From Thermodesulfobacteriota bacterium (lineage in GTDB: Bacteria; Desulfobacterota; Anaeroferrophillalia; Anaeroferrophillales; Tharpellaceae): a stretch of 64,000 bases of DNA. The position numbers and the translations under genes are program-made. The DNA is taken from positions 4,612-68,611 of the forward strand of contig JANTFH010000005.1 in NCBI GenBank assembly GCA_024763535.1, read 5' to 3'. The number at the start of each line of letters is the position of its first letter. Position 1 is the stretch's first letter. Under the pieces are notes generated by a model. That model saw only the letters and a list, made by a program, of their open reading frames with translations. It had not been told where the DNA came from and did no database searches. Below, piece after piece: positions 1-64,000 of the stretch.

Positions 1-1080
1 ATAGGTGCAGAGCATTGATCCGACCCGGTTGCAGACATGAGGGATATTGTGCTCGTTCAGGAGCGCATCAATACCGTTGCCGAGATAACTGGAACTCTTC
101 TCCAGCTCCGGGTAGGGGTCTACACTTTTTAAATGCCGCAGGGTTACCAGCCCAGCCGCCATCGCCAGCGGATTTCCGGAGAGGGTTCCCGCCTGATAGA
201 CACTGCCGGTCGGGGCCAGACACTCCATTATCTCGCGTTTTCCGCCGAAGGCGCCAACCGGCAGGCCGCCGCCGACAATCTTTCCGAGACAGGTGAGATC
301 CGGTTTGATATCATACAGGATCTGAGCTCCTCCGTAGGCGACCCGGAAACCGGTCATAACTTCATCAAAAATGAGAACAATACCATGTTCGCTGCAACGT
401 TTGCGCAGACCCTGAAGGAAACCCGGACGCGGAGGGATGGTTCCCATATTGCCGGCCACCGGTTCGACGATTATGGCGGCGATCTCATCGCCGCAACTTT
501 GAATAAGAGTATCAATGGAATCGAGGTCGTTGTAGATGGCGGAAAGGGTGTTACGAGTAAATTCTTCCGGCACTCCGGCGCTGTCGGGAACCCCGAAGGT
601 CATGGCGCCCGATCCGGCTTCAACCAGGAGATAGTCGACATGGCCGTGATAGCAGCCGGCAAATTTGATGATTTTTTTTCGTTTTGTATAGCCGCGTGCC
701 AGACGAATAGCGCTCATCGTGGCTTCGGTACCGGAATTAACCATGCGTACCATCTCAATGCTCGGCAGAGCGGCATTGATCTCTTCCGCCATCTCAATCT
801 CGAGAATCGTCGGGGCTCCGAAGCTGGCGCCGCGGGCGACCCGGTCGCGGACGGCATCGACGACTTCCGGATGGGTATGACCCAGGATCATCGGGCCCCA
901 GGAACCGACGTAATCGATATATTCATTGCCGTCGACATCATACACTTTACTCCCCCGGCCGCGGATGATAAAGGGAGGGTCGAGGTTGACCGAACCGTAC
1001 GCGCGAACCGGGCTGTTGACCCCGCCGGGGATGACTTTACGGGCCCTGTCGAAAAGTTTTTTAGAGGTTGTTCGTACCAT
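1..1080 (-). CDS. hemL: Glutamate-1-semialdehyde 2,1-aminomutase (runs off left edge)
   Basis: Absent from the ORF track. Manual minus-strand translation from ATG 1080 gives [31 protein letters not shown]...[21 protein letters not shown], the typical HemL N-terminus. AGGAG RBS upstream. Confidence 0.95.
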
Positions 1081-1140
1081 TTTCTGCTCCTTTTATTTAA
1101 GCGGTCATCCAGGCGTTGCCGGAGTTGTTTCCGAGCGAGC

Positions 1141-1173
1141 GCTATACAACAGGAGATGTTTGATGTCAATCAG
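1141..1173 (-). promoter_or_regulatory. Putative sigma70 promoter of hemL overlapped by an FNR/Crp-like box
   Basis: Minus strand TTGACA (1169-1164), 17 nt spacer, TATAGC (1146-1141). TTGAT-GTCA-ATCAG at 1160-1173 is a 9/10 match to TTGAT-N4-ATCAA. Confidence 0.35.
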
Positions 1174-1206
1174 TTTAATTGTTGTAACAGCGTCGTTTGA
1201 ACAGCC

Positions 1207-3252
1207 CTATTTTATCTCGCTAATTCTTCTGCTTGAAATAAGTTTGAGGCTGCGATTTTGGGCTGTCTCGGTATAGATTCTAAGATCTTTAGCCTGGCGG
1301 CTGATTGCCGCCATACGCTGTAGAACGGTTTCTCTTAAAGTATCATAGCCCGGGCGGTGCCTGATATATTCGACAGTATCCTGCAGATCCGGCAGGGCCT
1401 CAACACTTTGAAATCGTCTGTCTTGATTGATGATTGAGACCAGCAGATCACTTATTGTTTGGCGTAAATAACCGCTGTATCTGCGGCTGCGATGTACGAC
1501 CGTGGCCAAGGCACAGCTGCCGTCTACTTCCGTCTGGCGCAGCCGGTTTAAGATATGCAGAAGCGGGAGCCGGTTGCGGAGATCGGCTTCGGTAAAATCG
1601 TCCTGATCCAGAAAAAGTTTCTGCAACTCCTCCGCTTCTTCAGCAAAATCCGCCTGCAATTTATCTTCCGCCGGCAACCGGCCTTCAATCAGTTCTGCAA
1701 TGAAGCGGTTGATGATGGTGGTTGCGGTTTCCTGATTTCGATTAAGAAACTCAGCCAGGGCCGTACTGAAATTTGGGAGATCATCGCCTTTGCTGAGGCG
1801 CTCTTTGATGGTCAGCTCGCGGCTGTTTTCATAGCTTGCCAGCCGGGAGAGCAGGATTTTAAACTCTTTAGCGGTAAAGTACGGTTTAAGCCGGTTGAGC
1901 AGTTTGAATGAAAAACACCAGTCAACATCGTCCAGCAGGTCAATCAGGGTTCTGCGGACTGCATAGCGGTCGGCAAAACGGGTCAGAAAGAGGGCCACCT
2001 GCTGCTGGTGATGGTGGAGCAGCGGGGCCCTGTAAGTTCGTATGATACTCTCCCACTCTTTTCCGTAACCAAAGATTGACAAAGCTTCAAGCAGTTCAGG
2101 GTAGAGCTCTTCCTGATCGTGCCACCGGCTCAGCCGGTTGGCGTTGGCCTGATCCGGTTCAGCCCGTGGATGGCGGGCCAGTAGAGACAGCAGGAGGCGG
2201 CGTTCGGGGCTGGTTTCAGTTGTCATGAGATCATCGAAGAGCACTTTCAACGCTTGAGGATGACAATTTGTAGACAGTGCGGCCCAGGCCAGATGCCGTT
2301 CATGGCGATCGCCTCTGCTAGCTCTTTTCTGCAGTAGTTCTACGGCCTCAGGGGTGGGGATGAAAGCAATTCCGGGGATTGCCGCCAGCCGGTGTTTACG
2401 GCGCCAGGAATTACCGGCTGCAAGTAGTTCCGTCTGCTGTTTCGTATCACCCATCCGGGCGCTAAGGGTACATAAAATGTAGTTGTTATCGGTAAATTTA
2501 TTTAGCCGATCCCGGCATTTTGTCAGTTTTAGCCGGCCGATTGCGGCGGCGATGGATGGCTCCAGTGTTACTTTTCGGGTGAGTAGCTCCAGAGTTCTGA
2601 TATTGCATTGTTCGGCCTCCTCAGAACTTAAAGGCGGCCTGATGAAGACTATGAGTTCGGGCACTTGTTTTAAGAGGGCGAAATTGTCGGCAAAGATCAA
2701 GTCGTTTAAACGCTGTTCAGGCCAGGTTTCATGCAGAAGCCGCAGGCTGGTTGAACGCAGTTCCGGATCGACAATACCGATTATCAGACGGAGAGCTTTT
2801 TCCGGCGAAAAGAGCCTGATGGCAAGGGTCGCGGCAATCGCCGTGGTTCTTTCAACTCCGTGGGCAGCTCCGGTAAGTGAGTGAAAGTAGTCAAAAAAAC
2901 TGCATCCTCCTTCACCGTGAATGATTTTGCGTTTTATCGACTTCAGTTCCGGGTAGAATTCACGGCTGTCATCAATTTCAAAATGGTTAAAGAGACGAAA
3001 AATTGAGCTGTTGCCGCCGAGAAAGTAGGCCGCAGTCATTATAAGTTCCAGGTTCCGGTCGTGAGGGCCGTTAAGGGTCGCGTGGAGTTTTTTTTCAAGT
3101 TGTGAGAACTGCCGGTGTTCTTTTGAAGCGGGAGTATGATGACGGAGACTGAGCTGTATCCTATAAAATAACTCAAGCACCTGCCAGCGCAGTTCCCAGT
3201 TTTCGGTCAGGAGATCACTTATAATTTCTGGTCCGGGAATGAGTATCTTCAT
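1207..3252 (-). CDS. Hypothetical alpha-helical (HEAT-repeat-like) protein
   Basis: 681-aa ORF with Leu/Ala/Arg-rich helical repeats (AAAIGRLKL, RLAAIPGIAF, RHLAWAALS). No catalytic motif recognised. Confidence 0.7.
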   Translation of the reverse strand: MKILIPGPEIISDLLTENWELRWQVLELFYRIQLSLRHHTPASKEHRQFSQLEKKLHATLNGPHDRNLELIMTAAYFLGGNSSIFRLFNHFEIDDSREFYPELKSIKRKIIHGEGGCSFFDYFHSLTGAAHGVERTTAIAATLAIRLFSPEKALRLIIGIVDPELRSTSLRLLHETWPEQRLNDLIFADNFALLKQVPELIVFIRPPLSSEEAEQCNIRTLELLTRKVTLEPSIAAAIGRLKLTKCRDRLNKFTDNNYILCTLSARMGDTKQQTELLAAGNSWRRKHRLAAIPGIAFIPTPEAVELLQKRASRGDRHERHLAWAALSTNCHPQALKVLFDDLMTTETSPERRLLLSLLARHPRAEPDQANANRLSRWHDQEELYPELLEALSIFGYGKEWESIIRTYRAPLLHHHQQQVALFLTRFADRYAVRRTLIDLLDDVDWCFSFKLLNRLKPYFTAKEFKILLSRLASYENSRELTIKERLSKGDDLPNFSTALAEFLNRNQETATTIINRFIAELIEGRLPAEDKLQADFAEEAEELQKLFLDQDDFTEADLRNRLPLLHILNRLRQTEVDGSCALATVVHRSRRYSGYLRQTISDLLVSIINQDRRFQSVEALPDLQDTVEYIRHRPGYDTLRETVLQRMAAISRQAKDLRIYTETAQNRSLKLISSRRISEIK

Positions 3253-3293
3253 AAAGTATTGAAAAGTAAGAGTTTATTGTGGGTGCTAATTGC

Positions 3294-3322
3294 TTGACAT
3301 GGTTTACTTATGCTTGTATGTA
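3294..3322 (+). promoter_or_regulatory. Putative sigma70 promoter
   Basis: TTGACA (3294-3299), 17 nt spacer, TATGTA (3317-3322), upstream of the UshA-like gene. Confidence 0.4.
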
Positions 3323-3508
3323 GAGTTGTAAAGGTTGATTTTTATTTCTGGCCATCCTTTAAGGATAACCACGGGAAAAGTCAATCTTTGAATTGAGATA
3401 ATCGTCCCTGTCCGGGAGCGGGTTCTGTCGGCAAGCCCCCTTTGCCCTACTGGATCGATCCGTTGCCTGGGGTCAACAATGTCTGATTTTGAAAAACTGG
3501 AGATATTA

Positions 3509-4975
3509 ATGAAAAAAGTGATCACAGGAGTAATCTTTTTAATCTTTTTCAGCAGTGGATTATTGCTGGCCTGGTTCCCCGAAATAGCGTTGTCCGCGGT
3601 TTCCGGCAAATCCTTTTCAATCATCTACTCCTCGGATGAGAGAGGGGCGATCGCCCCGTGCGGCTGACATAAAAATCCGCGTGGCGGTCTGGCCAAGCGT
3701 GCGACTTATCTTGAAGAAATCGGTAAGAGTAAAACCCCTTATCTGGTGCTTAATGGAGGGAACCTGTTATTCAATCGGGAGTCTCTGAAGCCGGAAAAGG
3801 TCATTGCCGGCAAATTGCTGGCGGATCTGATCGTCTCCTCCTACAACAAGATGGGCTGTGATGCTTTGAACATCGGTGCCTACGACCTCTCTTTAGGGGT
3901 AGATTTTCTCCGGAAAAAAGAGAAGGCTGCCAAATTTCCCTTTCTCTCCGCAAATATAATGGATAAACACGGGAAACCGGTCTTTACTCCCTCTATAGTT
4001 AAAAAGATTAACGGAGTCAAAGTCGGTATTTTCGGAATCTGCAGCGACAAGCTGAAACTCAACAAGATACCCGGCGGCAATAAACTTAAGATTGCCAATG
4101 CTCTGGCCAAAGCTGAAGAGACAGCGCTACAGCTGCAACAGCAGGGGGCGGATTATATTATTCTTCTGACTACGCTCAATATCCGCCAGTGCCGCCGTCT
4201 GGGGCAGCGTGATATGCCGATTGATTTGATTGTCGGCAGCAGTAAGAGAAATCGTATATCCTTGCCAATTCTGGTTGATGATACCTATATAGTTCATGTT
4301 GAAAGAGGGGGCAAAAGTGTCGGTCGTCTCGATGTCAGCTTCCTCGGGCCGGCCGGAGTTCAGGCTTTGTCTCCGGCTGTTCGCTATAAGGGTAAAGCTG
4401 TTGGCGACAACCTGTTTTTATTGAATCATTTCCATCCGCTCAAGCTTGATATCCCGGATCATCCGGAGATTGCACCGATGGTAAAGAAGGTTGAGATCAG
4501 TCTGAGTCGTCTGCGGCAGGTAAAAGCGACGCAATCAATGACTATCGCCGGTGGTGGGGAAAAGGTGAAAATGGCCCCCGGCAATAGTTATGTATTTGCT
4601 GAAGCCTGTAATAAGTGTCACTCTCTACAGTTTCAACGCTGGCAGAAGACGGCGCATGCGAAAGCCTACACTTCCCTGATCAAGAACGATAAACATTTTG
4701 ATGAGGAGTGTATCTCCTGTCACGCTTTAGGTTACTCTCAGGCCGGAGGCTTTACGGATCTTCATCAGGTCGGTGAATTTGCCAATGTTCAATGCGAGTC
4801 CTGTCATGGTCCCGGCCGTCTGCATGTCAAATCCGAGGGTAAAACCAAGCTCAACCGGGATTTAGCTAACGGGAAGATGTGCCTTAAGTGTCATATCGAG
4901 GAGCGTAGCCCTGATTTTGACCTGGAAACCTATTTTCATAATGTCTGCGGGGCCGCTGCTATGCCGAAAAAATAG
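3509..4975 (+). CDS. Secreted UshA/5'-nucleotidase-fold selenoprotein (CxU) fused to a tetraheme c554-like domain; Sec at TGA 3665-3667
   Basis: ORFs 3479-3667 and 3746-4975 share a frame and join through one TGA (IAPCG-U-HKNPRGGLAKRATYL). GGAG RBS before ATG 3509, signal peptide, FPFLSANI and GVKVGIFG motifs, four CxxCH (CNKCH, CISCH, CESCH, CLKCH). 488 aa with readthrough. Confidence 0.85.
3678..3705 (+). promoter_or_regulatory. SECIS-like hairpin after TGA 3665
   Basis: CGCG-TGGC-[GGTCTG]-GCCA-AGCG stem-loop starting about 10 nt after the UGA, with a G-starting loop. Folded by eye. Confidence 0.55.
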
Positions 4976-5050
4976 TTCATGGATACCTGTATGTAAGCTG
5001 ATGTTGGTTTTCCGAAGGTTAACTTATGGGGTAACGGTGCTGATCTGTTT

Positions 5051-5584
5051 TTATGGTTGCGGCGGTAGACTTTTTTCGTTTTTGAGCAGGTCATTTTTGA
5101 GTTTGTCGAAGTCATCCCGGCTGATGAGACCGCGGTCGTAGAGGTCTGAGAGACGCAGGAGCTCGTTGCTGGGTGACGAGTTTAGTGGCGGGTATTCCGG
5201 AAGCGCATTGAGGGGGGTTATCTGGTTTTCGAGCATCACCTGCGGTTGTTGGTCCCGGTTCTGGCTTTTGATCGAGATTGAGGCCAGGCCGCCGAGCAGG
5301 CTTACCTCAATATTCTGTCCCGGAAACGGAGGGTTATGCAGGGTGTTTAATATCTGCTTGCCGTTCTGTTTCAGCAGGTAGTAGAAAAAAGCCCCGGAGG
5401 CAATTATCAGGATAACTCCGCCCCCCAGGATATACTCTATATATTCTGAAAGAGCCTGAATAAAGACCACCGCTGTTGCCAGAATAATAACCAGCAAAAG
5501 ATGAATCAGGAGGATCAGATATCCTGCCATTACTCCGCTTAAAAGCGGATTTTTTTTGCCTTCGCTTATCTTGTCTTCATTCAT
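5051..5584 (-). CDS. Membrane protein with C-terminal SHOCT-like domain
   Basis: Two hydrophobic helices, and C-terminal ELLRLSDLYDRGLISRDDFDKLKNDLL matching the SHOCT pattern. Confidence 0.8.
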   Translation of the reverse strand: MNEDKISEGKKNPLLSGVMAGYLILLIHLLLVIILATAVVFIQALSEYIEYILGGGVILIIASGAFFYYLLKQNGKQILNTLHNPPFPGQNIEVSLLGGLASISIKSQNRDQQPQVMLENQITPLNALPEYPPLNSSPSNELLRLSDLYDRGLISRDDFDKLKNDLLKNEKSLPPQP

Positions 5585-5814
5585 TGATTAATTCGGGCCA
5601 TCTATCCGTTTATGAGTATAAAGTTCTCATGGCAACTCTAAAGAACCTGTTCCGGATACTACTTTTTTATGATTTAATCAATGAATTACTGTCGCACTTA
5701 TTCTTTCCCGTTTTGAAAAAGCTACCCCAGTCAAAGTATTTTTTCGTGGTTGTTCCGCTTAAACCGGAATAAAAGCCTGGTAACGGGATAACGGGCATAG
5801 ATCCATCTGCGTTC

Positions 5815-5861
5815 AAAATAAAAGGGGTGCGGCGTTTAATCTGCCGCACCCCTTTTATTTT
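5815..5861 (-). terminator. Rho-independent terminator of the multiheme cytochrome gene
   Basis: AAAATAAAAGGGGTGCGGC / GCCGCACCCCTTTTATTTT inverted repeat just past the stop at 5887. Confidence 0.85.
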
Positions 5862-5886
5862 TGAAGAGTTGAATCTTCAGGAGACT

Positions 5887-8100
5887 TTAATATTTGTACT
5901 CTTTGTCTCCCAGAGTTTTAATCGTACTGTGTCTCTGGAGTTGAGCCCTGGCCCGATCAAGCAGATCCGTGACCTTTTTAGTCAGTTCCTTGGCAAACTC
6001 AAGGTTGTGAATCGGGTTTCCGTCCAGAAGTTTAAGGTTCTTCTCGGCGTTGTTGAGCAGATCCTGAGCCTCATACGTGTAATCTCCATTCTGGATGGCC
6101 AGCAGGACCGATCGCTGAGTTTGCTCAAGCTGTTCTTTAAGGCTGTCGATATTCAGGGCTTTAACCTCCTGACGCCACTCATCAACCATCTTGCCGTAGG
6201 CGGAGTCGTCATCGTGACACTCGATGCAGGCCTGTTTGAGGGCGGCATCGGTCATATCCTTCTCTTCGCTTACTTCAACATGGCAGTCGATACAGTTGAC
6301 CTCGGCCGCCATTGAACTGGGAGTTCCTTTGATGTCGCAACTTATTTCGTTGCAGGCATTCTGCCCGTGGATAAGATTGTAGGTGGCACTGTGACAATCT
6401 GCACACTCAACGGCACCGTTGCCGGAACCGTGGTGACAGTCTTTACAGTTTTTCAGGATCGTCCGGCCATGATGATCGCGGGAGCTGTGACAGTCGAGGC
6501 AGGCAAGGCCTTCGTCGACGACATGGACGTCATGCGGGAACTGAACATCACCGAAAGGTACGGGTTTGGTTTCAATACACTCAACACAGCTATGGCAGAG
6601 TTCGGTACAGCCGGTGGGTGAGGTAACCGCCTTAGCTTTGTAGGATGAATCGGCAATAGCTTTTGCTTTTTCACAACGTTCGCGACTGTCTGCGAGCAGA
6701 TTCAAAGCGTAATCGATGTTGTGGATTCCGTGGCTGTTCTTGACAAAGAGATAATTTTTCTGAGCTACCTCATAGAGTTTTGAGCCTTCTGGTGATTTTG
6801 TTTCGGTTAAAATCTGGTTGGTTTCGCGTAGGGTATTCGAGGTCTCGGCCAGCTCTTTTTTCAGAACCTCTTTCCAGTGCTTGGCCATATCGTCGTAACC
6901 GGCACCATGACACTCGGCACAGGATTTGATTAACTCATCAAAACCGGTACGTTTGAGTTTCCGGGTTTCACCATCGACATCATATACGGTCAGGTGACAG
7001 CTGGCACAGTCGAGGTGAGCCTTGTACATGCCGCTCGGCATCTCTTTAACATCCAGTCCGCCAACTCCGGCATACATGCTATGGACATTCTGGTGTTGAT
7101 CAAAGGTATGGCACTTGGCACAGTTGTGGTCATAGTGAAGCCCACTGTTGATTACCGCCGTTTTTATGATTCTCTGACGCTCCAGATACTTCGTCGATTT
7201 TTCGCGCGCGATATAGTGGTTGATATTGGCGTGGCAACGGAAACACTCAACCTTATGGGCAGTAACATGGTTGAAATGCATCTTTTCGCTGCTGTAACTG
7301 CCTTCCAGCAGATGAGGTTCGGAGTGACACTGGACGCAGACATTATCCATGACGTGGCCGTCACCGTAAATGATGCCGAAGTGACACTGCTCACAGTTAA
7401 CCCCGCGTTCGATGTAATCCTTGTGGACAAAAGGCTGATCCACATCCGCATCAACATATATCTTGGTTCGGTTTGAAGTATGGCAGGTCTGGCAGTCGGA
7501 AATCTCAAGATGGTTCTCTTTGTCGTAGAAGTGACACATGAAACAGGTGGTTTCCGTGACGGTGAGATGCTCACCCTGAACGATCTGGGAGTGGCAGCTG
7601 ACGCATTTCAGCTTTTTGCCGCGGCGCAGGTTGTCTAGATGGGTTTCATGGCTGAATTCGACCCCTTTGAAATTTACGGTGTTCTCTTTTAATTCGGTCA
7701 TCCCGTGACACCCATCTCGCAGACAGCTGGAATCGCTGATCTCGGTATGCGGCCGGGGGGGAGCCGTGCCGGTAATTTTCATAACTACATGTGTCTGAGC
7801 TTTCCATTTACCTTTGAGTTCGCCCCAGACGCCGGGCTCGAAATGACACTCAAGGCAACTGACTTCTTTATGGGAAGACTGTTTCCATGATTCGATATAG
7901 GAGTCCATGTTATGACACATACCACAGAATTTGTAGCTGGCGGTGGCCTTAAGGAGCAGGACGATCATTAGGATAAAGATACAGAAAGAAACAGCAAAGA
8001 ACACCAGCAGTCCTTTCCAGTGTTCGCGGGTACCGCGAGCCGCTTCGTGGCTGAAGTCACGGATAAAATCAATTAATAAATTCCACATTCTTCGAATCAT
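5887..8100 (-). CDS. Membrane-anchored multiheme cytochrome c with NapC/NirT-like N-terminus (16 CxxCH plus CX4CH and CX3CH)
   Basis: N-terminal TM helix then FCGMCHNM...SWKQSSHKEVSCLECH. 16 canonical motifs counted by hand, plus CLRDGCH and CTELCH. AAGGAG RBS. Confidence 0.92.
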   Translation of the reverse strand: MIRRMWNLLIDFIRDFSHEAARGTREHWKGLLVFFAVSFCIFILMIVLLLKATASYKFCGMCHNMDSYIESWKQSSHKEVSCLECHFEPGVWGELKGKWKAQTHVVMKITGTAPPRPHTEISDSSCLRDGCHGMTELKENTVNFKGVEFSHETHLDNLRRGKKLKCVSCHSQIVQGEHLTVTETTCFMCHFYDKENHLEISDCQTCHTSNRTKIYVDADVDQPFVHKDYIERGVNCEQCHFGIIYGDGHVMDNVCVQCHSEPHLLEGSYSSEKMHFNHVTAHKVECFRCHANINHYIAREKSTKYLERQRIIKTAVINSGLHYDHNCAKCHTFDQHQNVHSMYAGVGGLDVKEMPSGMYKAHLDCASCHLTVYDVDGETRKLKRTGFDELIKSCAECHGAGYDDMAKHWKEVLKKELAETSNTLRETNQILTETKSPEGSKLYEVAQKNYLFVKNSHGIHNIDYALNLLADSRERCEKAKAIADSSYKAKAVTSPTGCTELCHSCVECIETKPVPFGDVQFPHDVHVVDEGLACLDCHSSRDHHGRTILKNCKDCHHGSGNGAVECADCHSATYNLIHGQNACNEISCDIKGTPSSMAAEVNCIDCHVEVSEEKDMTDAALKQACIECHDDDSAYGKMVDEWRQEVKALNIDSLKEQLEQTQRSVLLAIQNGDYTYEAQDLLNNAEKNLKLLDGNPIHNLEFAKELTKKVTDLLDRARAQLQRHSTIKTLGDKEYKY

Positions 8101-8533
8101 CTTGTTAAGCTCCTTAAAAAAAACTTATCTAAACATTTTGGCAATTAATAATCTGGAATCTCAGTCTAATTAACCCAAACCTAATCTTTGTCGGATGACG
8201 TTAAAATTATAGTTTGTTAAATTTGAGACAATGTTTCCGTATCCTTTTGCCCCTACCATAGTTTGAAATTTAAAATCAAGTAAATATCAATAAATAGAAA
8301 GAGTTATAAATAATATAGAATACGGTGTACAGTATTATATATAACTTATTTCGAGATATCAGTCTTTTACATATATTAATACAAAAGTTAAACTCTATAA
8401 CTGTGTCTGATGAATGAGCCTGATCAGGGTGCAGAAATTTTGGCTTGGTGAAGTGATTAAGTGGCACTTTTAAGGTTAATTTTATGCGGGTTGAAGAATT
8501 GTGAATTGTATTTCATGCGTAAGGATTTTTTTC

Positions 8534-8562
8534 TTGACATAGGGGGGAGGGGTCGGTATATA
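8534..8562 (+). promoter_or_regulatory. Putative sigma70 promoter of the nuo operon
   Basis: TTGACA (8534-8539), 17 nt spacer, TATATA (8557-8562), about 120 nt upstream of nuoA. Confidence 0.6.
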
Positions 8563-8684
8563 AGCCGCGCTCAAATAAAAAGCTTCACATAGTAATTATC
8601 GTGAACTAATGCCTTGAAACCCGGCTCTAATTATCTCGGGTGAGGCTGTGAATAAGCTAATTATAGAGGGGTGAAACATATAAT

Positions 8685-9041
8685 ATGTCGCATGATTATA
8701 TTCCCGTTCTGGTAATGATGATTGTCGGTGTTGGTTTCGGTGTTGTGGCCGTGGTCTTATCTCGATTGCTTGGGCCGAACCGGAAATCAAGAGTCAAAAA
8801 AGAGACCTATGAATGTGGTATGACGACGATCGGTGCCTCCTATGTGCAGACGCCGATCAAATATTATGTTGTGGCTCTGTTATTTCTCGTATTTGATCTT
8901 GAATGTGTTTTTCTCTACCCCTGGGCTGTACATTATAAGAGTCTGGGGTTTTTTGGTTTCGTCGAGATGGTCCTCTTTATGGTGGTCCTCTTCGTCTGTT
9001 ATGTTTATGTCTGGAAAAAGGGAGCCTTGGAATGGGAATAG
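8685..9041 (+). CDS. nuoA: NADH-quinone oxidoreductase subunit A
   Basis: [31 protein letters not shown]. Confidence 0.97.
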
Positions 9042-9562
9042 AGAGTGCATTAAAGGGCGACGGATTCCTGGTCACCAACCTTGAGAGTTTAGTTAACTGG
9101 GGACGTAAGAATTCGATCTGGCCTTGTACCTTCGGTCTGGCCTGATGCGCTTTGGAGATGATGGCTACCAGTTTGGCTAGCTACGATATCGCCCGCTTCG
9201 GTTCCGAAGTTTTTCGGCCGTCGCCGCGTCAGTCCGATCTGATGATTGTTGCCGGTACCCTGACAAAAAAGATGTCGGTAATGGTGCAGAGAATTTATGA
9301 GCAGATGGCGGAGCCCCGCTGGGTTATCGCGATGGGTGCCTGTGCTTCCTGCGGCGGGGTTTTTCAGAGTTATTCCGTGGTTCAGGGGGTCGATCAGGTT
9401 ATTCCGGTTGATGTCTATGTTCCCGGTTGTCCGCCGCGGCCGGAAGCGCTGCTGGCCAGCGTGATGAAACTTCAGGACAAGATTATGAAAGATAAATTCA
9501 GTGATCGTCCTGATTATGAAGAGCCTTCAAGCAGCAAATCCGACATTGTCAGTTTGTGTTAG
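9032..9562 (+). CDS. nuoB: NADH-quinone oxidoreductase subunit B with in-frame TGA (putative Sec38) at 9143-9145
   Basis: Open from ATG 9032, overlapping the nuoA end: [45 protein letters not shown]...[13 protein letters not shown]...GACASCGG...[11 protein letters not shown]. 176 aa. Confidence 0.93.
9162..9183 (+). promoter_or_regulatory. SECIS-like hairpin after nuoB TGA
   Basis: TGGCTA-CCA-[GTT]-TGG-C-TAGCTA. The loop G is 26 nt after the UGA. Folded by eye. Confidence 0.6.
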
Positions 9563-9598
9563 CATAGTATATTTTCAAAATTATAGAGTGCAGAAGAT

Positions 9599-10096
9599 AT
9601 GGAAAATGCGAAAGTAGTAGAGCAGATTAAAGGTAAATTTGCTGATGCGATCATCGAGGATATCGAGTTTCGCGGCGATTTGACCATCGTGGTCAGTCTT
9701 GAGAAGCTGCATGAGATTATGCTCTATATCCATGATGATGAGTCTTTGCATTACGACCTGTTGTCGGATGTGATCGGGATTGACAGACTGCCCCGTGAGC
9801 CCCGCTTTGAGATTGTCTATGTTCTCCACTCAATGGATGACTTCAGGCGCCTGATGGTCAAGGTTATGGTTGATGTCGATATCGCTGTTCCGACCGTAAC
9901 CGACATCTGGAAATCGGCAGACTGGCCGGAGCGTGAGGTCTATGACCTTCTGGGCGTGAGTTTCAGTGATCACCCGGATCTACGCCGGATCCTGATGTGG
10001 GATGATTTTGATGGCCACCCTTTGCGCAAGGACTTTCCTCTGAAAGGTAAGGACTTCGATAAAAAATGGGACCCATCAACCATTAAGGTTATGTAA
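9599..10096 (+). CDS. nuoC: NADH-quinone oxidoreductase subunit C
   Basis: ADWPEREVYDLLGVSFSDHPDLRRILM...GHPLRKDFPL. Confidence 0.97.
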   Translation: MENAKVVEQIKGKFADAIIEDIEFRGDLTIVVSLEKLHEIMLYIHDDESLHYDLLSDVIGIDRLPREPRFEIVYVLHSMDDFRRLMVKVMVDVDIAVPTVTDIWKSADWPEREVYDLLGVSFSDHPDLRRILMWDDFDGHPLRKDFPLKGKDFDKKWDPSTIKVM

Positions 10097-10232
10097 GTTT
10101 AAGGTTTGTGAATTAGAATCTGGTGCCTGCGGATTCCCTTTGATTATGAAAACCGGGGAATATCTTGATGACGGCACTTACTTGCGGGCAACACCCGCGT
10201 TAGTGATAACTATATCATAGAGGTTGGTAGCG

Positions 10233-11405
10233 ATGGCAGAAGGTAAAATATTGACCATCAACATGGGTCCGCATCATCCGGCGACTCACGGGGTCTTGCG
10301 CCTGGTTCTGGAGCTTGATGGCGAGACGATCGTCAAGGTCACGCCCCATATCGGGCATTTGCACCGGGGGATAGAGAAGCTTGCGGAAAACATGAATTAC
10401 CAGCAGGTTATTCCGCTTACTGACCGTTTTGACTACACTGCGGCATCACTCAACAATCTTGGTTACTGTACTGCGGTAGAGAAACTTCTGGGAATTGAAG
10501 TTCCGAAACGGGCTCAGTATATTCGCGTCATCATGTCCGAGCTGGCTCGGATCATGGGTCATCATCTCTGGATCGGCAGCCATGCTCTCGACATCGGGGC
10601 GATGACCGTAGTTTTCTACGCCTTCCGTGATCGTGAAATGATCATGAATATGGTTGAAGAGGTTTCCGGTTATCGTTTAACCCCTTCTTATATGCGGGTC
10701 GGTGGCTTGGCCCGGGATATCACCCCGGAATTCATTCGCTGTCTGCGCGAATTTATCAAATGGTTCCCGACCGCCGTGGCCGGCTACAATACATTGCTGA
10801 CCGATAATATCATCTGGCGCAAAAGAACCCAGGATATTGGGGTTATTTCAGCTGAAGATGCCATTAACTATGGTTTGACCGGGCCTTCGTTGCGGGGCTC
10901 CGGAGTCGCTTATGATCTACGTAAGGTGAAACCTTACAGCAGTTATGATGACTTCGATTTTCAGGTTCCGGTTGGTGACAAGGGTGATGTTTACGACCGT
11001 TATCTGGTGCGCATGGAAGAGTTTATTCAGTCGCTTAATATTATTGAACAGGCGCTTGAAAACTTGCCGGAAGGGCCGGTAAACGTTGATAACCCGCTGA
11101 TCTTCAACCCTCAGATTGAGGATGTGCAGGAAGATATCAGTGCCCTGATCCGTCGTTTTAAGATTCAGTGCCAGGGGCCTGAGATTCCTGAAGGTGAAAT
11201 CTATCATGCGGTTGAAGGGTCCAAGGGTGAACTCGGATTCTATCTGGTTGGTGACGGTACTGAACATCCCTACCGGATGAAGGTTCGCTCCCCCTGTTTT
11301 ATCCTGGTCAGCGCCTTGGAAAAATTGATGCTTGGTCACATGATCGCCGACGCGATTGCGATTATCGGCAGCATCGATATCGTTTTGGGTGAGATTGACC
11401 GCTAG
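10233..11405 (+). CDS. nuoD: NADH-quinone oxidoreductase subunit D
   Basis: NMGPHHPATHGVLRL, HRGIEKL, DRFDY, C-terminal GSIDIVLGEIDR. No NiFe-binding CxxC motifs. Start may be 10224 (TTG) or 10233 (ATG). Confidence 0.97.
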   Translation: MAEGKILTINMGPHHPATHGVLRLVLELDGETIVKVTPHIGHLHRGIEKLAENMNYQQVIPLTDRFDYTAASLNNLGYCTAVEKLLGIEVPKRAQYIRVIMSELARIMGHHLWIGSHALDIGAMTVVFYAFRDREMIMNMVEEVSGYRLTPSYMRVGGLARDITPEFIRCLREFIKWFPTAVAGYNTLLTDNIIWRKRTQDIGVISAEDAINYGLTGPSLRGSGVAYDLRKVKPYSSYDDFDFQVPVGDKGDVYDRYLVRMEEFIQSLNIIEQALENLPEGPVNVDNPLIFNPQIEDVQEDISALIRRFKIQCQGPEIPEGEIYHAVEGSKGELGFYLVGDGTEHPYRMKVRSPCFILVSALEKLMLGHMIADAIAIIGSIDIVLGEIDR

Positions 11406-11493
11406 TTAGGGAAAGTGTAAATTTTTTAAGTTAGTTCGTAAGTTAGTTTGAGTTGCGGAGTCTGTTTTCGCATTAGTGAATGGGAGTCGGTTG

Positions 11494-13446
11494 ATGGCTG
11501 AGATTTTATTTAGTTCCTGGGGTGGCGAGGTAGTTGATAACCGCCAAAAAGATGGCCAGGACTTTGAGCCGGTTAATACAGTTGATTTACCGGAATATTT
11601 CAGACAGGATGAAGCGGTTAAGGCTCTTATGGGCTGGTACGGCATCGTTATTCGTGACCCGGAAACCGATATCGTCGATTTGAGTCGGGTCTATATCCAG
11701 GAAGTTCAGAATAAATCCTGTGGTAAATGTTTTCTCTGTCGGATCGGCACCCGGGTTATGGCTGAGACTCTGACACGAATCTGTAATGGACAGGGCAAAT
11801 CTGAAGATCTTGAAATCTTAAAACGCCTGGCTGATTCAATTCGTGAATCCTCGAAATGTAATATCGGCCAATCCGGGCCCTTGCCGATTCTCGACGCTTT
11901 AGAGCATTTCGCCGCTGATTTCGAAGCTGCAATCAGCGCACAAAAGAGTGTTGCTGCCGGTACCTACCACTCAAAACTGACCGCACCCTGTATGGATGCC
12001 TGCCCGATCCATTTAGATATTCCCAATTATGTAGAGTGTATAAAAGAGGGACGTTTTGCCGAATCGCTTGATATTATTCGGGAAAAACTGCCGTTGCCGG
12101 GAGTTGTCGGCCGCGTCTGTGTGCGCCCCTGCGAAGAGCACTGCCGGCGTATGAATCTTGATGCTCCGATTTCGATCAAATTTCTCAAGCGTTTTGTTGC
12201 CGATTATGAACTGAGCAAAGGCAAAGAGCCTGAATTTGCAATTGAACCTTCAGAAAAAACCGGGAAGGTTGCGATTGTCGGCGCCGGCCCCAGCGGTGCA
12301 ACCTGTGCTTTCCATCTTGCAAAGATGGGCCATGATGTTACCGTTTATGAGCGTTTCGATGAACCCGGCGGCATGTCGGCCATGGGGATTCCTGATTATC
12401 GCCTGCCGCGCCCTATTCTTAGAGAAGAGGTTGACCGCATTGAGCGTATGGGGGCGACCTTTAATTACGAAACCACGGTCGGTAAAGATATTAAACTCTC
12501 CCAGCTTGAAGCCGATAACGATGCCGTGTTTATCGCTATCGGGGCCCAGATGGGTACGACGATGGGGGTTGAAGGTGAAGAAGAGAACTATGCCGGTTAT
12601 ATCTCCGGGGTGCAGTACCTGTTGGATATCAACCAGGGTCGGGATCCTTATCCTGAAGGTAAAAAAGTAGCAGTCATCGGCGGCGGCAACGTGGCGATCG
12701 ACTGTGTGCGCTGCTCCTTCCGGGTGGGCAAGGACGATGTCAATCTTATCTATCGCCGGACCAAAAATGAAATGCCGGCTGATGATGTTGAAATCCATGA
12801 CGCGGAAGAGGAAAAAGTCAATTTTCACTATCTTACGCATCCGGTTAAAATTCTGGCGGAAAACGGTAAAGTTGTTGGTCTGCGCTGTGTTAAAATGGAG
12901 TTAGGCGAGCCCGACGAGAGTGGTCGCCGGCGGCCGCAGCCGATTGAAGGTTCGGAATTTGTTATAGAGTGCGACATTGTGGTCCCGGCGATTGGCCAGA
13001 CGATGGATTTGTCTCTGCTTGAAGGACGTGAAGACGTTAAAACCACCCGCTGGAAAACGATTGTCGTTGACGAAGTAACTAAACAGAGCGACCAGCCGAA
13101 AATCTTCTCCGGCGGTGACTGTGAAACCGGTCCCGGGGCTTTGATTACTGCTTGTGCCGGAGGGCGGACGGCCGCTTTTAATATCGATAAGCTGATCAAT
13201 GGTGAACCGCTGGATTATACCGAAGATGACTATTTTGATAAATTTTTCAGTAAGGTTAAGGTCTTTGACCCGGCTGAAGATATTGGATTCTTAGGCGGTC
13301 GCGAGCGGAAAGAGCTGGAGATGCTTGATCCCGACACCCGCAAATTCACCAACGCTGAAGTGGAACAGGGCTTTTCGATTAACGATGCCATGGCTGAGGC
13401 CGATCGCTGTCTGCGCTGTTATCGGGTGGCAACTGTAAGAGTATAA
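11494..13446 (+). CDS. SfrB-like NAD(P)H oxidoreductase: NuoF-type 4Fe-4S domain plus GltD/dihydropyrimidine-dehydrogenase-like FAD/Fe-S domain
   Basis: N-terminus MAEILFSSWGGEVVDNR (resembles Geobacter SfrB, from memory). SCGKCFLCRIG...SKCNIG, APCMDACPIH...GRVCVRPCEEHC, VGAGPSG, IGGGNVAIDC...YRRT, C-terminal EADRCLRCY. GGGAG RBS before ATG 11494. Confidence 0.85.
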   Translation: MAEILFSSWGGEVVDNRQKDGQDFEPVNTVDLPEYFRQDEAVKALMGWYGIVIRDPETDIVDLSRVYIQEVQNKSCGKCFLCRIGTRVMAETLTRICNGQGKSEDLEILKRLADSIRESSKCNIGQSGPLPILDALEHFAADFEAAISAQKSVAAGTYHSKLTAPCMDACPIHLDIPNYVECIKEGRFAESLDIIREKLPLPGVVGRVCVRPCEEHCRRMNLDAPISIKFLKRFVADYELSKGKEPEFAIEPSEKTGKVAIVGAGPSGATCAFHLAKMGHDVTVYERFDEPGGMSAMGIPDYRLPRPILREEVDRIERMGATFNYETTVGKDIKLSQLEADNDAVFIAIGAQMGTTMGVEGEEENYAGYISGVQYLLDINQGRDPYPEGKKVAVIGGGNVAIDCVRCSFRVGKDDVNLIYRRTKNEMPADDVEIHDAEEEKVNFHYLTHPVKILAENGKVVGLRCVKMELGEPDESGRRRPQPIEGSEFVIECDIVVPAIGQTMDLSLLEGREDVKTTRWKTIVVDEVTKQSDQPKIFSGGDCETGPGALITACAGGRTAAFNIDKLINGEPLDYTEDDYFDKFFSKVKVFDPAEDIGFLGGRERKELEMLDPDTRKFTNAEVEQGFSINDAMAEADRCLRCYRVATVRV

Positions 13447-13532
13447 TGCGGTCCTAAATCCGTGTTGAAGTATAGTTTTGCAAATAGAGTTTTGATTTTT
13501 TTAAGTAAAATTTTTACGCAGGGAAAATTAGC

Positions 13533-16208
13533 ATGGTCACGTTGACGATTGACGGCAAAGAAGTCACCGTCCCCCAGGGAACGACCATCCTTGAGGCGGC
13601 CCGGAGTGTCGATATCAGAATTCCGACACTCTGTTACCACGATCGTTTGAACCCTATCGGTTCATGTCGGATGTGTGTAGTTGAGATCGAAGGTTATACG
13701 CACCCGATGGCAGCCTGTACAACTCCGGTTGATGATGGGATTGAGGTTGTAACTAAATCTGATCGTCTGACTAGGATTCGTCAGGATTCGTTGAAACTGA
13801 TTCTGGTTAATCATCCGCTTGACTGTCCGGTTTGTGATAAGGGCGGCGAGTGCCTGTTGCAGGATTTGACCTACGAATTCGGGATTGATCAGGTTGAGTA
13901 TAAAGCGGCAAAAGTCGAGCGTGAATCACAGTATGCGACTCCGCTGATTCGTTACTGGCCCGACCGCTGTATCATGTGCCTGCGCTGCGTTACCGCCTGT
14001 CAGGAGATTAAGGGAATCGGCGCCATCAGTATTCAGGGAGACGGTTACGGAGCCCAGGTAGTGGCCGTAGATGCCGAGAAGTGTCAATCCTGCGGTGAGT
14101 GTCTGCAGGTCTGTCCGACCGGGGCCCTGACTGAGGATTTGAGCCGTTATAAAGGTCGCACCTGGCTGGTTGACAGAGTGCCGACCACCTGTACCTACTG
14201 CGGTTGCGGTTGTCAGCTTGAACTTAATGTTCAAAATGACCGGGTTATCGCCGTAACCACCCGGGAGGGGGTTGGCGTTAATCATGGCAGTCTCTGTGTC
14301 AAGGGCCGTTTCGGTTACGAATTTATCAACAGTGATGAACGGTTGACCAAACCGCTGATCAAGAAAAACGGCAAATTTGAAGAGGCGAGCTGGGATGAAG
14401 CTCTGGACCTGGTAGCCAGTAAGTTCTCTGCGATCAAAGAGGAACACGGCCCCGGTGCCCTGGCCGGCTTGACCTCGGCCCGTTGTACCAATGAAGAGAA
14501 CTACCTTTTCCAAAAATTTATGCGCGCGGCGGTCGGGACCAATAATGTCGATCACTGCGCCAGGCTCTGACACTCCTCAACTGTGGCCGGACTGGCCGCA
14601 ACGTTTGGCAGTGGAGCAATGACCAACCCGATTGCCGATGTCCTGAAATCAGAGACCGTATTGGTAACCGGAACTAATACCACGGAAAATCATCCGATTT
14701 TCGCCAATTACCTGAAAGAGGCCGTGCTTAAACACGGCACCAAGATTCTGGTGATCGATCCGCGGCGCATCGATCTGGTCGATTACGCCGAGCTCTACCT
14801 CCAGCCGAAACCGGGTACCGATATTGCCTGGATTAACGGTTTGATGCATATTATCATCAAGGAGGGCTGGGCGGCCCAGGATTATATCGACGAACGTTGT
14901 GAAGGTTTCGATGAATTTAAAAGCAATCTCGAAAAATTCACACCTGAATATGTTTCTGGAATTACCGGTCTGACCGAAGATGAGCTCTATGCCGCGGCCA
15001 AACTCTATGGCCAGGCGGCTCCGGCCTCAATCCTTTACGCCATGGGTATCACCCAGCATACCAGCGGTACCGATAATGTTAAATCATTAGGTAACCTGGC
15101 GATGCTTTGTGGTAACATGGGAGTTGCCGGCGGCGGCGTCAATCCGCTGCGGGGCCAGAACAATGTGCAGGGTGCCTGCGATATGGGTGGTCTGCCGAAT
15201 GTCTACACCGGTTATCAGAAGGTCGATGTTGATGAAGTGCGGGAGAAATTCGCCAAGGCCTGGGGGCTTGCGGCGGAGGCTATGGATTCAGCACCCGGTC
15301 TGAAACTGACCGAAATGTTTCCGGCAGCGGCCGAGGGTAAAGTCAAGGCTCTCTATATTATGGGTGAGAACCCGCTGGTCAGTGATCCCGATTTAACTCA
15401 TATTGAACACTGTATCGAAGCCCTTGATTTCTTCGTTGTGCAGGATATCTTTCTAACCGAAACGGCTAAGAAAGCCGATGTCGTGCTGCCCGGAGTCTCC
15501 TTTGCTGAAAAAGATGGAACCTTCGTCAATTCCGAGCGGGTTGTACAGCGGGTTCGTAAAGCATTAACGATTCCCGGCGAAGCTCGTGAAGACAGTGCTA
15601 TTATTGCCGATATCTCAACCCGTATGGGATATGAGATGAAATATGAAAGTGCCGCCGATATCATGAAAGAGATCAACGCTGTGACCCCGAGTTACGGCGG
15701 CATCACTTATGAACGTTTGGAAAACGGCGGCCTGGCCTGGCCCTGCCCCGACAGTGAACATCCCGGGACACCAATTCTGCATGTTGATAAATTTGCCCGC
15801 GGTAAAGGTCTCTTTTTCGCGATAGATCATCAGCCGCCGGCTGAACTCTGCGATAATGAGTATCCGTTTGTACTGTCGACCGGCCGTGTTCTCTCTCATT
15901 TCCATACCGGAACCATGACCCGCAAGGGTTCCGGCCTGAATAAGGTTCATCCTGAAGTCAAGGCTGAGATCAACCCTGAAGATGCCGCGCGTCTGGGGAT
16001 TGAAGCGGATGATCGTCTTAAGATTACCTCCCGCCGGGGTTCGATCGAGGTTAAAGCCATGCTCAGTGACCGTCCGGCAGCCGGGGTGGTATTTGTACCC
16101 TTTCACTTTCATGAAGTTGCAGTTAACCGTCTGACCAACGCGGCTCTCGATCCGGTTGCCAAAATTCCGGAATATAAGGTCTGCGCGATTAAGGTTGAAA
16201 AGGCTTAG
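13533..16208 (+). CDS. fdhF: Selenocysteine-containing formate dehydrogenase alpha subunit with NuoG-like Fe-S N-terminus; Sec346 at TGA 14568-14570
   Basis: ORFs 13533-14570 and 14583-16208 join in frame as [29 protein letters not shown]. Also PLRGQNNVQGACDMG, IPTLC..GSCRMC, HPLDCPVCDKGGEC, two further Cys clusters, CTYCGCGC..CVKG and IPEYKVCAI. 891 aa. Confidence 0.96.
14582..14600 (+). promoter_or_regulatory. SECIS hairpin of the FDH alpha gene
   Basis: TGTGGCC-[GGACT]-GGCCGCA, stem starting 11 nt after the UGA, with a G-starting loop. Confidence 0.75.
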
Positions 16209-16265
16209 CCGGCAAAACGAGTCTAAATTATCGAAGTACTTTTACAGTTTGAAGAGGTATAACGG

Positions 16266-17252
16266 ATGCTGGAATTTATGACCATATTGATAATCAAAAC
16301 GTTGGTGGCATTCACCGTCAGCCTGCTGATTGTGGCCTATTCGACCTGGATCGAGCGTAAAGTTTTGGGTCATGTGCAGCTGCGACACGGGCCGCGTCGA
16401 GTCGGTTTCCATGGTCTTCTGCAGCCTATAGCCGATGGTATCAAAGGTTTTTTCAAAGAGGAGCTGATTCCTGATAACGCCGATAAACCGCTCTTTCTGC
16501 TGGCACCGATTATCAGTATCGGAGCGGCGGTTACATTAATTGTAATTGTTCCTTTCGGGGATAAGATTACCATTATGGGGCACGAAATAACCCTTTATCT
16601 GACTGATCTTGATGTCGGTATTCTCTTCGTTCTCGGAATTTCGACCATCGGCTCCTACGGTGGTATCCTCGGGGGCTGGTCCTCCGGTAATAAATACGGG
16701 GTCATCGGCGGTCTGCGTGGATCGGCCCAGATGATCAGTTATGAACTCTCCCTGGCATTGGCGGTAATTGCTGTAGTTATGGTCAGCGGTTCGTTGAGCC
16801 TGATCGATATCGTTAACTCTCAAACCGGACTCTGGAACATCGTCAAACAGCCGTTTGCCTTTGTCCTTTTTATTATCTGCGGCCTGGCCGAACTCAACCG
16901 GACGCCGTTTGATATGCCCGAAGCCGAGGCCGAACTGGCCTGTGGTTTCAATGTTGAGTACAGTTCCATGAAGTTCGCCCTTTTCTTTATGGCGGAATAC
17001 TGTCATATGTTTGTCTTTGCCGCGCTGGTGACGACCCTCTTCCTGGGTGGTTGGCATGGTCCCTTTATCGACGGGCCGCACTGGTTTTTCCTCAAGTGTT
17101 TTGTGATTATCTTTTTCTGCGTCTGGGAACGTTCGACCTTTCCGCGTTTGCGTTATGACCAGGTTATGAGCTTCGGCTGGAAAATTTTGCTGCCCTTCGG
17201 TCTTCTGAATATTCTTCTGACCGGGCTCTGGATGCTGATTTTCAACATGTAG
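16266..17252 (+). CDS. nuoH: NADH-quinone oxidoreductase subunit H
   Basis: ERKVLGHVQLRHGP..GLLQPIADGIK, AQMISYE, AELNRTPFDMPEAEAEL, PRLRYDQVM. Confidence 0.97.
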   Translation: MLEFMTILIIKTLVAFTVSLLIVAYSTWIERKVLGHVQLRHGPRRVGFHGLLQPIADGIKGFFKEELIPDNADKPLFLLAPIISIGAAVTLIVIVPFGDKITIMGHEITLYLTDLDVGILFVLGISTIGSYGGILGGWSSGNKYGVIGGLRGSAQMISYELSLALAVIAVVMVSGSLSLIDIVNSQTGLWNIVKQPFAFVLFIICGLAELNRTPFDMPEAEAELACGFNVEYSSMKFALFFMAEYCHMFVFAALVTTLFLGGWHGPFIDGPHWFFLKCFVIIFFCVWERSTFPRLRYDQVMSFGWKILLPFGLLNILLTGLWMLIFNM

Positions 17253-17306
17253 GATTAACCCAAACTGAGATAGTATTAGATTTAAGAATATAAATTTGAG
17301 GATAAT

Positions 17307-17783
17307 ATGGCTGACAAGGATTACATACTCAATATCAGTGACCGGCGCCCGACGGGTAAATATATCACGCCGATTCTGAAAGGCCTGGGTTACACGCTGA
17401 AGAATTTCTTCAGTAAGCCGATTACGATAAAATATCCGACCGAGCGCCGTGAAGTCAGCGACCGCTGGCGGGGCCTGCATCGTTTGAAAGTGGATGATCG
17501 GGGGGCTTTGAAATGTGTCGCCTGCGGCCTTTGCGCAAAGATCTGTCCGCCTAAGGCGATCACCATTGTGCCCTACGAAGAGGCCGGCGAAACCCGTTAT
17601 CCGAAAGAGTTTGTGATTGACGAGCTGCGTTGTATCTTCTGCGGCTTCTGTCAGGAAGCCTGTCCTAAAGATGCGATTGAGCTGACGAAAGTTTACGATT
17701 TTGTGGATTATAAACGCGAAGACTTTATCTTCGATATCGAAAAACTGAAAACCCCGGAAAAATATATCTTCAACGGCAAATAG
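17307..17783 (+). CDS. nuoI: NADH-quinone oxidoreductase subunit I
   Basis: TIKYP..RWRGLH, CVACGLCAKICP and CIFCGFCQEACP. Confidence 0.96.
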   Translation: MADKDYILNISDRRPTGKYITPILKGLGYTLKNFFSKPITIKYPTERREVSDRWRGLHRLKVDDRGALKCVACGLCAKICPPKAITIVPYEEAGETRYPKEFVIDELRCIFCGFCQEACPKDAIELTKVYDFVDYKREDFIFDIEKLKTPEKYIFNGK

Positions 17784-17796
17784 TGGGAGTAGATTG

Positions 17797-18306
17797 ATGG
17801 AACTGGTATTTTTGTTGATATGCGGTGGAGTTGCGGTAATCGCCTCGCTGCTGGTTATCTTTGCTCGCTCCACCCTGCACAGTGCCCTGTGGATGGTTCT
17901 CTCCTTTTTTATGGTAGCGATAATCTACGTTCTGCTGCACGCTCAGTTTCTGGCTATGCTTCAGGTTATTGTCTACGCCGGAGCGATTATGATGTTTATT
18001 GTCTACGCCATCATGATGCTGAATCTGCGTCAGGAAGCCAAATCCAAGGTCGCAACCCGAATCTCCAAGGTAGTTGGAGTCGGGGCTCTGATTGTGCTTT
18101 TTCTCGAACTTACTCTGATCGGCGTAAGTCACAATATGGCCACAATACAGGGTCCGGTAACGGATAAGCTTGTGGCCACCTACGGCCGGGTAGCGGTAAT
18201 CTCAAATTTTCTTTTTTCCGACTATCTGCTGCCGTTCGAGGTCGCATCCATTCTCCTGACTGCGGGTGTTGTCGGGGCCGTAGTTCTGGCTAAACGTGAA
18301 AAATAG
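17797..18306 (+). CDS. nuoJ: NADH-quinone oxidoreductase subunit J
   Basis: AQFLAMLQVIVYAGAIMMFIVY and YLLPFEVASILL. Confidence 0.96.
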   Translation: MELVFLLICGGVAVIASLLVIFARSTLHSALWMVLSFFMVAIIYVLLHAQFLAMLQVIVYAGAIMMFIVYAIMMLNLRQEAKSKVATRISKVVGVGALIVLFLELTLIGVSHNMATIQGPVTDKLVATYGRVAVISNFLFSDYLLPFEVASILLTAGVVGAVVLAKREK

Positions 18307-18317
18307 AGGGAAAGGTA

Positions 18318-18623
18318 ATGGTTGATAATCAAAGTATATATCTGACGTTTGCGGTTATTCTGTTTGTCATCGGCGCGGCCGGTGCCATCTGCCGCCGTAA
18401 TGCGATTGTTGTCTTTATGTGTATTGAAATTATGCTGGCCGGAGTCAGTATTGCATTTGTAACCTTCAGTCGTGCCAATCACTCTCTGGACGGTATCTTT
18501 ATGGTTCTGTTTGTTATGGCGGTTGCTGCCGCAGAAGCAGCGGTCGGTCTGGCGATTTTTCTTTTGATGTATCGCAAACAGGGCTCGATCGATCTGGATA
18601 AGTTTAATCTGTTGAAGTGGTAG
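18318..18623 (+). CDS. nuoK: NADH-quinone oxidoreductase subunit K
   Basis: RRNAIVVFMCIEIML and VAAAEAAVGLAI. Confidence 0.97.
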   Translation: MVDNQSIYLTFAVILFVIGAAGAICRRNAIVVFMCIEIMLAGVSIAFVTFSRANHSLDGIFMVLFVMAVAAAEAAVGLAIFLLMYRKQGSIDLDKFNLLKW

Positions 18624-18724
18624 ATCTGTTTAGCTGAAGCTCGATCTTATTGTGTAAATTTAGAATCTCGTAAACTGAGTGTTTTGAGATAACGTTTTAA
18701 GATATTTTTTAAGGAGATAGAGGT

Positions 18725-20815
18725 ATGTTCGATTATATCTGGTTGGTACCGGTCTTCCCGGCCATCGGAGTTTTGATCAACGGTCTGCTTGGACGTCGTC
18801 TAGAGGCGATTAACAAGAGTTTGATCCATTGGATCGCCTGCGGTGCGATCGCCCTCTCCTATATCGTTACCTGTACTATTTTCTACCAGCTCCTGCAGCT
18901 CCCTGAAGCTGAACGATTTTATCAGGTGACCTGTTTTTCCTGGATCAACAGCGGGGTCTTACAGACTTATATTGCTTATCAGATTGATCCCCTGTCAATG
19001 ATGATGGCGATGTTTGTTATCGGGGTCGGCTTTCTCATCCATGTCTATTCGATTGGCTATATGGATGGCGATCCGGGTCGTTACTACCGCTTCTTTGTTT
19101 ATTTGAATCTTTTTATGTTCTCGATGATCAATCTGATTCTCGCCAACAACTATCTTTTGATGTTCTTAGGCTGGGAAGGGGTTGGGTTGTGTTCCTATCT
19201 TTTGATCGGCTTCTGGTTTGATGACGAGGCCAATGCAATTGCCGGCAAAAAAGCTTTTATTACCAACCGGGTGGGTGATTTCGCTTTTTTGATCGGGATG
19301 TTTCTGCTCTTTACCGGACTGGGTGAACATGGTGTCTGGAGCCTGCAGTTTAACGAAGTGTTCAGTAACGTTCACTACCTTTCAACCAGTCAGGCAACCG
19401 CCATCTGTCTCCTCTTTTTTATCGGTTGTACGGCCAAGTCAGCTCAGATTCCACTCTATGTCTGGCTGCCCGATGCCATGGCCGGCCCGACTCCGGTCTC
19501 TGCCCTGATCCATGCCGCTACTATGGTGACCTCGGGTGTCTATATGATCACCCGCTCCAATATCCTATATTCTATGTCACCTCTGGCGATGGGGGTTGTG
19601 GCGACGGTTGGAGCTTTGACGGCGCTGTTTGCCGCGTCGATCGGCCTGGTGCAGAATGATATCAAAAAAGTTCTGGCCTATTCAACTGTGAGTCAGCTCG
19701 GTTATATGTTCCTAGGGCTCGGTGTCGGTGCCTTCGCCGCCGGTATGTTTCATGTTTTAACCCATGCATTCTTTAAGGCTCTTATGTTTTTGGGATCTGG
19801 TGCGGTTATTCACTCTATGCATCATGCTTATCATAAAGTGCATTCCCATGATGATGCTCAGGATATGCGAAATATGGGCGGATTGAAGAGTAAGACCCCC
19901 ATAACTTATTGGACCTTTCTGGTTGGCGCATTGGCAATTGCCGGGGTTCCGGGACTTTCCGGCTTCTTCAGTAAGGATGAAATTCTCTGGCAGGCATACA
20001 GCAGTCCACAGGGCCACTGGTTGCTCTGGCTTATAGGTGCAATGGCTGCGGGAATGACTGCATTTTATATCTTCCGATTAATTTTTATGACATTCTTTAA
20101 CGATTGCCGGGCAGGAGACGCGGCTGAGCATATCCATGAATCGCCTCTGACCATGACGATACCGCTGATGGTTCTGGCCGTGCTGGCAGCTTTTGGTGGT
20201 TATCTAGGCGTTCCGCATGCTTTGGGTGGCAGCAATCTTTTTGAGCACTTCCTGGAGCCGGTAATGGGAATGGGTGATGGGAAACTGTTGCAGGATGCCA
20301 CGACTGCGGTTGCCCACGGTGCCCATCATGCCGTGCATGCAGCTGCCGGTCACATTACTGAGGCCGCACACGCTGTTGCCGGGCATGCCGAGGGTGGTGC
20401 CCATCATGTTGGACATGAACCGCTCTGGGTTGAGTATTTATTGATGGCCGTTTCCGTTGCTTTAGCTTTCGGTGGCATCTTTGTCGCCTATATGTTTTAC
20501 ATTGTTAAACGTGAACTGCCGGTGGCTCTGGCGGAGAAATTTTCCTTTATTCACCGTCTGTTGCTGAATAAATGGTATATTGACGAACTCTACGATGTGG
20601 TTATTATTTCACCCCTGCGTGGTTTCAGTTATTTTCTCTGGAAAGGGATTGATGTCGGAGTGGTTGATTACATCGTCAACGGAGTTGCCCGGATAGTTGG
20701 CTGGGGAAGCAGTGCCGTGCGCTACATACAGTCCGGTTATGTGCAGAGTTACGCGGTTTCAGTCGTATTCGGTACGGTGGTGCTGCTGGCCTACTACTTC
20801 TTGAAGGCACTCTAG
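18725..20815 (+). CDS. nuoL: NADH-quinone oxidoreductase subunit L
   Basis: GWEGVGLCSYLLIGFW, KSAQIPLYVWLPDAMAGPTPVSALIHAATMV, IKKVLAYSTVSQLGYM. His-rich insert near the C-terminus. Confidence 0.97.
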   Translation: MFDYIWLVPVFPAIGVLINGLLGRRLEAINKSLIHWIACGAIALSYIVTCTIFYQLLQLPEAERFYQVTCFSWINSGVLQTYIAYQIDPLSMMMAMFVIGVGFLIHVYSIGYMDGDPGRYYRFFVYLNLFMFSMINLILANNYLLMFLGWEGVGLCSYLLIGFWFDDEANAIAGKKAFITNRVGDFAFLIGMFLLFTGLGEHGVWSLQFNEVFSNVHYLSTSQATAICLLFFIGCTAKSAQIPLYVWLPDAMAGPTPVSALIHAATMVTSGVYMITRSNILYSMSPLAMGVVATVGALTALFAASIGLVQNDIKKVLAYSTVSQLGYMFLGLGVGAFAAGMFHVLTHAFFKALMFLGSGAVIHSMHHAYHKVHSHDDAQDMRNMGGLKSKTPITYWTFLVGALAIAGVPGLSGFFSKDEILWQAYSSPQGHWLLWLIGAMAAGMTAFYIFRLIFMTFFNDCRAGDAAEHIHESPLTMTIPLMVLAVLAAFGGYLGVPHALGGSNLFEHFLEPVMGMGDGKLLQDATTAVAHGAHHAVHAAAGHITEAAHAVAGHAEGGAHHVGHEPLWVEYLLMAVSVALAFGGIFVAYMFYIVKRELPVALAEKFSFIHRLLLNKWYIDELYDVVIISPLRGFSYFLWKGIDVGVVDYIVNGVARIVGWGSSAVRYIQSGYVQSYAVSVVFGTVVLLAYYFLKAL

Positions 20816-20895
20816 AAACAGCTCTAAATTTAACGAAATTTTTTAATACAATTTATATCCCAAAGTTTAAATAGATTCCGCAGGGAGAGAGATAG

Positions 20896-22479
20896 ATGAA
20901 TGAACTAGGTTTTCCGATAATCAGCCTTGTGACCTTTTTTCCGATCTTCGGGGCGTTGATCCTGATGTTTATCGATAAAGAGGCCAAAGATACGCTCCGG
21001 GGCACTGCCATGGTTTTTGCCATGATTGAGTTCTTTATCTCTCTGCCGATCATCTTCGCATTTCAAAGCGGTACTGCAGATATGCAGTTCGTGGAGCGCT
21101 ACACCTGGATTAAGAGTGCCGGTTTAAGTTATTATATCGGTCTGGACGGTATCAGTCTCTGGATCTTTATGCTGACCACCTTCTTAACTCCGATCTGTGT
21201 TTTGTGTTCCTGGAACTATATTCAGAAACGGGTCAAAGAGTTCATGATCTGCCTCCTGTTACTGGAGACGGCCATGCTGGGGGCTCTGGTCTCCCTGGAC
21301 CTGATCCTTTTCTATATCTTCTGGGAACTGATGCTGATTCCGATGTATTTCCTGATCGGAGTCTGGGGTGGAGACAATCGGATCTATGCCGCAGTTAAGT
21401 TTTTTATCTATACCGCCGCCGGTTCGGTCTTCATGCTGCTCTCGATATTCTTTCTCTACTATTACAACCATAAGGTCACCGGCGTCTATACCTTTGATCT
21501 GCTGGAACTTTACAAACTTAATATTCCGGTATCGACCCAGTTCTGGCTCTGTCTGACCTTTTTTGTCTCGTTCGCCATTAAGGTACCGATGTTTCCGCTC
21601 CACACCTGGCTGCCGGATGCTCATGTCCAGGCTCCGACGGCCGGTAGTGTAATTTTGGCAGGTGTTCTCTTGAAAATGGGAACTTACGGTTTCATGCGCT
21701 TTGCGATTCCGCTCTTTCCCTACGCCAGTCATCAGTTTACACCGGTTATTGCGACATTAGCGGTAATCGGCATCATCTACGGGGCTCTGGTAGCCCTGAT
21801 CCAGCCTGATATGAAGAAACTGGTTGCCTATTCCAGTGTCAGTCACTTGGGTTATGTCATGCTCGGTATCTTTGCTTTCAATATGCAGGGGGTTGAGGGT
21901 GGTCTCTATCAGATGCTCAACCATGGTATCAGTACCGGCGCTCTCTTCCTGATCGTCGGTATGCTTTATGAGCGTCGTCATACCCGGATGATCAAGGATT
22001 TCGGTGGTATCGCCAAGGTGATGCCGGTCTATGCCACCTTTTTCATGATTATGACCCTGTCATCAATTGCGGTTCCCGGAACCAACGGTTTCGTCGGCGA
22101 GTTTATGATCCTGGTCGGAGCTTTCCGCTCAATTCCGATGCATGCTGTTTTTGCCACTTCCGGGGCCATCCTCGGGGCGCTTTATATGCTCTGGATGTAT
22201 CAGCGGGTGATGTTTCAGCCCCTCGATAAAGAGGAAAACAAGGTCTTGAAAGATCTCAATGCCCGGGAAATTGTGACTCTGCTGCCGCTGGCGATACTGG
22301 TTTTCGTTATGGGTTTCTTTCCTGGTTATTTCATCAATAAGATGGACGCTTCATGTCAGCACTTCCTGAAAAACTATAATCAGCAGGTGGCCATGTATGA
22401 ACAGCAGGTTGAAGATGGCAGTGCCGCCAAACTGGCCGCGGTGATGAGTGACAATAATTTAGAGAAGAAGATCGACTGA
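20896..22479 (+). CDS. nuoM: NADH-quinone oxidoreductase subunit M
   Basis: FWELMLIPMYFLIG, KVPMFPLHTWLPDAHVQAPTAGSVILAGVLLKMG. Confidence 0.97.
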   Translation: MNELGFPIISLVTFFPIFGALILMFIDKEAKDTLRGTAMVFAMIEFFISLPIIFAFQSGTADMQFVERYTWIKSAGLSYYIGLDGISLWIFMLTTFLTPICVLCSWNYIQKRVKEFMICLLLLETAMLGALVSLDLILFYIFWELMLIPMYFLIGVWGGDNRIYAAVKFFIYTAAGSVFMLLSIFFLYYYNHKVTGVYTFDLLELYKLNIPVSTQFWLCLTFFVSFAIKVPMFPLHTWLPDAHVQAPTAGSVILAGVLLKMGTYGFMRFAIPLFPYASHQFTPVIATLAVIGIIYGALVALIQPDMKKLVAYSSVSHLGYVMLGIFAFNMQGVEGGLYQMLNHGISTGALFLIVGMLYERRHTRMIKDFGGIAKVMPVYATFFMIMTLSSIAVPGTNGFVGEFMILVGAFRSIPMHAVFATSGAILGALYMLWMYQRVMFQPLDKEENKVLKDLNAREIVTLLPLAILVFVMGFFPGYFINKMDASCQHFLKNYNQQVAMYEQQVEDGSAAKLAAVMSDNNLEKKID

Positions 22480-22622
22480 TTTAATCTTTATTTAAGGTGG
22501 AACCCGGCCCGAACTGTTTATATTAAGTTTCCGGAAATCCGGGATACATGCCGGCTGGCTTATCCCAGACTGTGCAATATACAAATTATTATATTTTTTA
22601 AGATAAATTTTGGAGGAGAGTG

Positions 22623-24092
22623 ATGGAAATGCTGGATTTTGTTGTCCCGGCACTCAATCTTAAGGCAATTCTGCCGCAGTTGATCCTGGCCTTGACGGCA
22701 TTGACCGTACTATTGGTCGATGTCTTTGCCAAAGGCAAGGGTAAAACCTCCCTGGGAGCCTTGTCACTGGCGGGGGTGGTTGCCGCTTTAATTACTCTCA
22801 TGCTGTCTCGCGGCAGTCATGAATCGGCCTATGCCGGTATGCTGATGGCGGATGGCTTCGGTTTTTTCATCACCCTGATTGTCTGTATCGTTACCTTTTT
22901 GACGATTCTTGCTTCGATCAATTATGAACGTATCTGTCCTGATATCAAGGCCGGTGAGTTTTATTGCCTGATGCTGTTTGCCGCTTTCGGGATGTCCTTT
23001 ATGGGGAATGCCGGCAACCTGATTATGATCTTCGTGGCTCTGGAAACCATGTCTATCTCGATCTATGTTCTGGCCGGCTTCAAGACCTCTGATGCGAAAT
23101 CGATCGAGTCGGCATTGAAATATTTTCTCCTGGGAGCCTTTGCCTCGGGATTTCTGCTCTTCGGATTTGCCCTGGTTTACGGTGCCGCCGGAACCCTGGA
23201 TATCGTCAAACTCGGTGCCTTCTTCACTGCTAACCCCGACTCACTGCATCATCCTATGGTTTTAGGCGGTATGGCATTGATGACGGTGGGCTTCGGCTTT
23301 AAGGTTGCCATGTTCCCGTTTCACATGTGGACTCCGGATGTCTATGAAGGGGCTCCGACCGTGGTTACCGGATTTATGGCCACCGGGGTCAAGGCCGCAG
23401 CCTTTGCCGCGTTGGTAAGGGTATTTTTCGTTGGTTTTGCGCCGCTGCAGGCCGACTGGACGACGATCATGTGGGTAGCGGCGTTGCTGACGATGACCAT
23501 CGGCAACCTGGTTGCGATCTCACAGACCAATATCAAACGGATGCTGGCCTATTCCAGTATCGCTCATGCCGGTTACCTTCTGGTCGGCTTTGTGGTCGGT
23601 ACCGAACTGGCCCGTTCCGGTATGCTCTTTTATCTTTTAGCCTACGCCTTTGCCAATATCGGAGCTTTTGCGGTAATCTCCGCCATGGGTAAAGATGGAG
23701 AAGAGTATACCGAGCTTAATGATTTCTCCGGGGCCGGTTTTAAATATCCCTTCCTGGGTCTGATGATGAGCATCTTTATCTTCTCCATGGCCGGGATTCC
23801 TCCGGCGGCGGGTTTTATGGGTAAATTCTTCATCTTCTCGGAAGCGATTAAATCCGGATATATCTGGCTGGCGATCTTCGGAGTCATCAACAGCGTAATC
23901 TCGCTTTACTACTATCTTGGGGTTATCGTGCGCATGTACTTCAAGGAGCCCGAGCGCGAAATCACAATCATGGCTCCGGCCGGAACCATGATTGCCGCTC
24001 TCTCGATTGCCGCTTTCGCGGTTCTGCAGATGGGAATCTTTCCCTCCTATATCTGGGATCTGGCAAGAGAGTCGGTGAAGATGATTATGTAG
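22623..24092 (+). CDS. nuoN: NADH-quinone oxidoreductase subunit N
   Basis: ESALKYFLLGAFAS, FKVAMFPFHMWTPDVYEGAP, NIKRMLAYSSIAHAGY. Confidence 0.97.
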   Translation: MEMLDFVVPALNLKAILPQLILALTALTVLLVDVFAKGKGKTSLGALSLAGVVAALITLMLSRGSHESAYAGMLMADGFGFFITLIVCIVTFLTILASINYERICPDIKAGEFYCLMLFAAFGMSFMGNAGNLIMIFVALETMSISIYVLAGFKTSDAKSIESALKYFLLGAFASGFLLFGFALVYGAAGTLDIVKLGAFFTANPDSLHHPMVLGGMALMTVGFGFKVAMFPFHMWTPDVYEGAPTVVTGFMATGVKAAAFAALVRVFFVGFAPLQADWTTIMWVAALLTMTIGNLVAISQTNIKRMLAYSSIAHAGYLLVGFVVGTELARSGMLFYLLAYAFANIGAFAVISAMGKDGEEYTELNDFSGAGFKYPFLGLMMSIFIFSMAGIPPAAGFMGKFFIFSEAIKSGYIWLAIFGVINSVISLYYYLGVIVRMYFKEPEREITIMAPAGTMIAALSIAAFAVLQMGIFPSYIWDLARESVKMIM

Positions 24093-24121
24093 TTTATGTT
24101 GAGCAGAGTTATCATTAATGT

Positions 24122-24156
24122 AAAAAAGGGTATGGAATTTTCCATACCCTTTTTTT
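24122..24156. terminator. Bidirectional terminator between convergent nuoN and livF
   Basis: AAAAAAGGGTATGGA / TCCATACCCTTTTTT inverted repeat. Confidence 0.9.
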
Positions 24157-24195
24157 ATAAAACAGTCTTAATCTGGCTACTAAAAGCTGACTTGT

Positions 24196-24939
24196 TTATC
24201 CCAGGTAGGCTTTATGGATCTCCGGGTTTTGCAGAAGTTGCGCGGCATCGCCGGAGAGGATGATCTCGCCGGTTTCGAGGAGATAGCCGCGATGGGCAAA
24301 ATCGAGGGCGAGTTTGGCATTCTGTTCAATCAGGAGAATGGTCATGCCGTCCTCATTTAGTCTTTTCAGGGCCCTGAACATATCATACATCAAGAGCGGC
24401 GCCAGGCCCATGGAGGGCTCGTCCAGCATCAGGAATGTGCAGCCCGACATAAGGGCCCGGCCGACCGCCAGCATCTGCTGTTCGCCACCGCTTAAGGATT
24501 CGCTGCGTTGATTACGGCGTTCCGCAAGGCGGGGGAAAAGTTCAAAAACATGGTCGTAATCATGGTTTAAATCATCCGTTTTGGGGCGTGAAAAAGTGGC
24601 CAGGGTGAGGTTTTCCGTAACCGTTAGATTGCCGAATATATGGCGGCCTTCCGGGGCCAGAGCGCAATGGAGATTGCGGACAACGTCATGGGCTGCGGTT
24701 TTCAGGATTGATTGGCCGTTGATCAGAATATCGCCGGCGGAGACCTTGGGTGCTTCCGGCGGAGGCAGCCGGGTGATACTGTGCAGGGTAGTAGTTTTAC
24801 CGGCTCCGTTGGCACCGATAAGCGTGACGATTTCGCCTTTTTCAACGACAAAGCTGATGCCGTGCAGAGCCGTAATATTGCCGTATTTAACTTCCAGATT
24901 ACGGACTTCGAGAAAAGGGGTTTTACCGGAACTGTTCAT
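24196..24939 (-). CDS. livF: Branched-chain amino acid ABC transporter ATP-binding protein
   Basis: GANGAGKTT, PEGRHIF, LSGGEQQMLAVGRALM, LDEPSMGLAP. Confidence 0.93.
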   Translation of the reverse strand: MNSSGKTPFLEVRNLEVKYGNITALHGISFVVEKGEIVTLIGANGAGKTTTLHSITRLPPPEAPKVSAGDILINGQSILKTAAHDVVRNLHCALAPEGRHIFGNLTVTENLTLATFSRPKTDDLNHDYDHVFELFPRLAERRNQRSESLSGGEQQMLAVGRALMSGCTFLMLDEPSMGLAPLLMYDMFRALKRLNEDGMTILLIEQNAKLALDFAHRGYLLETGEIILSGDAAQLLQNPEIHKAYLG

Positions 24940-24948
24940 AAATTTCTC

Positions 24949-25716
24949 TTATATTTGGTCATCGCCCAGGTAAGCCTTGATGACTTCATGATTCTGCTGA
25001 ATCTCTTCCGGCGTACCGGTGGCGATCAGGCGTCCAAAATCGATTACCGAGATTCGTGAACAGAGGCTCATAACTACCTTCATCTGATGCTCAATCATCC
25101 AGATAGTAAGATCAAACTGTTCGAAAACCCAGCGAATAAGTTCAATCAGCTCACTTACATCCGTGGCCTGGAGTCCGGCTGCCGGTTCATCTAAGAGCAG
25201 CAGTTTAGGGTCAGCGGAGAGAGCCCGGACAATCTCAACCTTGCGCTGCATACCGTAAGGCAGGTTGGAGGGTTTCTCTTCCGCGTATTTATCGATTTTG
25301 AAAATTTCCAGCAGCTCCATGGCGTGATGGCGTATATCTTTCTCTCGTTTAAGATAGCGAGGCGTTCTAAAGAAGAGGCCACCCAGTCCGTAGCCCAGAT
25401 TATAGTGCTGAGCCACGAGAATATTGTCTAAAACCGACATCTCTTTCCAGAGGCGGATATTCTGAAAGGTTCGGGATATGCCTAAAGCTGAAACCTTGTG
25501 CGGTTTTAAGCCGGCCAGACTCTGACCCTGGAACCGGATATCTCCCTGACTCGGCTGATAATAGCCGCTGACGATGTTGAATACCGTGGTTTTCCCGGCT
25601 CCGTTCGGGCCGATCAGGCCGACCAGTTCCCGCTCGTCAAGAGACAGATTTAGTTCGGAAACGGCGCAGAGGCCACTGAACAGCTGGGTCAGATCTTTTA
25701 TTTCGAGTAAGGACAT
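24949..25716 (-). CDS. livG: Branched-chain amino acid ABC transporter ATP-binding protein
   Basis: GPNGAGKTTVFN, RTFQNIRL, LPYGMQRKVEIVRAL, VIKAYLG. Confidence 0.93.
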   Translation of the reverse strand: MSLLEIKDLTQLFSGLCAVSELNLSLDERELVGLIGPNGAGKTTVFNIVSGYYQPSQGDIRFQGQSLAGLKPHKVSALGISRTFQNIRLWKEMSVLDNILVAQHYNLGYGLGGLFFRTPRYLKREKDIRHHAMELLEIFKIDKYAEEKPSNLPYGMQRKVEIVRALSADPKLLLLDEPAAGLQATDVSELIELIRWVFEQFDLTIWMIEHQMKVVMSLCSRISVIDFGRLIATGTPEEIQQNHEVIKAYLGDDQI

Positions 25717-25730
25717 ACTTAAATCGTCAG

Positions 25731-26744
25731 CTACTTAAATTTGTAGAACTTTTTCAGTTTAGGGAAGATATCACTCAATTCGCGATGGCCCATGATGCCC
25801 TCCGGGCGGAACTGCATGATAATTATTAAAAGTAGGGGAATGGCTACCCATTTAATGATCTGCAGTGGTCGTAACAATTCCAGTAACAGGGTGAAAATGA
25901 CCGCCGAGAGGATGGATCCGGTGATTGAACCCATGCCTCCGAGATAGACCATAACCAGGGCTTCAGTAGATTTCAGAATATCAAATGATTTTGGATTTAC
26001 GTAACCGACGGCATGGGCGTAGAGTCCCCCGGCAATCCCGGCCAGGCCGGATGAGATCATAAAGGTCACCAGCTTGATGCGGTTGGTGTTGACACTCATA
26101 ATCTCGGCTGCGACTTCGTCCTGGCGGATCGCCTCTACCCCTTTGCCGTAGGTTGAGGTCATATAGCGCCGGATAATGATGACGGTAAGTACCGTAAAGA
26201 CAAAGACCCAGAGTACCATCCAGGGAATCTCGGCACACTCTTCCATTGCGAAGATAACCCGTTTCATACCCATGAATCCACGAGCCCCGCCGATTTTGTC
26301 GATATTAATAATAGCTGTGATAATAATGTAATTGGCGGCAATGGTGATAATTGCCAGATAGTCATCCCGGGTGCGGAAAGAGGGGATCGCGATTAAGAGA
26401 CCGGTAAGGGCTGACGCAATCCCGCCGCAGATCAGGACAAATGGAAAGCCGTAGGCCGCCAGTTCCGGCGGCAGCAGCGGTGCCCCGAAGATTTTACTTT
26501 TAGTAAAAAGAGCCACCGAGAGTACGGAGGAGACGTAGGCTCCCACCGCAATGAATCCGGCATGACCGCAGGAAAATTCTCCCATGTTTCCGTTGACCAG
26601 ATTAAGGCTGGTTGAGGTGATGATATTGATGCCCATGAACAGGATGATCGTCTGGATGTAGAGATCGATAACCTCGAAGTAGGCCAACCCCATCAACAGG
26701 GACAGCAGGAGAAAAAGCAGTATGGGGACGCAGAGACGTTTCAT
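25731..26744 (-). CDS. livM: Branched-chain amino acid ABC transporter permease
   Basis: GEFSCGHAGFIAVGAY, DDYLAIIT, MVYLGGMGSITG, FRPEGIMG. Confidence 0.9.
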   Translation of the reverse strand: MKRLCVPILLFLLLSLLMGLAYFEVIDLYIQTIILFMGINIITSTSLNLVNGNMGEFSCGHAGFIAVGAYVSSVLSVALFTKSKIFGAPLLPPELAAYGFPFVLICGGIASALTGLLIAIPSFRTRDDYLAIITIAANYIIITAIINIDKIGGARGFMGMKRVIFAMEECAEIPWMVLWVFVFTVLTVIIIRRYMTSTYGKGVEAIRQDEVAAEIMSVNTNRIKLVTFMISSGLAGIAGGLYAHAVGYVNPKSFDILKSTEALVMVYLGGMGSITGSILSAVIFTLLLELLRPLQIIKWVAIPLLLIIIMQFRPEGIMGHRELSDIFPKLKKFYKFK

Positions 26745-27667
26745 CAGATTTTTGTGGTATGGGGGACGCCGAAGAGCCCGGTGGGTTTGAGAGTGAGAAT
26801 GACAAGAAGGATCGAAAAGGCGATCAGGTCACGGTAGGATGAGGGGAAAACCGCAACCACCGAGATCTCGATGATGCCGAGGATGAAGCCGCCGACAAAA
26901 GCCCCGCGAATATCGCCGATACCACCGACAACGGCAGCGATAAAAGCTTTCCAGCCGATTGACATACCCATATAGGGATCCAGAATCGGGTAGGAGAGGG
27001 CAAACAGAATTCCCGCCAGCCCGGCCATGGCTGAGCCAAGCACAAACGTAAACACAATGACGACGTCCACCGGAATACCCATCAGGGGGATGGCGAATTT
27101 ATCATAGGAGATGGCCCGCATGGCCATGCCTACTTTGGTTCTGGTGATGATGAAGTGGAGGACGATAAAACTTAAAATAGAGGTTAAGATAACTCCGACT
27201 TTCAGGTTGGTAACATAGATAGCGCCGAATTTATAGACGACCTTGTCGATCATCTCGGGGAATTTTTTACGGCTCGCACCGAGCAGTAGTAAATTCCCGT
27301 TTTCCAGAACCAGCCCGGCCATTAAAGCCGTAATCACAACATAGAGACGATGGGCTCCCTTACGTCGCAGGGGACGGTAGGCAATACGTTCGATCGTGAC
27401 CCCGACCAGTGAAGTGAGCACCATGGTCAGGGGAATGGTTAAAGCCAGAACCGCCCATCCCGGCATGACCTGGGGCATGCCGTATTTACCGAGCAGGGCA
27501 CTGGAGATAAAAAAGGCGATATAGGCCCCGACCATGACAATATCGCCGTGAGCGAAGTTGATCAGTCTTAAAACCCCGTAAACCAGGGTGTAACCTAAAG
27601 CAATCAGGGAGTAAAAACTTCCCCACTGCATGGCATTGAGCAGATTTTGTAAAAAGGTATCAAGCAC
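26744..27667 (-). CDS. livH: Branched-chain amino acid ABC transporter permease
   Basis: YSLIALGYTLVYGVLRLINFAHGDIVMVGAY and KAFIAAVVGGIG. Start set at GTG 27667 because the track start (27748) lies in an intergenic hairpin. Confidence 0.9.
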   Translation of the reverse strand: MLDTFLQNLLNAMQWGSFYSLIALGYTLVYGVLRLINFAHGDIVMVGAYIAFFISSALLGKYGMPQVMPGWAVLALTIPLTMVLTSLVGVTIERIAYRPLRRKGAHRLYVVITALMAGLVLENGNLLLLGASRKKFPEMIDKVVYKFGAIYVTNLKVGVILTSILSFIVLHFIITRTKVGMAMRAISYDKFAIPLMGIPVDVVIVFTFVLGSAMAGLAGILFALSYPILDPYMGMSIGWKAFIAAVVGGIGDIRGAFVGGFILGIIEISVVAVFPSSYRDLIAFSILLVILTLKPTGLFGVPHTTKI

Positions 27668-27743
27668 GACTTTGTAATGATCTAATAAGCAGTTGAAAAG
27701 TTGGCATGGATTGGTCGGCAACCGGTTAAGCGTGGTTTTAAAA

Positions 27744-27800
27744 AGCAAGGGGGCACAGAGGCCGGCAGAAAACTTTTCTGTGAGCTCTGTGCTCCCTGCT
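27744..27800 (-). promoter_or_regulatory. Intercistronic hairpin after livK (mRNA stabiliser or partial terminator)
   Basis: AGCAAGGGGGCACAGAG / CTCTGTGCTCCCTGCT imperfect inverted repeat with an inner CAGAAAA/TTTTCTG hairpin. Confidence 0.55.
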
Positions 27801-27821
27801 TATGTTGCTGAATAGATGTGG

Positions 27822-28988
27822 TTAGGGACATACCGACTTGGTGAAAACAAATTCCCCTTTTTCATTGATTCGGACGACCACGGCACATTTGATCGGGTCA
27901 CCTTGATCATCAAATCTCATGTTGCCGGTGATGCCGGCAAAGCTCTTAATATTGGCCATTGACTCCCGCAGAGCTTTGCGGTCTTTACGTAATTTACCGC
28001 TCAATTTGCCGCCTTCCTGAAGCGCCTGAAGAACCAGCCGGGTAGCATCCCAGGTCAAGGCCGCAACATCATCCGGGATATAACCATACTTTTTATTGTA
28101 GCGGTCGATAAATTTTTTGGTTGCGCCTTTAGCTCCGGCTGCGGCGTAGTGAGTTGAGAAATATTGGCCGATGCAGTCATCGCCGCAGAGATTCATAAGT
28201 TCAGCTGAACCCCAGGCGTCAGAGCCCATAAACGGCCCCTTCCAGCCCAGATCATGGGCCTGTTTGACCGTCAGAGCGACTTCATTATAGTTGTTGGGGA
28301 GAAAGATAAAATCCGGTTTAGAAGCAATAATTTTGGTCAGCTGAGCGCTGAAATCCTGATCTTTGTCGCCGTAGCTTTCAAAAGCGACTACCGAACCTTT
28401 ACCGTTCTTCTTTTCAAAGTCGGCTTTGAAAATCTCAGCCAGACCTTTGCTGTAATCGTTTGCCAGGGCATAAAGGACAGCTGCTTTTTTGGCCTTGAAC
28501 TGTTCCATAGCGAAATCTACGGCCACCGGCCCCTGGAAGGGGTCAAGAAAAGCGGCGCGGAAGACGTAAGGGCGATCTAAAGTAGTATCGGGGTTGGTGG
28601 ACCAGGGTGAGACCATAACGGTCTGGTTTAAGTCAGCAATTTCGCCGGCCGGAACCGCCTGTTTGCTGGAGTTCGGACCGATAATTGCCAGAACCTTGTT
28701 ACGGTCGATCAGTTTCTGGGCTACGGCTACCGCAGATTCGGCTTTCGATTCATTATCTTCATAGATGAATTCCAGTTTATATTTCTTGTCACCGACCTTT
28801 AATCCTCCCTGACCGTTAATATCGGCTTTCAGCATTTCGGCGGCAAATTTTGAGGACTCACCGACCTTTGGGATCTCGCCGGTCAAGGGGATGTTGAAAC
28901 CGATTTTGATGGTGTCGGCGGCCAGGCCATTACCGAACATCATGCAGGATAGAAACAGGGCTAGAACCAAAGTTGAAACTTTTTTCAT
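27822..28988 (-). CDS. livK: Branched-chain amino acid ABC transporter substrate-binding protein
   Basis: Signal peptide MKKVSTLVLAL.., IKIGFNIPLTG, YVFRAAFLDPFQG, DFSAQLTKI, FAGITGNMRFD. GGAGGAG RBS. Confidence 0.9.
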   Translation of the reverse strand: MKKVSTLVLALFLSCMMFGNGLAADTIKIGFNIPLTGEIPKVGESSKFAAEMLKADINGQGGLKVGDKKYKLEFIYEDNESKAESAVAVAQKLIDRNKVLAIIGPNSSKQAVPAGEIADLNQTVMVSPWSTNPDTTLDRPYVFRAAFLDPFQGPVAVDFAMEQFKAKKAAVLYALANDYSKGLAEIFKADFEKKNGKGSVVAFESYGDKDQDFSAQLTKIIASKPDFIFLPNNYNEVALTVKQAHDLGWKGPFMGSDAWGSAELMNLCGDDCIGQYFSTHYAAAGAKGATKKFIDRYNKKYGYIPDDVAALTWDATRLVLQALQEGGKLSGKLRKDRKALRESMANIKSFAGITGNMRFDDQGDPIKCAVVVRINEKGEFVFTKSVCP

Positions 28989-29187
28989 GACGGTCTCCTC
29001 CAAGAGTAGTTAAATGTTTATTTTTTTAAGGCCATTCGCCTTAACAGGTTGGGGCCCGATTCGTCAAGTTTTTAATCAATTTACGGCAAATTTTTTGCCC
29101 ATAAAACGCTTGCTCTTTTTTTCACGGTCTGTTAGTTGCTGATTTTAGGGGCAGTTGAAAAAATAGAAATCCGGATGAGGTATCATT

Positions 29188-30810
29188 ATGACAAAATTCA
29201 AGGTTCTGGTAACCGATAATATCGCTTCAGAAGGGATCGATATTCTTACAGCAGACAGCTCAGTTACAGTTGAAATAAAGGTTGGAATAGATGTGCTTGA
29301 GCTGAAGCAGATCATCGGTAATTACGATGCCATCATTACCCGCAGCGGCACCACAGTGACCGCTGATTTGATTGAAAATCCCGGTAGATTAAAAATAATC
29401 GGCCGGGCCGGGGTCGGTCTTGATAATGTAGATATTGAAGCTGCCAGTATCAAGGGGATTATTGTTATGAATGCCCCGACCGGAAACACGATTGCGGCGA
29501 CCGAGTTAACTATCGGCATGATGCTTTCGGCCTGCCGCAAGATTCCGGCGGCCAATATCTCGCTGAAAAACCGGGAGTGGAATCGTAAGAAATATATGGG
29601 TATCCAGCTTTACGGTAAGACCCTGGGGATAGTGGGTCTGGGTCGGATCGGTGGTAATGTGGCGATCCGGGCCAAAGGTTTCGGTATGCAGGTCGTCGCT
29701 TATGATCCTTACGTTAAAAAGGCCAAAGCTGAGGCTCATGGTGTAACCCTGTGTCAAACTTTGGATGAATTGCTGACAGCCAGTGATATTATTACGTTCC
29801 ACACGCCTTTAACCGATGAAACCAAGAATATGGTAGAGGCGTCCGAGATTGCCAAAATGAAAGACGGCGTGGTGCTTGTTAATTGCGCCCGGGGCGGGAT
29901 TATCAATGAAAATGATCTTTATGAGGCGGTGAAAAGCGGTAAGGTTTTTGCCGCCGGCGTCGATGTTTTTAGTCGCGAGCCCCTGGGTGAACATCCTCTT
30001 TTAGAACTTGATAATGTTTTTGTGACCCCGCATTTAGGGGCGAATACGGCCGAAGGTCAGAAAGGGGTGGCCGTGATTATCGCCGAACAGGTGGTTAACG
30101 CCTTAAATGACCGCTCTTATGAAAACGCGGTTAATATTCCCTATATGCGGGCTCAACTGCCGGGTGATATGCGGCACTACTTTGATCTGGCCGAGGCGAT
30201 GGGCCGGTTGGCTGCACAGGTGGTTAACGGCCGGGCCGAGCAGATCGAGATGATTATGGTGGGGAGTAAATTTATTGAAGATTTCGGTGAACGGGTTTTC
30301 GATTCGCCTTTCAATTTTCAGCCTTTCAGCAGTGCGGCCCTGAAAGGGTTCATGGAGCGCAGTGTTCCTGAGACGGTTTCGTTTATCAATGCTCCCTATC
30401 TTGCCCGGGAGCGAAATCTGGCAGTTTATGAGTCAAAAAAGAGCAGCTTTGCCAATATGAACGACCTTTTTGTCGTCAAAGTTAAAACTGATATTGAAGA
30501 GATGATGGTTGCCGGTACCGTATTCGGTGATGATCAGGGGCGAATCCTGATGCTTGACCAGTTTCGTCTGGAGATGGTTTCCGCCGGAACCTATCTCTAC
30601 TTCAAAAATGTCGACAAGCCGGGAATTGTCGGCGGGGTCGGGACGGTACTCGGTAACTATGGGGTAAATATCGCCGGTTTCAATCTCTCCCGGATTAAAG
30701 GCGGCAAAGCCGTTTCATTTGTTTCAGTTGATAACCAGATCACTCAGGAAGTTCTTAATGCCCTGCTTGAAATTGATGGACTGCTCGAAGCCAAGGTAGT
30801 GAGTTTGTAA
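29188..30810 (+). CDS. serA: D-3-phosphoglycerate dehydrogenase (type I, with ASB and ACT domains)
   Basis: IGRAGVGLDNVD, GLGRIG, NCARGGII, TPHLGANTAE, C-terminal DKPGIVG..VNIA. Confidence 0.95.
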   Translation: MTKFKVLVTDNIASEGIDILTADSSVTVEIKVGIDVLELKQIIGNYDAIITRSGTTVTADLIENPGRLKIIGRAGVGLDNVDIEAASIKGIIVMNAPTGNTIAATELTIGMMLSACRKIPAANISLKNREWNRKKYMGIQLYGKTLGIVGLGRIGGNVAIRAKGFGMQVVAYDPYVKKAKAEAHGVTLCQTLDELLTASDIITFHTPLTDETKNMVEASEIAKMKDGVVLVNCARGGIINENDLYEAVKSGKVFAAGVDVFSREPLGEHPLLELDNVFVTPHLGANTAEGQKGVAVIIAEQVVNALNDRSYENAVNIPYMRAQLPGDMRHYFDLAEAMGRLAAQVVNGRAEQIEMIMVGSKFIEDFGERVFDSPFNFQPFSSAALKGFMERSVPETVSFINAPYLARERNLAVYESKKSSFANMNDLFVVKVKTDIEEMMVAGTVFGDDQGRILMLDQFRLEMVSAGTYLYFKNVDKPGIVGGVGTVLGNYGVNIAGFNLSRIKGGKAVSFVSVDNQITQEVLNALLEIDGLLEAKVVSL

Positions 30811-30950
30811 CTGCCCGGTTCAAGGGTTTGTGACGGGGAAATAACTTGACAATTTGAAAGGGCATTTGCTAGAAGTCCGACGACGGTTTCTTCTGACTGC
30901 AGGCGACTTTTAGAATCCTGTTTTTTCAAAGGAGCTCGCAGTAATTCGGG

Positions 30951-31715
30951 ATGGAGGTTTTATTCAAGGTGCGCAAAATTGCCTGTCAGAATTTTAAGGG
31001 CGGTACCGGTAAGACAACAACCGTTATCTCTCTGGCCCATTGCCTGGCGGTTGCCGGCAGGAAGGTGCTGGTCGTCGATCTTGATGCTCAGGGGAATATT
31101 GCCGAGAGTTTCGGCCTGGAGAACGATAATTCCCTTTACGACCTTCTGGTCGACGGTAAGCCTCTGGCTGATTGCCTGGTTGAGGTGCGTGAGAATCTTT
31201 ACTGTCTGCCTTCGGATCGGACGGTTGCGGCCTGTGAGACCGTTCTCGTAACCCGGCCGCGTCGGGAAGAGGCCTTAAAAAGAGCTCTGGCTGACATTGA
31301 TCAGGTGATTCCCGACATCAGTGTGGTTCTGCTCGACTGCTCCCCCTCACTTTCGATCCTGAGCCAGAATGCCCTGGTGTTTGTCGATGAACTGCTTTTG
31401 CCGGTGAGTATGGACTATCTGGCCATGGTCGGGGCCGGTCAGGTTTTTGAAAATTTGCAGATGATTGAAGAGTATTTTGAGAAAGAGGTTAAGGTCTGCG
31501 GTATTCTGCCTACCTTTTTTGATAAGCGGGTTAATGTCAGCAAAGATGTTTTGGCGGCCCTTAATGAGCGTTATGGTGATCTGGTGCTGCCGCCGGTACG
31601 AATTGATACCAAGATCCAGCAGGCATCCAGCCGCCAACAGACTATAGTTGAGTTCGGAGGTAAATCCCGGGCTCGTGAAGATTATCAGAATGTTTATAAG
31701 GAGTTGTTTGGATGA
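30951..31715 (+). CDS. Orphan ParA/Soj-family ATPase
   Basis: Deviant Walker A NFKGGTGKTTT, VDLDAQGN, LDCSPSL, ILPTFFDKR. No parB nearby. Confidence 0.9.
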   Translation: MEVLFKVRKIACQNFKGGTGKTTTVISLAHCLAVAGRKVLVVDLDAQGNIAESFGLENDNSLYDLLVDGKPLADCLVEVRENLYCLPSDRTVAACETVLVTRPRREEALKRALADIDQVIPDISVVLLDCSPSLSILSQNALVFVDELLLPVSMDYLAMVGAGQVFENLQMIEEYFEKEVKVCGILPTFFDKRVNVSKDVLAALNERYGDLVLPPVRIDTKIQQASSRQQTIVEFGGKSRAREDYQNVYKELFG

Positions 31716-32707
31716 CAACTAAAAAAGAGAAAAAGGGTGTAAAAAAGGCCAAATCAGCAAAAAGTGGCAGCCGGCCGACCAAAACGGTAAAACCGTCAGG
31801 TACCGGGGCTGTACGCGAGAAGATGGTTGCCAAAACTGCAAAAGTGAGTGAAGTCGATAAGGAGAAAATGGCCGCTTTTTTCAGTGCCGCAGGGTTGAAG
31901 GATGTGAACCCTGAAGTGAAACCGGATGCGGGAACTCCAGCCCGGACAGCCGCTCCGCTGCCGGACGCCAAAGTTGTGGCGGAAACGAAACCGGAAACCC
32001 CGGTTCAGGAAACCGAAAAGCCGGTTGTCAAGACCCCGGAGCCCGAGGTCGCAGTAGCAAAACCGCAGCCGGAGAAAGATATCTTGGAACCCGAAACCGA
32101 AAACCTGAAGGCAGAAAAAGGCGAAATTGAAATGACCCCCAATAAAACCGTAAGCAGCAATACAAAAGAGTCTAAATCAGGCAGTTTCAGCACGTTGCCT
32201 ATGTTTGTTATCCTCCTCTGCCTGGCGGCCTTCTGGTTCTATTATATCTCGGCTGCTCCACAGCCGGAAACGGCTGCCGTCCAGGTTAAAAAGAGCCAGA
32301 CAAAAATTCAGTCGCTGGAGGCTCAAGTCAAAGTTTTACAGGCAAAAGTGGCGGCCCTGCAGGCGAGTCTGGCGGCTCTGCAGAAACCGGCAGCTGAGGT
32401 TAAAGTTAAAGAATCCGCCGCTAAGCCTGCGGTGAAGGATTCATCCTTTGATAAAGCTCCGATTCCCTTCTGGCGGACGATGCATCGCAACCACACTGAA
32501 CAGTTGCAGAAAGCGTCGCCGAAACCGGTGCTTAAAGCGGCCCCGGTGAAATCCGAGAAGGTCGATTCCTTCAGTAAAGCTCCGGTTCCGTTCTGGCGTA
32601 AAGCCCCGGCTGATAAAAATGGAGTTAAAGTTGAGAAGGACTTGGCCGCAGACAAGAACCATGACTCCTCATTTGACAAGGCTCCGATTCCATTTTGGGA
32701 AAAATAG
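31712..32707 (+). CDS. Hypothetical single-pass membrane protein with coiled coil and three D(S)SFxKAP(I/V)PFW repeats
   Basis: ATGA overlap with the ParA stop. Lys-rich N-terminus, Pro/Glu-rich linker, TM helix, coiled coil, three repeats, then a terminator. Confidence 0.8.
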   Translation: MTTKKEKKGVKKAKSAKSGSRPTKTVKPSGTGAVREKMVAKTAKVSEVDKEKMAAFFSAAGLKDVNPEVKPDAGTPARTAAPLPDAKVVAETKPETPVQETEKPVVKTPEPEVAVAKPQPEKDILEPETENLKAEKGEIEMTPNKTVSSNTKESKSGSFSTLPMFVILLCLAAFWFYYISAAPQPETAAVQVKKSQTKIQSLEAQVKVLQAKVAALQASLAALQKPAAEVKVKESAAKPAVKDSSFDKAPIPFWRTMHRNHTEQLQKASPKPVLKAAPVKSEKVDSFSKAPVPFWRKAPADKNGVKVEKDLAADKNHDSSFDKAPIPFWEK

Positions 32708-32734
32708 AAAAGAGAACTGTTGCAGGGTAAAAAC

Positions 32735-32771
32735 AAAAAAGCAACGGCTGCAATCGGCCGTTGCTTTTTTT
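32735..32771. terminator. Bidirectional rho-independent terminator
   Basis: AAAAAAGCAACGGC / GCCGTTGCTTTTTT inverted repeat. Confidence 0.9.
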
Positions 32772-33040
32772 ATGGGTAATTTATAAGTGCTACCAGGTTA
32801 TAGCATTGCCTGCCCTAAAACTAGAGATTAAGGGTTGTTTTCTGTAACGTCTCGCGTAATTTCGTTGTTTTTCCCAGCGAATGGAGCGGCGGAAATTGCG
32901 ATTGTTTGAGTGAGGCACGAACGAGTTTAGCGATTTCAGCGTAATAAGCGCTGGAAAAACAGAAATGGAGCGTAAGAAGTGAAAGGAAATAACTCTTAAG
33001 CTCGGGTCGCAGGCTCTCTAAACCGGACGCCATTGATAAT

Positions 33041-33880
33041 TTATTGAAAAAAAGTGAGCAGTTTATGGCGCAGGGGTAAGCTTTTTTCGAGGTTGAAGTT
33101 TATCTGATTAATCCCGGCGAGGGGTGCCAGGCGCATCAGCGAACTGGTGAGAAAGGCTCCGTCGCACAGTTTCAGGTCGTTTACGAAAAGCGGGGTCTCC
33201 TGACACGTGATTCCAGCCTGTTGGGCCCTTTGGAGAATCAGGGCCCGGGTGGTTCCGGGCAGAATGCCGGCGTCAAGAGGCGGGGTCTGCAGATCATTGC
33301 CGCGGATGAGAAAGATATTGGAAAAGGTTCCTTCGCAGAGTTCTTCATTCTGATTAAGAAAAATTCCTTCATCAAAACCCGCGCTTCTGGCATCATTGAG
33401 CCCGTAGCGATTTTCCAGATAATTTAGACTTTTTATTTTGAGCAGGGGGTTTGCGCGGTTTCGTCGCCAGGGTAAAATCAGGGCCTGCATTCCCCGCTGC
33501 CGTTTTTCGATCTCATCAAGCTTGAGCGCAGTGGTTCTGATGATCAGAGACGTCGATGTCATGGCTGAAATCGCTCGGCCGGGGTCGGTCGGACTGCAGA
33601 TCAATTTTATGACGGCACTTTTGTCTAAAAGCTGATTGTTGTGTAAAAGATCCGCTATGATCGTTGTGATTCGGTCGAACTCGTCAGGGATTTTCAGATT
33701 AAGTTGTCTGAGGCCGGAGCGCATCCGTTCAAGGTGCTCCGGCAGCCCGAAGGGTGAGCCGTTATCCGCCCGGATGGTTTCAAACAGGCCTTCGCCGAAG
33801 AGAAACCCAGAATTAAAGGGCGAGATTACGGCCTCGTTTTCGGGGATGAGCGCTCCGTTTATGTAGATCACTGATCTCAT
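33041..33880 (-). CDS. Class IV PLP aminotransferase (PabC/IlvE-like)
   Basis: GFLFGEGLFETIR, HLERM, KSLNYL, EGTFSNIF, GILPGTTR. ATG 33880 overlaps the recQ stop (ATGA). Confidence 0.88.
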   Translation of the reverse strand: MRSVIYINGALIPENEAVISPFNSGFLFGEGLFETIRADNGSPFGLPEHLERMRSGLRQLNLKIPDEFDRITTIIADLLHNNQLLDKSAVIKLICSPTDPGRAISAMTSTSLIIRTTALKLDEIEKRQRGMQALILPWRRNRANPLLKIKSLNYLENRYGLNDARSAGFDEGIFLNQNEELCEGTFSNIFLIRGNDLQTPPLDAGILPGTTRALILQRAQQAGITCQETPLFVNDLKLCDGAFLTSSLMRLAPLAGINQINFNLEKSLPLRHKLLTFFQ

Positions 33881-35781
33881 CTTTGGCCTGCCTCCTTCCG
33901 GCGGCTGTTGGTATTTACGGCTGCGGTTGTTGCGGAGATCGCACAATTTTCATTAAGCTGATGTTCCTTACAGAACTGTTTGATCCGGCGGGTAAAGATC
34001 TCGCCGAAATCCTTAAGTTTCATCTCCCCGACTCCTTTGACCAGGCTGAAGGTTTCGGGGTCTGTCGGTCTCCGGCGGGCCATATCATTAAGTGCCGCAT
34101 CACTGAAGATCAGATAGGGCGGGACTTTGCGGGCGCCGGCCAGTTCATAGCGCAATTTTCGCAGATCTGAAAACAGGGCCGACTCCGCTTCGTTTAAGTT
34201 GTCTTCTCCCTGAGCCGGGGTCTTGATTTGTAAATCAGACTTGATGCGGGTCAGGGTCGGGGTCATTTTACCCTGTAAAAGTCTGCGCCCGTCCGGAGTG
34301 AGTTGCAGAATCTGGTATTCTGCGGTCCGGGTCAGAAAATCCTGACTGATAAGCTGCTCGAGCCAGGTTTTGATCTGGGTAAGACTATCTTTTTTCAGGA
34401 TTCCCCAGGTTGAGAGGCGGTCGTGCTGGTTGGCAAGTATCCGTTGATCTTTTGAACCTTTAAGCACCTGGGCGCTGTAGTTGAGCCCGAAATTTTCACC
34501 CTGCCGCAGAATGCTGGAGAGAATCTTCTGTCCGCAGATTAAGGGATCCTCCACGGCAACCATCTCATTCAGGCAGATATCGCAGTGGTTACAGGGGCCG
34601 TCATCCAGTCTCTGCCCGAAGTAGCTGACCAGGGTCTTATGGCGGCAATTTATGCCGTGGGCATAGCTGGTCATGGCTTTCAGGGAACGGGCCGCCCCGG
34701 TAAAACCTTCCGGGTGAGTTCCGTTCTGGTTCTCATTCAGGGTCTGGTACCAGCGTTTGAGATCGGCATTGTTGTGATAGAGCAGGCATTCGGCAGGTAG
34801 CCCGTCACGTCCGGCCCGACCGCTCTCCTGCTGGTAGTTTTCCAGAGCCTTGGGCATACCGCTATGGATAACGAAACGGATATTCGATTTATCGACGCCC
34901 ATGCCGAAAGCGACGGTGGCAACCATGATTCCGGATTCATGATTGATGAAGGCCTCCTGACTCTTTTTGCGTTCAGCATCGGCCATGCCGGCATGATAGG
35001 GCCAGACAGCCAGCCCCTTTTCCCGCAGACGGTCCGTGATCCTCTCCACCTCGCGGCGGCTTTGACAGTAGATGATGCCCGATTCCTGCTGGTGGTGTTC
35101 TAAAGCCTCCGTAATCTGATCAAAATGACGGGCGCTCTTGCGCTTGACCTTATAAATTAAATTGGGGCGGTCGAAAGAGCCGACCAGAAAGGCCGGATCT
35201 TTAAGCCCCAGCTGGATGGCAATATCCTGCTGGACTTCAGGGGTTGCCGTAGCTGTGTAGGCGTGAATTGAGACCTTGGGAAAGTGGCGGTGCAGATCTT
35301 TCAACTGGCGGTAATCCGGGCGGAAATCGTGCCCCCATTGACTGATGCAGTGAGCCTCATCAATGGCTATAAAACTTATATCCAGGGATTTCAGGAATCT
35401 TAAACTGCTCTCCTGAGCCAGTTTCTCCGGGGAGAGATAGAGCAGGTTCAGGCGCTTTTCTCTGAGTTGTTTTGTAACCTGGAGTTTTTCCTCGGTCGTC
35501 ATGGAGCTGTTGATAGTGGCCGCAGTCACCCCGTTTAAGTTGAGACTGTCGACCTGATCTTTCATCAGCGCGATCAGAGGTGAGACCACCAGGGCCAGGC
35601 GCTTGTGGACCAGGGCGGGGATTTGAAAGCAGGCCGATTTGCCGCCGCCGGTGGGCAGTACCAGCAGTGAATCCCGGCCCTCAAGAACCAGACCAATTGC
35701 CTCTTTCTGCAAAGGGAGGAAATTACTGTGCCCCCAGTACTGTTTCAGGACCGTTGCCGGGGTTGGGTGCGGGTTTGTCAT
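33877..35781 (-). CDS. recQ: ATP-dependent DNA helicase RecQ
   Basis: LPTGGGKSACFQ, DEAHCISQWGHDFRPDY, ATVAFGMGVDK, QESGRAGRDG, RQC Cys cluster and HRDC domain. Confidence 0.96.
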   Translation of the reverse strand: MTNPHPTPATVLKQYWGHSNFLPLQKEAIGLVLEGRDSLLVLPTGGGKSACFQIPALVHKRLALVVSPLIALMKDQVDSLNLNGVTAATINSSMTTEEKLQVTKQLREKRLNLLYLSPEKLAQESSLRFLKSLDISFIAIDEAHCISQWGHDFRPDYRQLKDLHRHFPKVSIHAYTATATPEVQQDIAIQLGLKDPAFLVGSFDRPNLIYKVKRKSARHFDQITEALEHHQQESGIIYCQSRREVERITDRLREKGLAVWPYHAGMADAERKKSQEAFINHESGIMVATVAFGMGVDKSNIRFVIHSGMPKALENYQQESGRAGRDGLPAECLLYHNNADLKRWYQTLNENQNGTHPEGFTGAARSLKAMTSYAHGINCRHKTLVSYFGQRLDDGPCNHCDICLNEMVAVEDPLICGQKILSSILRQGENFGLNYSAQVLKGSKDQRILANQHDRLSTWGILKKDSLTQIKTWLEQLISQDFLTRTAEYQILQLTPDGRRLLQGKMTPTLTRIKSDLQIKTPAQGEDNLNEAESALFSDLRKLRYELAGARKVPPYLIFSDAALNDMARRRPTDPETFSLVKGVGEMKLKDFGEIFTRRIKQFCKEHQLNENCAISATTAAVNTNSRRKEAGQR

Positions 35782-35795
35782 GGTTTGAGGCCGGG

Positions 35796-38093
35796 CTAAG
35801 TCATGGGCAGAAAAATTGAGAAGGTCGAGCCCTGATTGATAACGCTTTGGACTTCGATGCTGCCGTTGTTGGCATCTATCAGCGTATGCACGATCGAAAG
35901 CCCTAAACCGCTGCCTTTATTCGGACCCCGGGTGGTAAAGAAGGGGTCGAAAATGGTTGGTAGATGTTCCGGACTTATGCCGCAGCCGCTATCTTTTATA
36001 TCAATTTTTATCCGCTTCTGTTCCGTTATGGAGGTGGCATTGATCGTGATTATGCCGCCTTCCGGCATGGCCATCTGAGCGTTGATCAGGAGGTTGACGA
36101 ATATCTGATCAAGTTGTTGCGGGTCTACCAAAAGGTTTGGGAGATTCTCCGGAATGTTGAGGTTGAAAGTGATGTTGGCAAAACCCTGACGGTGGTTGAC
36201 GGCCTCAACCGATTGTTCCACCACACTTTGCAGAGTGACCGATTTTGTCTGGGCTTTCTGCGGCCGGCCGTAAGCCAGCAGGTCTCTGGTGATACGGGAA
36301 ATTTTGTCGACTTTGCCGAGCATGCTGTTGTAACGTTTCAGATTGGTCTCGTCGGTCTTACCGTTCCTTTCCGCTTTGGCTCTTAAAATCTGCAGTTGAC
36401 CGGAGATTACAGTCAGGGGATTGTTGATCTCATGGGCGGCTCCGGCGGCCAGACGGCCGACCGTTGCCAGGCGATGGGAGAGCAGCAGGTCGTGATACAT
36501 CGCTTCACTCTGCCGGTTCAGCTCGGTGATCGATTCAGCCTGGCCCGAGAGCTGTTCGCTCATCTGGTAGCGTTCGATCAGTTCACTTATGCCGTCGGCA
36601 AAACGGGCCAGAGCTTCCAGCAGGATAGTTCTGCCGACACCGCAGCGCTCCAGCTGCTGGCAATCGATAAAAAGCTGTCCGTGAATTACCGGGTTGATGG
36701 TCAGCTGTTTACCGCCGATGGGAACGATAAGAATGGAAGGATACTCCTTTAAGGGAGTAATCCGGCTGTTACGCAGCAAAGCCTCAGGTTTTTTCAGGAG
36801 CAGGCGTTTCAGTACAGTTAAGACTCCGGCCCGGCTGGGAATGGTGTCGGCTTTTCCCAGGAGCGGTAGATCCTGCAGTAGATCCTGGTCGGAAAAGGTT
36901 TTCCCTACGAAACGTCCCAGCCAGCAGGCTGAACCGGTTTCGGTCGGCCCCAGGCCGCAGCAGGCAAAACCCATCCGGCTCCGGCTCAGTTCCAGAGTCT
37001 GGGTGATGATCTCATTGATCAGATTACTTCTTTTGGGTCGGGTTGCGATTCTCTGATTTAAGGCGGCCAGACCCTCCAGCAGACGGTTTTTCAGTTCCAG
37101 TTCGGCCAGCGTCTTCTCCCGCTCGAGATTGAGCCGCCCCAGTTCCCGATTGGCTTTGTGAATCGCCGCAAAATAGAGCTCATTGTCGACCGTGTGCAGG
37201 CAGTTGCCGAATTCATGGAGACGATTGTCAACGGTGTGGTAGATGTCGACCAGATCGTCAGGATCAATGCGGAAAAAAATTCTTAATGATTCAACCGTAC
37301 GGGCATACGGGGTTGAAGTTGAGTAGTCAAGTTCATGGTTGACAAAATAGCTCGAACCCAGATTGTAAAGGTTGCAGATGGCATCGGCCAGGCGAATCAG
37401 GAGCGGCAGGGAGGGAACTTCCTGCCGGGGTTCCACCGGGGGTTGATGGTGGAGCCAGACCGCCTCGATTATCGGTTCGGGGAAATTCCAGGCTTCGGTT
37501 ACCCATTTACCGATCAGATGGTGCGGCGCTCCGAGAATCTCTTTCTCCAGTTCCAGCTGCGGCCACTGGGGCTGATCGTCGGGATTGAAACCTTTAAGCC
37601 GGGAGATAAATTGCTTGTATTCCTTTTCCAGGCGGTGATAAGCTATGAGTTTACCGACATCATGCAACAGACCGGCGACGAAGGCCTCTTCCGGCTTCGG
37701 ATAGTTCAGCTTGCGGGCCAGGGCTTCGCTGGTGTAGGCACAGGCGACGCAGTGCTGCCAGAAAGCGGCCATCTCCTGTTCCCGTTTTTTTCCGGCATGG
37801 GTGAAGGTGTCAAAGATGGTTACACTTAGAGCCAGGTTGCGAACCTGATTTTTCCCCAGCAGGGAGATGGCGTGGCTGAGATCCTTGACTTCGGTGCTCA
37901 GGGCAAAGGTCGGGGAGTTGATCAGGGTCAGTATACGGGCCGAGAGCACCGGATCCTGCCTGATGAGATCGGCCATTTGGTGGAAGTCGGCGAGATCGTC
38001 AAAACAGGTATTGATAACTTGACTGGCAAGTGATGGTAACGGAGGAATGTCTTCAAGGTTGCCGAGTCGTTCGATAATATCGTCGTTCTGCAA
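35796..38093 (-). CDS. HDOD-domain sensor histidine kinase
   Basis: IPPLP..DPVLSARIL..FWQHC..AGLLHDVGK (HDOD), AAHEINNPL (H-box), NLLINA, DSGCGI, IFDPFFTT, GSGLGLS. Confidence 0.92.
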   Translation of the reverse strand: MQNDDIIERLGNLEDIPPLPSLASQVINTCFDDLADFHQMADLIRQDPVLSARILTLINSPTFALSTEVKDLSHAISLLGKNQVRNLALSVTIFDTFTHAGKKREQEMAAFWQHCVACAYTSEALARKLNYPKPEEAFVAGLLHDVGKLIAYHRLEKEYKQFISRLKGFNPDDQPQWPQLELEKEILGAPHHLIGKWVTEAWNFPEPIIEAVWLHHQPPVEPRQEVPSLPLLIRLADAICNLYNLGSSYFVNHELDYSTSTPYARTVESLRIFFRIDPDDLVDIYHTVDNRLHEFGNCLHTVDNELYFAAIHKANRELGRLNLEREKTLAELELKNRLLEGLAALNQRIATRPKRSNLINEIITQTLELSRSRMGFACCGLGPTETGSACWLGRFVGKTFSDQDLLQDLPLLGKADTIPSRAGVLTVLKRLLLKKPEALLRNSRITPLKEYPSILIVPIGGKQLTINPVIHGQLFIDCQQLERCGVGRTILLEALARFADGISELIERYQMSEQLSGQAESITELNRQSEAMYHDLLLSHRLATVGRLAAGAAHEINNPLTVISGQLQILRAKAERNGKTDETNLKRYNSMLGKVDKISRITRDLLAYGRPQKAQTKSVTLQSVVEQSVEAVNHRQGFANITFNLNIPENLPNLLVDPQQLDQIFVNLLINAQMAMPEGGIITINATSITEQKRIKIDIKDSGCGISPEHLPTIFDPFFTTRGPNKGSGLGLSIVHTLIDANNGSIEVQSVINQGSTFSIFLPMT

Positions 38094-38390
38094 GGTCTGA
38101 AAAATCTCTCAAAATAGTGGTTTGCGGCGCTGTCGGAATTCTTAAAACTGCCTCATTAAACGCTGTTATAGCAATTTAATTGAATAATATCAAGCTTATT
38201 GTAGTATGCTACTTCCGGTTGAGTCGCGGCCAGCCTGCGAGCTAGGCCAAAACTCATTTCTGCAAGGCAACGGAAGCCACTCGGTTTGCCCCTTGATAGA
38301 TTGTGCCAGAGTGTGTTAATAGAGCTGAATGTATTGGCAGTACTCAGTTTAACTGAGCTGGATTAGGTTTTGAGAAAGAGCTTGCAGATA

Positions 38391-39488
38391 ATGAAAGATT
38401 GTAACGATGAAATGATTGCCGATCTCGGACAGCGTCTGCTGACGGCATTAAACGGTAGCTCCCGTTTGGTGATCCTGACCCATAACAATCCGGATCCGGA
38501 CGCTTTTGCTTCCGCCTGCGGCCTGGCGGCGGTGATCGGTTTGCTTGATCCTGAGTGTCGGGTTCAGATTGCCTACGGTGGGATTGTCGGCCGTTCCGAG
38601 AATCGGACGATGATGCGTTTTCTGCCCTATAAGGCAGTGCCGTTTGGCCGAATTCGCGGCCGGGACGGGGTTGTCTATGCTCTGGTAGATACGCAGCCTA
38701 ATGCCGGCAATAATGTGTTGCCCAAGGATAAAATCCCGGCAATTGTTATCGATCATCATCCCCGCAAGCGTACTACCCGTACTCTTCTGCACGAGACTCC
38801 TTTTGTCGATATTCGCACCGGCTATGGTTCCTGTACCACCATCGTAACTGAGTACATGCAGTGTCTCAAGGTGCCGATTTCATCGTCTCTGGCGACCGCT
38901 CTGGTTTATGGTATCATCTCAGAAACCCAGCATCTGGGCCGGGATGCAAGCCTTCAGGATCGTAAGGTTTATAATGAGCTGGTGCCTCTGGTTAATATGC
39001 GGCGGCTCTCTCAGATTGAATTCAGCCGCCGGCCCCGGGAGCATTTCATTCATACCCGGGCAGCTGTGGATAATGCTTTTTACTATCGCCAGATAATCGG
39101 GTCACGTCTTGGACCGATTAAGAACCCCGATGTTGTGGCCGAGGTTGCAGATTTCCTGTTGCTGCACGAACGTATGAGCTGGTCGATAGTTACGGCTTTT
39201 TACAAGGGGAAACTGATTATCTCACTCAGGGCAGCCGGTCATCGGGCCCGGGCTGGAAATGTGGTGCGGGAGTTGTTGGAGAGAAATGGCGGCACGGCCG
39301 GCGGCCACAACCAGGTGGCCGGCGGTCAGCTTGACTGCCAGGGTATGAGTGTTAAGGAGATCGCCAAGCTTGATTTAAGTCTGATTATCGATTTCATTCG
39401 TCAGGTGACCGGAGTTGAGAACGTGAAAATGATTAAACCACTGGTTTCAGACAAGCTTAAGGATCCCTGGGTTGACAATGGCGAGTGA
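38391..39488 (+). CDS. DHH-family phosphoesterase
   Basis: THNNPDPDA, LVDTQP, VIDHH, AGGHNQVAGG. Start uncertain (38370, 38391 or 38412). Confidence 0.88.
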   Translation: MKDCNDEMIADLGQRLLTALNGSSRLVILTHNNPDPDAFASACGLAAVIGLLDPECRVQIAYGGIVGRSENRTMMRFLPYKAVPFGRIRGRDGVVYALVDTQPNAGNNVLPKDKIPAIVIDHHPRKRTTRTLLHETPFVDIRTGYGSCTTIVTEYMQCLKVPISSSLATALVYGIISETQHLGRDASLQDRKVYNELVPLVNMRRLSQIEFSRRPREHFIHTRAAVDNAFYYRQIIGSRLGPIKNPDVVAEVADFLLLHERMSWSIVTAFYKGKLIISLRAAGHRARAGNVVRELLERNGGTAGGHNQVAGGQLDCQGMSVKEIAKLDLSLIIDFIRQVTGVENVKMIKPLVSDKLKDPWVDNGE

Positions 39489-40347
39489 ATTTCCGTCGGC
39501 AGAGGGTCTGGCGGTTACAAGCTTTATTCTGGAGGGGCAGTCCTGCTCCGTCTTTACTTCTGAACAAGATATAAATTCTACCGGAGGCCGGTTTCTCTGG
39601 CCTGAAATAGTGGCCGATTTGCGGCTTGGCAGGGGACTTGACCAACGCTCGGCGGAAGCGGGTCGGGGTGGGATTTTCTGTTTCTCCGACTATCGCTCAT
39701 CTAAGCCGATAGTGGTGCGCCAATATCGGCACGGCGGCTGGTGGCGTTTCTTCACCGGGGCCCGATTTTTCACACCGGCTCGTTTCCTGGCGGAACTGAA
39801 GATTCACAATCATGTCGCGCGGCTGGGTGTGCCGGTGCCGGAAGCGGTGGCCGTGATTGTTGTCGGAAAAGAGAAAAAAACGATTTTTGTCGGTGGTTAT
39901 TTTGTGACGTTGAAACTGCCGGACAGTTTGACTCTGCCGGAATTCCTGGAGTCGGCCGACAGCCTTACTCGTCTGCGGCTTTTTTTCAAGATTGGTTCTT
40001 ATCTGAAAAAACTGCATGAACACGGTATCTTCTATACCGATATGCACGTTAAAAATATCCTGGTCAGTGCCGCCGGTGAACCCTGGTTTATCGATTTTGA
40101 CAAAGCCGGAGAGTTTGCGGCACCGCTTACGTTTCGTTCCCGACTGGCGAATCTCAAGCGTTTCCGGCGTTCACTGGAAAAGTATTCTCATAGGGGCGGT
40201 CGTCTGACTGAATCCGACTGGAGTGCCTTTCTTATGGCCTATGCTCCAGAGACCCGAATGTACGCTGCTCTTTACCGGAAACTTGGTCGCGGCCGCATCC
40301 GGCGTAGGTTTTTTTATCGTCTGGGTTGGCTGATCAACCGAAGTTAA
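39478..40347 (+). CDS. Kdo kinase-like lipopolysaccharide kinase (KdkA/InaA family)
   Basis: AGRGG, VVRQYRHGG, LHEHGIFYTDMHVKNIL, IDFDKA, ANLKRFRRSLEK. Adjacent to lipid A genes. Confidence 0.82.
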   Translation: MASEFPSAEGLAVTSFILEGQSCSVFTSEQDINSTGGRFLWPEIVADLRLGRGLDQRSAEAGRGGIFCFSDYRSSKPIVVRQYRHGGWWRFFTGARFFTPARFLAELKIHNHVARLGVPVPEAVAVIVVGKEKKTIFVGGYFVTLKLPDSLTLPEFLESADSLTRLRLFFKIGSYLKKLHEHGIFYTDMHVKNILVSAAGEPWFIDFDKAGEFAAPLTFRSRLANLKRFRRSLEKYSHRGGRLTESDWSAFLMAYAPETRMYAALYRKLGRGRIRRRFFYRLGWLINRS

Positions 40348-41267
40348 GCGGTTTTCTCCGGAGGCTTTATCTTCCGCCAGCGGTTATGCGGCCAGAACCA
40401 CTGGGAGGGGTTGCTTAAGATCTGTTCTTCTATGATGTGGTTCAGGTGTGCGGTATATTCTGCCACCACTTCACGGTTGTCGCCGGTTTTCGGGACAAAT
40501 ATCGGTTTTTTTATCGTAAAACGGTGATGCAGTGGTCGGATTCTGTTGACAAAAACCGGAATTATCGGACAGCCGCTCAGTCGCGCCAGAACTGCCGGTG
40601 AGGGGATGGTGGCAACCTGATGCCCGAAAAACGGGGCCCAGATACGGTAATCCCGCCTTACCCGCTGATCGATCAGCAACGCAACAATCCCGCCTTTTCT
40701 CAATCTGCGGGCCAGGGCTCCGGCGCTCCCTTTTTTATCCAGTATCGTAAATCCCATATCTTCCCGGGTTTTTTTGATGGCGGCATAGAGTCGCGGTTTC
40801 TTTTTCAGGGGTTTCGCCACGCCGGCAATCGGTTTATTGATTACTTCTGAGAAGAGACCCGACAACTCCCAGTTGCCTAAGTGGGCGGAGACCAGAACAG
40901 CCCCGGAGTTGTCTGTTTTAAGAGAATGCAGGTGCTCAAGTCCGGTTACCTCAAGATTTTGCAGCAGAAGCCGGCGATAGCCGGGGCTCCTGAGCAGGAA
41001 GAGTTCACACAGGTTATATCCCAGCTGCTGCGTGATTTTTGCTTGAAGATCTAACGATTCCCGGCTGCCGGGTTTGAGGTTAAGCGCAATTTCCAGATTT
41101 TTTTCGATTACCCGTCGATGCCGCCGATCAAAAATCAGCCAGAGACGTACCAGTTGATGACCCAGTTTGTGGGCCTCCGTCAGAGGCAGCAGGTTGAACA
41201 GGATGCCGGCGCAGTTGAAAGCACCTAAACTCATTCGGTCACTTAAATCAGCTAAAAAATTTTGCAA
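40344..41267 (-). CDS. Lipid A acyltransferase (LpxL/HtrB family)
   Basis: SAHLGNWE, LLIDQ, PFFGH, PSQWFWPHNRWR. Confidence 0.9.
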   Translation of the reverse strand: MQNFLADLSDRMSLGAFNCAGILFNLLPLTEAHKLGHQLVRLWLIFDRRHRRVIEKNLEIALNLKPGSRESLDLQAKITQQLGYNLCELFLLRSPGYRRLLLQNLEVTGLEHLHSLKTDNSGAVLVSAHLGNWELSGLFSEVINKPIAGVAKPLKKKPRLYAAIKKTREDMGFTILDKKGSAGALARRLRKGGIVALLIDQRVRRDYRIWAPFFGHQVATIPSPAVLARLSGCPIIPVFVNRIRPLHHRFTIKKPIFVPKTGDNREVVAEYTAHLNHIIEEQILSNPSQWFWPHNRWRKIKPPEKTA

Positions 41268-41268
41268 C

Positions 41269-41877
41269 TTAAAATCTCTCCTTCCTGATATTGAGAACCC
41301 AGTCTATCGCCTCATTTAGATCACGGCAGATCATTTCCGGGTTGATTCCGGAAGTCTCGATTAGTTTTGATTCTTGATCCCCGTAGCCGGTCTTGACCAG
41401 AATTCCCCGGGCCTTGACCTTATGCGCCAGAGCCACATCAATTAATTTATCCCCGATCACGAAAGATTTTTCAAGTTTGAGATGGTAGCGGGATGATGCC
41501 TGAAAAAGCAGGCCCGGAGCCGGTTTGCGGCAGTTGCAGGTTTTCCTGTAGGGGGCCCGGCCGACATCAGGATGGTGCGGGCAGTAAAAAAAATCGTCGA
41601 TGTGAGCCCCTTTTTGGGCCAGTAACCGGTTCAAGAGCAGATGCGACCTATTGACAAATTCTTCGGAGATCTTGCCGCGGGCGACACCGGACTGGTTGGT
41701 TATCAGGATAACCGGTATCTGCCGCCGGTTGAGTTTCAGTATCGCTTCCGCGGCTCCGGGCAGGATCTCTATCTCCTCTAGCCGGCTCAAATAGTCAACC
41801 TCTCGGATAATTGTACCGTCCCGATCCAGGAAGACAGCTCCATTATCGGTAGCGGTCTGGGGTGTGGTTTCAGACAT
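41269..41877 (-). CDS. gmhB: D-glycero-D-manno-heptose 1,7-bisphosphate phosphatase
   Basis: AVFLDRDGTI, ITNQSGVARG, YCPHHP..CNCRKPAPG, IGDKLIDV. Confidence 0.92.
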   Translation of the reverse strand: MSETTPQTATDNGAVFLDRDGTIIREVDYLSRLEEIEILPGAAEAILKLNRRQIPVILITNQSGVARGKISEEFVNRSHLLLNRLLAQKGAHIDDFFYCPHHPDVGRAPYRKTCNCRKPAPGLLFQASSRYHLKLEKSFVIGDKLIDVALAHKVKARGILVKTGYGDQESKLIETSGINPEMICRDLNEAIDWVLNIRKERF

Positions 41878-41908
41878 AGGTTTCAAGCACAGCTTTTATT
41901 GGTCAGGG

Positions 41909-42985
41909 TTATTTCCTGCGGATAACATCCGTGTCGCGTATCAACTTGAGAAAACGATTCTTATCTTCAAGTTTAAGTTCAACTTCGGCAATCCAGATTT
42001 TCCGCCGTAATTTATCATCTTTTTTAATGACGGACTTAAGTTTGTCCGCGTCTTTAGCTGTGGTAAGCAGGTGAGAATCCCGGCAGAGGTCTTTGATTTC
42101 ACTAATATCGCGGTCGCTGTAGACATGGTGATCCCTGAATGAGAGGGAATTTTTGAGCTTAAATCCCGTGGCCTTGAGCTGTTTGAGAAAATAGTCATTA
42201 TTGGCCAGTCCCGAAACTGCAGAGAAGGGGTTCAGCTTATGCATTTCGGCTGGAGACAGACTCTGTTCACCGGAAAGTGCCGTGAATCTTCGGTAGTGAT
42301 AAACAGATATGAAGACTCTTTGCGGGCTGATGTAGTTGAGAACCCCGGCTGCCAGTGCGTAAAATTCCGGGTGACACTGATCGAATTTATTAAAGATGAC
42401 CGCATCCGCCCGGCAGAGTCCATTCAACGGCTCCCGCAAGGGGCCGGCCGGTAACAGCCATTGGTTGCCGAAAACCTGCTGACTGTCGATCATTACGATA
42501 TTGAAATCCCGCCGCAGACGCCGGTGCTGGAAACCGTCATCGAGAACAATTATATCGGCCAGGTTCCTCCGGCTGATGGCTTCAGCCCCGCGCACCCGGT
42601 TTTTATCCAGAACCAGGGCAATATCCGGCAACTGTCTATGGAGCATTAAAGCCTCATCTCCGATTTTATCCGGTCTCAATTCGTGGAGATCGGAATTGGC
42701 CGTAATAATTACCTGACTATTTTTGTCTGTTCGTCCATAACCGCGCGAAAGAACTGCGACCCTGAGTCCCAGGCTTTGAAAATAGCCGGCCAGAAAAGCA
42801 ACCATCGGGGTCTTCCCGGTGCCGCCGGAGGTAAGATTCCCGACACAGATTGTCGGACGATCAATCTCGTGACTCAAGCCCGGAACCAGATCATACACCA
42901 GGTTGCGGATGCTCATAATTAGCGTGTATAGCAGGGATGGGATTTTTAAGAGGGATAAAGCAGTGGTTTTCAGCAGGTCGGGCAT
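41909..42985 (-). CDS. lpxK: Tetraacyldisaccharide 4'-kinase
   Basis: VGNLTSGGTGKTP, LSRGYG, GDEA, LDDGFQH, LLPAGPLREP, FRDHH. Confidence 0.95.
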   Translation of the reverse strand: MPDLLKTTALSLLKIPSLLYTLIMSIRNLVYDLVPGLSHEIDRPTICVGNLTSGGTGKTPMVAFLAGYFQSLGLRVAVLSRGYGRTDKNSQVIITANSDLHELRPDKIGDEALMLHRQLPDIALVLDKNRVRGAEAISRRNLADIIVLDDGFQHRRLRRDFNIVMIDSQQVFGNQWLLPAGPLREPLNGLCRADAVIFNKFDQCHPEFYALAAGVLNYISPQRVFISVYHYRRFTALSGEQSLSPAEMHKLNPFSAVSGLANNDYFLKQLKATGFKLKNSLSFRDHHVYSDRDISEIKDLCRDSHLLTTAKDADKLKSVIKKDDKLRRKIWIAEVELKLEDKNRFLKLIRDTDVIRRK

Positions 42986-42997
42986 TAACGAGTTCCC

Positions 42998-44116
42998 TTA
43001 TCCTGTTTGTTTGAGGTAGCCTTCAACACAGATGTCATTATCGAATCTGCGGATTGTTACATCGGTGATTTTGGCTGCCATATCAATAGTGTTGGCCCCT
43101 TTTCCGCTGATCATCCCGAGACTGCCGCGGCCGCCGACCAGGATCGGAGCGTAGAAGAAACATACCTTGTCGATAATACGGTTGTCAAGAGCGGAGCCGT
43201 TGATCTCCGAGCCCCCCTCGATCAGGACTGAAACAATCCCTCTTTGTGCCAGAACTCTCATCAGCTCTTTCAGATCAAGCTGACCCAGATTATTGCTGGG
43301 CAGAATCAGGATATCACGAACCAGTTCTCGGTAGGGAGCAAGTTTTTCCGGCTCGTGCTGTTTGGTTGCCAGGAGCACCTTGGCATTGCCGTCGGGGCCG
43401 AAAATTTTAAAGTCCAGAGGGGTGCGGAGCATTGAATCAACAATGATTCGATACGGATTACGCGGGGTTTCGCCGGGCAGCCGGGCCGTCAGGCGGGGGT
43501 TGTCTTTGAGCAGGGTGCCGATGCCGATCAGAATGGCGTCATGGGAGGCCCTGAGCTGGTGGACATAGTGGCGTGATTTTTCATTGGTGATCCATTGTGA
43601 ATGGCCGCTGTAGGTGGCAATCCGCCCATCCAGACTGGCGGCGGCTTTAAGGGTGACAAAGGGGCGTTTCGTCGTGATGAACTTATTCCAGAATTCATTC
43701 ATTTTCCGGCATTTTTCTTCCAGAAGCCCGATCTCAACCTTAATCCCGGAGGCCTGTAGAAATGCGGCTCCTGAGCCGGCTACTTCAGGATTGGGATCTT
43801 TCGTTCCAATAACTACCCGGCGGATACCGGCTTCGATTATGGCGGCGGTACAGGGCGGCGTCCGACCCTGATGGTTGCAGGGCTCCAGAGTAACATAGAG
43901 ATCAGCTCCCCGGGCCCGGTCTCCGGCCTCACGCAGGGCGAAAATCTCAGCATGCGGCTCTCCGGCCCGTGGGTGAAAGCCGGAGCCGACAATTTTACCT
44001 TCGCTCACGATTACACAGCCGACCAGTGGATTGGGCGAGGTCAGCCCTGCGGCTTTATGGGCGAGTTTTAAGGCCTTCTGCATGAAGGCATGATCACTGT
44101 CGGTGAAAGCCGGCAT
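42998..44116 (-). CDS. ribD: Bifunctional riboflavin deaminase/reductase
   Basis: PNPLVGCVIV, PHAE, TLEPCNHQGRTPPC, SLDGRIA, LIEGG. Confidence 0.96.
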   Translation of the reverse strand: MPAFTDSDHAFMQKALKLAHKAAGLTSPNPLVGCVIVSEGKIVGSGFHPRAGEPHAEIFALREAGDRARGADLYVTLEPCNHQGRTPPCTAAIIEAGIRRVVIGTKDPNPEVAGSGAAFLQASGIKVEIGLLEEKCRKMNEFWNKFITTKRPFVTLKAAASLDGRIATYSGHSQWITNEKSRHYVHQLRASHDAILIGIGTLLKDNPRLTARLPGETPRNPYRIIVDSMLRTPLDFKIFGPDGNAKVLLATKQHEPEKLAPYRELVRDILILPSNNLGQLDLKELMRVLAQRGIVSVLIEGGSEINGSALDNRIIDKVCFFYAPILVGGRGSLGMISGKGANTIDMAAKITDVTIRRFDNDICVEGYLKQTG

Positions 44117-44128
44117 GATACTGTTTAC

Positions 44129-44593
44129 CTATTTACTCGAATTTTGTTTGAGCAGGCCCTGTAACTCCTGCATGAATTCGCTGATATCCTTGAATTGCCG
44201 GTAAACCGAGGCAAAACGGATATAGGCCACTTCGTCCAGATTTTTCAGGGCCGCCATTACATGTTCGCCGATGAGCGCCACCGGAACCTCCTTTTCACCG
44301 GTCTCAAGCAGCACCTGCTCAAGCTCATTGAGGAGTTCTTCGATCTGTTCTTGACTGACAGCCCTTTTCTCGCAGGCCTTGAGGATCCCTTTTTCAACCT
44401 TATGGCGATCATAAGCGGCCCGGCTGGCGTCACGTTTGATGACCATCGGCAGGTTTATTTCAACCCGTTCAATCGTGCTGAAACGTTTGTTGCAGGAGAG
44501 GCATTCACGGCGCCGGCGGATAATGCTTGAATCTTTGGCAGTGCGTGAATCGATTACTTTATCTTCAGTGAAATTACAGAAGGGGCATCTCAT
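44129..44593 (-). CDS. nrdR: Transcriptional repressor NrdR
   Basis: MRCPFC..KVIDSR..IRRRRECLSC..VAYIRFASVYRQF. Confidence 0.97.
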   Translation of the reverse strand: MRCPFCNFTEDKVIDSRTAKDSSIIRRRRECLSCNKRFSTIERVEINLPMVIKRDASRAAYDRHKVEKGILKACEKRAVSQEQIEELLNELEQVLLETGEKEVPVALIGEHVMAALKNLDEVAYIRFASVYRQFKDISEFMQELQGLLKQNSSK

Positions 44594-44594
44594 C

Positions 44595-45068
44595 TCAGGG
44601 ATTTTCCTGGTTGTTCATAATAACCACCTTGAGACCGGCTTCATTCAACATCTCGGCTGCCAGATCGTCCGGGTAGGTGCCGCCGATTATAATCTTCTTC
44701 AGACCGGCGTTGATAATCATTTTCGCACAGATGATACAGGGTTGATTGGTGCAGTAGATATCGCCAGATTCAATTGAGATACCGTGGTAGGAGGCCTGGA
44801 CTATGGCATTTTGCTCGGCATGCATGCCGCGGCAGAGTTCATGGCGCTGACCCGAGGGGATGCCTAATTCGTCCCGCAGGCAGCCCCTTTCGAGACAGTG
44901 CCGGATGCCGGTCGGAGTTCCGTTATAGCCGGTAGTCAGGATACGGTTGTCTTTGACGATTAAAGCCCCGACTTTACGCCGGAGACAAGTTGAACGAGTG
45001 GCGACAAGTTCGGCAATTTCCATGAAATAGGTCTGCCAGTCGGGCCGTTTTGCGGTCAGCGTATTCAT
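44595..45068 (-). CDS. dCMP deaminase family protein (ComEB-like)
   Basis: [38 protein letters not shown]. Confidence 0.92.
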
Positions 45069-45116
45069 TCTCGTATCCTTGTTCGTTTGTTGATATCCCG
45101 GCGGAGAGTAAAAGGC

Positions 45117-46829
45117 TTAAAGTCGGTAGCTGTAGACCGGAAACCGGGAGCAGAGATCACGGACGGTTGCCCGAGTTTCTGTAATTACCGAGTTGTCTTC
45201 CGGGTGCTTTAAGACACTGGAAATACAATCGGCGACGATCTCCATCTCCGCCTCCCGCATGCCCCGGGTTGAGGCGATCGGGGTGCCGATGCGAATGCCG
45301 CTGGGGTCGGTCGGGGTTCGGGGGTCAAAAGGGATGCCGTTTTTATTGATTGTAATGCCGGCTCGATCCAGGGCGGCTTCGGCACTCTGGCCCTTGACCG
45401 GAAGATCACTCAAATCTATCAGAAATAGATGATTGTCCGTACCCCCGGAGACGATGCGAAAACCTTTTTTCTGCAGGCATGAGGCCAGAAATGCGGCATT
45501 GGTCACGGTCTGTTTCTGGGTGGCGATGAATTCCGGAGTCGTAGCCTCCTTAAAAGCTACCGCTTTACCGGCAATCGTGTGCATCAGGGGGCCGCCCTGG
45601 AGACCGGGAAAGATAGCTTTGTCAATGCGGGCGGCGTATTGCTTGCGGCATAAAATCATGCCCCCACGGGGCCCGCGCATGGTTTTATGAGTGGTCGTAG
45701 TAACAAAATCCGCATAGGGCACCGGGGAGGGGTGGGCTCCGGCCACCACCAGCCCGGCGATGTGGGCAATGTCTACCATGACCATGGCTCCGATTTTGTC
45801 GGCAATGGCCCGGAAGCGGGGAAAGTCCAGAGTTCTGGAGTAGGAGCTGGCCCCGGCGACGATCAGTTTCGGTTTTTCCCGCAGAGCAATTTCTTCAATT
45901 ACATCATAATCTAAGGTTTCACTCTTTTGGTCAACTCCATAGTAGCATGACTGATAATGTGTTCCGGAAAAACTTACGAAGGCGCCATGGGTCAGGTGGC
46001 CGCCGTGAGCCAGATTCATTCCCAGGATTTTATCTCCCGGATTAAGAACGCTGAAATAGACGGCCATATTGGCACTTGAACCGGAGAGCGGCTGGACGTT
46101 GGCATGTTCAGCCCCGAAAAGAGCACAGGCACGATCTATCGCCAGCTGCTCCACCTGATCAACAAACTGGCAGCCGCCGTAGTAGCGTTTCCCCGGATAA
46201 CCTTCAGCGTATTTATTGGTCAGCGCGCTGCCCTGAGCTTCGAGTACTGCCTGACTGACACAGTTTTCGGAAGCAATCATAATCAGCTTGCTCTCTTCCC
46301 GTTCAGTCTCCTGCCGGATGAGCCGGCTGATTTCAGGGTCAACCCGGTCAATCGGGGCGCTGACGTCCCTGGTGGAGTTGAGATTGCGGTTTTCGATCTT
46401 CTCCAGCCGGCGTTGATGGCGGCCGTTCTCGTATTCAGAATCGAGCCAGATCTGCACCAGTTCCAAGGCCTCGGCCGGTTCCAGCACACGTCCGCCGAGA
46501 ACGATAATGTTGGCGTTATTGTGCTCTTTCGCCATTCGCGCCGTAAATTGGTCGTGGACCAGAGCCGCCCGGATATTCCGGTGGCGGTTCGCGGTAATCG
46601 ACATGCCGATACCGGTGCCGCAGATCAAGATTCCTGAAGCCTCAGGGAGGCCTGCAACCTGGCCGGCCAGCAGATGAGCAAAATCAGGATAATCGACCGA
46701 GTCTTCGGAGTTGGTACCCAGATCTTTAAGCTGGATTCTTCCCTTGAGATTCTCTTTGATGTATTCTTTGAGTGCGAAACCACCATGGTCGCTGGCGATA
46801 AACAGGGTTTTGGGGTTGTTGTCAGGCAT
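45117..46829 (-). CDS. glyA: Fused ribose-5-phosphate isomerase B and serine hydroxymethyltransferase
   Basis: N-terminal [32 protein letters not shown] (RpiB) is continuous with [33 protein letters not shown] (GlyA). Confidence 0.95.
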
Positions 46830-46896
46830 CAGGTTTCTCTTGTCGTCAGGTGATTTTAGATGATAGTAAAGTTTATCACTGTGAGCGTTTTAAGGG

Positions 46897-48132
46897 TTAA
46901 TAGGCGGAGAAGGCCAAAGTCGCATTGGTGCCGCCGAAACCAAATGAGTTGCTGATCGCTTTTTTGACCGGAGCTTTCACCGCTTTATGGGGGACATAAT
47001 TCAGGTCGCATTCGGGGTCGGGATTGTCTAGGTTGATGGTCGGGGGGACGATGCCGTCCCGGATAGCAAGAATTGAGTAAATTGCTTCAACCGCTCCGGT
47101 ACCGCCCAACATATGGCCGGTCATCGATTTACTGGAGCTGATGAGTAGTCTGTCGGCAGATTCCCCGAAAGCCTTTTTGATTGCCTGGGTTTCGTAAAGG
47201 TCGTTGAAGTAGGTTGAGGTGCCGTGCGCATTAATGTAGTCAACCTCTTCCGGCCTGAATCCGGCATCGTTTAAAGCCAGTTCCATTGAGGCCGCCGCCC
47301 CGACACCGGCGGGAGCTGGAGAGGCGATGTGAAAGGCGTCACAGGAAGAGCCGTAACCGGCCACTTCAGCGATAATCGGGGCACCCCGTTTCAGGGCAAA
47401 TTCGAGCTCTTCAAGAATGAGCACGCCCGCACCCTCGCCCGGGACAAAGCCATCTCGATCCCGGTCAAATGGACGGCTGGCTTTAGTGGGTTCGTCATTG
47501 TTGGTTGAAAGGGCTTTCATGGCGTTGAAACCGGCAACTCCCAGAGGAGTTATCGCCGCTTCCGTACCACCGCATATCATCACATCACTGTCATTGCGCT
47601 GAATTATCTTCATGCCTTCCCCGATCGAATGAGTTCCGGTAGCGCAGGCGGTTACGGTTGCGATGTTGGGGCCTTTAGCCTGATGGCGAATTGCAATATT
47701 GCCGGCGGCGAGATTGCCGATTATCATCGGGATAAAGAAAGGTGATACACGCCGGGGACCCTTCTCAAGCATAATCTTGTGGTACTGTTCAATACAAGGG
47801 AGGCCTCCCAGGCCGGCCCCGACCGAGACTCCGAGACGGGGGCTCAAATCGGGTGTCACTTCAAGCTTCGCCATGGCCATCGCCATATCGGCGGAGGCAA
47901 AAGCAAACTGGATAAATGAGTCCATCTTTTTGGTCTCTTTGGCATCCATGAAATCGGTTGCCTCAAAATCAGTTACCTGGCCGGCAATCTTGGTGGCAAA
48001 TTTCTCCGTATCGAATAGAGTTATCGGGCCAATTCCCGACTCTCCCGCCAGCAGGCGCTGCCAGTTCTTTTCTACCCCGGTTCCCAGGGGGGTGACCATG
48101 CCGACTCCGGTTACGACGACTCTACGTTTCAC
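46897..48132 (-). CDS. fabF: 3-oxoacyl-ACP synthase II
   Basis: RRVVVTG, TACATG, YINAHGTST, KSMTGHMLG, NSFGFGGTN. Confidence 0.97.
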   Translation of the reverse strand: MKRRVVVTGVGMVTPLGTGVEKNWQRLLAGESGIGPITLFDTEKFATKIAGQVTDFEATDFMDAKETKKMDSFIQFAFASADMAMAMAKLEVTPDLSPRLGVSVGAGLGGLPCIEQYHKIMLEKGPRRVSPFFIPMIIGNLAAGNIAIRHQAKGPNIATVTACATGTHSIGEGMKIIQRNDSDVMICGGTEAAITPLGVAGFNAMKALSTNNDEPTKASRPFDRDRDGFVPGEGAGVLILEELEFALKRGAPIIAEVAGYGSSCDAFHIASPAPAGVGAAASMELALNDAGFRPEEVDYINAHGTSTYFNDLYETQAIKKAFGESADRLLISSSKSMTGHMLGGTGAVEAIYSILAIRDGIVPPTINLDNPDPECDLNYVPHKAVKAPVKKAISNSFGFGGTNATLAFSAY

Positions 48133-48247
48133 GTGTACACCTCTCCATTACATACTCATTTGCGATTGTTTTGTCTGCCAGAAGGGCGTCTGTTTATATA
48201 GATTTGAAAACTATGGCTTTCTATCGATAATAGCAGCAATTGTAAAG

Positions 48248-48281
48248 AAAAAAAACGCCTCTTTCCCGAAGGCAGAGGCGT
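48248..48281 (-). terminator. Terminator or attenuating hairpin after acpP
   Basis: Minus strand ACGCCTCT..TTCG..AGAGGCGT followed by a U-tract. Confidence 0.7.
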
Positions 48282-48342
48282 CTTTTATTCTTGACTGTAA
48301 TTGTTTGGGCTGGATTTTGAAGGCTAAACCTCCGGGAAAGCT

Positions 48343-48579
48343 TTATTCTGTGTGTTGTTTAACGAAATCAATCGCTTTCTGTACGGTGGTGATCTTCTCG
48401 GCTTCCTCATCGGAAATCTCAATGCCGTACTCCTCTTCAAAGGCCATGACCAGTTCAACCGTATCCAGAGAGTCAGCTCCCAGGTCATCGATAAAAGATG
48501 CTTCGTTGTTGATCTCACCGGCATCGTTAAGACCCAATTTTTCTGCAATAATTTCTTTGATTTTTACTTCGATCGACAT
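48343..48579 (-). CDS. acpP: Acyl carrier protein
   Basis: [21 protein letters not shown]. Confidence 0.98.
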
Positions 48580-48659
48580 TCTGTTCTCCTTGACTTAAGT
48601 CTGAAATTTTAATCGGCAGTTACGGGATAACCGATCTCTCTGCCTGGTGTTAATTGTTA

Positions 48660-49427
48660 TTACGCTATTAACATGCCCCCATCAACCTGCAGTACCTGAC
48701 CGGTGATATAGTCGGCCATAGGCGAGAGCAGAAAGAGGACGGCATTACTTACATCGTTAACCGTGCCCAGACGGTTTACCGGAATGAGCTCTTTGATTTT
48801 GTCCTGGGCTTTTTCATCCATAGCCTCGGTCATCTCCGTCTGGATATAGCCCGGGGCAATCATATTGCTGGTGATGTTTCTTGAGGCCACTTCCCGGGCC
48901 AGGCTGCGGCCGAAACCGATAATTCCAGCTTTGGCGGCAGCGTAGTTGGCCTGGCCGCTGTTACCCATCAGTCCGATAACCGATGAGAGCGAGACGATGC
49001 GACCGTAGCGTTTTTTGATCATGCCGCGAATAACGGCTTTGCTGCAGTTGAAACAACCTTTCAGATTCACCGCCATAACCTCATCCCAGTCACTCTCTTT
49101 CAGACGCATCAGGAGGTTGTCACGGGTGATACCGGCATTATTAATTAGGAAATCGATCTGGCCGGCCGCTGCCAGAATATCATTCACCATCGCGCCGCAG
49201 GCATTAAAATCCGCGACATCAACCTGATAAAATGAGGTTTTGGCAGAGTTTTGAGGAAGTTCCGCGTTAATCTCTTCAGCAACTTTATTGCCTAAATTCT
49301 GATTAGTGCCGCAGAAAAAAACCCGGGTTCCATGACGGGCCAGAGTCTCAGTCAGTTTCCTGCCGATACCACGGGTGCCGCCGGTGACCAGAGCAACCTT
49401 GCCGGTAAAATCAAAAGGGTCAGTCAT
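48660..49427 (-). CDS. fabG: 3-oxoacyl-ACP reductase
   Basis: TGGTRGIG, NNAGITRD, GQANYAAAKAG. Confidence 0.96.
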   Translation of the reverse strand: MTDPFDFTGKVALVTGGTRGIGRKLTETLARHGTRVFFCGTNQNLGNKVAEEINAELPQNSAKTSFYQVDVADFNACGAMVNDILAAAGQIDFLINNAGITRDNLLMRLKESDWDEVMAVNLKGCFNCSKAVIRGMIKKRYGRIVSLSSVIGLMGNSGQANYAAAKAGIIGFGRSLAREVASRNITSNMIAPGYIQTEMTEAMDEKAQDKIKELIPVNRLGTVNDVSNAVLFLLSPMADYITGQVLQVDGGMLIA

Positions 49428-50383
49428 TATGTATAACTCTCGGCTATCTTTTCAAGATCACCGGGGGTGGCGATATTAAAGGTTTTAATCCGGCGGTTAA
49501 TCCGCCGCATGAGTCCGGCCAGAACCCGTCCCGGGCCGATTTCAATAACCTGGGTAACACCCTGGTCAATGGCCAGAAGCATCGACTCTTCCCAGCGAAC
49601 CGCACTGCTGACTTGTCGGGTCAGCAGCTGGCGGACATTGGCCGCGCAGTAATTGGTTTCGGCGTCAACGTTGGAGATAACCGGTATTTGCGGTTCCCTG
49701 ACCTCGACTTCACTGAAATGATCCGCAAGTTTCTCAGCTGCGGGCTGCATCAGGGAGCAGTGGAACGGCGCGCTTACCGGCAGTTTTACGACCCGGCTGG
49801 CTCCCGCTTCCTGAGCTTTTTCGGCCGCGTCCATAATTGCCGGGGTATGTCCGGAGATAACGATCTGGCCGGGGCAGTTGTAATTGGCCGGTTCCACAAT
49901 CTTCTCTCCGTCATGATCGGAAGATTCAGTGCAGATATCCCTGATTTCAGGTGGCGTCATGCCCATGACCGCGGCCATAGTTCCCAATCCTGCCGGAACG
50001 GCGGTCTGCATAAATATTCCCCGGGCTCTGACGACCCGGACGGCGTCAAAAAACGAGACCGTCTCCGCGGCCACCAGGGCTGAATATTCGCCCAGGCTGT
50101 GGCCGGCGGTGAGAACCGGATCTATGTCGAATCGGGCCCGTAAAACCCGATAGGCGGCAATACTGGCCGTGAGAATAGCCGGTTGCGTGTTAGCCGTCTG
50201 GTTGAGTTCTTCCGGCGGGCTGTTAAAACATATCTCGGTTATATCCTCGCCCAGAGATTCACTGGCCTCGGCAAAGGTTTCACGGGCTTCGGAAAAATTA
50301 TCGTAAAGCTCCTTACCCATGCCTATATGCTGCGATCCCTGTCCGGGAAAGATGAATGCAGTTTTCCTGTCGTTGCTGTCCAA
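49427..50383 (-). CDS. fabD: Malonyl-CoA:ACP transacylase
   Basis: FPGQGSQ, TQPAI, AGHSLGEYSA, LPVSAPFHC. Confidence 0.96.
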   Translation of the reverse strand: MDSNDRKTAFIFPGQGSQHIGMGKELYDNFSEARETFAEASESLGEDITEICFNSPPEELNQTANTQPAILTASIAAYRVLRARFDIDPVLTAGHSLGEYSALVAAETVSFFDAVRVVRARGIFMQTAVPAGLGTMAAVMGMTPPEIRDICTESSDHDGEKIVEPANYNCPGQIVISGHTPAIMDAAEKAQEAGASRVVKLPVSAPFHCSLMQPAAEKLADHFSEVEVREPQIPVISNVDAETNYCAANVRQLLTRQVSSAVRWEESMLLAIDQGVTQVIEIGPGRVLAGLMRRINRRIKTFNIATPGDLEKIAESYT

Positions 50384-50458
50384 TTTGGTCTCCCTTTATC
50401 AGATTAGCAAGGCTTCTTATGTCTGCCTGGAGCCTGACATTTTATGCAAACAAACTAC

Positions 50459-50488
50459 ATTATAAAGGTTTTGTGGGGTAAATGTCAA
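50459..50488 (-). promoter_or_regulatory. Consensus sigma70 internal promoter for fabD
   Basis: Minus strand TTGACA (50488-50483), 18 nt spacer, TATAAT (50464-50459). Confidence 0.7.
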
Positions 50489-50498
50489 TAAAAACCGA

Positions 50499-51593
50499 CT
50501 AAACCACATTTTCCTGATCATCATCGGTTTCGGAATCCTTGGTGATGATTCGCTCTTTAATCTGGTTCCAGATCTTCTTTTTAGGTAGAAGTTTCTGGAT
50601 CTCGTGGTTCTTCTCAAGTTCATTAAGCATATGCGAATTAACCTGTTTTTCTGCAAATTCAGCACAGAGCCGGATGCCGTTTTTTATCGATTTCCGACAG
50701 GATGAGCCGTGGGCGATAAAACAGTTGCCGTTGAGTCCCAAAAGCGGCGCCCCACCGACTTCGGTATAGTCAAGACGCTGTTTAATGCTCATAAGACCGT
50801 TTTTACAGAACCAGGCTCCAAGCTTGCGGGCGGTACTGGAGGTTAACTCCTCACGCATGATCTCTATCATGGCCATCCCCAGGCTTTCGGAGGTTTTTAA
50901 GACAATATTGCCGACGAAGCCGTCGCAGACAACTACATCCAGTTCGCCGGGGTAAATATCCCGACCTTCAACCGGGCCCACATAGTTCAGAGGGCTGTGT
51001 TTTAAGAGGTCATTGGTGGCCCGGGTTAATTCGTTGCCTTTGCTCTCTTCTTCACCGTTACTCAGGAGTCCAACCTTGGGAAGCTTGCGGTTCATGACCC
51101 ATTGCGCGTAGACGCTGCCCATAATTGCAAATTGGGCCAGATGCAGCGGGGCACAGTCAACATTACCCCCGACGTCAAGGACGGTTACAGGTTTTTTCAG
51201 GGTCGGCAGGCAGGTGGCGATAGCGGGTCGGTCAATACCTTTGAGTTTTTTCAGGGTGACCATGGCGATTGCCATGGTCGCTCCGGAATTCCCGGCGGAG
51301 ATGAATCCCTGCGCCCGCCCGTCCCGGACCAGTCGCAGACCAACGGCAATGGATGAGTCACGTTTGCGGCGCATCGCTTTGCCGGGTGAATCATCCATAG
51401 TTACGATTTCAGTTGCTGGTTGGACAAAAATCGGCAGATTTTTGATGTCATGTTTGGCCAGTTCATTCTCAATACGATCTTGAATTCCGACCAGAATGAT
51501 CTGAAGGTTGAGTTCCCGGGATGCCGCCACAGCTCCGGCGATAATCTCCTGCGGGGCCTGATCGCCGCCCATGGCATCTACGGCAATCTTCAT
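50499..51593 (-). CDS. plsX: Phosphate acyltransferase PlsX
   Basis: MKIAVDAMGGD, SAGNSGA, GIDRPAI, SNGEEESKG, CDGFVGNIVLK, GGAPLLG. Confidence 0.96.
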   Translation of the reverse strand: MKIAVDAMGGDQAPQEIIAGAVAASRELNLQIILVGIQDRIENELAKHDIKNLPIFVQPATEIVTMDDSPGKAMRRKRDSSIAVGLRLVRDGRAQGFISAGNSGATMAIAMVTLKKLKGIDRPAIATCLPTLKKPVTVLDVGGNVDCAPLHLAQFAIMGSVYAQWVMNRKLPKVGLLSNGEEESKGNELTRATNDLLKHSPLNYVGPVEGRDIYPGELDVVVCDGFVGNIVLKTSESLGMAMIEIMREELTSSTARKLGAWFCKNGLMSIKQRLDYTEVGGAPLLGLNGNCFIAHGSSCRKSIKNGIRLCAEFAEKQVNSHMLNELEKNHEIQKLLPKKKIWNQIKERIITKDSETDDDQENVV

Positions 51594-51716
51594 GGCCGAC
51601 CTTGCTTCAGTGAAGGTTGACAAATTATGAACTTTTTTTCACATAACTGTAAACGGGAAAAGAGGTAGATTACCGTGCAACCCGTGCAACCTTCGAGGCG
51701 GGGAACCATGGATAGC

Positions 51717-51893
51717 TTAGTCTACTTCAATAAAGGTTTCACCCTTATAGGTGCCACAGGATGCACAGACCCGGTGGGGAACAGTTATCGCCTGGCAGTT
51801 GGGGCAGGTGTTGGTCTGCGGGGCAGTGATCGCCAGATGAGAACGGCGTTGTCTTTTTCTTGCTTTGGATGTTCTTCTTTTTGGTACAGCCAT
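51717..51893 (-). CDS. rpmF: 50S ribosomal protein L32 (Zn-ribbon type)
   Basis: Absent from the ORF track. Manual translation MAVPKRRTSKARKRQRRSHLAITAPQTNTCPNCQAITVPHRVCASCGTYKGETFIEVD, with GGAG RBS. Confidence 0.97.
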   Translation of the reverse strand: MAVPKRRTSKARKRQRRSHLAITAPQTNTCPNCQAITVPHRVCASCGTYKGETFIEVD

Positions 51894-52024
51894 TATCTTT
51901 CTCCGATAATAAAAAAGGGTTGTTCTTTATTGAGTATCTGCAGGCTGAGCCTGCATCGGGCGGTTTATCTGGTTTTGCACCGCACCTTAAGATATAAGGA
52001 TAGTTTAAAACAAAAAAGCGCCGT

Positions 52025-52053
52025 ATATTATATTGATCCGCTTTTCTTGTCAA
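52025..52053 (-). promoter_or_regulatory. Putative sigma70 promoter of rpmF-plsX
   Basis: Minus strand TTGACA (52053-52048), 17 nt spacer, TAATAT (52030-52025). Confidence 0.55.
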
Positions 52054-52069
52054 GCCTTAAAACTAAGCT

Positions 52070-53785
52070 TCAGTCATCCAGCACCTGCTGGTGATGCTTG
52101 ATGATATTAAAGTCATCCGCGAAGATGTAGTCCAGAGTCGATTTAACTCGAAACTGGGCTTTGGTTATAAATATTTCTGCAATATTAACCTTACGTTCGG
52201 AGTTGAGACCATCTCGACAAAGCAGATAGGCGTAGATAACATCACAGGTCATATTGACCAGACGGTTTGTGTGGTATTCCTGGAAAACCGAATCACCTTT
52301 ATCTTTGATAAAAGAGATTGCCATCTCCAGATTTGTCCGCATCTTCTGAGCCGTTTTGAAAATTTCCCCGAGTTGGGAGAGATCGTAATTGTCTTCATAC
52401 TCGCTTAGTCTTTCGGAGACCACCCCGGCAACAATTCCGCCCACGGCGGCAATCGCCTGGAGCTGGGTGGTACCTTCATAAATATTGGTGATGCGGGCAT
52501 CGCGGTAGTGACGTTCGACATCAAACTCCTTGGTGAAACCGACTCCGGCATGAATCTGGATGGCATCGTAGGTGACCTTGTTGGCCATTTCGGCGGCTGA
52601 ACTTTTTGCCAGCGGGGTAAAGAGCGAGGCAAACCGGGTATAGCGCTTGAAATCAGCTTTAATATCAGCGGCCCGGTCGGGATGGCTTTCGATGCGCTCT
52701 TCGATCCCCTCTTTGATGTCGACAATCTTGGAGGTTTCATAGACCAGAGAGCGGGCCGCTTCGATTGCGACCTTCATATCGGTAAGCATCTCATAGATGA
52801 CAGCAAAGTTTCTAATCGGTTGCTTAAACTGAGCCCGGTCATTGGCATAGGCATAAGCTTTACGGTAGGCGGCTTCAGCGATGCCGACCGACTGGGCGGC
52901 AACTGCGAGGCGGGCACCGTTCATCAGATAGATGGTATATTTGATCAGTCCGAGTTTGCGTTTCCCTAGGAGTTCGGCCCTGGCATTGTTAAACTGAAGC
53001 TCGCAGGTCGGGGAGCCGGTGATCCCGAGCTTGTGCTCGATCCTTCGTACTCTCATATCCTGATCGCGTTCGTAAATAAAGAGTGAGAGTCCGCGGCCGC
53101 TGGTTGATCCCTCTTCCGTACGAGCCATAACTAGAGATATGTCGCCGCAGCCGTTGGTGATAAAACGTTTGACTCCGTTAAGGCGCCAAGTACCGTTTTC
53201 ATCCTGATGGGCTCGCATGGCGACCGACTGAAGATCAGACCCGGAATCAGGTTCGGTCAGAGCCATTGAGCCCATGACTTCGCCGCTGGCGAATTTAGGC
53301 AGGTATTTCTGTTTCTGTTCCTCGGAACCGAATTTACAGATGGTATCACTTAACCCCTGCAGGCCGAAAACCAGCATCAGGGAGGCATCGGCCCGGGAGA
53401 TCATCTCAATGGCGGCGGAGAAGATCGTAATCGGCATGTTTATACCCCCATATTTACGGGGCATGGTAAATCCGGCCAGATCAGCCTGGTTGATCCGTTC
53501 AATCGATTCGCGGATACCTTTCGGGTAGGTTACCTCGCCATCGGCATACCGGGCTTCCTCTTCATCCACCTCCCGGGCCCGGGGTTCGGCAAATTCTCCG
53601 GCGATCTCACCGACAATCTCCAGCACCCGGTCGTAGTTATCCATGGCGTCGGCCTGATCAACCGGGGCGTAGGGAAACTCATCCTTTTCTTTGAAACCGT
53701 CTTCTTTTAAGTCGATTACCCGGCTTAAATCGAGGTTTTCCATGTGAAAGAGTATATCTGCATTATCTCGATAATAGTTTACCAT
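52070..53785 (-). CDS. Acyl-CoA dehydrogenase family protein (long form)
   Basis: MALTEPDSGSDL, LNGVKRFITNG, EHKLGITGSPTCEL, YRDARITNIYEGTTQLQ. Confidence 0.93.
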   Translation of the reverse strand: MVNYYRDNADILFHMENLDLSRVIDLKEDGFKEKDEFPYAPVDQADAMDNYDRVLEIVGEIAGEFAEPRAREVDEEEARYADGEVTYPKGIRESIERINQADLAGFTMPRKYGGINMPITIFSAAIEMISRADASLMLVFGLQGLSDTICKFGSEEQKQKYLPKFASGEVMGSMALTEPDSGSDLQSVAMRAHQDENGTWRLNGVKRFITNGCGDISLVMARTEEGSTSGRGLSLFIYERDQDMRVRRIEHKLGITGSPTCELQFNNARAELLGKRKLGLIKYTIYLMNGARLAVAAQSVGIAEAAYRKAYAYANDRAQFKQPIRNFAVIYEMLTDMKVAIEAARSLVYETSKIVDIKEGIEERIESHPDRAADIKADFKRYTRFASLFTPLAKSSAAEMANKVTYDAIQIHAGVGFTKEFDVERHYRDARITNIYEGTTQLQAIAAVGGIVAGVVSERLSEYEDNYDLSQLGEIFKTAQKMRTNLEMAISFIKDKGDSVFQEYHTNRLVNMTCDVIYAYLLCRDGLNSERKVNIAEIFITKAQFRVKSTLDYIFADDFNIIKHHQQVLDD

Positions 53786-53895
53786 TTTAAACTCACTCCT
53801 TAATGCACTCGTAAAAGATCACGGAAAGGCAAAATAAAAAATTCGATACTCAATAACGCAGAAGATCGAAACTTTTTTACTTAGCCATAAGCTCC

Positions 53896-54906
53896 TTAGG
53901 CTTTTCTGTAGGCCTTAATCATCTTATTCAGGACATCCTTGACATCGCCGACGATGCCGTAGTGGGCGATAGCGAAAATCGGGGCATGGGGGTCTTTGTT
54001 TATAGCGATGATCCGTTTAGCCTCGGACATTCCGGCCCGGTGCTGGATCTGTCCGGAAATGCCGCAGGCTATGTAAAGATTGGGCCGTACCGTAATTCCG
54101 GTCTGGCCGACCTGGTGATCCTTGTCGAGGATACCCGAATCAACTACCGGCCGGGAGCAGCCTAATTCACCGCAGAGCGCGTGCGCCAGTTCCCGGGCCA
54201 GTTCTATCGCCTCGGGGTCGGAAGCCCCCATGCCGGCGGAGACGATAATCTGGGCGGCCTTCAGGTTAACGGCTTTCTCTTCACTTATAACTTCAAGTAC
54301 TTCAGTGAGAAAATCATCGTCACTGAGTTGGCAGGCCTGATTGACAACCTCAACCGTCAAGCCGGGGTTCGGAGCTGCCATCTTCATAACCCCCTCACGA
54401 ACAGTCGCCATGCTCGGCATACTTTCCGGAGAGACAATGGTCGCAATAATATTGCCGCCGAAAGCGGGGCGAATCTGGAGCAGAATATTTTTGTAGATTT
54501 TATCCTTGATCTTGTGTTCACCGATCTGCAAATCGGTGCAGTCTGCAGTCAGACCGCATTTCAAGGCGGATGCGACTCTGGGAGCGACATCCCGGCCCAT
54601 GGTTGTGGCCCCGAAGAGGACAATTCCGGGATTGTGGGCCTTGATGGTGTTGATAACCGTTTTGGCATACGGGATGGAGGTGAAGTGGGCCAGTCGCGCG
54701 TCATCCGTATAGTAGACCCTTTGACAGCCGTGATGACCTAAAACGGCAAGTTCATCGGTGAGGTTGTGGCCGACGGCTACGGCTTCAACCTGAACCCCGA
54801 GTTGTTCGGCGAGATCTGTGGCGGCCCCGAGTAGCTCCAGGCTGACTTCGGCAATTTTACCGGCTCGTGACTCGATGAAGACCATTACGTTTTTTTGTTT
54901 ACTCAT
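53896..54906 (-). CDS. etfA: Electron transfer flavoprotein alpha subunit
   Basis: GLTADCT, RPAFGGNI, QVGQTG..PNLYIACGISGQIQHRAGM, AINKD. Confidence 0.95.
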   Translation of the reverse strand: MSKQKNVMVFIESRAGKIAEVSLELLGAATDLAEQLGVQVEAVAVGHNLTDELAVLGHHGCQRVYYTDDARLAHFTSIPYAKTVINTIKAHNPGIVLFGATTMGRDVAPRVASALKCGLTADCTDLQIGEHKIKDKIYKNILLQIRPAFGGNIIATIVSPESMPSMATVREGVMKMAAPNPGLTVEVVNQACQLSDDDFLTEVLEVISEEKAVNLKAAQIIVSAGMGASDPEAIELARELAHALCGELGCSRPVVDSGILDKDHQVGQTGITVRPNLYIACGISGQIQHRAGMSEAKRIIAINKDPHAPIFAIAHYGIVGDVKDVLNKMIKAYRKA

Positions 54907-54973
54907 ATTTTTTATTTCTCCTGCTGTCTTTAGGAACTTACAGGTTGTTATTTTCTATTTTCGTCGTGGGTTG

Positions 54974-55843
54974 TCATCCGATGATATTTTCACTGACCAG
55001 TTCATTCATGAGAGCGTTGATCTCCGATTCGCTGTTGGCTATCTGGCGGCTTTCACAGCCGCTCAGAACCACACTCTGAATCTTTTTAACCTTGGTCGGT
55101 GAACCGGAAAGACCGCATTGAACCGGGTCGGCTTTAATCGATTCTACGTTCCACTCTTTTATATGACTTAAAATACTGCAGTTCTCTGTTGCCAGATAAC
55201 TTTCGCCATAGGACGAATTGCAGATCTCTTTACCGATATTTTTGTAGGTCATTACCTTCTTGGCATTGGCCGAACGGGGTTCGTTGGCACTGGCGGTAAT
55301 CGTCAAAAGTACCGGGAAGCCGCTTTTGACAATCTCGTAACCATCTTCGACCGAGCGTTTCGCGGTGATTGATTCATCATTAATTTCAGTTACGGAGGAT
55401 ATGCAGGTGAGCTGGTTGATCTCAAGTTTTTCCGCAATCTGCGGTCCGACCTGAGCCGTATCACCGTCAATTGCCTGGCGGCCGCAGAGGATAAGGTCAT
55501 AGTCACCAGTCTGTTCAATGGCACACTTTAACGCGTATGAGGTTGCCAGGGTGTCGGCTCCGGCAAAGCGCCGGTCGGAGACCAGAATGGCGTCATCAGC
55601 TCCCCGATAGAGGCACTCTTTCAAAACCTCGACCGCATTCGGCGGCCCCATAGAGATGCAGGTAACGTGACCGCCGGCTCTCTCCTTGATTTTTAACGCC
55701 TCTTCCAGGGCATTGAGGTCTTCAGGGTTGAAAATTGTCGGTAGAGCGGCTCGATTTACAGTCCCATCTTCCTTCATGGCCTCCCCGGTAACGTTGTGTG
55801 TATCGGGAACCTGCTTGACGGTTACAATCATCCGTAAACCCAT
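54974..55843 (-). CDS. etfB: Electron transfer flavoprotein beta subunit
   Basis: VKQVPDT, NPEDLNALEEA, SMGPP, DRRFAGADTLATSY, GRQAIDGDTAQVGPQ, GLSGSPTKV. Confidence 0.95.
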   Translation of the reverse strand: MGLRMIVTVKQVPDTHNVTGEAMKEDGTVNRAALPTIFNPEDLNALEEALKIKERAGGHVTCISMGPPNAVEVLKECLYRGADDAILVSDRRFAGADTLATSYALKCAIEQTGDYDLILCGRQAIDGDTAQVGPQIAEKLEINQLTCISSVTEINDESITAKRSVEDGYEIVKSGFPVLLTITASANEPRSANAKKVMTYKNIGKEICNSSYGESYLATENCSILSHIKEWNVESIKADPVQCGLSGSPTKVKKIQSVVLSGCESRQIANSESEINALMNELVSENIIG

Positions 55844-56430
55844 GAATGATACCTCGCTTTATTCTTAATGGTTGAAAGTTAACTGTATGGCCTTTGTTAC
55901 AATTATAAATCAAGGGCGGCTAATTAGCAAACTAATCAGGAAAAGACAAGGAAAACTATATTTGCTGCTGGTGTAAAAATTATATCACATGCAAACACCG
56001 ATTTTCGGGGTTTCGAGGAACCAGGATTTGGGGCCGTCAGGTGCCGCTGGGAAGGGGGTAAGTCGCGCCATTAAACAAGATATATTTATATCCAATAATT
56101 CGCCTTTTTGAATATATAAATATCTGAATTTAATAATAATTTTTTTTTCACAAAAAATTAAGAATAAGTTAATTTAGCTATTGACAGGAGCAATAATATC
56201 AACTAGAGCTAACTTTATAGAGTGGTCTGTAACGAAGATCAGTTTAACTCGCAAATAGAGATTAATGTTGACAAAGGGGGTGGGTTTTAGGCGCAACATG
56301 ATTTGCAGTTTAATTGATTGTTTCTGGTTGTGAGGGATAGCATCTTGCAAGCCCGCTTATTATGCAAACTTATGTAGAATGTATAAGCGGAAAATAAAGA
56401 TCTATTTTAACTTAGGGAGAAGAGAGGGGT

Positions 56431-57441
56431 ATGAAAATGAAGAAAAATTGGCTTTTGCTGGGTGCAGGGTTGCTGATGGTGCTGGCGATGACCATCACGG
56501 CCTGTACGACTTTGAGTGATCAAAGAGCCAGCGTTCTCAAGTTGCCGGTTCCCGTTCAGGGGGCTCAGTTTGCCGGGAGTGAGGCTTGTGCCGACTGCCA
56601 CGAAGAACTGGTGGCAACTTTCAGCGGCTCGATTCATGATCGGATCCTGGCCAAAGAGACAGCGATCGGCATGAAAGGCTGTGAGACCTGCCATGGTCCC
56701 GCCAGCCTGCATATGGATTCTGAGGATCCGGAACAGATTATCGCTTTTGAAAATCTGGATGCCGGAACTTCATCCGCGGTCTGTCTGCGTTGTCATAGTG
56801 ACGGTGAACATTTCGACTGGGCCGGTACCTCGCATCCGATGAATGATGTCGGTTGCTTGAGCTGTCATAAAATCCATAATCCACCGGTGGCGAAAAATTC
56901 GCTGGAAAAGGCCGAGCCGGAACTCTGTTATGAGTGTCATGCGCTGGAGCGGGCGAAGATGTACTATCCTTCGCATCATCCGGTTAAAGAGGGCAAGATG
57001 GTCTGCAGTGACTGTCACGCCAATCACGGTTCAATGGTTAATAACCTGAAAACCGATGAACGTCTTAACGATCTCTGTTTAAATTGTCATGCCCGTTATC
57101 AGGGCCCGTTCGTTTTCGAACATTCACCGGTTTCCGATGATTGTATGATCTGTCACGATCCGCACGGTACGGTTTCTAATAATCTCAAAAAAGCGAATGA
57201 ACCTTACCTCTGCCTGCAGTGTCACGAGCCGCATTTCCACGCCGGCCGGACTTCAACCCCGACGGGTGTAATGAAGGATCCGTATGGTAATTTGGTTCCA
57301 GAGAAAGATTATAACAGCGGTAATAAAAATGTTTGGGCTCAGGCTTACGCTACCAAATGTACTCAGTGTCATGCCCAGATTCACGGCAGCGATCTGCCCT
57401 CCCAGACGGTTCCCGGACAGGGCGGGGGTTTAACCAGATAA
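56431..57441 (+). CDS. Decaheme c-type cytochrome lipoprotein (DmsE/MtrA-like, GSU2203-type)
   Basis: Lipobox ITAC. Ten CxxCH (CADCH, CETCH, CLRCH, CLSCH, CYECH, CSDCH, CLNCH, CMICH, CLQCH, CTQCH). PSHHPV, GPFVFEH and IHGSDLP motifs. Confidence 0.93.
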   Translation: MKMKKNWLLLGAGLLMVLAMTITACTTLSDQRASVLKLPVPVQGAQFAGSEACADCHEELVATFSGSIHDRILAKETAIGMKGCETCHGPASLHMDSEDPEQIIAFENLDAGTSSAVCLRCHSDGEHFDWAGTSHPMNDVGCLSCHKIHNPPVAKNSLEKAEPELCYECHALERAKMYYPSHHPVKEGKMVCSDCHANHGSMVNNLKTDERLNDLCLNCHARYQGPFVFEHSPVSDDCMICHDPHGTVSNNLKKANEPYLCLQCHEPHFHAGRTSTPTGVMKDPYGNLVPEKDYNSGNKNVWAQAYATKCTQCHAQIHGSDLPSQTVPGQGGGLTR

Positions 57442-57455
57442 TTTAAGGAGAGATT

Positions 57456-59780
57456 ATGAAACGTATTGCACAATACACGATTCTGGCCCTCTGCCTGGTG
57501 CTGGTACCGGTTCTTGCGTGGGCGGGACAAACCACGGGCAGTGTCGGGATTGGTATTCAGGGAGTCGATATTAACGACTCACGCGAGGGTGCGGCTGAGT
57601 ATCTTACTGCCGAACAGGGCGGCCGGCCGACATTTGACATGACGGTCAACGGCGAACAAAACGGCGTCAAATATGATTTCGGGATGAATTTTCTCAATGA
57701 AGATGATCTTGGTGGCAATCTTGATTTAGACCTGAAGCGTTATTTTAGGACTAAAAACAGTTACCAGAAATTTAACCACTGGTTGGAAAATGATGACCTC
57801 GTTAACCATAATGAGGATCCTGATTTTAGGTTTCCAACCGGAATGACAGAAACAAACCCTTACTACATTGCGGCCGCCAGTAAGGCAGTTTTTAATAAAC
57901 CGCAAGTAATGGGACCCAATATTGCGGTAGCCCGGAATACTTCCTGGGGCGATGATCTTTATGTTGTCCGTGATGAATTTGTTTCCGAGAATGAATTTCT
58001 GCTTCCCGGAGCCGAGTTCATTAAAATTCATGCAAAATATCGGATGGAACAGCGTGAAGGTTACGAACAGACCAAGACTTTGAGTAAATGCGGCGGCTGT
58101 CATCTGGCGGCGGATAAACACAAAATCGATGAAGAGACCCAGGATTTTCAGATCGGGGCGACCGCTCATTTAGGTCTGGTAACTCTGGATTACACCTTCC
58201 TGCGACGCACTTTTGATGAGAATTCAAACGCGCCGACACATACTTATATGTCAGCCGGGTCATTGCAGAAAAAGATGGCGATTGACGGATCTGATGGTGA
58301 AGTGATCTATGCCGCGACCCCGGATTCCGAGAAGGATTCTCATATTATCAAAGCTCAGGTGGCGTTGCCGATGAATACGGCGGTTTTCGGTAGCTACGTT
58401 CATACCGAAATCGATAATAATGACGCCAAGAGCAATAATGTGGGTGATGTAACTATCAGCAGCGATCCGGGTTTTGATTATGATGCCTACGCGATGCGGG
58501 TTACCTCTTCACCGCTTCACTTTATGACGATGTCATTCAAGTATCGTCATGAAGATCTCGACGCTGATGATGTTACAATTCTGTTTGATGACTCAGCTTA
58601 TGACCCGCTGGGGCGTGATTCCCAAGTACTGGATCCGACAAACTACGGTCTCCATGGCTACTCGGAAGAGCATGACGGCTGGCCGCGTGAACGGCAGTCG
58701 ACCCTGTCTCGCAATATCGACACTTACGGGGCCGAGTTCAAATTCAAGGTTTTCAAACGTACCAACCTGCTGGTTGGCTGGGAGCGGGAAGAGGAAGATA
58801 TCGATGTTGAGTGGGAGACCACCACGGATATCTATTCGGTTGCTTTAAACAGTCGTCTGATTAAAAATTTGAGTCTGCGTCTGCAGTATGATTACGAGGA
58901 TATTGACGATCCTTTCGCTAATGAGCACGCGGCTTATACTGATCCGGCAGCTATGCTTACCTGGCTTAAGGCGACGGTCGATCCCACCTGTGGTCTGCCG
59001 GCCTGTAGTATTAAAGGTATGGCCAGTCCCGGCAGCCCCAAAGCGGCCGAGTATACGGTGATGTATAACAGTCGTCAGCTTGATCTGACTTCCGAGCCCG
59101 AAAGTGCGCATCATTTCAAAGCGCATGCCTCTTATAACATTACACCGCGCATTGTTGCCAGTGGTCATTTCCAGTATGATCTGGAAGAGGTCAAAATTGA
59201 TGCGCCGGGACATGGCAACACCTTCGACAAGGAGATGTATGCTGTGGGGGCCGATCTTTTTCTCGCACCGCTGGATAATCTGACGTTTACGTTGGCTTAT
59301 AACTACCTCGATATGGAGGATCAGGCTTTTCTCTCCGCGGTTGCCTATGGCGGCTGAGCCGGCTCTTTTTTGTCCCCAAGTTATGGGGTCACATTGTCGG
59401 ATATGGAGAACAACACCGAAGTTCACACCCTGCTTGTAAGTGCTGATCTTGCAGCGACTGAGAAACTTAAATTCAACGGTGGTATAATCTTTAACTGGAG
59501 CAAATCCGAGATGGATAATCTCAGTGCCTCCTATTATGAAGGTAAGCAGCCGGCCGCATTTGGTTACGACCATGCGATCGCTTTCAGTACCTGGGAAGAT
59601 AATACCGATCAGGATATTCAGGAGGTTGAGTACTACCTGGGTTGTTCGTATGATGTCAATGATATGATGTCAGTTAATATTAATGCCTCATATACCGACT
59701 ATACCGATGACGAGCCCTATCTTTATGATACTGATGGCGATCTCCTCCTGGTTAATGCCGGTCTGACTTTCAGATTCTAA
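57456..59780 (+). CDS. Outer-membrane beta-barrel (MtrB/PioB-like, GSU2204-type) with CxxCH and putative Sec634 at TGA 59355-59357
   Basis: ORFs 57456-59357 and 59370-59780 join in frame (AVAYGG-U-AGSFLSPSYG). Signal peptide, KCGGCHL, alternating beta-strands. The terminal AGLTFRF beta-signal is reached only by readthrough. 774 aa. Confidence 0.85.
59371..59393 (+). promoter_or_regulatory. SECIS-like hairpin after porin TGA
   Basis: TGT-CCCCA-[AGTTA]-TGGGG-TC-ACA, starting 13 nt after the UGA. Folded by eye. Confidence 0.55.
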
Positions 59781-59820
59781 GCTGAAATTTAGTTGTTGAA
59801 AATGAGGGCTTAACCAACAC

Positions 59821-59859
59821 AAAAAGGCCCCGACTTTATTAAAGTCGGGGCCTTTTTTT
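59821..59859 (+). terminator. Rho-independent terminator of the decaheme/porin operon
   Basis: AAAAAGGCCCCGACTTTA / TAAAGTCGGGGCCTTTTT inverted repeat plus U-tract. Confidence 0.92.
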
Positions 59860-59880
59860 ATAAAAATATCGGCTCGTTTC

Positions 59881-59909
59881 TTGACAATGGCGATATCTGT
59901 CGTTATCTT
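59881..59909 (+). promoter_or_regulatory. Putative sigma70 promoter
   Basis: TTGACA (59881-59886), 17 nt spacer, TATCTT (59904-59909). Confidence 0.6.
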
Positions 59910-60019
59910 ATGTAAAAGTTCAAGTGTTTCTGGTGTTTGTTGCGGCCACTACCAAAGGAGTTGCCCTTGCCGGTTGTGATTTGCAGATTTAAACAAACTT
60001 TGACGATGAAATAATTTTC

Positions 60020-60052
60020 AGCCGTCGGCTTAGCCGACGGCTCTTGTTTTTT
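60020..60052 (+). terminator. Terminator-like hairpin in the leader of the DUF2520-dnaG-rpoD region
   Basis: AGCCGTCGGC-TTA-GCCGACGGCT followed by CTTGTTTTTT, about 20 nt before the start codon at 60072. Confidence 0.7.
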
Positions 60053-60071
60053 CTACGGACTTTTAAACTGT

Positions 60072-60956
60072 ATGGATTTCAGCGATAAAACGGTTGCGAT
60101 TCTGGGCTCAGGCAGGGTTGGTTCAGCTCTGGCAATTTTACTGAGCCGTAATAGGTTTCGTGAAGTACGGGCTTATGACCGCAACCTGGAAAAACAGCAG
60201 ACATTACGGGAATGGCCTGGAGTCACGATTGTTCTCTCCTCTACCCTGTCGGAGGCAGTAACTGGGGCCGACCTGATTTTTCTGGCGGTTCAGGATCGCT
60301 ATATCTCTGAGTTGGCCCGGGAACTTGCGGCCGTTTCGGGCGAGGCCGGCTGGCAGGGTAAGTTCGTGGCCCATTTAAGCGGCTCCTTAACCTCTGCGGT
60401 TTTACAGCCGCTGGCTTCTGCCGGAGCCTTGACCTGTTCTCTGCATCCGCTGCAGAGTCTGGCCGGGGTCGCGGGGGCGGTTGAAGGGCTGGCGGGTTCC
60501 TGTTTCTCCTTTGAAGGTGATTCCGGGGCCCTGGCGCCGGCGGAATTTGTGGTTTCCGTTCTGGACGGGCATTTAGTGCCTCTTAAGGCTGACGACAAGG
60601 TTCTTTATCATGCCGCCGCAGTCGTTGCCTCAAACTTTTTTATTGTGCTTGAGGATATGGCGATTACCCTGATGAGTGGTATCGGGGTTGACCGGGATAC
60701 CGCCCGGCGGATGCTTTTGCCTTTGATTCGCGGCAGTTTTGAGAATCTCGAACGGGTTGATCCGGTTGAGGCCTTGACCGGCCCGATTGTCCGCGGAGAT
60801 GACCGGACTGTAGCCGCCCACCTGGAGACTCTGGCGGATAAATTCCCCGATTATCTTAAAGCCTATCGTCTGCTTGCGGGCTTGAATATTGAGCTTGCCG
60901 GTCAGAAAAGCGGGGTCGGTTACGCTGACTTCCCATCTTTAAGCGGCAACTCATGA
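60072..60956 (+). CDS. Rossmann-like + DUF2520 oxidoreductase (PanG-type ketopantoate reductase candidate)
   Basis: ILGSGRVGSAL, AHLSGS, SLHPLQSL, LYHAAAVVASNF, ALTGPIVRGD..VAAHL. Confidence 0.88.
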   Translation: MDFSDKTVAILGSGRVGSALAILLSRNRFREVRAYDRNLEKQQTLREWPGVTIVLSSTLSEAVTGADLIFLAVQDRYISELARELAAVSGEAGWQGKFVAHLSGSLTSAVLQPLASAGALTCSLHPLQSLAGVAGAVEGLAGSCFSFEGDSGALAPAEFVVSVLDGHLVPLKADDKVLYHAAAVVASNFFIVLEDMAITLMSGIGVDRDTARRMLLPLIRGSFENLERVDPVEALTGPIVRGDDRTVAAHLETLADKFPDYLKAYRLLAGLNIELAGQKSGVGYADFPSLSGNS

Positions 60957-60975
60957 ACCCGGACCCTATGATAAT

Positions 60976-62802
60976 ATGACTTCCTACTCCTTTCCCCCGG
61001 AATTTATTGCTGATTTGCGATCTCGAGTTGATATCGTCGGGCTTGTCAGCGACTACGTGGCATTGACTAAAGCCGGGGCCAATTATAAAGGTCTGTGTCC
61101 GTTTCATGGTGAAAAGACGCCCTCATTTACGGTACACGAGGGCAAGGGAATTTTTCACTGTTTCGGTTGCGGGGTTGGGGGAGATGCGATCAGTTTTTTG
61201 AAGCGGATAGAAAATTTATCCTATCCTGAAACTCTGGTACGTCTGGCAACCCGCACCGGTATCGATATTTCACCCTATGAACGGCGCCGGGGCAGTCTTG
61301 CGGCCCAGGAGAAGGCCCGTAGCGAGCGTGAGGGTTTGACTCAGGCCGTCGCCTGCGCCCAGGATTTTTTTGTCCGCCAGCTGCAGGCTAATCTTCAGGG
61401 TAAGGTGGGGGGTTATCTTAAAAAACGCGGCATCAGCCCGGAGGCCGCCCGGAAATTCGGTCTCGGTTTTGCTCCGGATGCCTGGTCCGCTTTGAAAGAT
61501 GAATTTCGCCGGCGGCGGGTTGATGAAAAGATGGCGGTGGCTGCCGGGCTACTGGTGCAGAAAGAGGGCAGCAACCGCCGCTATGACCGTTTTCGTGAGC
61601 GTCTGATATTTCCGATTCGCGATGTTGCCGGTACGGTTGTCGGTTTCGGCGGACGTTCTCTGGGTGATGGTGAACCCAAATATCTGAATAGTCCGGAATC
61701 CCTGATTTTTAACAAACGGCGGCTTTTGTATGATCTGCATCATGCCCGCCCCGCGATTGCTAAAAGCGGTTCGGCTTTTCTGGTTGAGGGCTATATGGAT
61801 GCGCTCTCACTCTATCTGCGCGGGATCGACAATGTGGTCGCGACTTTAGGCACGGCGCTCTCCGAAGAGAATGTGGCCGCGGTTAAACGTTACACCCGTA
61901 AGGTGGCGGTTTTTTTTGATAATGACAGGGCCGGCCGGGCCGCGGCTTTTCGCTCGCTGCCGCTGTTTATGGCTCAGGGTATTATGCCCGACATCGTCCT
62001 CCTGCCGGAGGGGGTGAAAGATCCGGATCAGCTGGCATCGGGTCTCGATGATAGCGGTCTGGAGCAGGCTCTGACCCGGCAGATGCCGCTTTTTGACCTT
62101 TTTCTCAGCGAAAAAGGGATAGGGCTTACCGCTTACAGTGATCGTCTCCAGTTTCTGCGTGAGGTAATTGAGATGATCATCCGGCTGCCGGATGAACCTC
62201 TGCGCGGAATGGCTTTAAGGGCGACGGCTGAGAGCCTGCACCTGGCGGAAGAGATTGTTCTGGATGAGTACCGCCGGCTGCGCCGATCCCGGCATAAACA
62301 GACGGGGCGGCGGGGAAATTCTTCACCGAGTGAAACAACGGCCCGTCCCGATTTGCAGGGTGAATGCCGGCTGACCGGAGGCTCCGGGTCGCCGCTTCCG
62401 GATGAGATTGTACTGGCTACATTTCTGCTTTTTCCCATGCTTTTGGAAGAGTTTGCCGGTGACTATCGGGAGAATGTTGAAAATTCGGAATGTCGGCGGT
62501 TGTTTCAGGAATTCGAAGCTTGTGTCGCAGAGGATGGTGACCTTTCACAGAGGCTTTTTGTTAGAGGCGAGGATGACTCTTTAAGTTCTCTTTATGCCCG
62601 GCTGCTTAATCTGCCGGCTCCGGCGGAGGATCTGATTACGGCCCGCAAGGTGGTTGCGGACTGCCTGTTGAGTCTGCGGCAGCGTAAAACCAGCCGGGCA
62701 TCCCGTGAACTTGACCGGGAATTGACCGGCTGTAGTGATGATGAGCAGATGTTCGAGCTGCTGCGGCGGAAGATGGAGCTTAAAAAGAGGCTGATGGCAT
62801 AA
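60976..62802 (+). CDS. dnaG: DNA primase
   Basis: GLCPFHGEKTPSF..FHCFGC, DRFRERLIFPI, PKYLNSPE, VEGYMD, VATLGTAL, FDNDRAG, KDPD. Confidence 0.97.
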   Translation: MTSYSFPPEFIADLRSRVDIVGLVSDYVALTKAGANYKGLCPFHGEKTPSFTVHEGKGIFHCFGCGVGGDAISFLKRIENLSYPETLVRLATRTGIDISPYERRRGSLAAQEKARSEREGLTQAVACAQDFFVRQLQANLQGKVGGYLKKRGISPEAARKFGLGFAPDAWSALKDEFRRRRVDEKMAVAAGLLVQKEGSNRRYDRFRERLIFPIRDVAGTVVGFGGRSLGDGEPKYLNSPESLIFNKRRLLYDLHHARPAIAKSGSAFLVEGYMDALSLYLRGIDNVVATLGTALSEENVAAVKRYTRKVAVFFDNDRAGRAAAFRSLPLFMAQGIMPDIVLLPEGVKDPDQLASGLDDSGLEQALTRQMPLFDLFLSEKGIGLTAYSDRLQFLREVIEMIIRLPDEPLRGMALRATAESLHLAEEIVLDEYRRLRRSRHKQTGRRGNSSPSETTARPDLQGECRLTGGSGSPLPDEIVLATFLLFPMLLEEFAGDYRENVENSECRRLFQEFEACVAEDGDLSQRLFVRGEDDSLSSLYARLLNLPAPAEDLITARKVVADCLLSLRQRKTSRASRELDRELTGCSDDEQMFELLRRKMELKKRLMA

Positions 62803-62935
62803 TGGCTACTCGTTTCGGCGACTTATAAGTTACCGGTTTGCGGGGAAACAGATTAACTTTTGGCTGCGGGATTTAAGTCCGTACCGGAAAATTTTTTATT
62901 ATTTAAGATAAATCAGCGTTGAGAATGAGGTGAAA

Positions 62936-64000
62936 ATGTCGGCGACATCAAGTGGTGCAGCTCAGGTGGCAAAAAATGCGAAAGGCAGCGAGACGATCAT
63001 TAATTCTGATGATATCAAGGCTTTGATCCTGCAGGGCAAGGAAAATGGTTTAATCTCTTATGCTCAGATAAATGATGTTCTGCCGGCGGAAGCTGTTTCT
63101 CCTGAGAAGATTGATGAAATGTTGGTACTCTTTGCCGAGATGGGTATCGAGGTGGTTGATGCTGATAAGCAGGCCAAGATTGTGGCTGCCGGTGAAATCG
63201 ATAAGGCGGCCGAGGCCACCCAGACCGTGACGACGGAAAGTTCTTCCGAGCGGCATCACGACCCGGTCAGGATGTATCTCTGGGAGATGGGCTCGGTACC
63301 GCTTTTAACCCGTGAGGGTGAAGTAGAAATTGCCAAAAAAATCGATGAGGGCGAGCGTGAAGTTATCAAAGCCATGCTTAAATCAGCCTTGACGGTTAAA
63401 GCTTTAAATACTATCGGAGGTCTGCTCTCCTCTGAGGAGATTCCGGTTAAAGCGGTCAGCCGGGATATTGAGGAGGAGGTCGAAATTGACGAGGATATCG
63501 ACTCCGGCCTGGTTTCCCTGGAGGAGGATGACGAGGTCGATGTCGATGTCGAGGCCGCAACTCCCGAAGACGGTGCTGAGCTTGAGGAACAGAAAGAGGT
63601 TGCCGAGCTGATCGCTTCCGAGAGTGAGATTGTGCAGGATGATGAAACTCTGGTTGAGAGAATTATCAACTCGATTGAGACCATCAATACTCTTTTTTAT
63701 GAAAACCGTAAACTTCGCAACCGTTTGAAACGGCCCGACCCGGAGTTGCGTTCATCCGTTAAAAGAAGTGCTTTAAGGGGGCTTATTAAAGCCAATGAGC
63801 GTGAAATTATGCTCCAGTTTCACGCGCTTAAATTAAAGCCGGAAGTAATTGAAGATATCATCAGCAGTTTGAAAAGTTATGTGGATATGGGGCGCAATCT
63901 GGAGAAGATGGTGGCCCGTCTCGAGGCTCGTTACCAGATGCGGCTTAGAAATCTGCGCATGACCTGTAAGGAGTGTCTTAAGAAAGAGAAGAAACGGCAG
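62936..64000 (+). CDS. rpoD: RNA polymerase primary sigma factor (runs off right edge)
   Basis: Absent from the ORF track. From ATG 62936 (GAGG RBS): LILQGKENGLISYAQINDVLP (region 1.1), DPVRMYLWEMGSVPLLTREGEVEIAKKIDEG (region 1.2), then an acidic stretch. Follows dnaG. Confidence 0.95.
   Translation, partial: MSATSSGAAQVAKNAKGSETIINSDDIKALILQGKENGLISYAQINDVLPAEAVSPEKIDEMLVLFAEMGIEVVDADKQAKIVAAGEIDKAAEATQTVTTESSSERHHDPVRMYLWEMGSVPLLTREGEVEIAKKIDEGEREVIKAMLKSALTVKALNTIGGLLSSEEIPVKAVSRDIEEEVEIDEDIDSGLVSLEEDDEVDVDVEAATPEDGAELEEQKEVAELIASESEIVQDDETLVERIINSIETINTLFYENRKLRNRLKRPDPELRSSVKRSALRGLIKANEREIMLQFHALKLKPEVIEDIISSLKSYVDMGRNLEKMVARLEARYQMRLRNLRMTCKECLKKEKKRQ

What the first reader, a model, noticed from the sequence alone, without database searches (positions are those of the whole stretch)
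8685..24092. Complex I with NuoEFG replaced by an SfrB/GltD-like flavoprotein and a Sec-formate dehydrogenase
Seen: one co-directional run, with one upstream promoter and one terminal terminator, of nuoABCD, two foreign genes where nuoEFG normally lie, and nuoHIJKLMN. The first gene keeps a NuoF-type 4Fe-4S motif (SCGKCFLCRIG..C) fused to a GltD-like FAD domain. The second has the NuoG Fe-S N-terminus plus an intact FDH active site (U-H, and Arg in LRGQNNVQG). There is no nuoE. NuoD keeps HPATHG/DRFDY and lacks NiFe CxxC motifs. Established: canonical NuoG is a cofactor-less FDH homolog, and formate hydrogenlyases use a NiFe subunit in the NuoD position. Inference: an ion-pumping formate- and/or NADPH:quinone oxidoreductase with two inputs, possibly running in reverse for CO2 or NADP+ reduction. 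It resembles a proposed FDH-like ancestor of the N-module. I cannot confirm from here that it is undescribed.
Basis: partly seen in the sequence, partly recalled or inferred. Interest (0 to 1): 0.92.

Follow-up and report, generated by a model that had tools for sequence, protein, structure and literature searches.

The report
Complex I with built-in formate dehydrogenase
A complete respiratory complex I operon carries the two genes of an NADP-type, selenium-containing formate dehydrogenase where the NADH-oxidising genes normally lie, so the enzyme is predicted to pass electrons from formate and NADPH, rather than NADH, to the membrane quinone pool while pumping protons.

Summary
Window 8685-24092 (+) reads nuoABCD, fdhB-like, fdhA-like, nuoHIJKLMN, with no nuoEFG.

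- **The two inserted genes** are the beta and alpha subunits of an NADP-dependent formate dehydrogenase (Moorella FdhAB / Geobacter SfrAB type). The alpha subunit passes NCBIfam's Fdh-alpha cut-off. It keeps Sec-His-Arg at the columns where E. coli FdhF has them.
- **The design is not rare.** In a sample of 401 genomes of the phylum, at least 57 (own genome included) place the beta gene directly after nuoD. In most of these the alpha gene has lost its catalytic residues and resembles NuoG. Some have no alpha gene, and three append the pair after nuoN.
- **What is not shown:** binding to the membrane arm and formate/NADPH:menaquinone activity are inferred.
- **Prior art for the idea:** Kuenenia NUO-2 was tentatively annotated as a "formate:quinone oxidoreductase". 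Sulfurimonas complex I has an NfnB-like NuoF replacement. My ten searches found no paper on this FdhBA form.
- **Earlier notes of this scan** record the same design on other DNA.
- **NuoB** also carries an in-frame TGA at a ligand position of cluster N2.

Verdict: a new variant of a known kind, of considerable interest.

The parts
8534..8562 (+). Promoter-like site, TTGACA-17 nt-TATATA, about 120 nt before nuoA
   Evidence: Read by eye. Not listed by the consensus scan, which found no excess of such sites. Weak evidence.
8685..9041 (+). nuoA
   Evidence: Pfam Oxidored_q4, E 3.4e-37.
9032..9562 (+). nuoB. In-frame TGA at 9143-9145 (codon 38), at the first Cys of the tandem-Cys motif of cluster N2 (the motif's role is recalled).
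   Evidence: Translation GLA-U-CALEM. NCBIfam NuoB subfamily 247.7 bits against a cut-off of 116. At this codon, 14 of 21 related loci have TGA and 7 of 21 have TGC or TGT. A hairpin downstream shows 2 pairs with changes on both sides.
9599..10096 (+). nuoC
   Evidence: Pfam Complex1_30kDa, E 1.2e-43.
10224..11405 (+). nuoD, quinone type. The likely start is the ATG at 10233.
   Evidence: NCBIfam TIGR01962, 558 bits against a cut-off of 459. HPATHG and DRFDY are present and there are no NiFe Cys pairs.
11494..13446 (+). fdhB-like flavoprotein: a NuoF C-terminal 4Fe-4S domain fused to a GltD/NfnB-type module (2x[4Fe-4S], FAD, NADPH). The ORF is open from the GTG at 11476.
   Evidence: Pfam. PDB sequence hits. 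JGI names homologues 'formate dehydrogenase (NADP+) beta subunit'. Model pLDDT 92.5. The fold is nearest the NfnABC and StnABC NADPH subunits. Cofactor motifs are conserved.
13533..16208 (+). fdhA-like subunit: a NuoG-type Fe-S N-terminus plus a Mo/W-bisPGD domain. TGA (Sec346) at 14568-14570.
   Evidence: TIGR01591 Fdh-alpha, 872.8 bits against a cut-off of 666. NuoG TIGR01973, 446 bits, below its cut-off of 470. Best PDB hit is FdsA-type, E 1.2e-228 over the full length. U-H-R aligns with E. coli FdhF. TGA at this codon in 31 of 41 loci.
14571..14613 (+). SECIS-like hairpin directly after the fdhA TGA
   Evidence: Minimum free energy -19.3 kcal/mol, z -1.63; 11 of 200 shuffles fold as well. 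Suggestive only.
16266..17252 (+). nuoH
   Evidence: Pfam NADHdh, E 5.5e-121.
17307..17783 (+). nuoI (2x[4Fe-4S])
   Evidence: NCBIfam TIGR01971, 144 bits against a cut-off of 113. Eight Cys are invariant in 53 sequences.
17794..18306 (+). nuoJ
   Evidence: Pfam Oxidored_q3.
18318..18623 (+). nuoK
   Evidence: Pfam Oxidored_q2.
18725..20815 (+). nuoL
   Evidence: Pfam Proton_antipo_M, Proton_antipo_N and Proton_antipo_C.
20896..22479 (+). nuoM
   Evidence: Pfam Proton_antipo_M and Oxidored_q5_N.
22620..24092 (+). nuoN
   Evidence: Pfam Proton_antipo_M.
24122..24156 (.). Two-way terminator-like hairpin: A-run, stem GGGTATGGAA/TTCCATACCC, T-run. It lies between nuoN and a convergent ABC-transporter gene.
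   Evidence: Read by eye. Not listed by the scan. The next gene is on the - strand.

Best explanation
The operon encodes the eleven membrane-arm and quinone-module subunits of complex I plus an FdhB/FdhA pair of the NADP-dependent formate dehydrogenase type in the nuoEFG slot, and this pair likely docks on the quinone module as the electron-input head.

**Predicted wiring (inferred from homology).**
- Formate is oxidised at the Sec-containing Mo/W-bisPGD site of FdhA.
- NADPH is oxidised at the FAD of FdhB.
- Both paths would join in the NuoG-type Fe-S chain of the FdhA N-terminus: one 2Fe-2S cluster, a His-ligated 4Fe-4S cluster and two further 4Fe-4S clusters.
- From there electrons would pass through the two clusters of NuoI and cluster N2 of NuoB (probably Sec-ligated) to menaquinone at NuoD/NuoH. 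This would drive proton pumping by NuoL, M and N.

**Direction.** The module alone should interconvert formate and NADPH, so the whole enzyme would be a three-terminal junction (CO2/formate, NADP+/NADPH, MK/MKH2) and should be reversible. This genome has Wood-Ljungdahl genes and no other cytoplasmic FDH was found. I therefore expect the forward direction during acetyl-CoA oxidation, which would yield formate and, in many organisms, NADPH.

**Shown:** gene identities, cofactor motifs, and conserved gene order.
**Inferred:** docking, activity, pumping and direction.
For: **Gene content of the operon.**
1. All 11 core nuo genes are intact and co-directional with the pair. The largest gap is 140 nt.
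2. FdhA is a true FDH by sequence. Fdh-alpha equivalog scores 872.8 bits against a cut-off of 666. The best PDB hit is FdsA-type at E 1.2e-228. U346-H347-R540 fall in the columns where E. coli FdhF has U-H-R and E. coli NuoG has E-Q-A.
3. FdhB residues 31-160 match the C-terminal N3-cluster domain of NuoF, HydB and HoxF. Residues 160-648 match the NADPH subunits of NfnABC and StnABC.
4. FdhB keeps GGGNVA...YRR. GxGxxA and Tyr-Arg-Arg are described as NADP(H) markers in PMC7483475 and bioRxiv 10.1101/717884.

**Conservation in other genomes.**
5. Of the 80 best full-length FdhB matches from 80 of the 401 sampled phylum genomes, 56 lie directly after nuoD (47 B-A-nuoH, 6 B-nuoH, 3 cut by a contig end). 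Three lie directly after nuoN. These 56 span 16 family codes and 35 genera.
6. Of the 80 loci from the species-genome collection, 28 are nuo-linked by the automatic call. L081 is also nuo-linked but has a broken B gene.
7. Among the 50 alpha genes in the slot in the phylum sample, 33 have lost the catalytic triad, 14 keep it and 3 are partial. All 53 aligned slot alpha subunits keep every Cys/His ligand of the N-terminal Fe-S chain and of the FS0/N7 cluster. A dead FDH kept only as an Fe-S wire makes sense as a NuoG-like subunit of a larger complex.

**The window's own genome (94.65% complete).**
8. No full-length NuoG was found. The four NuoE/NuoF-like genes sit with short (193-241 aa) HoxU-like proteins. 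One triad lies next to a 2-oxoacid oxidoreductase and one next to HdrA/MvhD-type genes.
9. The selenocysteine machinery is present: selA, selB, selD and tRNA-Sec.
10. Also present are Fhs and AcsB, FdhD and MqnA/D-type menaquinone genes.
11. The only other FDH-like gene found has a twin-arginine signal, so it is periplasmic.
Against: - Nothing shows physical association. The complex-prediction tool could not be run, and no RNA or protein data were available.
- Free FdhB-FdhA pairs at 65-70% identity exist in other genomes. The family's studied members are soluble enzymes: the Moorella NADPH-dependent Fdh (PMC13040438) and SfrAB (PMC7483475).
- On the FastTree trees, embedded and free forms interleave. 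At least 10 changes of state are needed on the FdhB tree. The window's clade is sister to free clades. The link to nuo is therefore gained or lost easily.
- In three relatives the pair follows nuoN rather than filling the slot.
- No FocA-type formate channel was found.
- In 3 of 8 same-genus genomes (89-94% complete) no full-length FdhB match was listed.
Confidence: 0.55

Rival explanations
1. The pair is an ordinary soluble NADP-dependent formate dehydrogenase that is only co-transcribed with the nuo genes. The eleven-subunit Nuo would work 'headless', likely on ferredoxin, as proposed for other NuoEFG-less complexes.
For: - Close free pairs exist, and the family's studied members are soluble.
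- Headless 11-subunit complexes are common and are thought to use ferredoxin (PMC13040438; PMC3144371).
- Three relatives simply append the pair after nuoN.
- Embedded and free forms interleave on the trees.
Against: - The gene sits exactly between nuoD and nuoH in 56 of the 80 loci fetched, across 16 family codes.
- 33 of 50 slot alpha subunits have lost the FDH triad yet keep all Fe-S ligands. A soluble FDH that cannot oxidise formate would have no evident use.
- Six loci keep FdhB alone in the slot.
Confidence: 0.2
2. The same assembled complex works mainly in reverse. The proton-motive force would drive electrons from menaquinol uphill to NADP+ and/or CO2, making NADPH for biosynthesis or formate as a syntrophic electron carrier.
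For: - Complex I is reversible (PMC3144371 introduction).
- Reverse operation was proposed for the NfnB-containing complex I of Sulfurimonas and for anammox bacteria.
- Relatives (Ca. Tharpella) are described as fatty-acid and benzoyl-CoA degraders whose electrons enter the quinone pool (PMC9213671).
- The Moorella-type enzyme is described as an NADPH-dependent Fdh of a CO2-fixing acetogen.
Against: - Sequence cannot give direction.
- The genome encodes outer-membrane electron conduits and multihaem cytochromes in this same window. These suggest a respiratory sink for quinol.
- No formate channel for export was found.
Confidence: 0.2
3. One of the four NuoE/NuoF/short-NuoG-like modules encoded elsewhere in the genome is the true head of this membrane arm, and the FdhBA pair serves another purpose.
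For: Four PF01512 genes with NuoE-like and Fer2_4-type partners exist. A second, headless nuo cluster also needs a donor.
Against: - Their G-like partners are only 193-241 aa and lack the NuoG C-terminal domain.
- One triad lies next to a 2-oxoacid:ferredoxin oxidoreductase and one next to HdrA/MvhD-type genes, as in soluble complexes.
- None is next to membrane-arm genes.
Confidence: 0.05

Closest known systems
NADP-dependent formate dehydrogenase FdhAB of Moorella thermoacetica, and SfrAB of Geobacter sulfurreducens
   Same: Same two-subunit make-up. The alpha subunit has a NuoG-like Fe-S N-terminus plus a Sec Mo/W-bisPGD domain. The beta subunit is a GltD-like FAD/NADPH flavoprotein. JGI names homologues 'formate dehydrogenase (NADP+) beta subunit'. 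The Moorella NADPH-Fdh genes are called sfrB2, sfrA2 and fdhF3 (PMC13040438).
   Different: Those enzymes are soluble and stand alone. Here the genes sit in the nuoEFG slot of a complex I operon. I did not align the Moorella or Geobacter sequences themselves, so the link rests on annotation names and on domain architecture.
Canonical 14-subunit complex I (NuoA-N), N-module NuoEFG
   Same: The eleven other subunits are present. The FdhA N-terminus carries the NuoG cluster ligands. The FdhB N-terminus is the N3-cluster domain of NuoF.
   Different: There is no NuoE. The FMN/NADH domain of NuoF is absent. FAD/NADPH chemistry takes its place. The G-position subunit is a catalytically intact FDH: it scores below the NuoG cut-off and above the Fdh-alpha cut-off.
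Non-canonical complex I of Sulfurimonas denitrificans (bioRxiv 10.1101/717884; passages read)
   Same: An NfnB/GltD homologue (Suden_1824) takes the place of NuoF in a complex I operon. An NADP(H) link and reverse electron transport are proposed there.
   Different: That operon is described with two NuoG copies and non-canonical NuoE/F, and without an active FDH. I could not fetch its sequences, so homology to this FdhB is untested.
NUO-2 of 'Ca. Kuenenia stuttgartiensis' and Nitrospina gracilis (PMC3578206; passages read)
   Same: [quoted passage not shown] No biochemical data are reported.
   Different: That head is described as NuoE plus a NuoF2 that lacks the FMN site and has extra Fe-S clusters, plus NuoG2. 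It has no GltD-type flavoprotein.
NAD-dependent FdsABG formate dehydrogenase (PDB 6tg9 and 9wxb; organism recalled as Rhodobacter capsulatus)
   Same: Best solved relative of FdhA over its full length, E about 1e-228. It has the same NuoG-like N-terminus wired to the Mo site.
   Different: FdsB and FdsG are NuoF- and NuoE-like (FMN, NADH) and the enzyme is soluble. Its active site has Cys where this FdhA has Sec.
ForCE, the menaquinone-linked FDH of Bacillus subtilis (PMC8808070; passages read)
   Same: An FdsA-like cytoplasmic FDH that delivers electrons to menaquinone.
   Different: It uses a small cofactor-less partner (ForE). It has no complex I membrane arm and no pumping module.
Formate hydrogenlyase (Hyc/Hyf), and Fpo with FpoF
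   Same: Complex I relatives with a different electron-input or output module.
   Different: FHL has a NiFe large subunit in the NuoD position and makes H2. Here NuoD lacks the NiFe cysteines. FpoF is an F420 dehydrogenase.

Membership tests
Respiratory complex I (Nuo/NDH-1 type) | Eleven conserved core subunits: NuoA, B, C, D, H, I, J, K, L, M, N | tested here: met
   Every gene hits its Pfam family above the cut-off. The NCBIfam models for NuoB, NuoC, NuoD and NuoI score above their cut-offs.
Respiratory complex I (Nuo/NDH-1 type) | NuoD of the quinone type, without the NiFe-binding cysteine pairs | tested here: met
   HPATHG and DRFDY are present. There is no CxxC at either terminus.
Canonical 14-subunit NADH:quinone oxidoreductase | N-module made of NuoE, NuoF (FMN/NADH domain, PF01512) and NuoG | tested here: not met
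   The operon has no PF01257 or PF01512 domain. The four PF01512 genes lie on other contigs in soluble-type contexts. The G-position protein scores 446 bits, below the NuoG cut-off of 470.
Metal-dependent formate dehydrogenase alpha subunit (TIGR01591) | Score above the curated equivalog cut-off | tested here: met
   872.8 bits against a cut-off of 666.25.
Metal-dependent formate dehydrogenase alpha subunit (TIGR01591) | Sec/Cys-His pair and active-site Arg at the positions found in E. coli FdhF | tested here: met
   U346, H347 and R540 fall in the same columns as U-H-R of E. coli FdhF, taken from NC_000913.3.
Metal-dependent formate dehydrogenase alpha subunit (TIGR01591) | Selenocysteine insertion is possible in this organism | tested here: met
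   selA, selB and selD score above their cut-offs and tRNA-SeC is present. The hairpin after the TGA is suggestive only.
NADP-dependent FDH (FdhAB/SfrAB type) | Beta subunit with a GltD-type 2x[4Fe-4S], FAD and NADPH site, plus an N-terminal NuoF-type 4Fe-4S domain | tested here: met
   Pfam. PDB hits. Fold search. Motifs are conserved in embedded and free forms.
NADP-dependent FDH (FdhAB/SfrAB type) | NADPH rather than NADH specificity | tested here: inconclusive
   The GxGxxA and Y-R-R motifs are present, and two papers name them as NADP(H) markers. They were not mapped residue by residue onto a solved NADPH complex, and no assay exists.
NADP-dependent FDH (FdhAB/SfrAB type) | Soluble, stand-alone heterodimer | not testable with these tools
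   The gene context (nuoEFG slot) argues against stand-alone use. Only biochemistry can tell.
Bfu-type bifurcating enzymes (StnABC, NfnABC) | NuoE-like and FMN-containing NuoF-like subunits alongside the GltD/NuoG-like subunit | tested here: not met
   The operon has no NuoE-like protein and no FMN-domain protein. Only the NADPH-binding part matches StnC and NfnA.
Formate hydrogenlyase / group 4 NiFe hydrogenase complexes | NiFe large subunit with CxxC pairs in the NuoD position | tested here: not met
   The NuoD sequence lacks them.

The most novel reading that the evidence does not exclude
An active selenocysteine formate dehydrogenase serves as the NuoG subunit of a proton-pumping complex I, and an NADPH flavoprotein serves as its NuoF. 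This would make a three-terminal respiratory machine joining formate/CO2, NADPH/NADP+ and menaquinone, with a selenium ligand on its last Fe-S cluster. Relatives in the same phylum show every stage in the same slot: working FDH, dead NuoG-like relic, and no G subunit at all. That would be a living series for how complex I acquired and then hollowed out its N-module.
Probability: 0.4. Interest if true: 0.85.

Novelty: new variant of a known kind. Interest (0 to 1): 0.68.

Why it matters
- **Donor for 'headless' complexes.** Many anaerobes encode 'headless' complex I enzymes whose electron donor is unknown or assumed to be ferredoxin. This operon names a concrete candidate donor module, formate and NADPH. 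The design occurs in at least 57 of 401 sampled genomes of a phylum important in sediments, syntrophy and sulfur cycling.
- If the pair is bound, formate oxidation or CO2 reduction would be coupled directly to the proton-motive force in the cytoplasm. That would change energy budgets for the oxidative and reductive Wood-Ljungdahl pathway and for syntrophic formate transfer.
- **Origin of NuoG.** That NuoG descends from a formate dehydrogenase becomes directly testable. Active, degenerate and absent forms sit in the same slot among relatives.
- **Selenium at N2.** The probable selenocysteine at cluster N2 of NuoB would, as far as I recall, be the first selenium ligand in a complex I electron chain. 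One literature search on this found no report.

Tried and rejected
- **Complex prediction.** I prepared a job with NuoI (alignment A1) and the first 270 residues of FdhA (alignment A2). Nothing was folded, so there is no result either way.
- **Sequencing runs.** No RNA holder is listed. The only full holder is a DNA run that may be the source sample. I did not lay any reads.
- **Promoter and terminator scans.** They gave no more sites than shuffles did, so they say nothing on internal transcription starts or stops.
  - I found no paper describing an FdhB/FdhA pair in the nuoEFG slot.
  - The two surveys of nuo operons (PMC3144371 and PMC4758237; passages only) do not mention it in what I read.
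  - Pereira et al. 2011 is not held.
  - Supplements were not read: those of PMC9213671 (Tharpella) and PMC10553843, while those of the bioRxiv preprint are closed. They may hold relevant gene tables.
  - Subscription journals are not covered.
- **Readings rejected.**
  - Formate hydrogenlyase: NuoD has no NiFe cysteines.
  - Stn/NfnABC-type bifurcating enzyme: the operon has no NuoE-like or FMN subunit.
  - Canonical NuoG: it scores below the cut-off and has an intact FDH triad.
- **Trees.** The direction of evolution (insertion into nuo or release from it) cannot be read from the FastTree trees. The root rests on two long outgroup rows or on E. coli NuoG alone.

Full report
**What is in the window.**

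Between 8685 and 24092, thirteen genes lie on the + strand. Pfam assigns them in order to nuoA, nuoB, nuoC, nuoD, two foreign genes, then nuoH, I, J, K, L, M and N. Gaps run from a 10-nt overlap (nuoA/nuoB) to 140 nt (nuoM/nuoN).

Upstream lies about 580 nt of AT-rich spacer with a TTGACA-17-TATATA match at 8534-8562. Beyond it is a divergent multihaem cytochrome gene. Downstream lies an A-run/hairpin/T-run at 24122-24156, followed by a convergent ABC-transporter gene. The consensus scans found no more promoter-like or terminator-like sites than in shuffles. The single-transcript reading therefore rests on gene order and spacing only.

**The two foreign genes.**

*The first gene (11494-13446, 650 aa from the ATG).*
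- Residues 31-160 match the C-terminal N3-cluster domain of NuoF-type proteins: NfnB 9bov_B at E 7.5e-27, HydB, HoxF, and Thermus Nqo1 at E 1.5e-8.
- Residues 160-648 match the NADPH-binding subunits of NfnABC and StnABC (9bov_A E 7e-117, 9n5u_A, 8oh5_C) and of NfnI/NfnB.
- An AlphaFold model built on 65 sequences is confident (pLDDT 92.5, pTM 0.91). Its nearest solved folds are the same proteins.
- It has no FMN/NADH domain (PF01512).
- JGI names many homologues 'formate dehydrogenase (NADP+) beta subunit'.
- The Cys motifs, the FAD GxGxxG and the NADPH-type GGGNVA...YRR are conserved in embedded and free family members.

*The second gene (13533-16208).*
- It reads through one TGA at codon 346.
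- It scores 872.8 bits on NCBIfam Fdh-alpha (cut-off 666) and 446 bits on NuoG (cut-off 470).
- Its best solved relative is the FdsA-type alpha subunit over its full length, E 1.2e-228.
- In an alignment with E. coli proteins taken from NC_000913.3, U346-H347-R540 fall where FdhF has U-H-R and where NuoG has E-Q-A.

*Selenocysteine.* The genome has selA, selB, selD and tRNA-Sec. A hairpin follows the TGA (-19.3 kcal/mol, z -1.6).

The pair is thus an FdhB/FdhA of the NADP-dependent type. A 2026 Moorella paper calls the genes of its NADPH-dependent Fdh sfrB2, sfrA2 and fdhF3 (PMC13040438; passages).

**The rest of the genome (2.6 Mb, 126 contigs, 94.65% complete).**

- There is no canonical N-module. 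The four PF01512 genes lie elsewhere. Three sit in NuoE-like/NuoF-like/short Fer2_4 triads and one with a Fer2_4 protein only. The G-like partners are 193-241 aa. One triad is next to a 2-oxoacid:ferredoxin oxidoreductase and one next to HdrA/MvhD-type genes.
- A second nuo cluster on contig C1 is headless. It reads nuoABCDHIJK plus four antiporter-like genes and is preceded by nfnA/nfnB-like genes.
- The genome has formyl-THF synthetase and acetyl-CoA synthase, FdhD and MqnA/D-type menaquinone genes. No FocA was found.
- With the window's FdhA as query, the only other FDH-like gene has a twin-arginine signal and Cys-His, so it is periplasmic. The operon's FdhA is therefore the only cytoplasmic FDH found.

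**How widespread it is.**

*Species-genome collection.* The scan gave 100 relatives of FdhB and kept the best 80. An automatic map finds 28 of the 80 nuo-linked: 17 nuoD-B-A-nuoH, 5 nuoD-B-A cut by a contig end, 5 nuoD-B cut by a contig end, and 1 B-A-nuoH. A further 39 are free and 13 are undetermined for lack of flanking DNA. L081 is also nuo-flanked, but its B gene is in two pieces. The closest relatives are named Ca. Tharpella and Thermodesulfobacteriota MAGs. The paper that named Tharpella speaks only of 'NADH dehydrogenase (complex I)' (PMC9213671; passages).

*Phylum sample.* In an even sample of 401 genomes of the phylum, I fetched the 80 best full-length matches, one per genome. I left out four partial matches and all weaker ones.

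| Context of the FdhB-like gene | Loci of 80 |
|---|---|
| nuoD-B-A-nuoH | 47 |
| nuoD-B-nuoH (no A gene) | 6 |
| nuoD-B-A, cut by a contig end | 3 |
| directly after nuoN | 3 |
| free | 18 |
| undetermined | 3 |

The 56 loci directly after nuoD span 16 family codes and 35 genera. For two of the three after-nuoN cases I fetched the whole operon. It is nuoABCDHIJKLMN-fdhB-fdhA with nothing in the slot. At least 57 of 401 genomes, own genome included, thus carry the slot arrangement, and this is a lower bound. Of 8 same-genus genomes, 4 show it in full and one on split contigs. In 3 (89-94% complete) no full-length match was listed.

**The series of states.**

- Among the 50 slot alpha genes of the phylum sample, 14 keep C/U-H-R, 33 have lost it and 3 are partial. 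The window's active selenocysteine form is therefore the minority.
- All 53 slot alpha subunits I aligned keep the ligands of the 2Fe-2S cluster (C34, C45, C48, C62), the His-ligated cluster (H94, C98, C101, C107) and FS0/N7 (C220, C223, C227, C255). The ligands of the two further 4Fe-4S clusters are also kept, with C156 in at least 90% of sequences.
- NuoI keeps its eight Cys in all 53 sequences.
- On FastTree trees, the window's FdhB and FdhA clades are each sister to free clades, and embedded and free forms interleave. At least 10 changes of state are needed on the FdhB tree. Degenerate alpha subunits arise on several branches.
- These are quick trees with long outgroup rows. I draw no direction of evolution from them.

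**Mechanism.**

By homology, the module alone should link formate/CO2 and NADP+/NADPH through FAD, the GltD clusters, the N3-type cluster and the NuoG-type chain to the Mo/W site. This is the wiring expected for this family and seen in FdsABG (structure knowledge recalled).

In canonical complex I the His-ligated cluster of NuoG hands electrons to NuoI (recalled). If FdhA sits where NuoG sits, formate and NADPH would both feed menaquinone through NuoI and NuoB, with proton pumping. From textbook potentials (about -420 mV for CO2/formate, -320 mV for NADP, -75 mV for menaquinone; recalled), both reactions release at least as much energy as NADH:menaquinone.

Docking, activity, pumping and direction are all inferred. 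The strongest indirect argument for docking is that most relatives keep a catalytically dead alpha subunit, with all its clusters, in the slot. That only makes sense for a wire-and-scaffold subunit like NuoG.

**Comparison with what is known.**

- Complex I relatives with other heads are known: FpoF, and the flavodoxin-dependent Campylobacter enzyme (PMC3144371).
- A preprint notes an NfnB homologue in the NuoF place of Sulfurimonas complex I. It proposes reverse electron transport to NAD(P)H and ferredoxin, and cites an anammox proposal for NADH plus formate (10.1101/717884).
- Free fdhF2-nfnB pairs in Seep-SRB1g were read as a possible bifurcating enzyme (PMC10553843).
- ForCE of B. subtilis links an FdsA-like FDH to menaquinone without complex I (PMC8808070).
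- None of the passages I read describes the FdhB/FdhA pair in a nuo operon, and ten searches found no such paper.
- Earlier notes of this scan report the same design in other genomes. I re-derived the counts independently here.

**Also in the operon.**

nuoB has TGA at codon 38, in the GLA-C-C motif. Fourteen of 21 related loci have TGA there and 7 have TGC or TGT. A downstream hairpin shows two pairs with changes on both sides. This fits selenocysteine at a ligand position of cluster N2 (the motif's role is recalled).

**Verdict.**

This is a new variant of a known kind, widespread, untested, and well suited to experiments.

Noticed in passing
window 9143-9145 (nuoB codon 38): In-frame TGA at the first Cys of the tandem-Cys motif of NuoB (GLA-U-CALEM). 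TGA occurs in 14 of 21 related loci and Cys codons in 7. A downstream hairpin has 2 pairs with changes on both sides. This is a probable selenocysteine at a ligand position of cluster N2.
   Followed up: partly
G000 contig C1:35500-50000 (locus L088 2511-16959): A second, headless nuo cluster: nuoABCDHIJK plus four antiporter-like genes. It lies about 400 nt downstream of nfnA-like (309 aa) and nfnB-like (467 aa) genes.
   Followed up: partly
G000 contigs C1:124700-127800, C48, C69, C77 (loci L089-L092): Four NuoF-like genes with short HoxU-like partners; three also have a NuoE-like gene. One set lies next to a 2-oxoacid:ferredoxin oxidoreductase and one next to an HdrA-like (927 aa) and MvhD gene. 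In one set a 698-aa protein with no Pfam hit follows.
   Followed up: partly
G000 contig C36:3-2650 (-) (locus L093): A periplasmic (twin-arginine signal) Cys-type FDH-like catalytic subunit, cut by the contig end. It is on the same contig as formyl-THF synthetase (8290-10026) and acetyl-CoA synthase (15368-15829).
   Followed up: partly
G000 contig C15:46111-47046 (-): The selD match contains one in-frame TGA, so selenophosphate synthetase is itself a likely selenoprotein.
   Followed up: no
loci L129, L135, L141, L149, L150, L161: Relatives with nuoD-fdhB-nuoH and no alpha or NuoG-like gene in the slot. I did not check whether an alpha subunit is encoded elsewhere.
   Followed up: no
loci L154/L177, L157, L166/L178: Relatives of one family code with an 11-gene nuoA-N operon followed directly by fdhB and an active Sec fdhA.
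   Followed up: yes
loci L030 and L103 (same sequence); L156; L167: Slot alpha subunits in transitional states: Cys-Leu-Arg, Cys-His-Arg and Cys-His-Ala in place of Sec-His-Arg.
   Followed up: no
window 5887-8100 (-): A 737-aa multihaem cytochrome (NapC/NirT-like N-terminus, c7/c3 and MtrC-like domains), divergent from the nuo operon.
   Followed up: no
locus L081: A nuo-embedded copy in which fdhB, the alpha gene, nuoI and nuoM each appear in two or more pieces. This is either a decaying operon or assembly errors.
   Followed up: no

Follow-up and report, generated by a model that had tools for sequence, protein, structure and literature searches.

The nuoB gene of a Thermodesulfobacteriota bacterium contains an in-frame TGA at the position of the first of two tandem cysteines that bind cluster N2 of respiratory complex I, which raises the questions of whether this codon is read as selenocysteine and what selenium would contribute at this site. 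The gene is located in the stretch of 64,000 nucleotides that was analysed here (the window). A preliminary description of the window had assigned the TGA to the first cysteine of the FGLACCxxEM motif and had proposed selenocysteine as an N2 ligand. The features relevant to this proposal are the following, with the type of evidence in brackets.

8685..9041, plus strand: nuoA (ORF, HMM).
9032..9562, plus strand: nuoB, 176 amino acids on read-through, with the N2 ligands U38, C39, C104 and C133 (ORF, family HMMs, alignment).
9143..9145, plus strand: in-frame TGA, codon 38 of nuoB, predicted selenocysteine (sequence, alignment, cross-genome conservation).
9162..9183, plus strand: predicted bacterial SECIS upper stem with the apical loop GTT at 9171-9173 (or AGTTT at 9170-9174), within codons 44-51 (folding, conservation).
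9599..11405, plus strand: nuoC (9599-10096) and the nuoD ORF (10224-11405), both intact and belonging with nuoB to the quinone module (ORF, HMM).
11476..13446, plus strand: fusion of a NuoF-type Fe-S domain with a GltD-like flavoprotein, at the place of nuoEF (HMM).
13533..16208, plus strand: formate dehydrogenase alpha subunit whose N-terminus is of the NuoG Fe-S type, at the place of nuoG, with a TGA at 14568-14570 (U346) followed by a hairpin of its own (HMM, read-through).
16266..24092, plus strand: nuoH, nuoI, nuoJ, nuoK, nuoL, nuoM and nuoN, open frames that complete the membrane arm, with nuoJ and nuoK assigned by position and size and not by HMM (ORF, HMM).

The letters TTC GGT CTG GCC TGA TGC occupy positions 9131-9148 of the plus strand, and residue 38 of the deduced protein aligns gap-free to Cys45 of Thermus Nqo6 and Cys63 of E. 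coli NuoB, which confirmed the placement of the TGA at the first tandem cysteine; by matched ranges the same residue corresponds to Cys85 of Yarrowia NUKM. The frame 9032-9562 comprises 37 open codons, a single TGA (codon 38) and 138 further codons, followed by TAG at 9560-9562, and from its start codon ATG at 9032 it shares 10 nt with the 3' end of nuoA, so that the upstream part of the gene is indeed open, NuoB-like and coupled to nuoA. The read-through product scored 237.9 bits with TIGR01957 (cut-off 142.7), 247.7 bits with NF005012 (cut-off 116) and 103.1 bits with PF01058 (cut-off 27), and its best match in the PDB had an E-value of 5e-68. The four N2 ligand positions 38, 39, 104 and 133 were invariant among 30 aligned homologues, with the entry P0001 carrying C for U, and the complete four-ligand set including the tandem pair is obtained from this gene solely on read-through of the TGA. 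AlphaFold models reached a pLDDT of 39 with the single sequence and of 58 with a 30-row alignment, values too poor for ligand geometry, and a Foldseek search with the latter model returned NuoB-family chains only, at an rmsd of about 8.5. As had been anticipated for standard annotation, the protein collection holds this NuoB as a piece of 37 amino acids along with one of 133, and its relatives as pieces of 121-134 amino acids.

The gene order nuoA-B-C-D, NuoF-type Fe-S/GltD-like flavoprotein, formate dehydrogenase with NuoG-type N-terminus and nuoH-N places nuoB alongside nuoA, nuoC, nuoD, nuoH, nuoI and the antiporter-like nuoL, nuoM and nuoN. A canonical NADH module of NuoE and NuoF was not found in the cluster, its slot being taken by the flavoprotein fusion and the formate dehydrogenase. 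The latter, read through its TGA at the usual selenocysteine position, scored 872.8 bits with TIGR01591 (cut-off 666.25). From this composition, the enzyme looks like a complex I-like system fed by formate or NAD(P)H, and the presence of a flavoprotein and an intact selenocysteine-type FdhA in the NuoEFG slot suggests that complex I of this lineage is fed by formate. Additionally, a second nuoB with two cysteines, 58% identical to the first, is located on contig C1 (38722-39231) of the source genome (G000), and this paralogue could serve under selenium shortage. Upstream of the nuo operon and divergent from it, positions 5887-8100 of the minus strand encode a multiheme cytochrome of 737 amino acids with a NapC/NrfH-like N-terminus and c7/c3 repeats. 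A UshA-like selenoprotein gene with a TGA at 3665-3667 lies at 3509-4975 of the plus strand and is fused to a c554-type cytochrome domain; on read-through it scored 368 bits with NF041198 (cut-off 275), ORF finders begin it after the TGA, and a second gene with the PCG-TGA-H pattern is present on contig C32 of the source genome.

The conservation of the codon was determined at several taxonomic levels. Among 60 relatives, a nuoB orthologue was obtained from 21 genomes of the order, the source genome being one of them, and 20 of these 21 carry TGA at codon 38; the orthologue of G017, cut by a contig end, was read separately and is part of this count. The single exception (G018) has TGC in place of TGA at 93% identity to the source gene, and provides a close Cys/TGA pair of the kind that the preliminary description had proposed to look for. 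A pattern scan of GTDB yielded at least 118 NuoB sequences with TGA at the first cysteine among the 120 matches listed, a number that refers to related sequences and not to independent events; L085 and L153 matched the pattern without being NuoB and were dropped. The 80 listed matches with titles derive mostly from Nitrospirota (Thermodesulfovibrionales), Syntrophaceae, Thermodesulfobacteriaceae and other deltaproteobacteria, with two from Chloroflexota, and the GTDB matches listed also include a close homologue of 94% identity from Ca. Tharpella aukensis (L118). In an even sample of 401 genomes of the phylum, TGA occupied the first tandem cysteine in 30 cases, whereas it occupied the second in none.

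Three side observations were made in these searches. The TGA-type nuoB at L098 belongs to a rearranged operon of the order B-D-I-A-C-H-J-K, and the same genome contains a second TGA-type nuoB in the usual order (L128). In three Nitrospirota loci (L060, L068 and L092) the NuoD match falls into two pieces separated by a gap of about 250-270 nt, which suggests that their nuoD contains an insertion around residue 290. Finally, nine nuoB stretches from JGI metagenomes (L248-L256) have a TGA at the fourth N2 cysteine; they are mutually unrelated and share no hairpin, which is consistent with sporadic errors.

The hairpin with a GTT loop that had been described at SECIS distance is present, with the stem 9162-9170/9174-9183 and the loop 25 nt after the UGA. 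For the source sequence alone, its folding energy gave no signal against dinucleotide shuffles (z from -0.50 to 0.06), and therefore synonymous recodings of the same peptide were used as null model; here the hairpin reached -10.1 kcal/mol compared with a mean of -5.8 kcal/mol, and one of 40 recodings was as good. The hairpin agrees with the bSECIS model of PMC13188914 (section 5), which specifies a loop of 3-9 nt with G in its first two positions and a spacing of 16-37 nt and which was used in an implementation of our own and not as bSECISearch. A loop of the type G[G/U] at 20-25 nt was present in 108 of 110 distinct TGA sequences but in only nine of 34 Cys sequences. The mean folding energy was -9.7 kcal/mol in TGA forms against -5.6 after recoding, and -6.2 kcal/mol in Cys forms against -5.8; values of -7.5 kcal/mol or lower in a 39-nt segment were reached by 77 of 110 TGA and 12 of 34 Cys sequences.

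The sequence and register of the hairpin vary by clade, with loops such as GTT, AGTTC, CGGGA, GGA, AGGT and GTA, while its position is kept. Where the peptide TTGSSH is fixed, 36 TGA sequences encode it by four codon strings (31 of them identically), whereas 12 Cys sequences use 12 different strings. Likewise, pS in codons +5 to +14 was 0.141 in 23 TGA genes, compared with 0.742 further downstream, and the corresponding values in 12 Cys genes were 0.867 and 0.772, so that the hairpin region is frozen in TGA genes that are otherwise as mutually diverged as the Cys genes. These comparisons show a predicted G[G/U]-loop hairpin that persists only as long as codon 38 is UGA. Two Cys-coding genes nested among TGA genes, L203 (G257) and L232 (G527), still have the same hairpin codons as the TGA genes next to them and are probable recent reversions from selenocysteine to cysteine.

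The machinery for selenocysteine insertion is encoded completely in the source genome: selA, selB and selD exceed their cut-offs, selD has a TGA at its own selenocysteine site, and a tRNA-Sec with G73 was detected at 70.3 bits, so that all four components named in the preliminary description (selA, selB, selC and selD) are present. Among 49 genomes that were inspected and that hold 50 of the at least 118 TGA loci, 47 contain selA, and neither selA nor tRNA-Sec was found in the remaining two (G455 and G459). The TGA, selB and tRNA-Sec also occur together in G383, a genome of 99% completeness on one contig. In the phylum sample, selA was detected in 31 of 33 TGA carriers and in 42 of 44 other genomes, and since the gene is nearly universal there, its co-occurrence is necessary but does not discriminate between selenocysteine and cysteine forms. 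With respect to the conserved TGA and its close Cys counterparts, the bSECIS-type hairpin, the full selenocysteine machinery and the split annotation, the central proposal of the preliminary description is well supported: UGA codon 38 of nuoB appears to be a real, conserved and SECIS-linked recoding site that is very probably read as selenocysteine, a high degree of confidence that is drawn from genomic evidence.

In mechanistic terms, SelB would bind the hairpin and deliver Sec-tRNA at the UGA, yielding a NuoB of 176 amino acids whose N2 would be a [4Fe-4S] cluster held by one selenolate and three thiolates. A selenolate is harder to protonate than a thiolate and forms a longer bond to iron. 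According to an excerpt of PMC8042128, N2 is bound by four cysteines including the strained tandem pair C85/C86 (Yarrowia numbering) and donates electrons to quinone, and C85, the counterpart of U38, was the most mobile tandem ligand in a mutant with destabilised N2. Selenium may hence keep the strained, most mobile ligand of N2 bound and modestly shift the cluster potential; given that cysteine serves in many close relatives, this would be an optional improvement. Such stabilisation or fine tuning of N2 is the purpose that we prefer, with chances that we regard as about even. The rationale of a labile ligand is weakened by the intact reduced complex I of Thermus, for which an excerpt of PMC7434922 describes that no disconnection of a cysteine from N2 was seen.

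The distribution of both states was analysed on an unrooted FastTree phylogeny of NuoB and NuoD with 146 rows (89 with TGA), in which the site and the following 17 residues were masked and sampling was enriched for TGA forms; it excludes the Chloroflexota rows, L085, L153, the Cys-Cys paralogue and any locus with too little nuoD. The selenocysteine and cysteine states interleave and require at least 19 changes on this tree, whose unrooted form gives no direction of gain or loss. In 11 hand-picked close pairs, no column of NuoB or NuoD was found to change together with the state (best column, three of 11), which argues against a large chemical change; since close relatives use cysteine without compensating changes, selenium would tune the enzyme rather than enable it. 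A broader and more tentative proposal, which we consider somewhat less probable than its opposite, is that many anaerobic Desulfobacterota and Nitrospirota possess a naturally selenolate-ligated N2 as an old state that retunes or stabilises the cluster for low-potential or reversible operation and has repeatedly been lost to cysteine.

The same observations, namely the numerous changes of state, the cysteine of G018 at 93% identity, the lack of compensating substitutions in the close pairs and the Cys-type paralogue in the source genome, would also suit a benefit that is regulatory or neutral. In this case, selenocysteine would be inserted likewise, the UGA would tie synthesis of the complex to the selenium supply alongside the selenocysteine-containing formate dehydrogenase, and the chemistry of N2 would be essentially unchanged; the difference concerns the purpose alone. 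This explanation is rather doubtful, although it is the strongest of the alternatives, as phyla whose hairpins differ in sequence all have the TGA restricted to one and the same ligand position. Moreover, TGA-type nuoB genes occur in operons with NuoG-type modules, with GltD/FDH-type modules or in headless nuoABCD-HIJKLMN form (e.g. G383 and G113), and in operons without an intact formate dehydrogenase or without an input module, coupling to that enzyme cannot be the reason.

Two more specific suggestions of the preliminary description can be judged. It had envisaged a complex that depends on selenium at both ends of its electron wire, which fits the source operon with its TGA at 14568-14570 of the formate dehydrogenase gene but does not hold in general: the selenocysteine site of the dehydrogenase is present together with Cys-type NuoB in G018, G128, G380, G209 and G085 and is degenerate together with Sec-type NuoB in G375, G142, L051 and L102, and several relatives have a degenerate dehydrogenase part, have it relocated ahead of nuoA or lack it. 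With each site varying independently of the other, selenium at both ends characterises this lineage alone. The suggested adaptation to menaquinone turned out not to be specific, in that mqnC is present in the source genome but so is the Cys-Cys paralogue; furthermore, T. thermophilus uses menaquinone, as stated in an excerpt of PMC7434922, with a Cys-type NuoB, so menaquinone does not require selenocysteine.

The preliminary description had also named the insertion of cysteine at the UGA by a suppressor resembling tRNA-Sec, in which a selC* tRNA-Cys, SelB* and CysRS* would cooperate and N2 would keep four thiolates. According to an excerpt of PMC5389517, selC* tRNAs with U73 decode UGA as cysteine and occur in Thermodesulfobacteria, Thermodesulfovibrio and deltaproteobacteria, which are broadly the groups that also contain TGA-type nuoB genes; a selC* tRNA uses a SelB-type factor, so that a SECIS would be expected in this case as well, and as the source genome is 94.65% complete, a gene of such a system may be missing. 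The only tRNA of the source genome with the anticodon UCA, however, ends in G-CCA and thus has G73 instead of the U73 that marks selC*, as do the tRNA-Sec of G383, G009 and G474; one selB and one cysS exceeded the cut-offs and no second copy of either was found in this assembly, and the presence of SelA and SelD further speaks against suppression by cysteine. Insertion of cysteine by a selC*-type system thus finds no support in the source genome and is considered very improbable.

A pseudogene, or a peptide of 37 amino acids followed by a restarted protein of 133, is less probable still. It would explain why gene callers yield exactly these two pieces, and one outlier (L125 from G459, titled Ca. 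Udaeobacter) has the TGA without the hairpin of its clade, with selA, selB and tRNA-Sec not found in its genome; the TGA of L125 is probably a true nonsense change or an error. The restarted product would, however, be devoid of both tandem ligands, and the rest of the operon is open. With 13 family-level sequences, the 27 codons that precede the TGA gave a pN/pS of 0.076 and the region beyond the hairpin values of 0.03-0.06, which indicates that both halves of nuoB are under purifying selection, and the TGA is common to records from Desulfobacterota and Nitrospirota, including genomes with long contigs and intact operons (G383 and G474). A TGA private to this genome and under relaxed selection, which the preliminary description had named as evidence against its proposal, can thus be dismissed. 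The least credible explanation is an error of the assembly or a code in which UGA means Trp or Gly throughout the genome. Four sets of Logan contigs added little at the level of sequencing runs: one 125-nt contig of X1, possibly the source of the assembly, equals positions 9043-9167 with no differences but falls short of spanning the codon with 31 letters of flank. The same codon is found in independently assembled genomes, TGA closes 406 of the 1220 long open frames that code 11 yields for the source genome and hence is an ordinary stop, and homologues have cysteine at residue 38 and never Trp or Gly. Taken together, cross-genome conservation, the count of 30 against 0 in 401 genomes, purifying selection and the ordinary use of TGA as a stop make error, pseudogene and code change very unlikely.

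Few residues in bioenergetics are conserved as strongly as the N2 ligands, and the role of N2 in coupling is still debated. If the broader proposal of a natural selenolate ligand is true, an N2 ligand other than cysteine would be described for a respiratory complex I for the first time, and this cluster would carry a built-in 77Se probe. Matched Sec/Cys pairs of more than 90% identity, such as those of G000 and G018, would allow the part of the ligand in N2 potential, stability and quinone reduction to be probed. A widespread family would be added to the bacterial selenoproteome, and core respiration of sulphur-cycling anaerobes would potentially be selenium-dependent. Since public annotation splits or truncates nuoB in TGA genomes, complex I may be recorded as defective in them.

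Among the matches listed in a search of full-text literature outside subscription journals, there was no relevant report of selenocysteine in NuoB, complex I subunit B or cluster N2. NuoB/PF01058 is absent from the 119 families in Table 1 of the 2026 catalogue PMC13188914, in which 'Nuo' and 'complex I' have no occurrence and the entry 'NADH:ubiquinone oxidoreductase subunit E' refers to another family (PF02508). The excerpted main text of the BSepDB paper (PMC13326102) contains no mention of NADH, Nuo or quinone, and excerpts of PMC13510729, PMC5109826 and PMC10779653 report no selenocysteine-containing NuoB. NCBIfam 20.0 returned no Sec-specific NuoB model, and the best 120 full-length homologues of a Nitrospirota TGA form contained neither U nor X.

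Selenocysteine probably ligates the Fe-S cluster in MvhD or HdrA, and in [NiFeSe] hydrogenase it binds nickel in the large subunit, the homologue of NuoD, and not the cluster of the small subunit. MvhD/VhuD (PF02662), HdrA and the 2Fe-2S proteins of the Csac_0668 type, which PMC13188914 includes among the selenoproteins, set a precedent for selenocysteine at or near metal-binding cysteine motifs; these proteins and [NiFeSe] hydrogenase differ from NuoB in fold and complex, and none of them contains a quinone-reducing cluster. The selC* tRNA-Cys(UCA) system, as far as it is described in an excerpt of PMC5389517, resembles the present case in the decoding of UGA by a tRNA similar to tRNA-Sec and in overlapping taxa, but needs a tRNA with U73 and often selB* and cysS*, none of which was found in the source genome. 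Bacterial SECIS selenoproteins such as FdhA and SelD (PMC13188914, Table 1) are alike in the UGA at a conserved cysteine, the agreement with the bSECIS model and the presence of selABCD, whereas the residue predicted here is a ligand of an electron-transfer cluster in a proton-pumping complex and not a catalytic redox residue. The closest relatives are the Cys-type proteins NuoB, Nqo6, NUKM and NDUFS7 (PSST) (PF01058, TIGR01957; PDB 2fug_6, 7awt_B, 8e9g_B and 6gcs_K), which match in sequence, in the four ligand positions and in operon context but differ in the first tandem ligand, here encoded by a TGA with a SECIS-type hairpin behind it, and by this distinction the TGA-type NuoB proteins probably constitute a new selenoprotein family within complex I.
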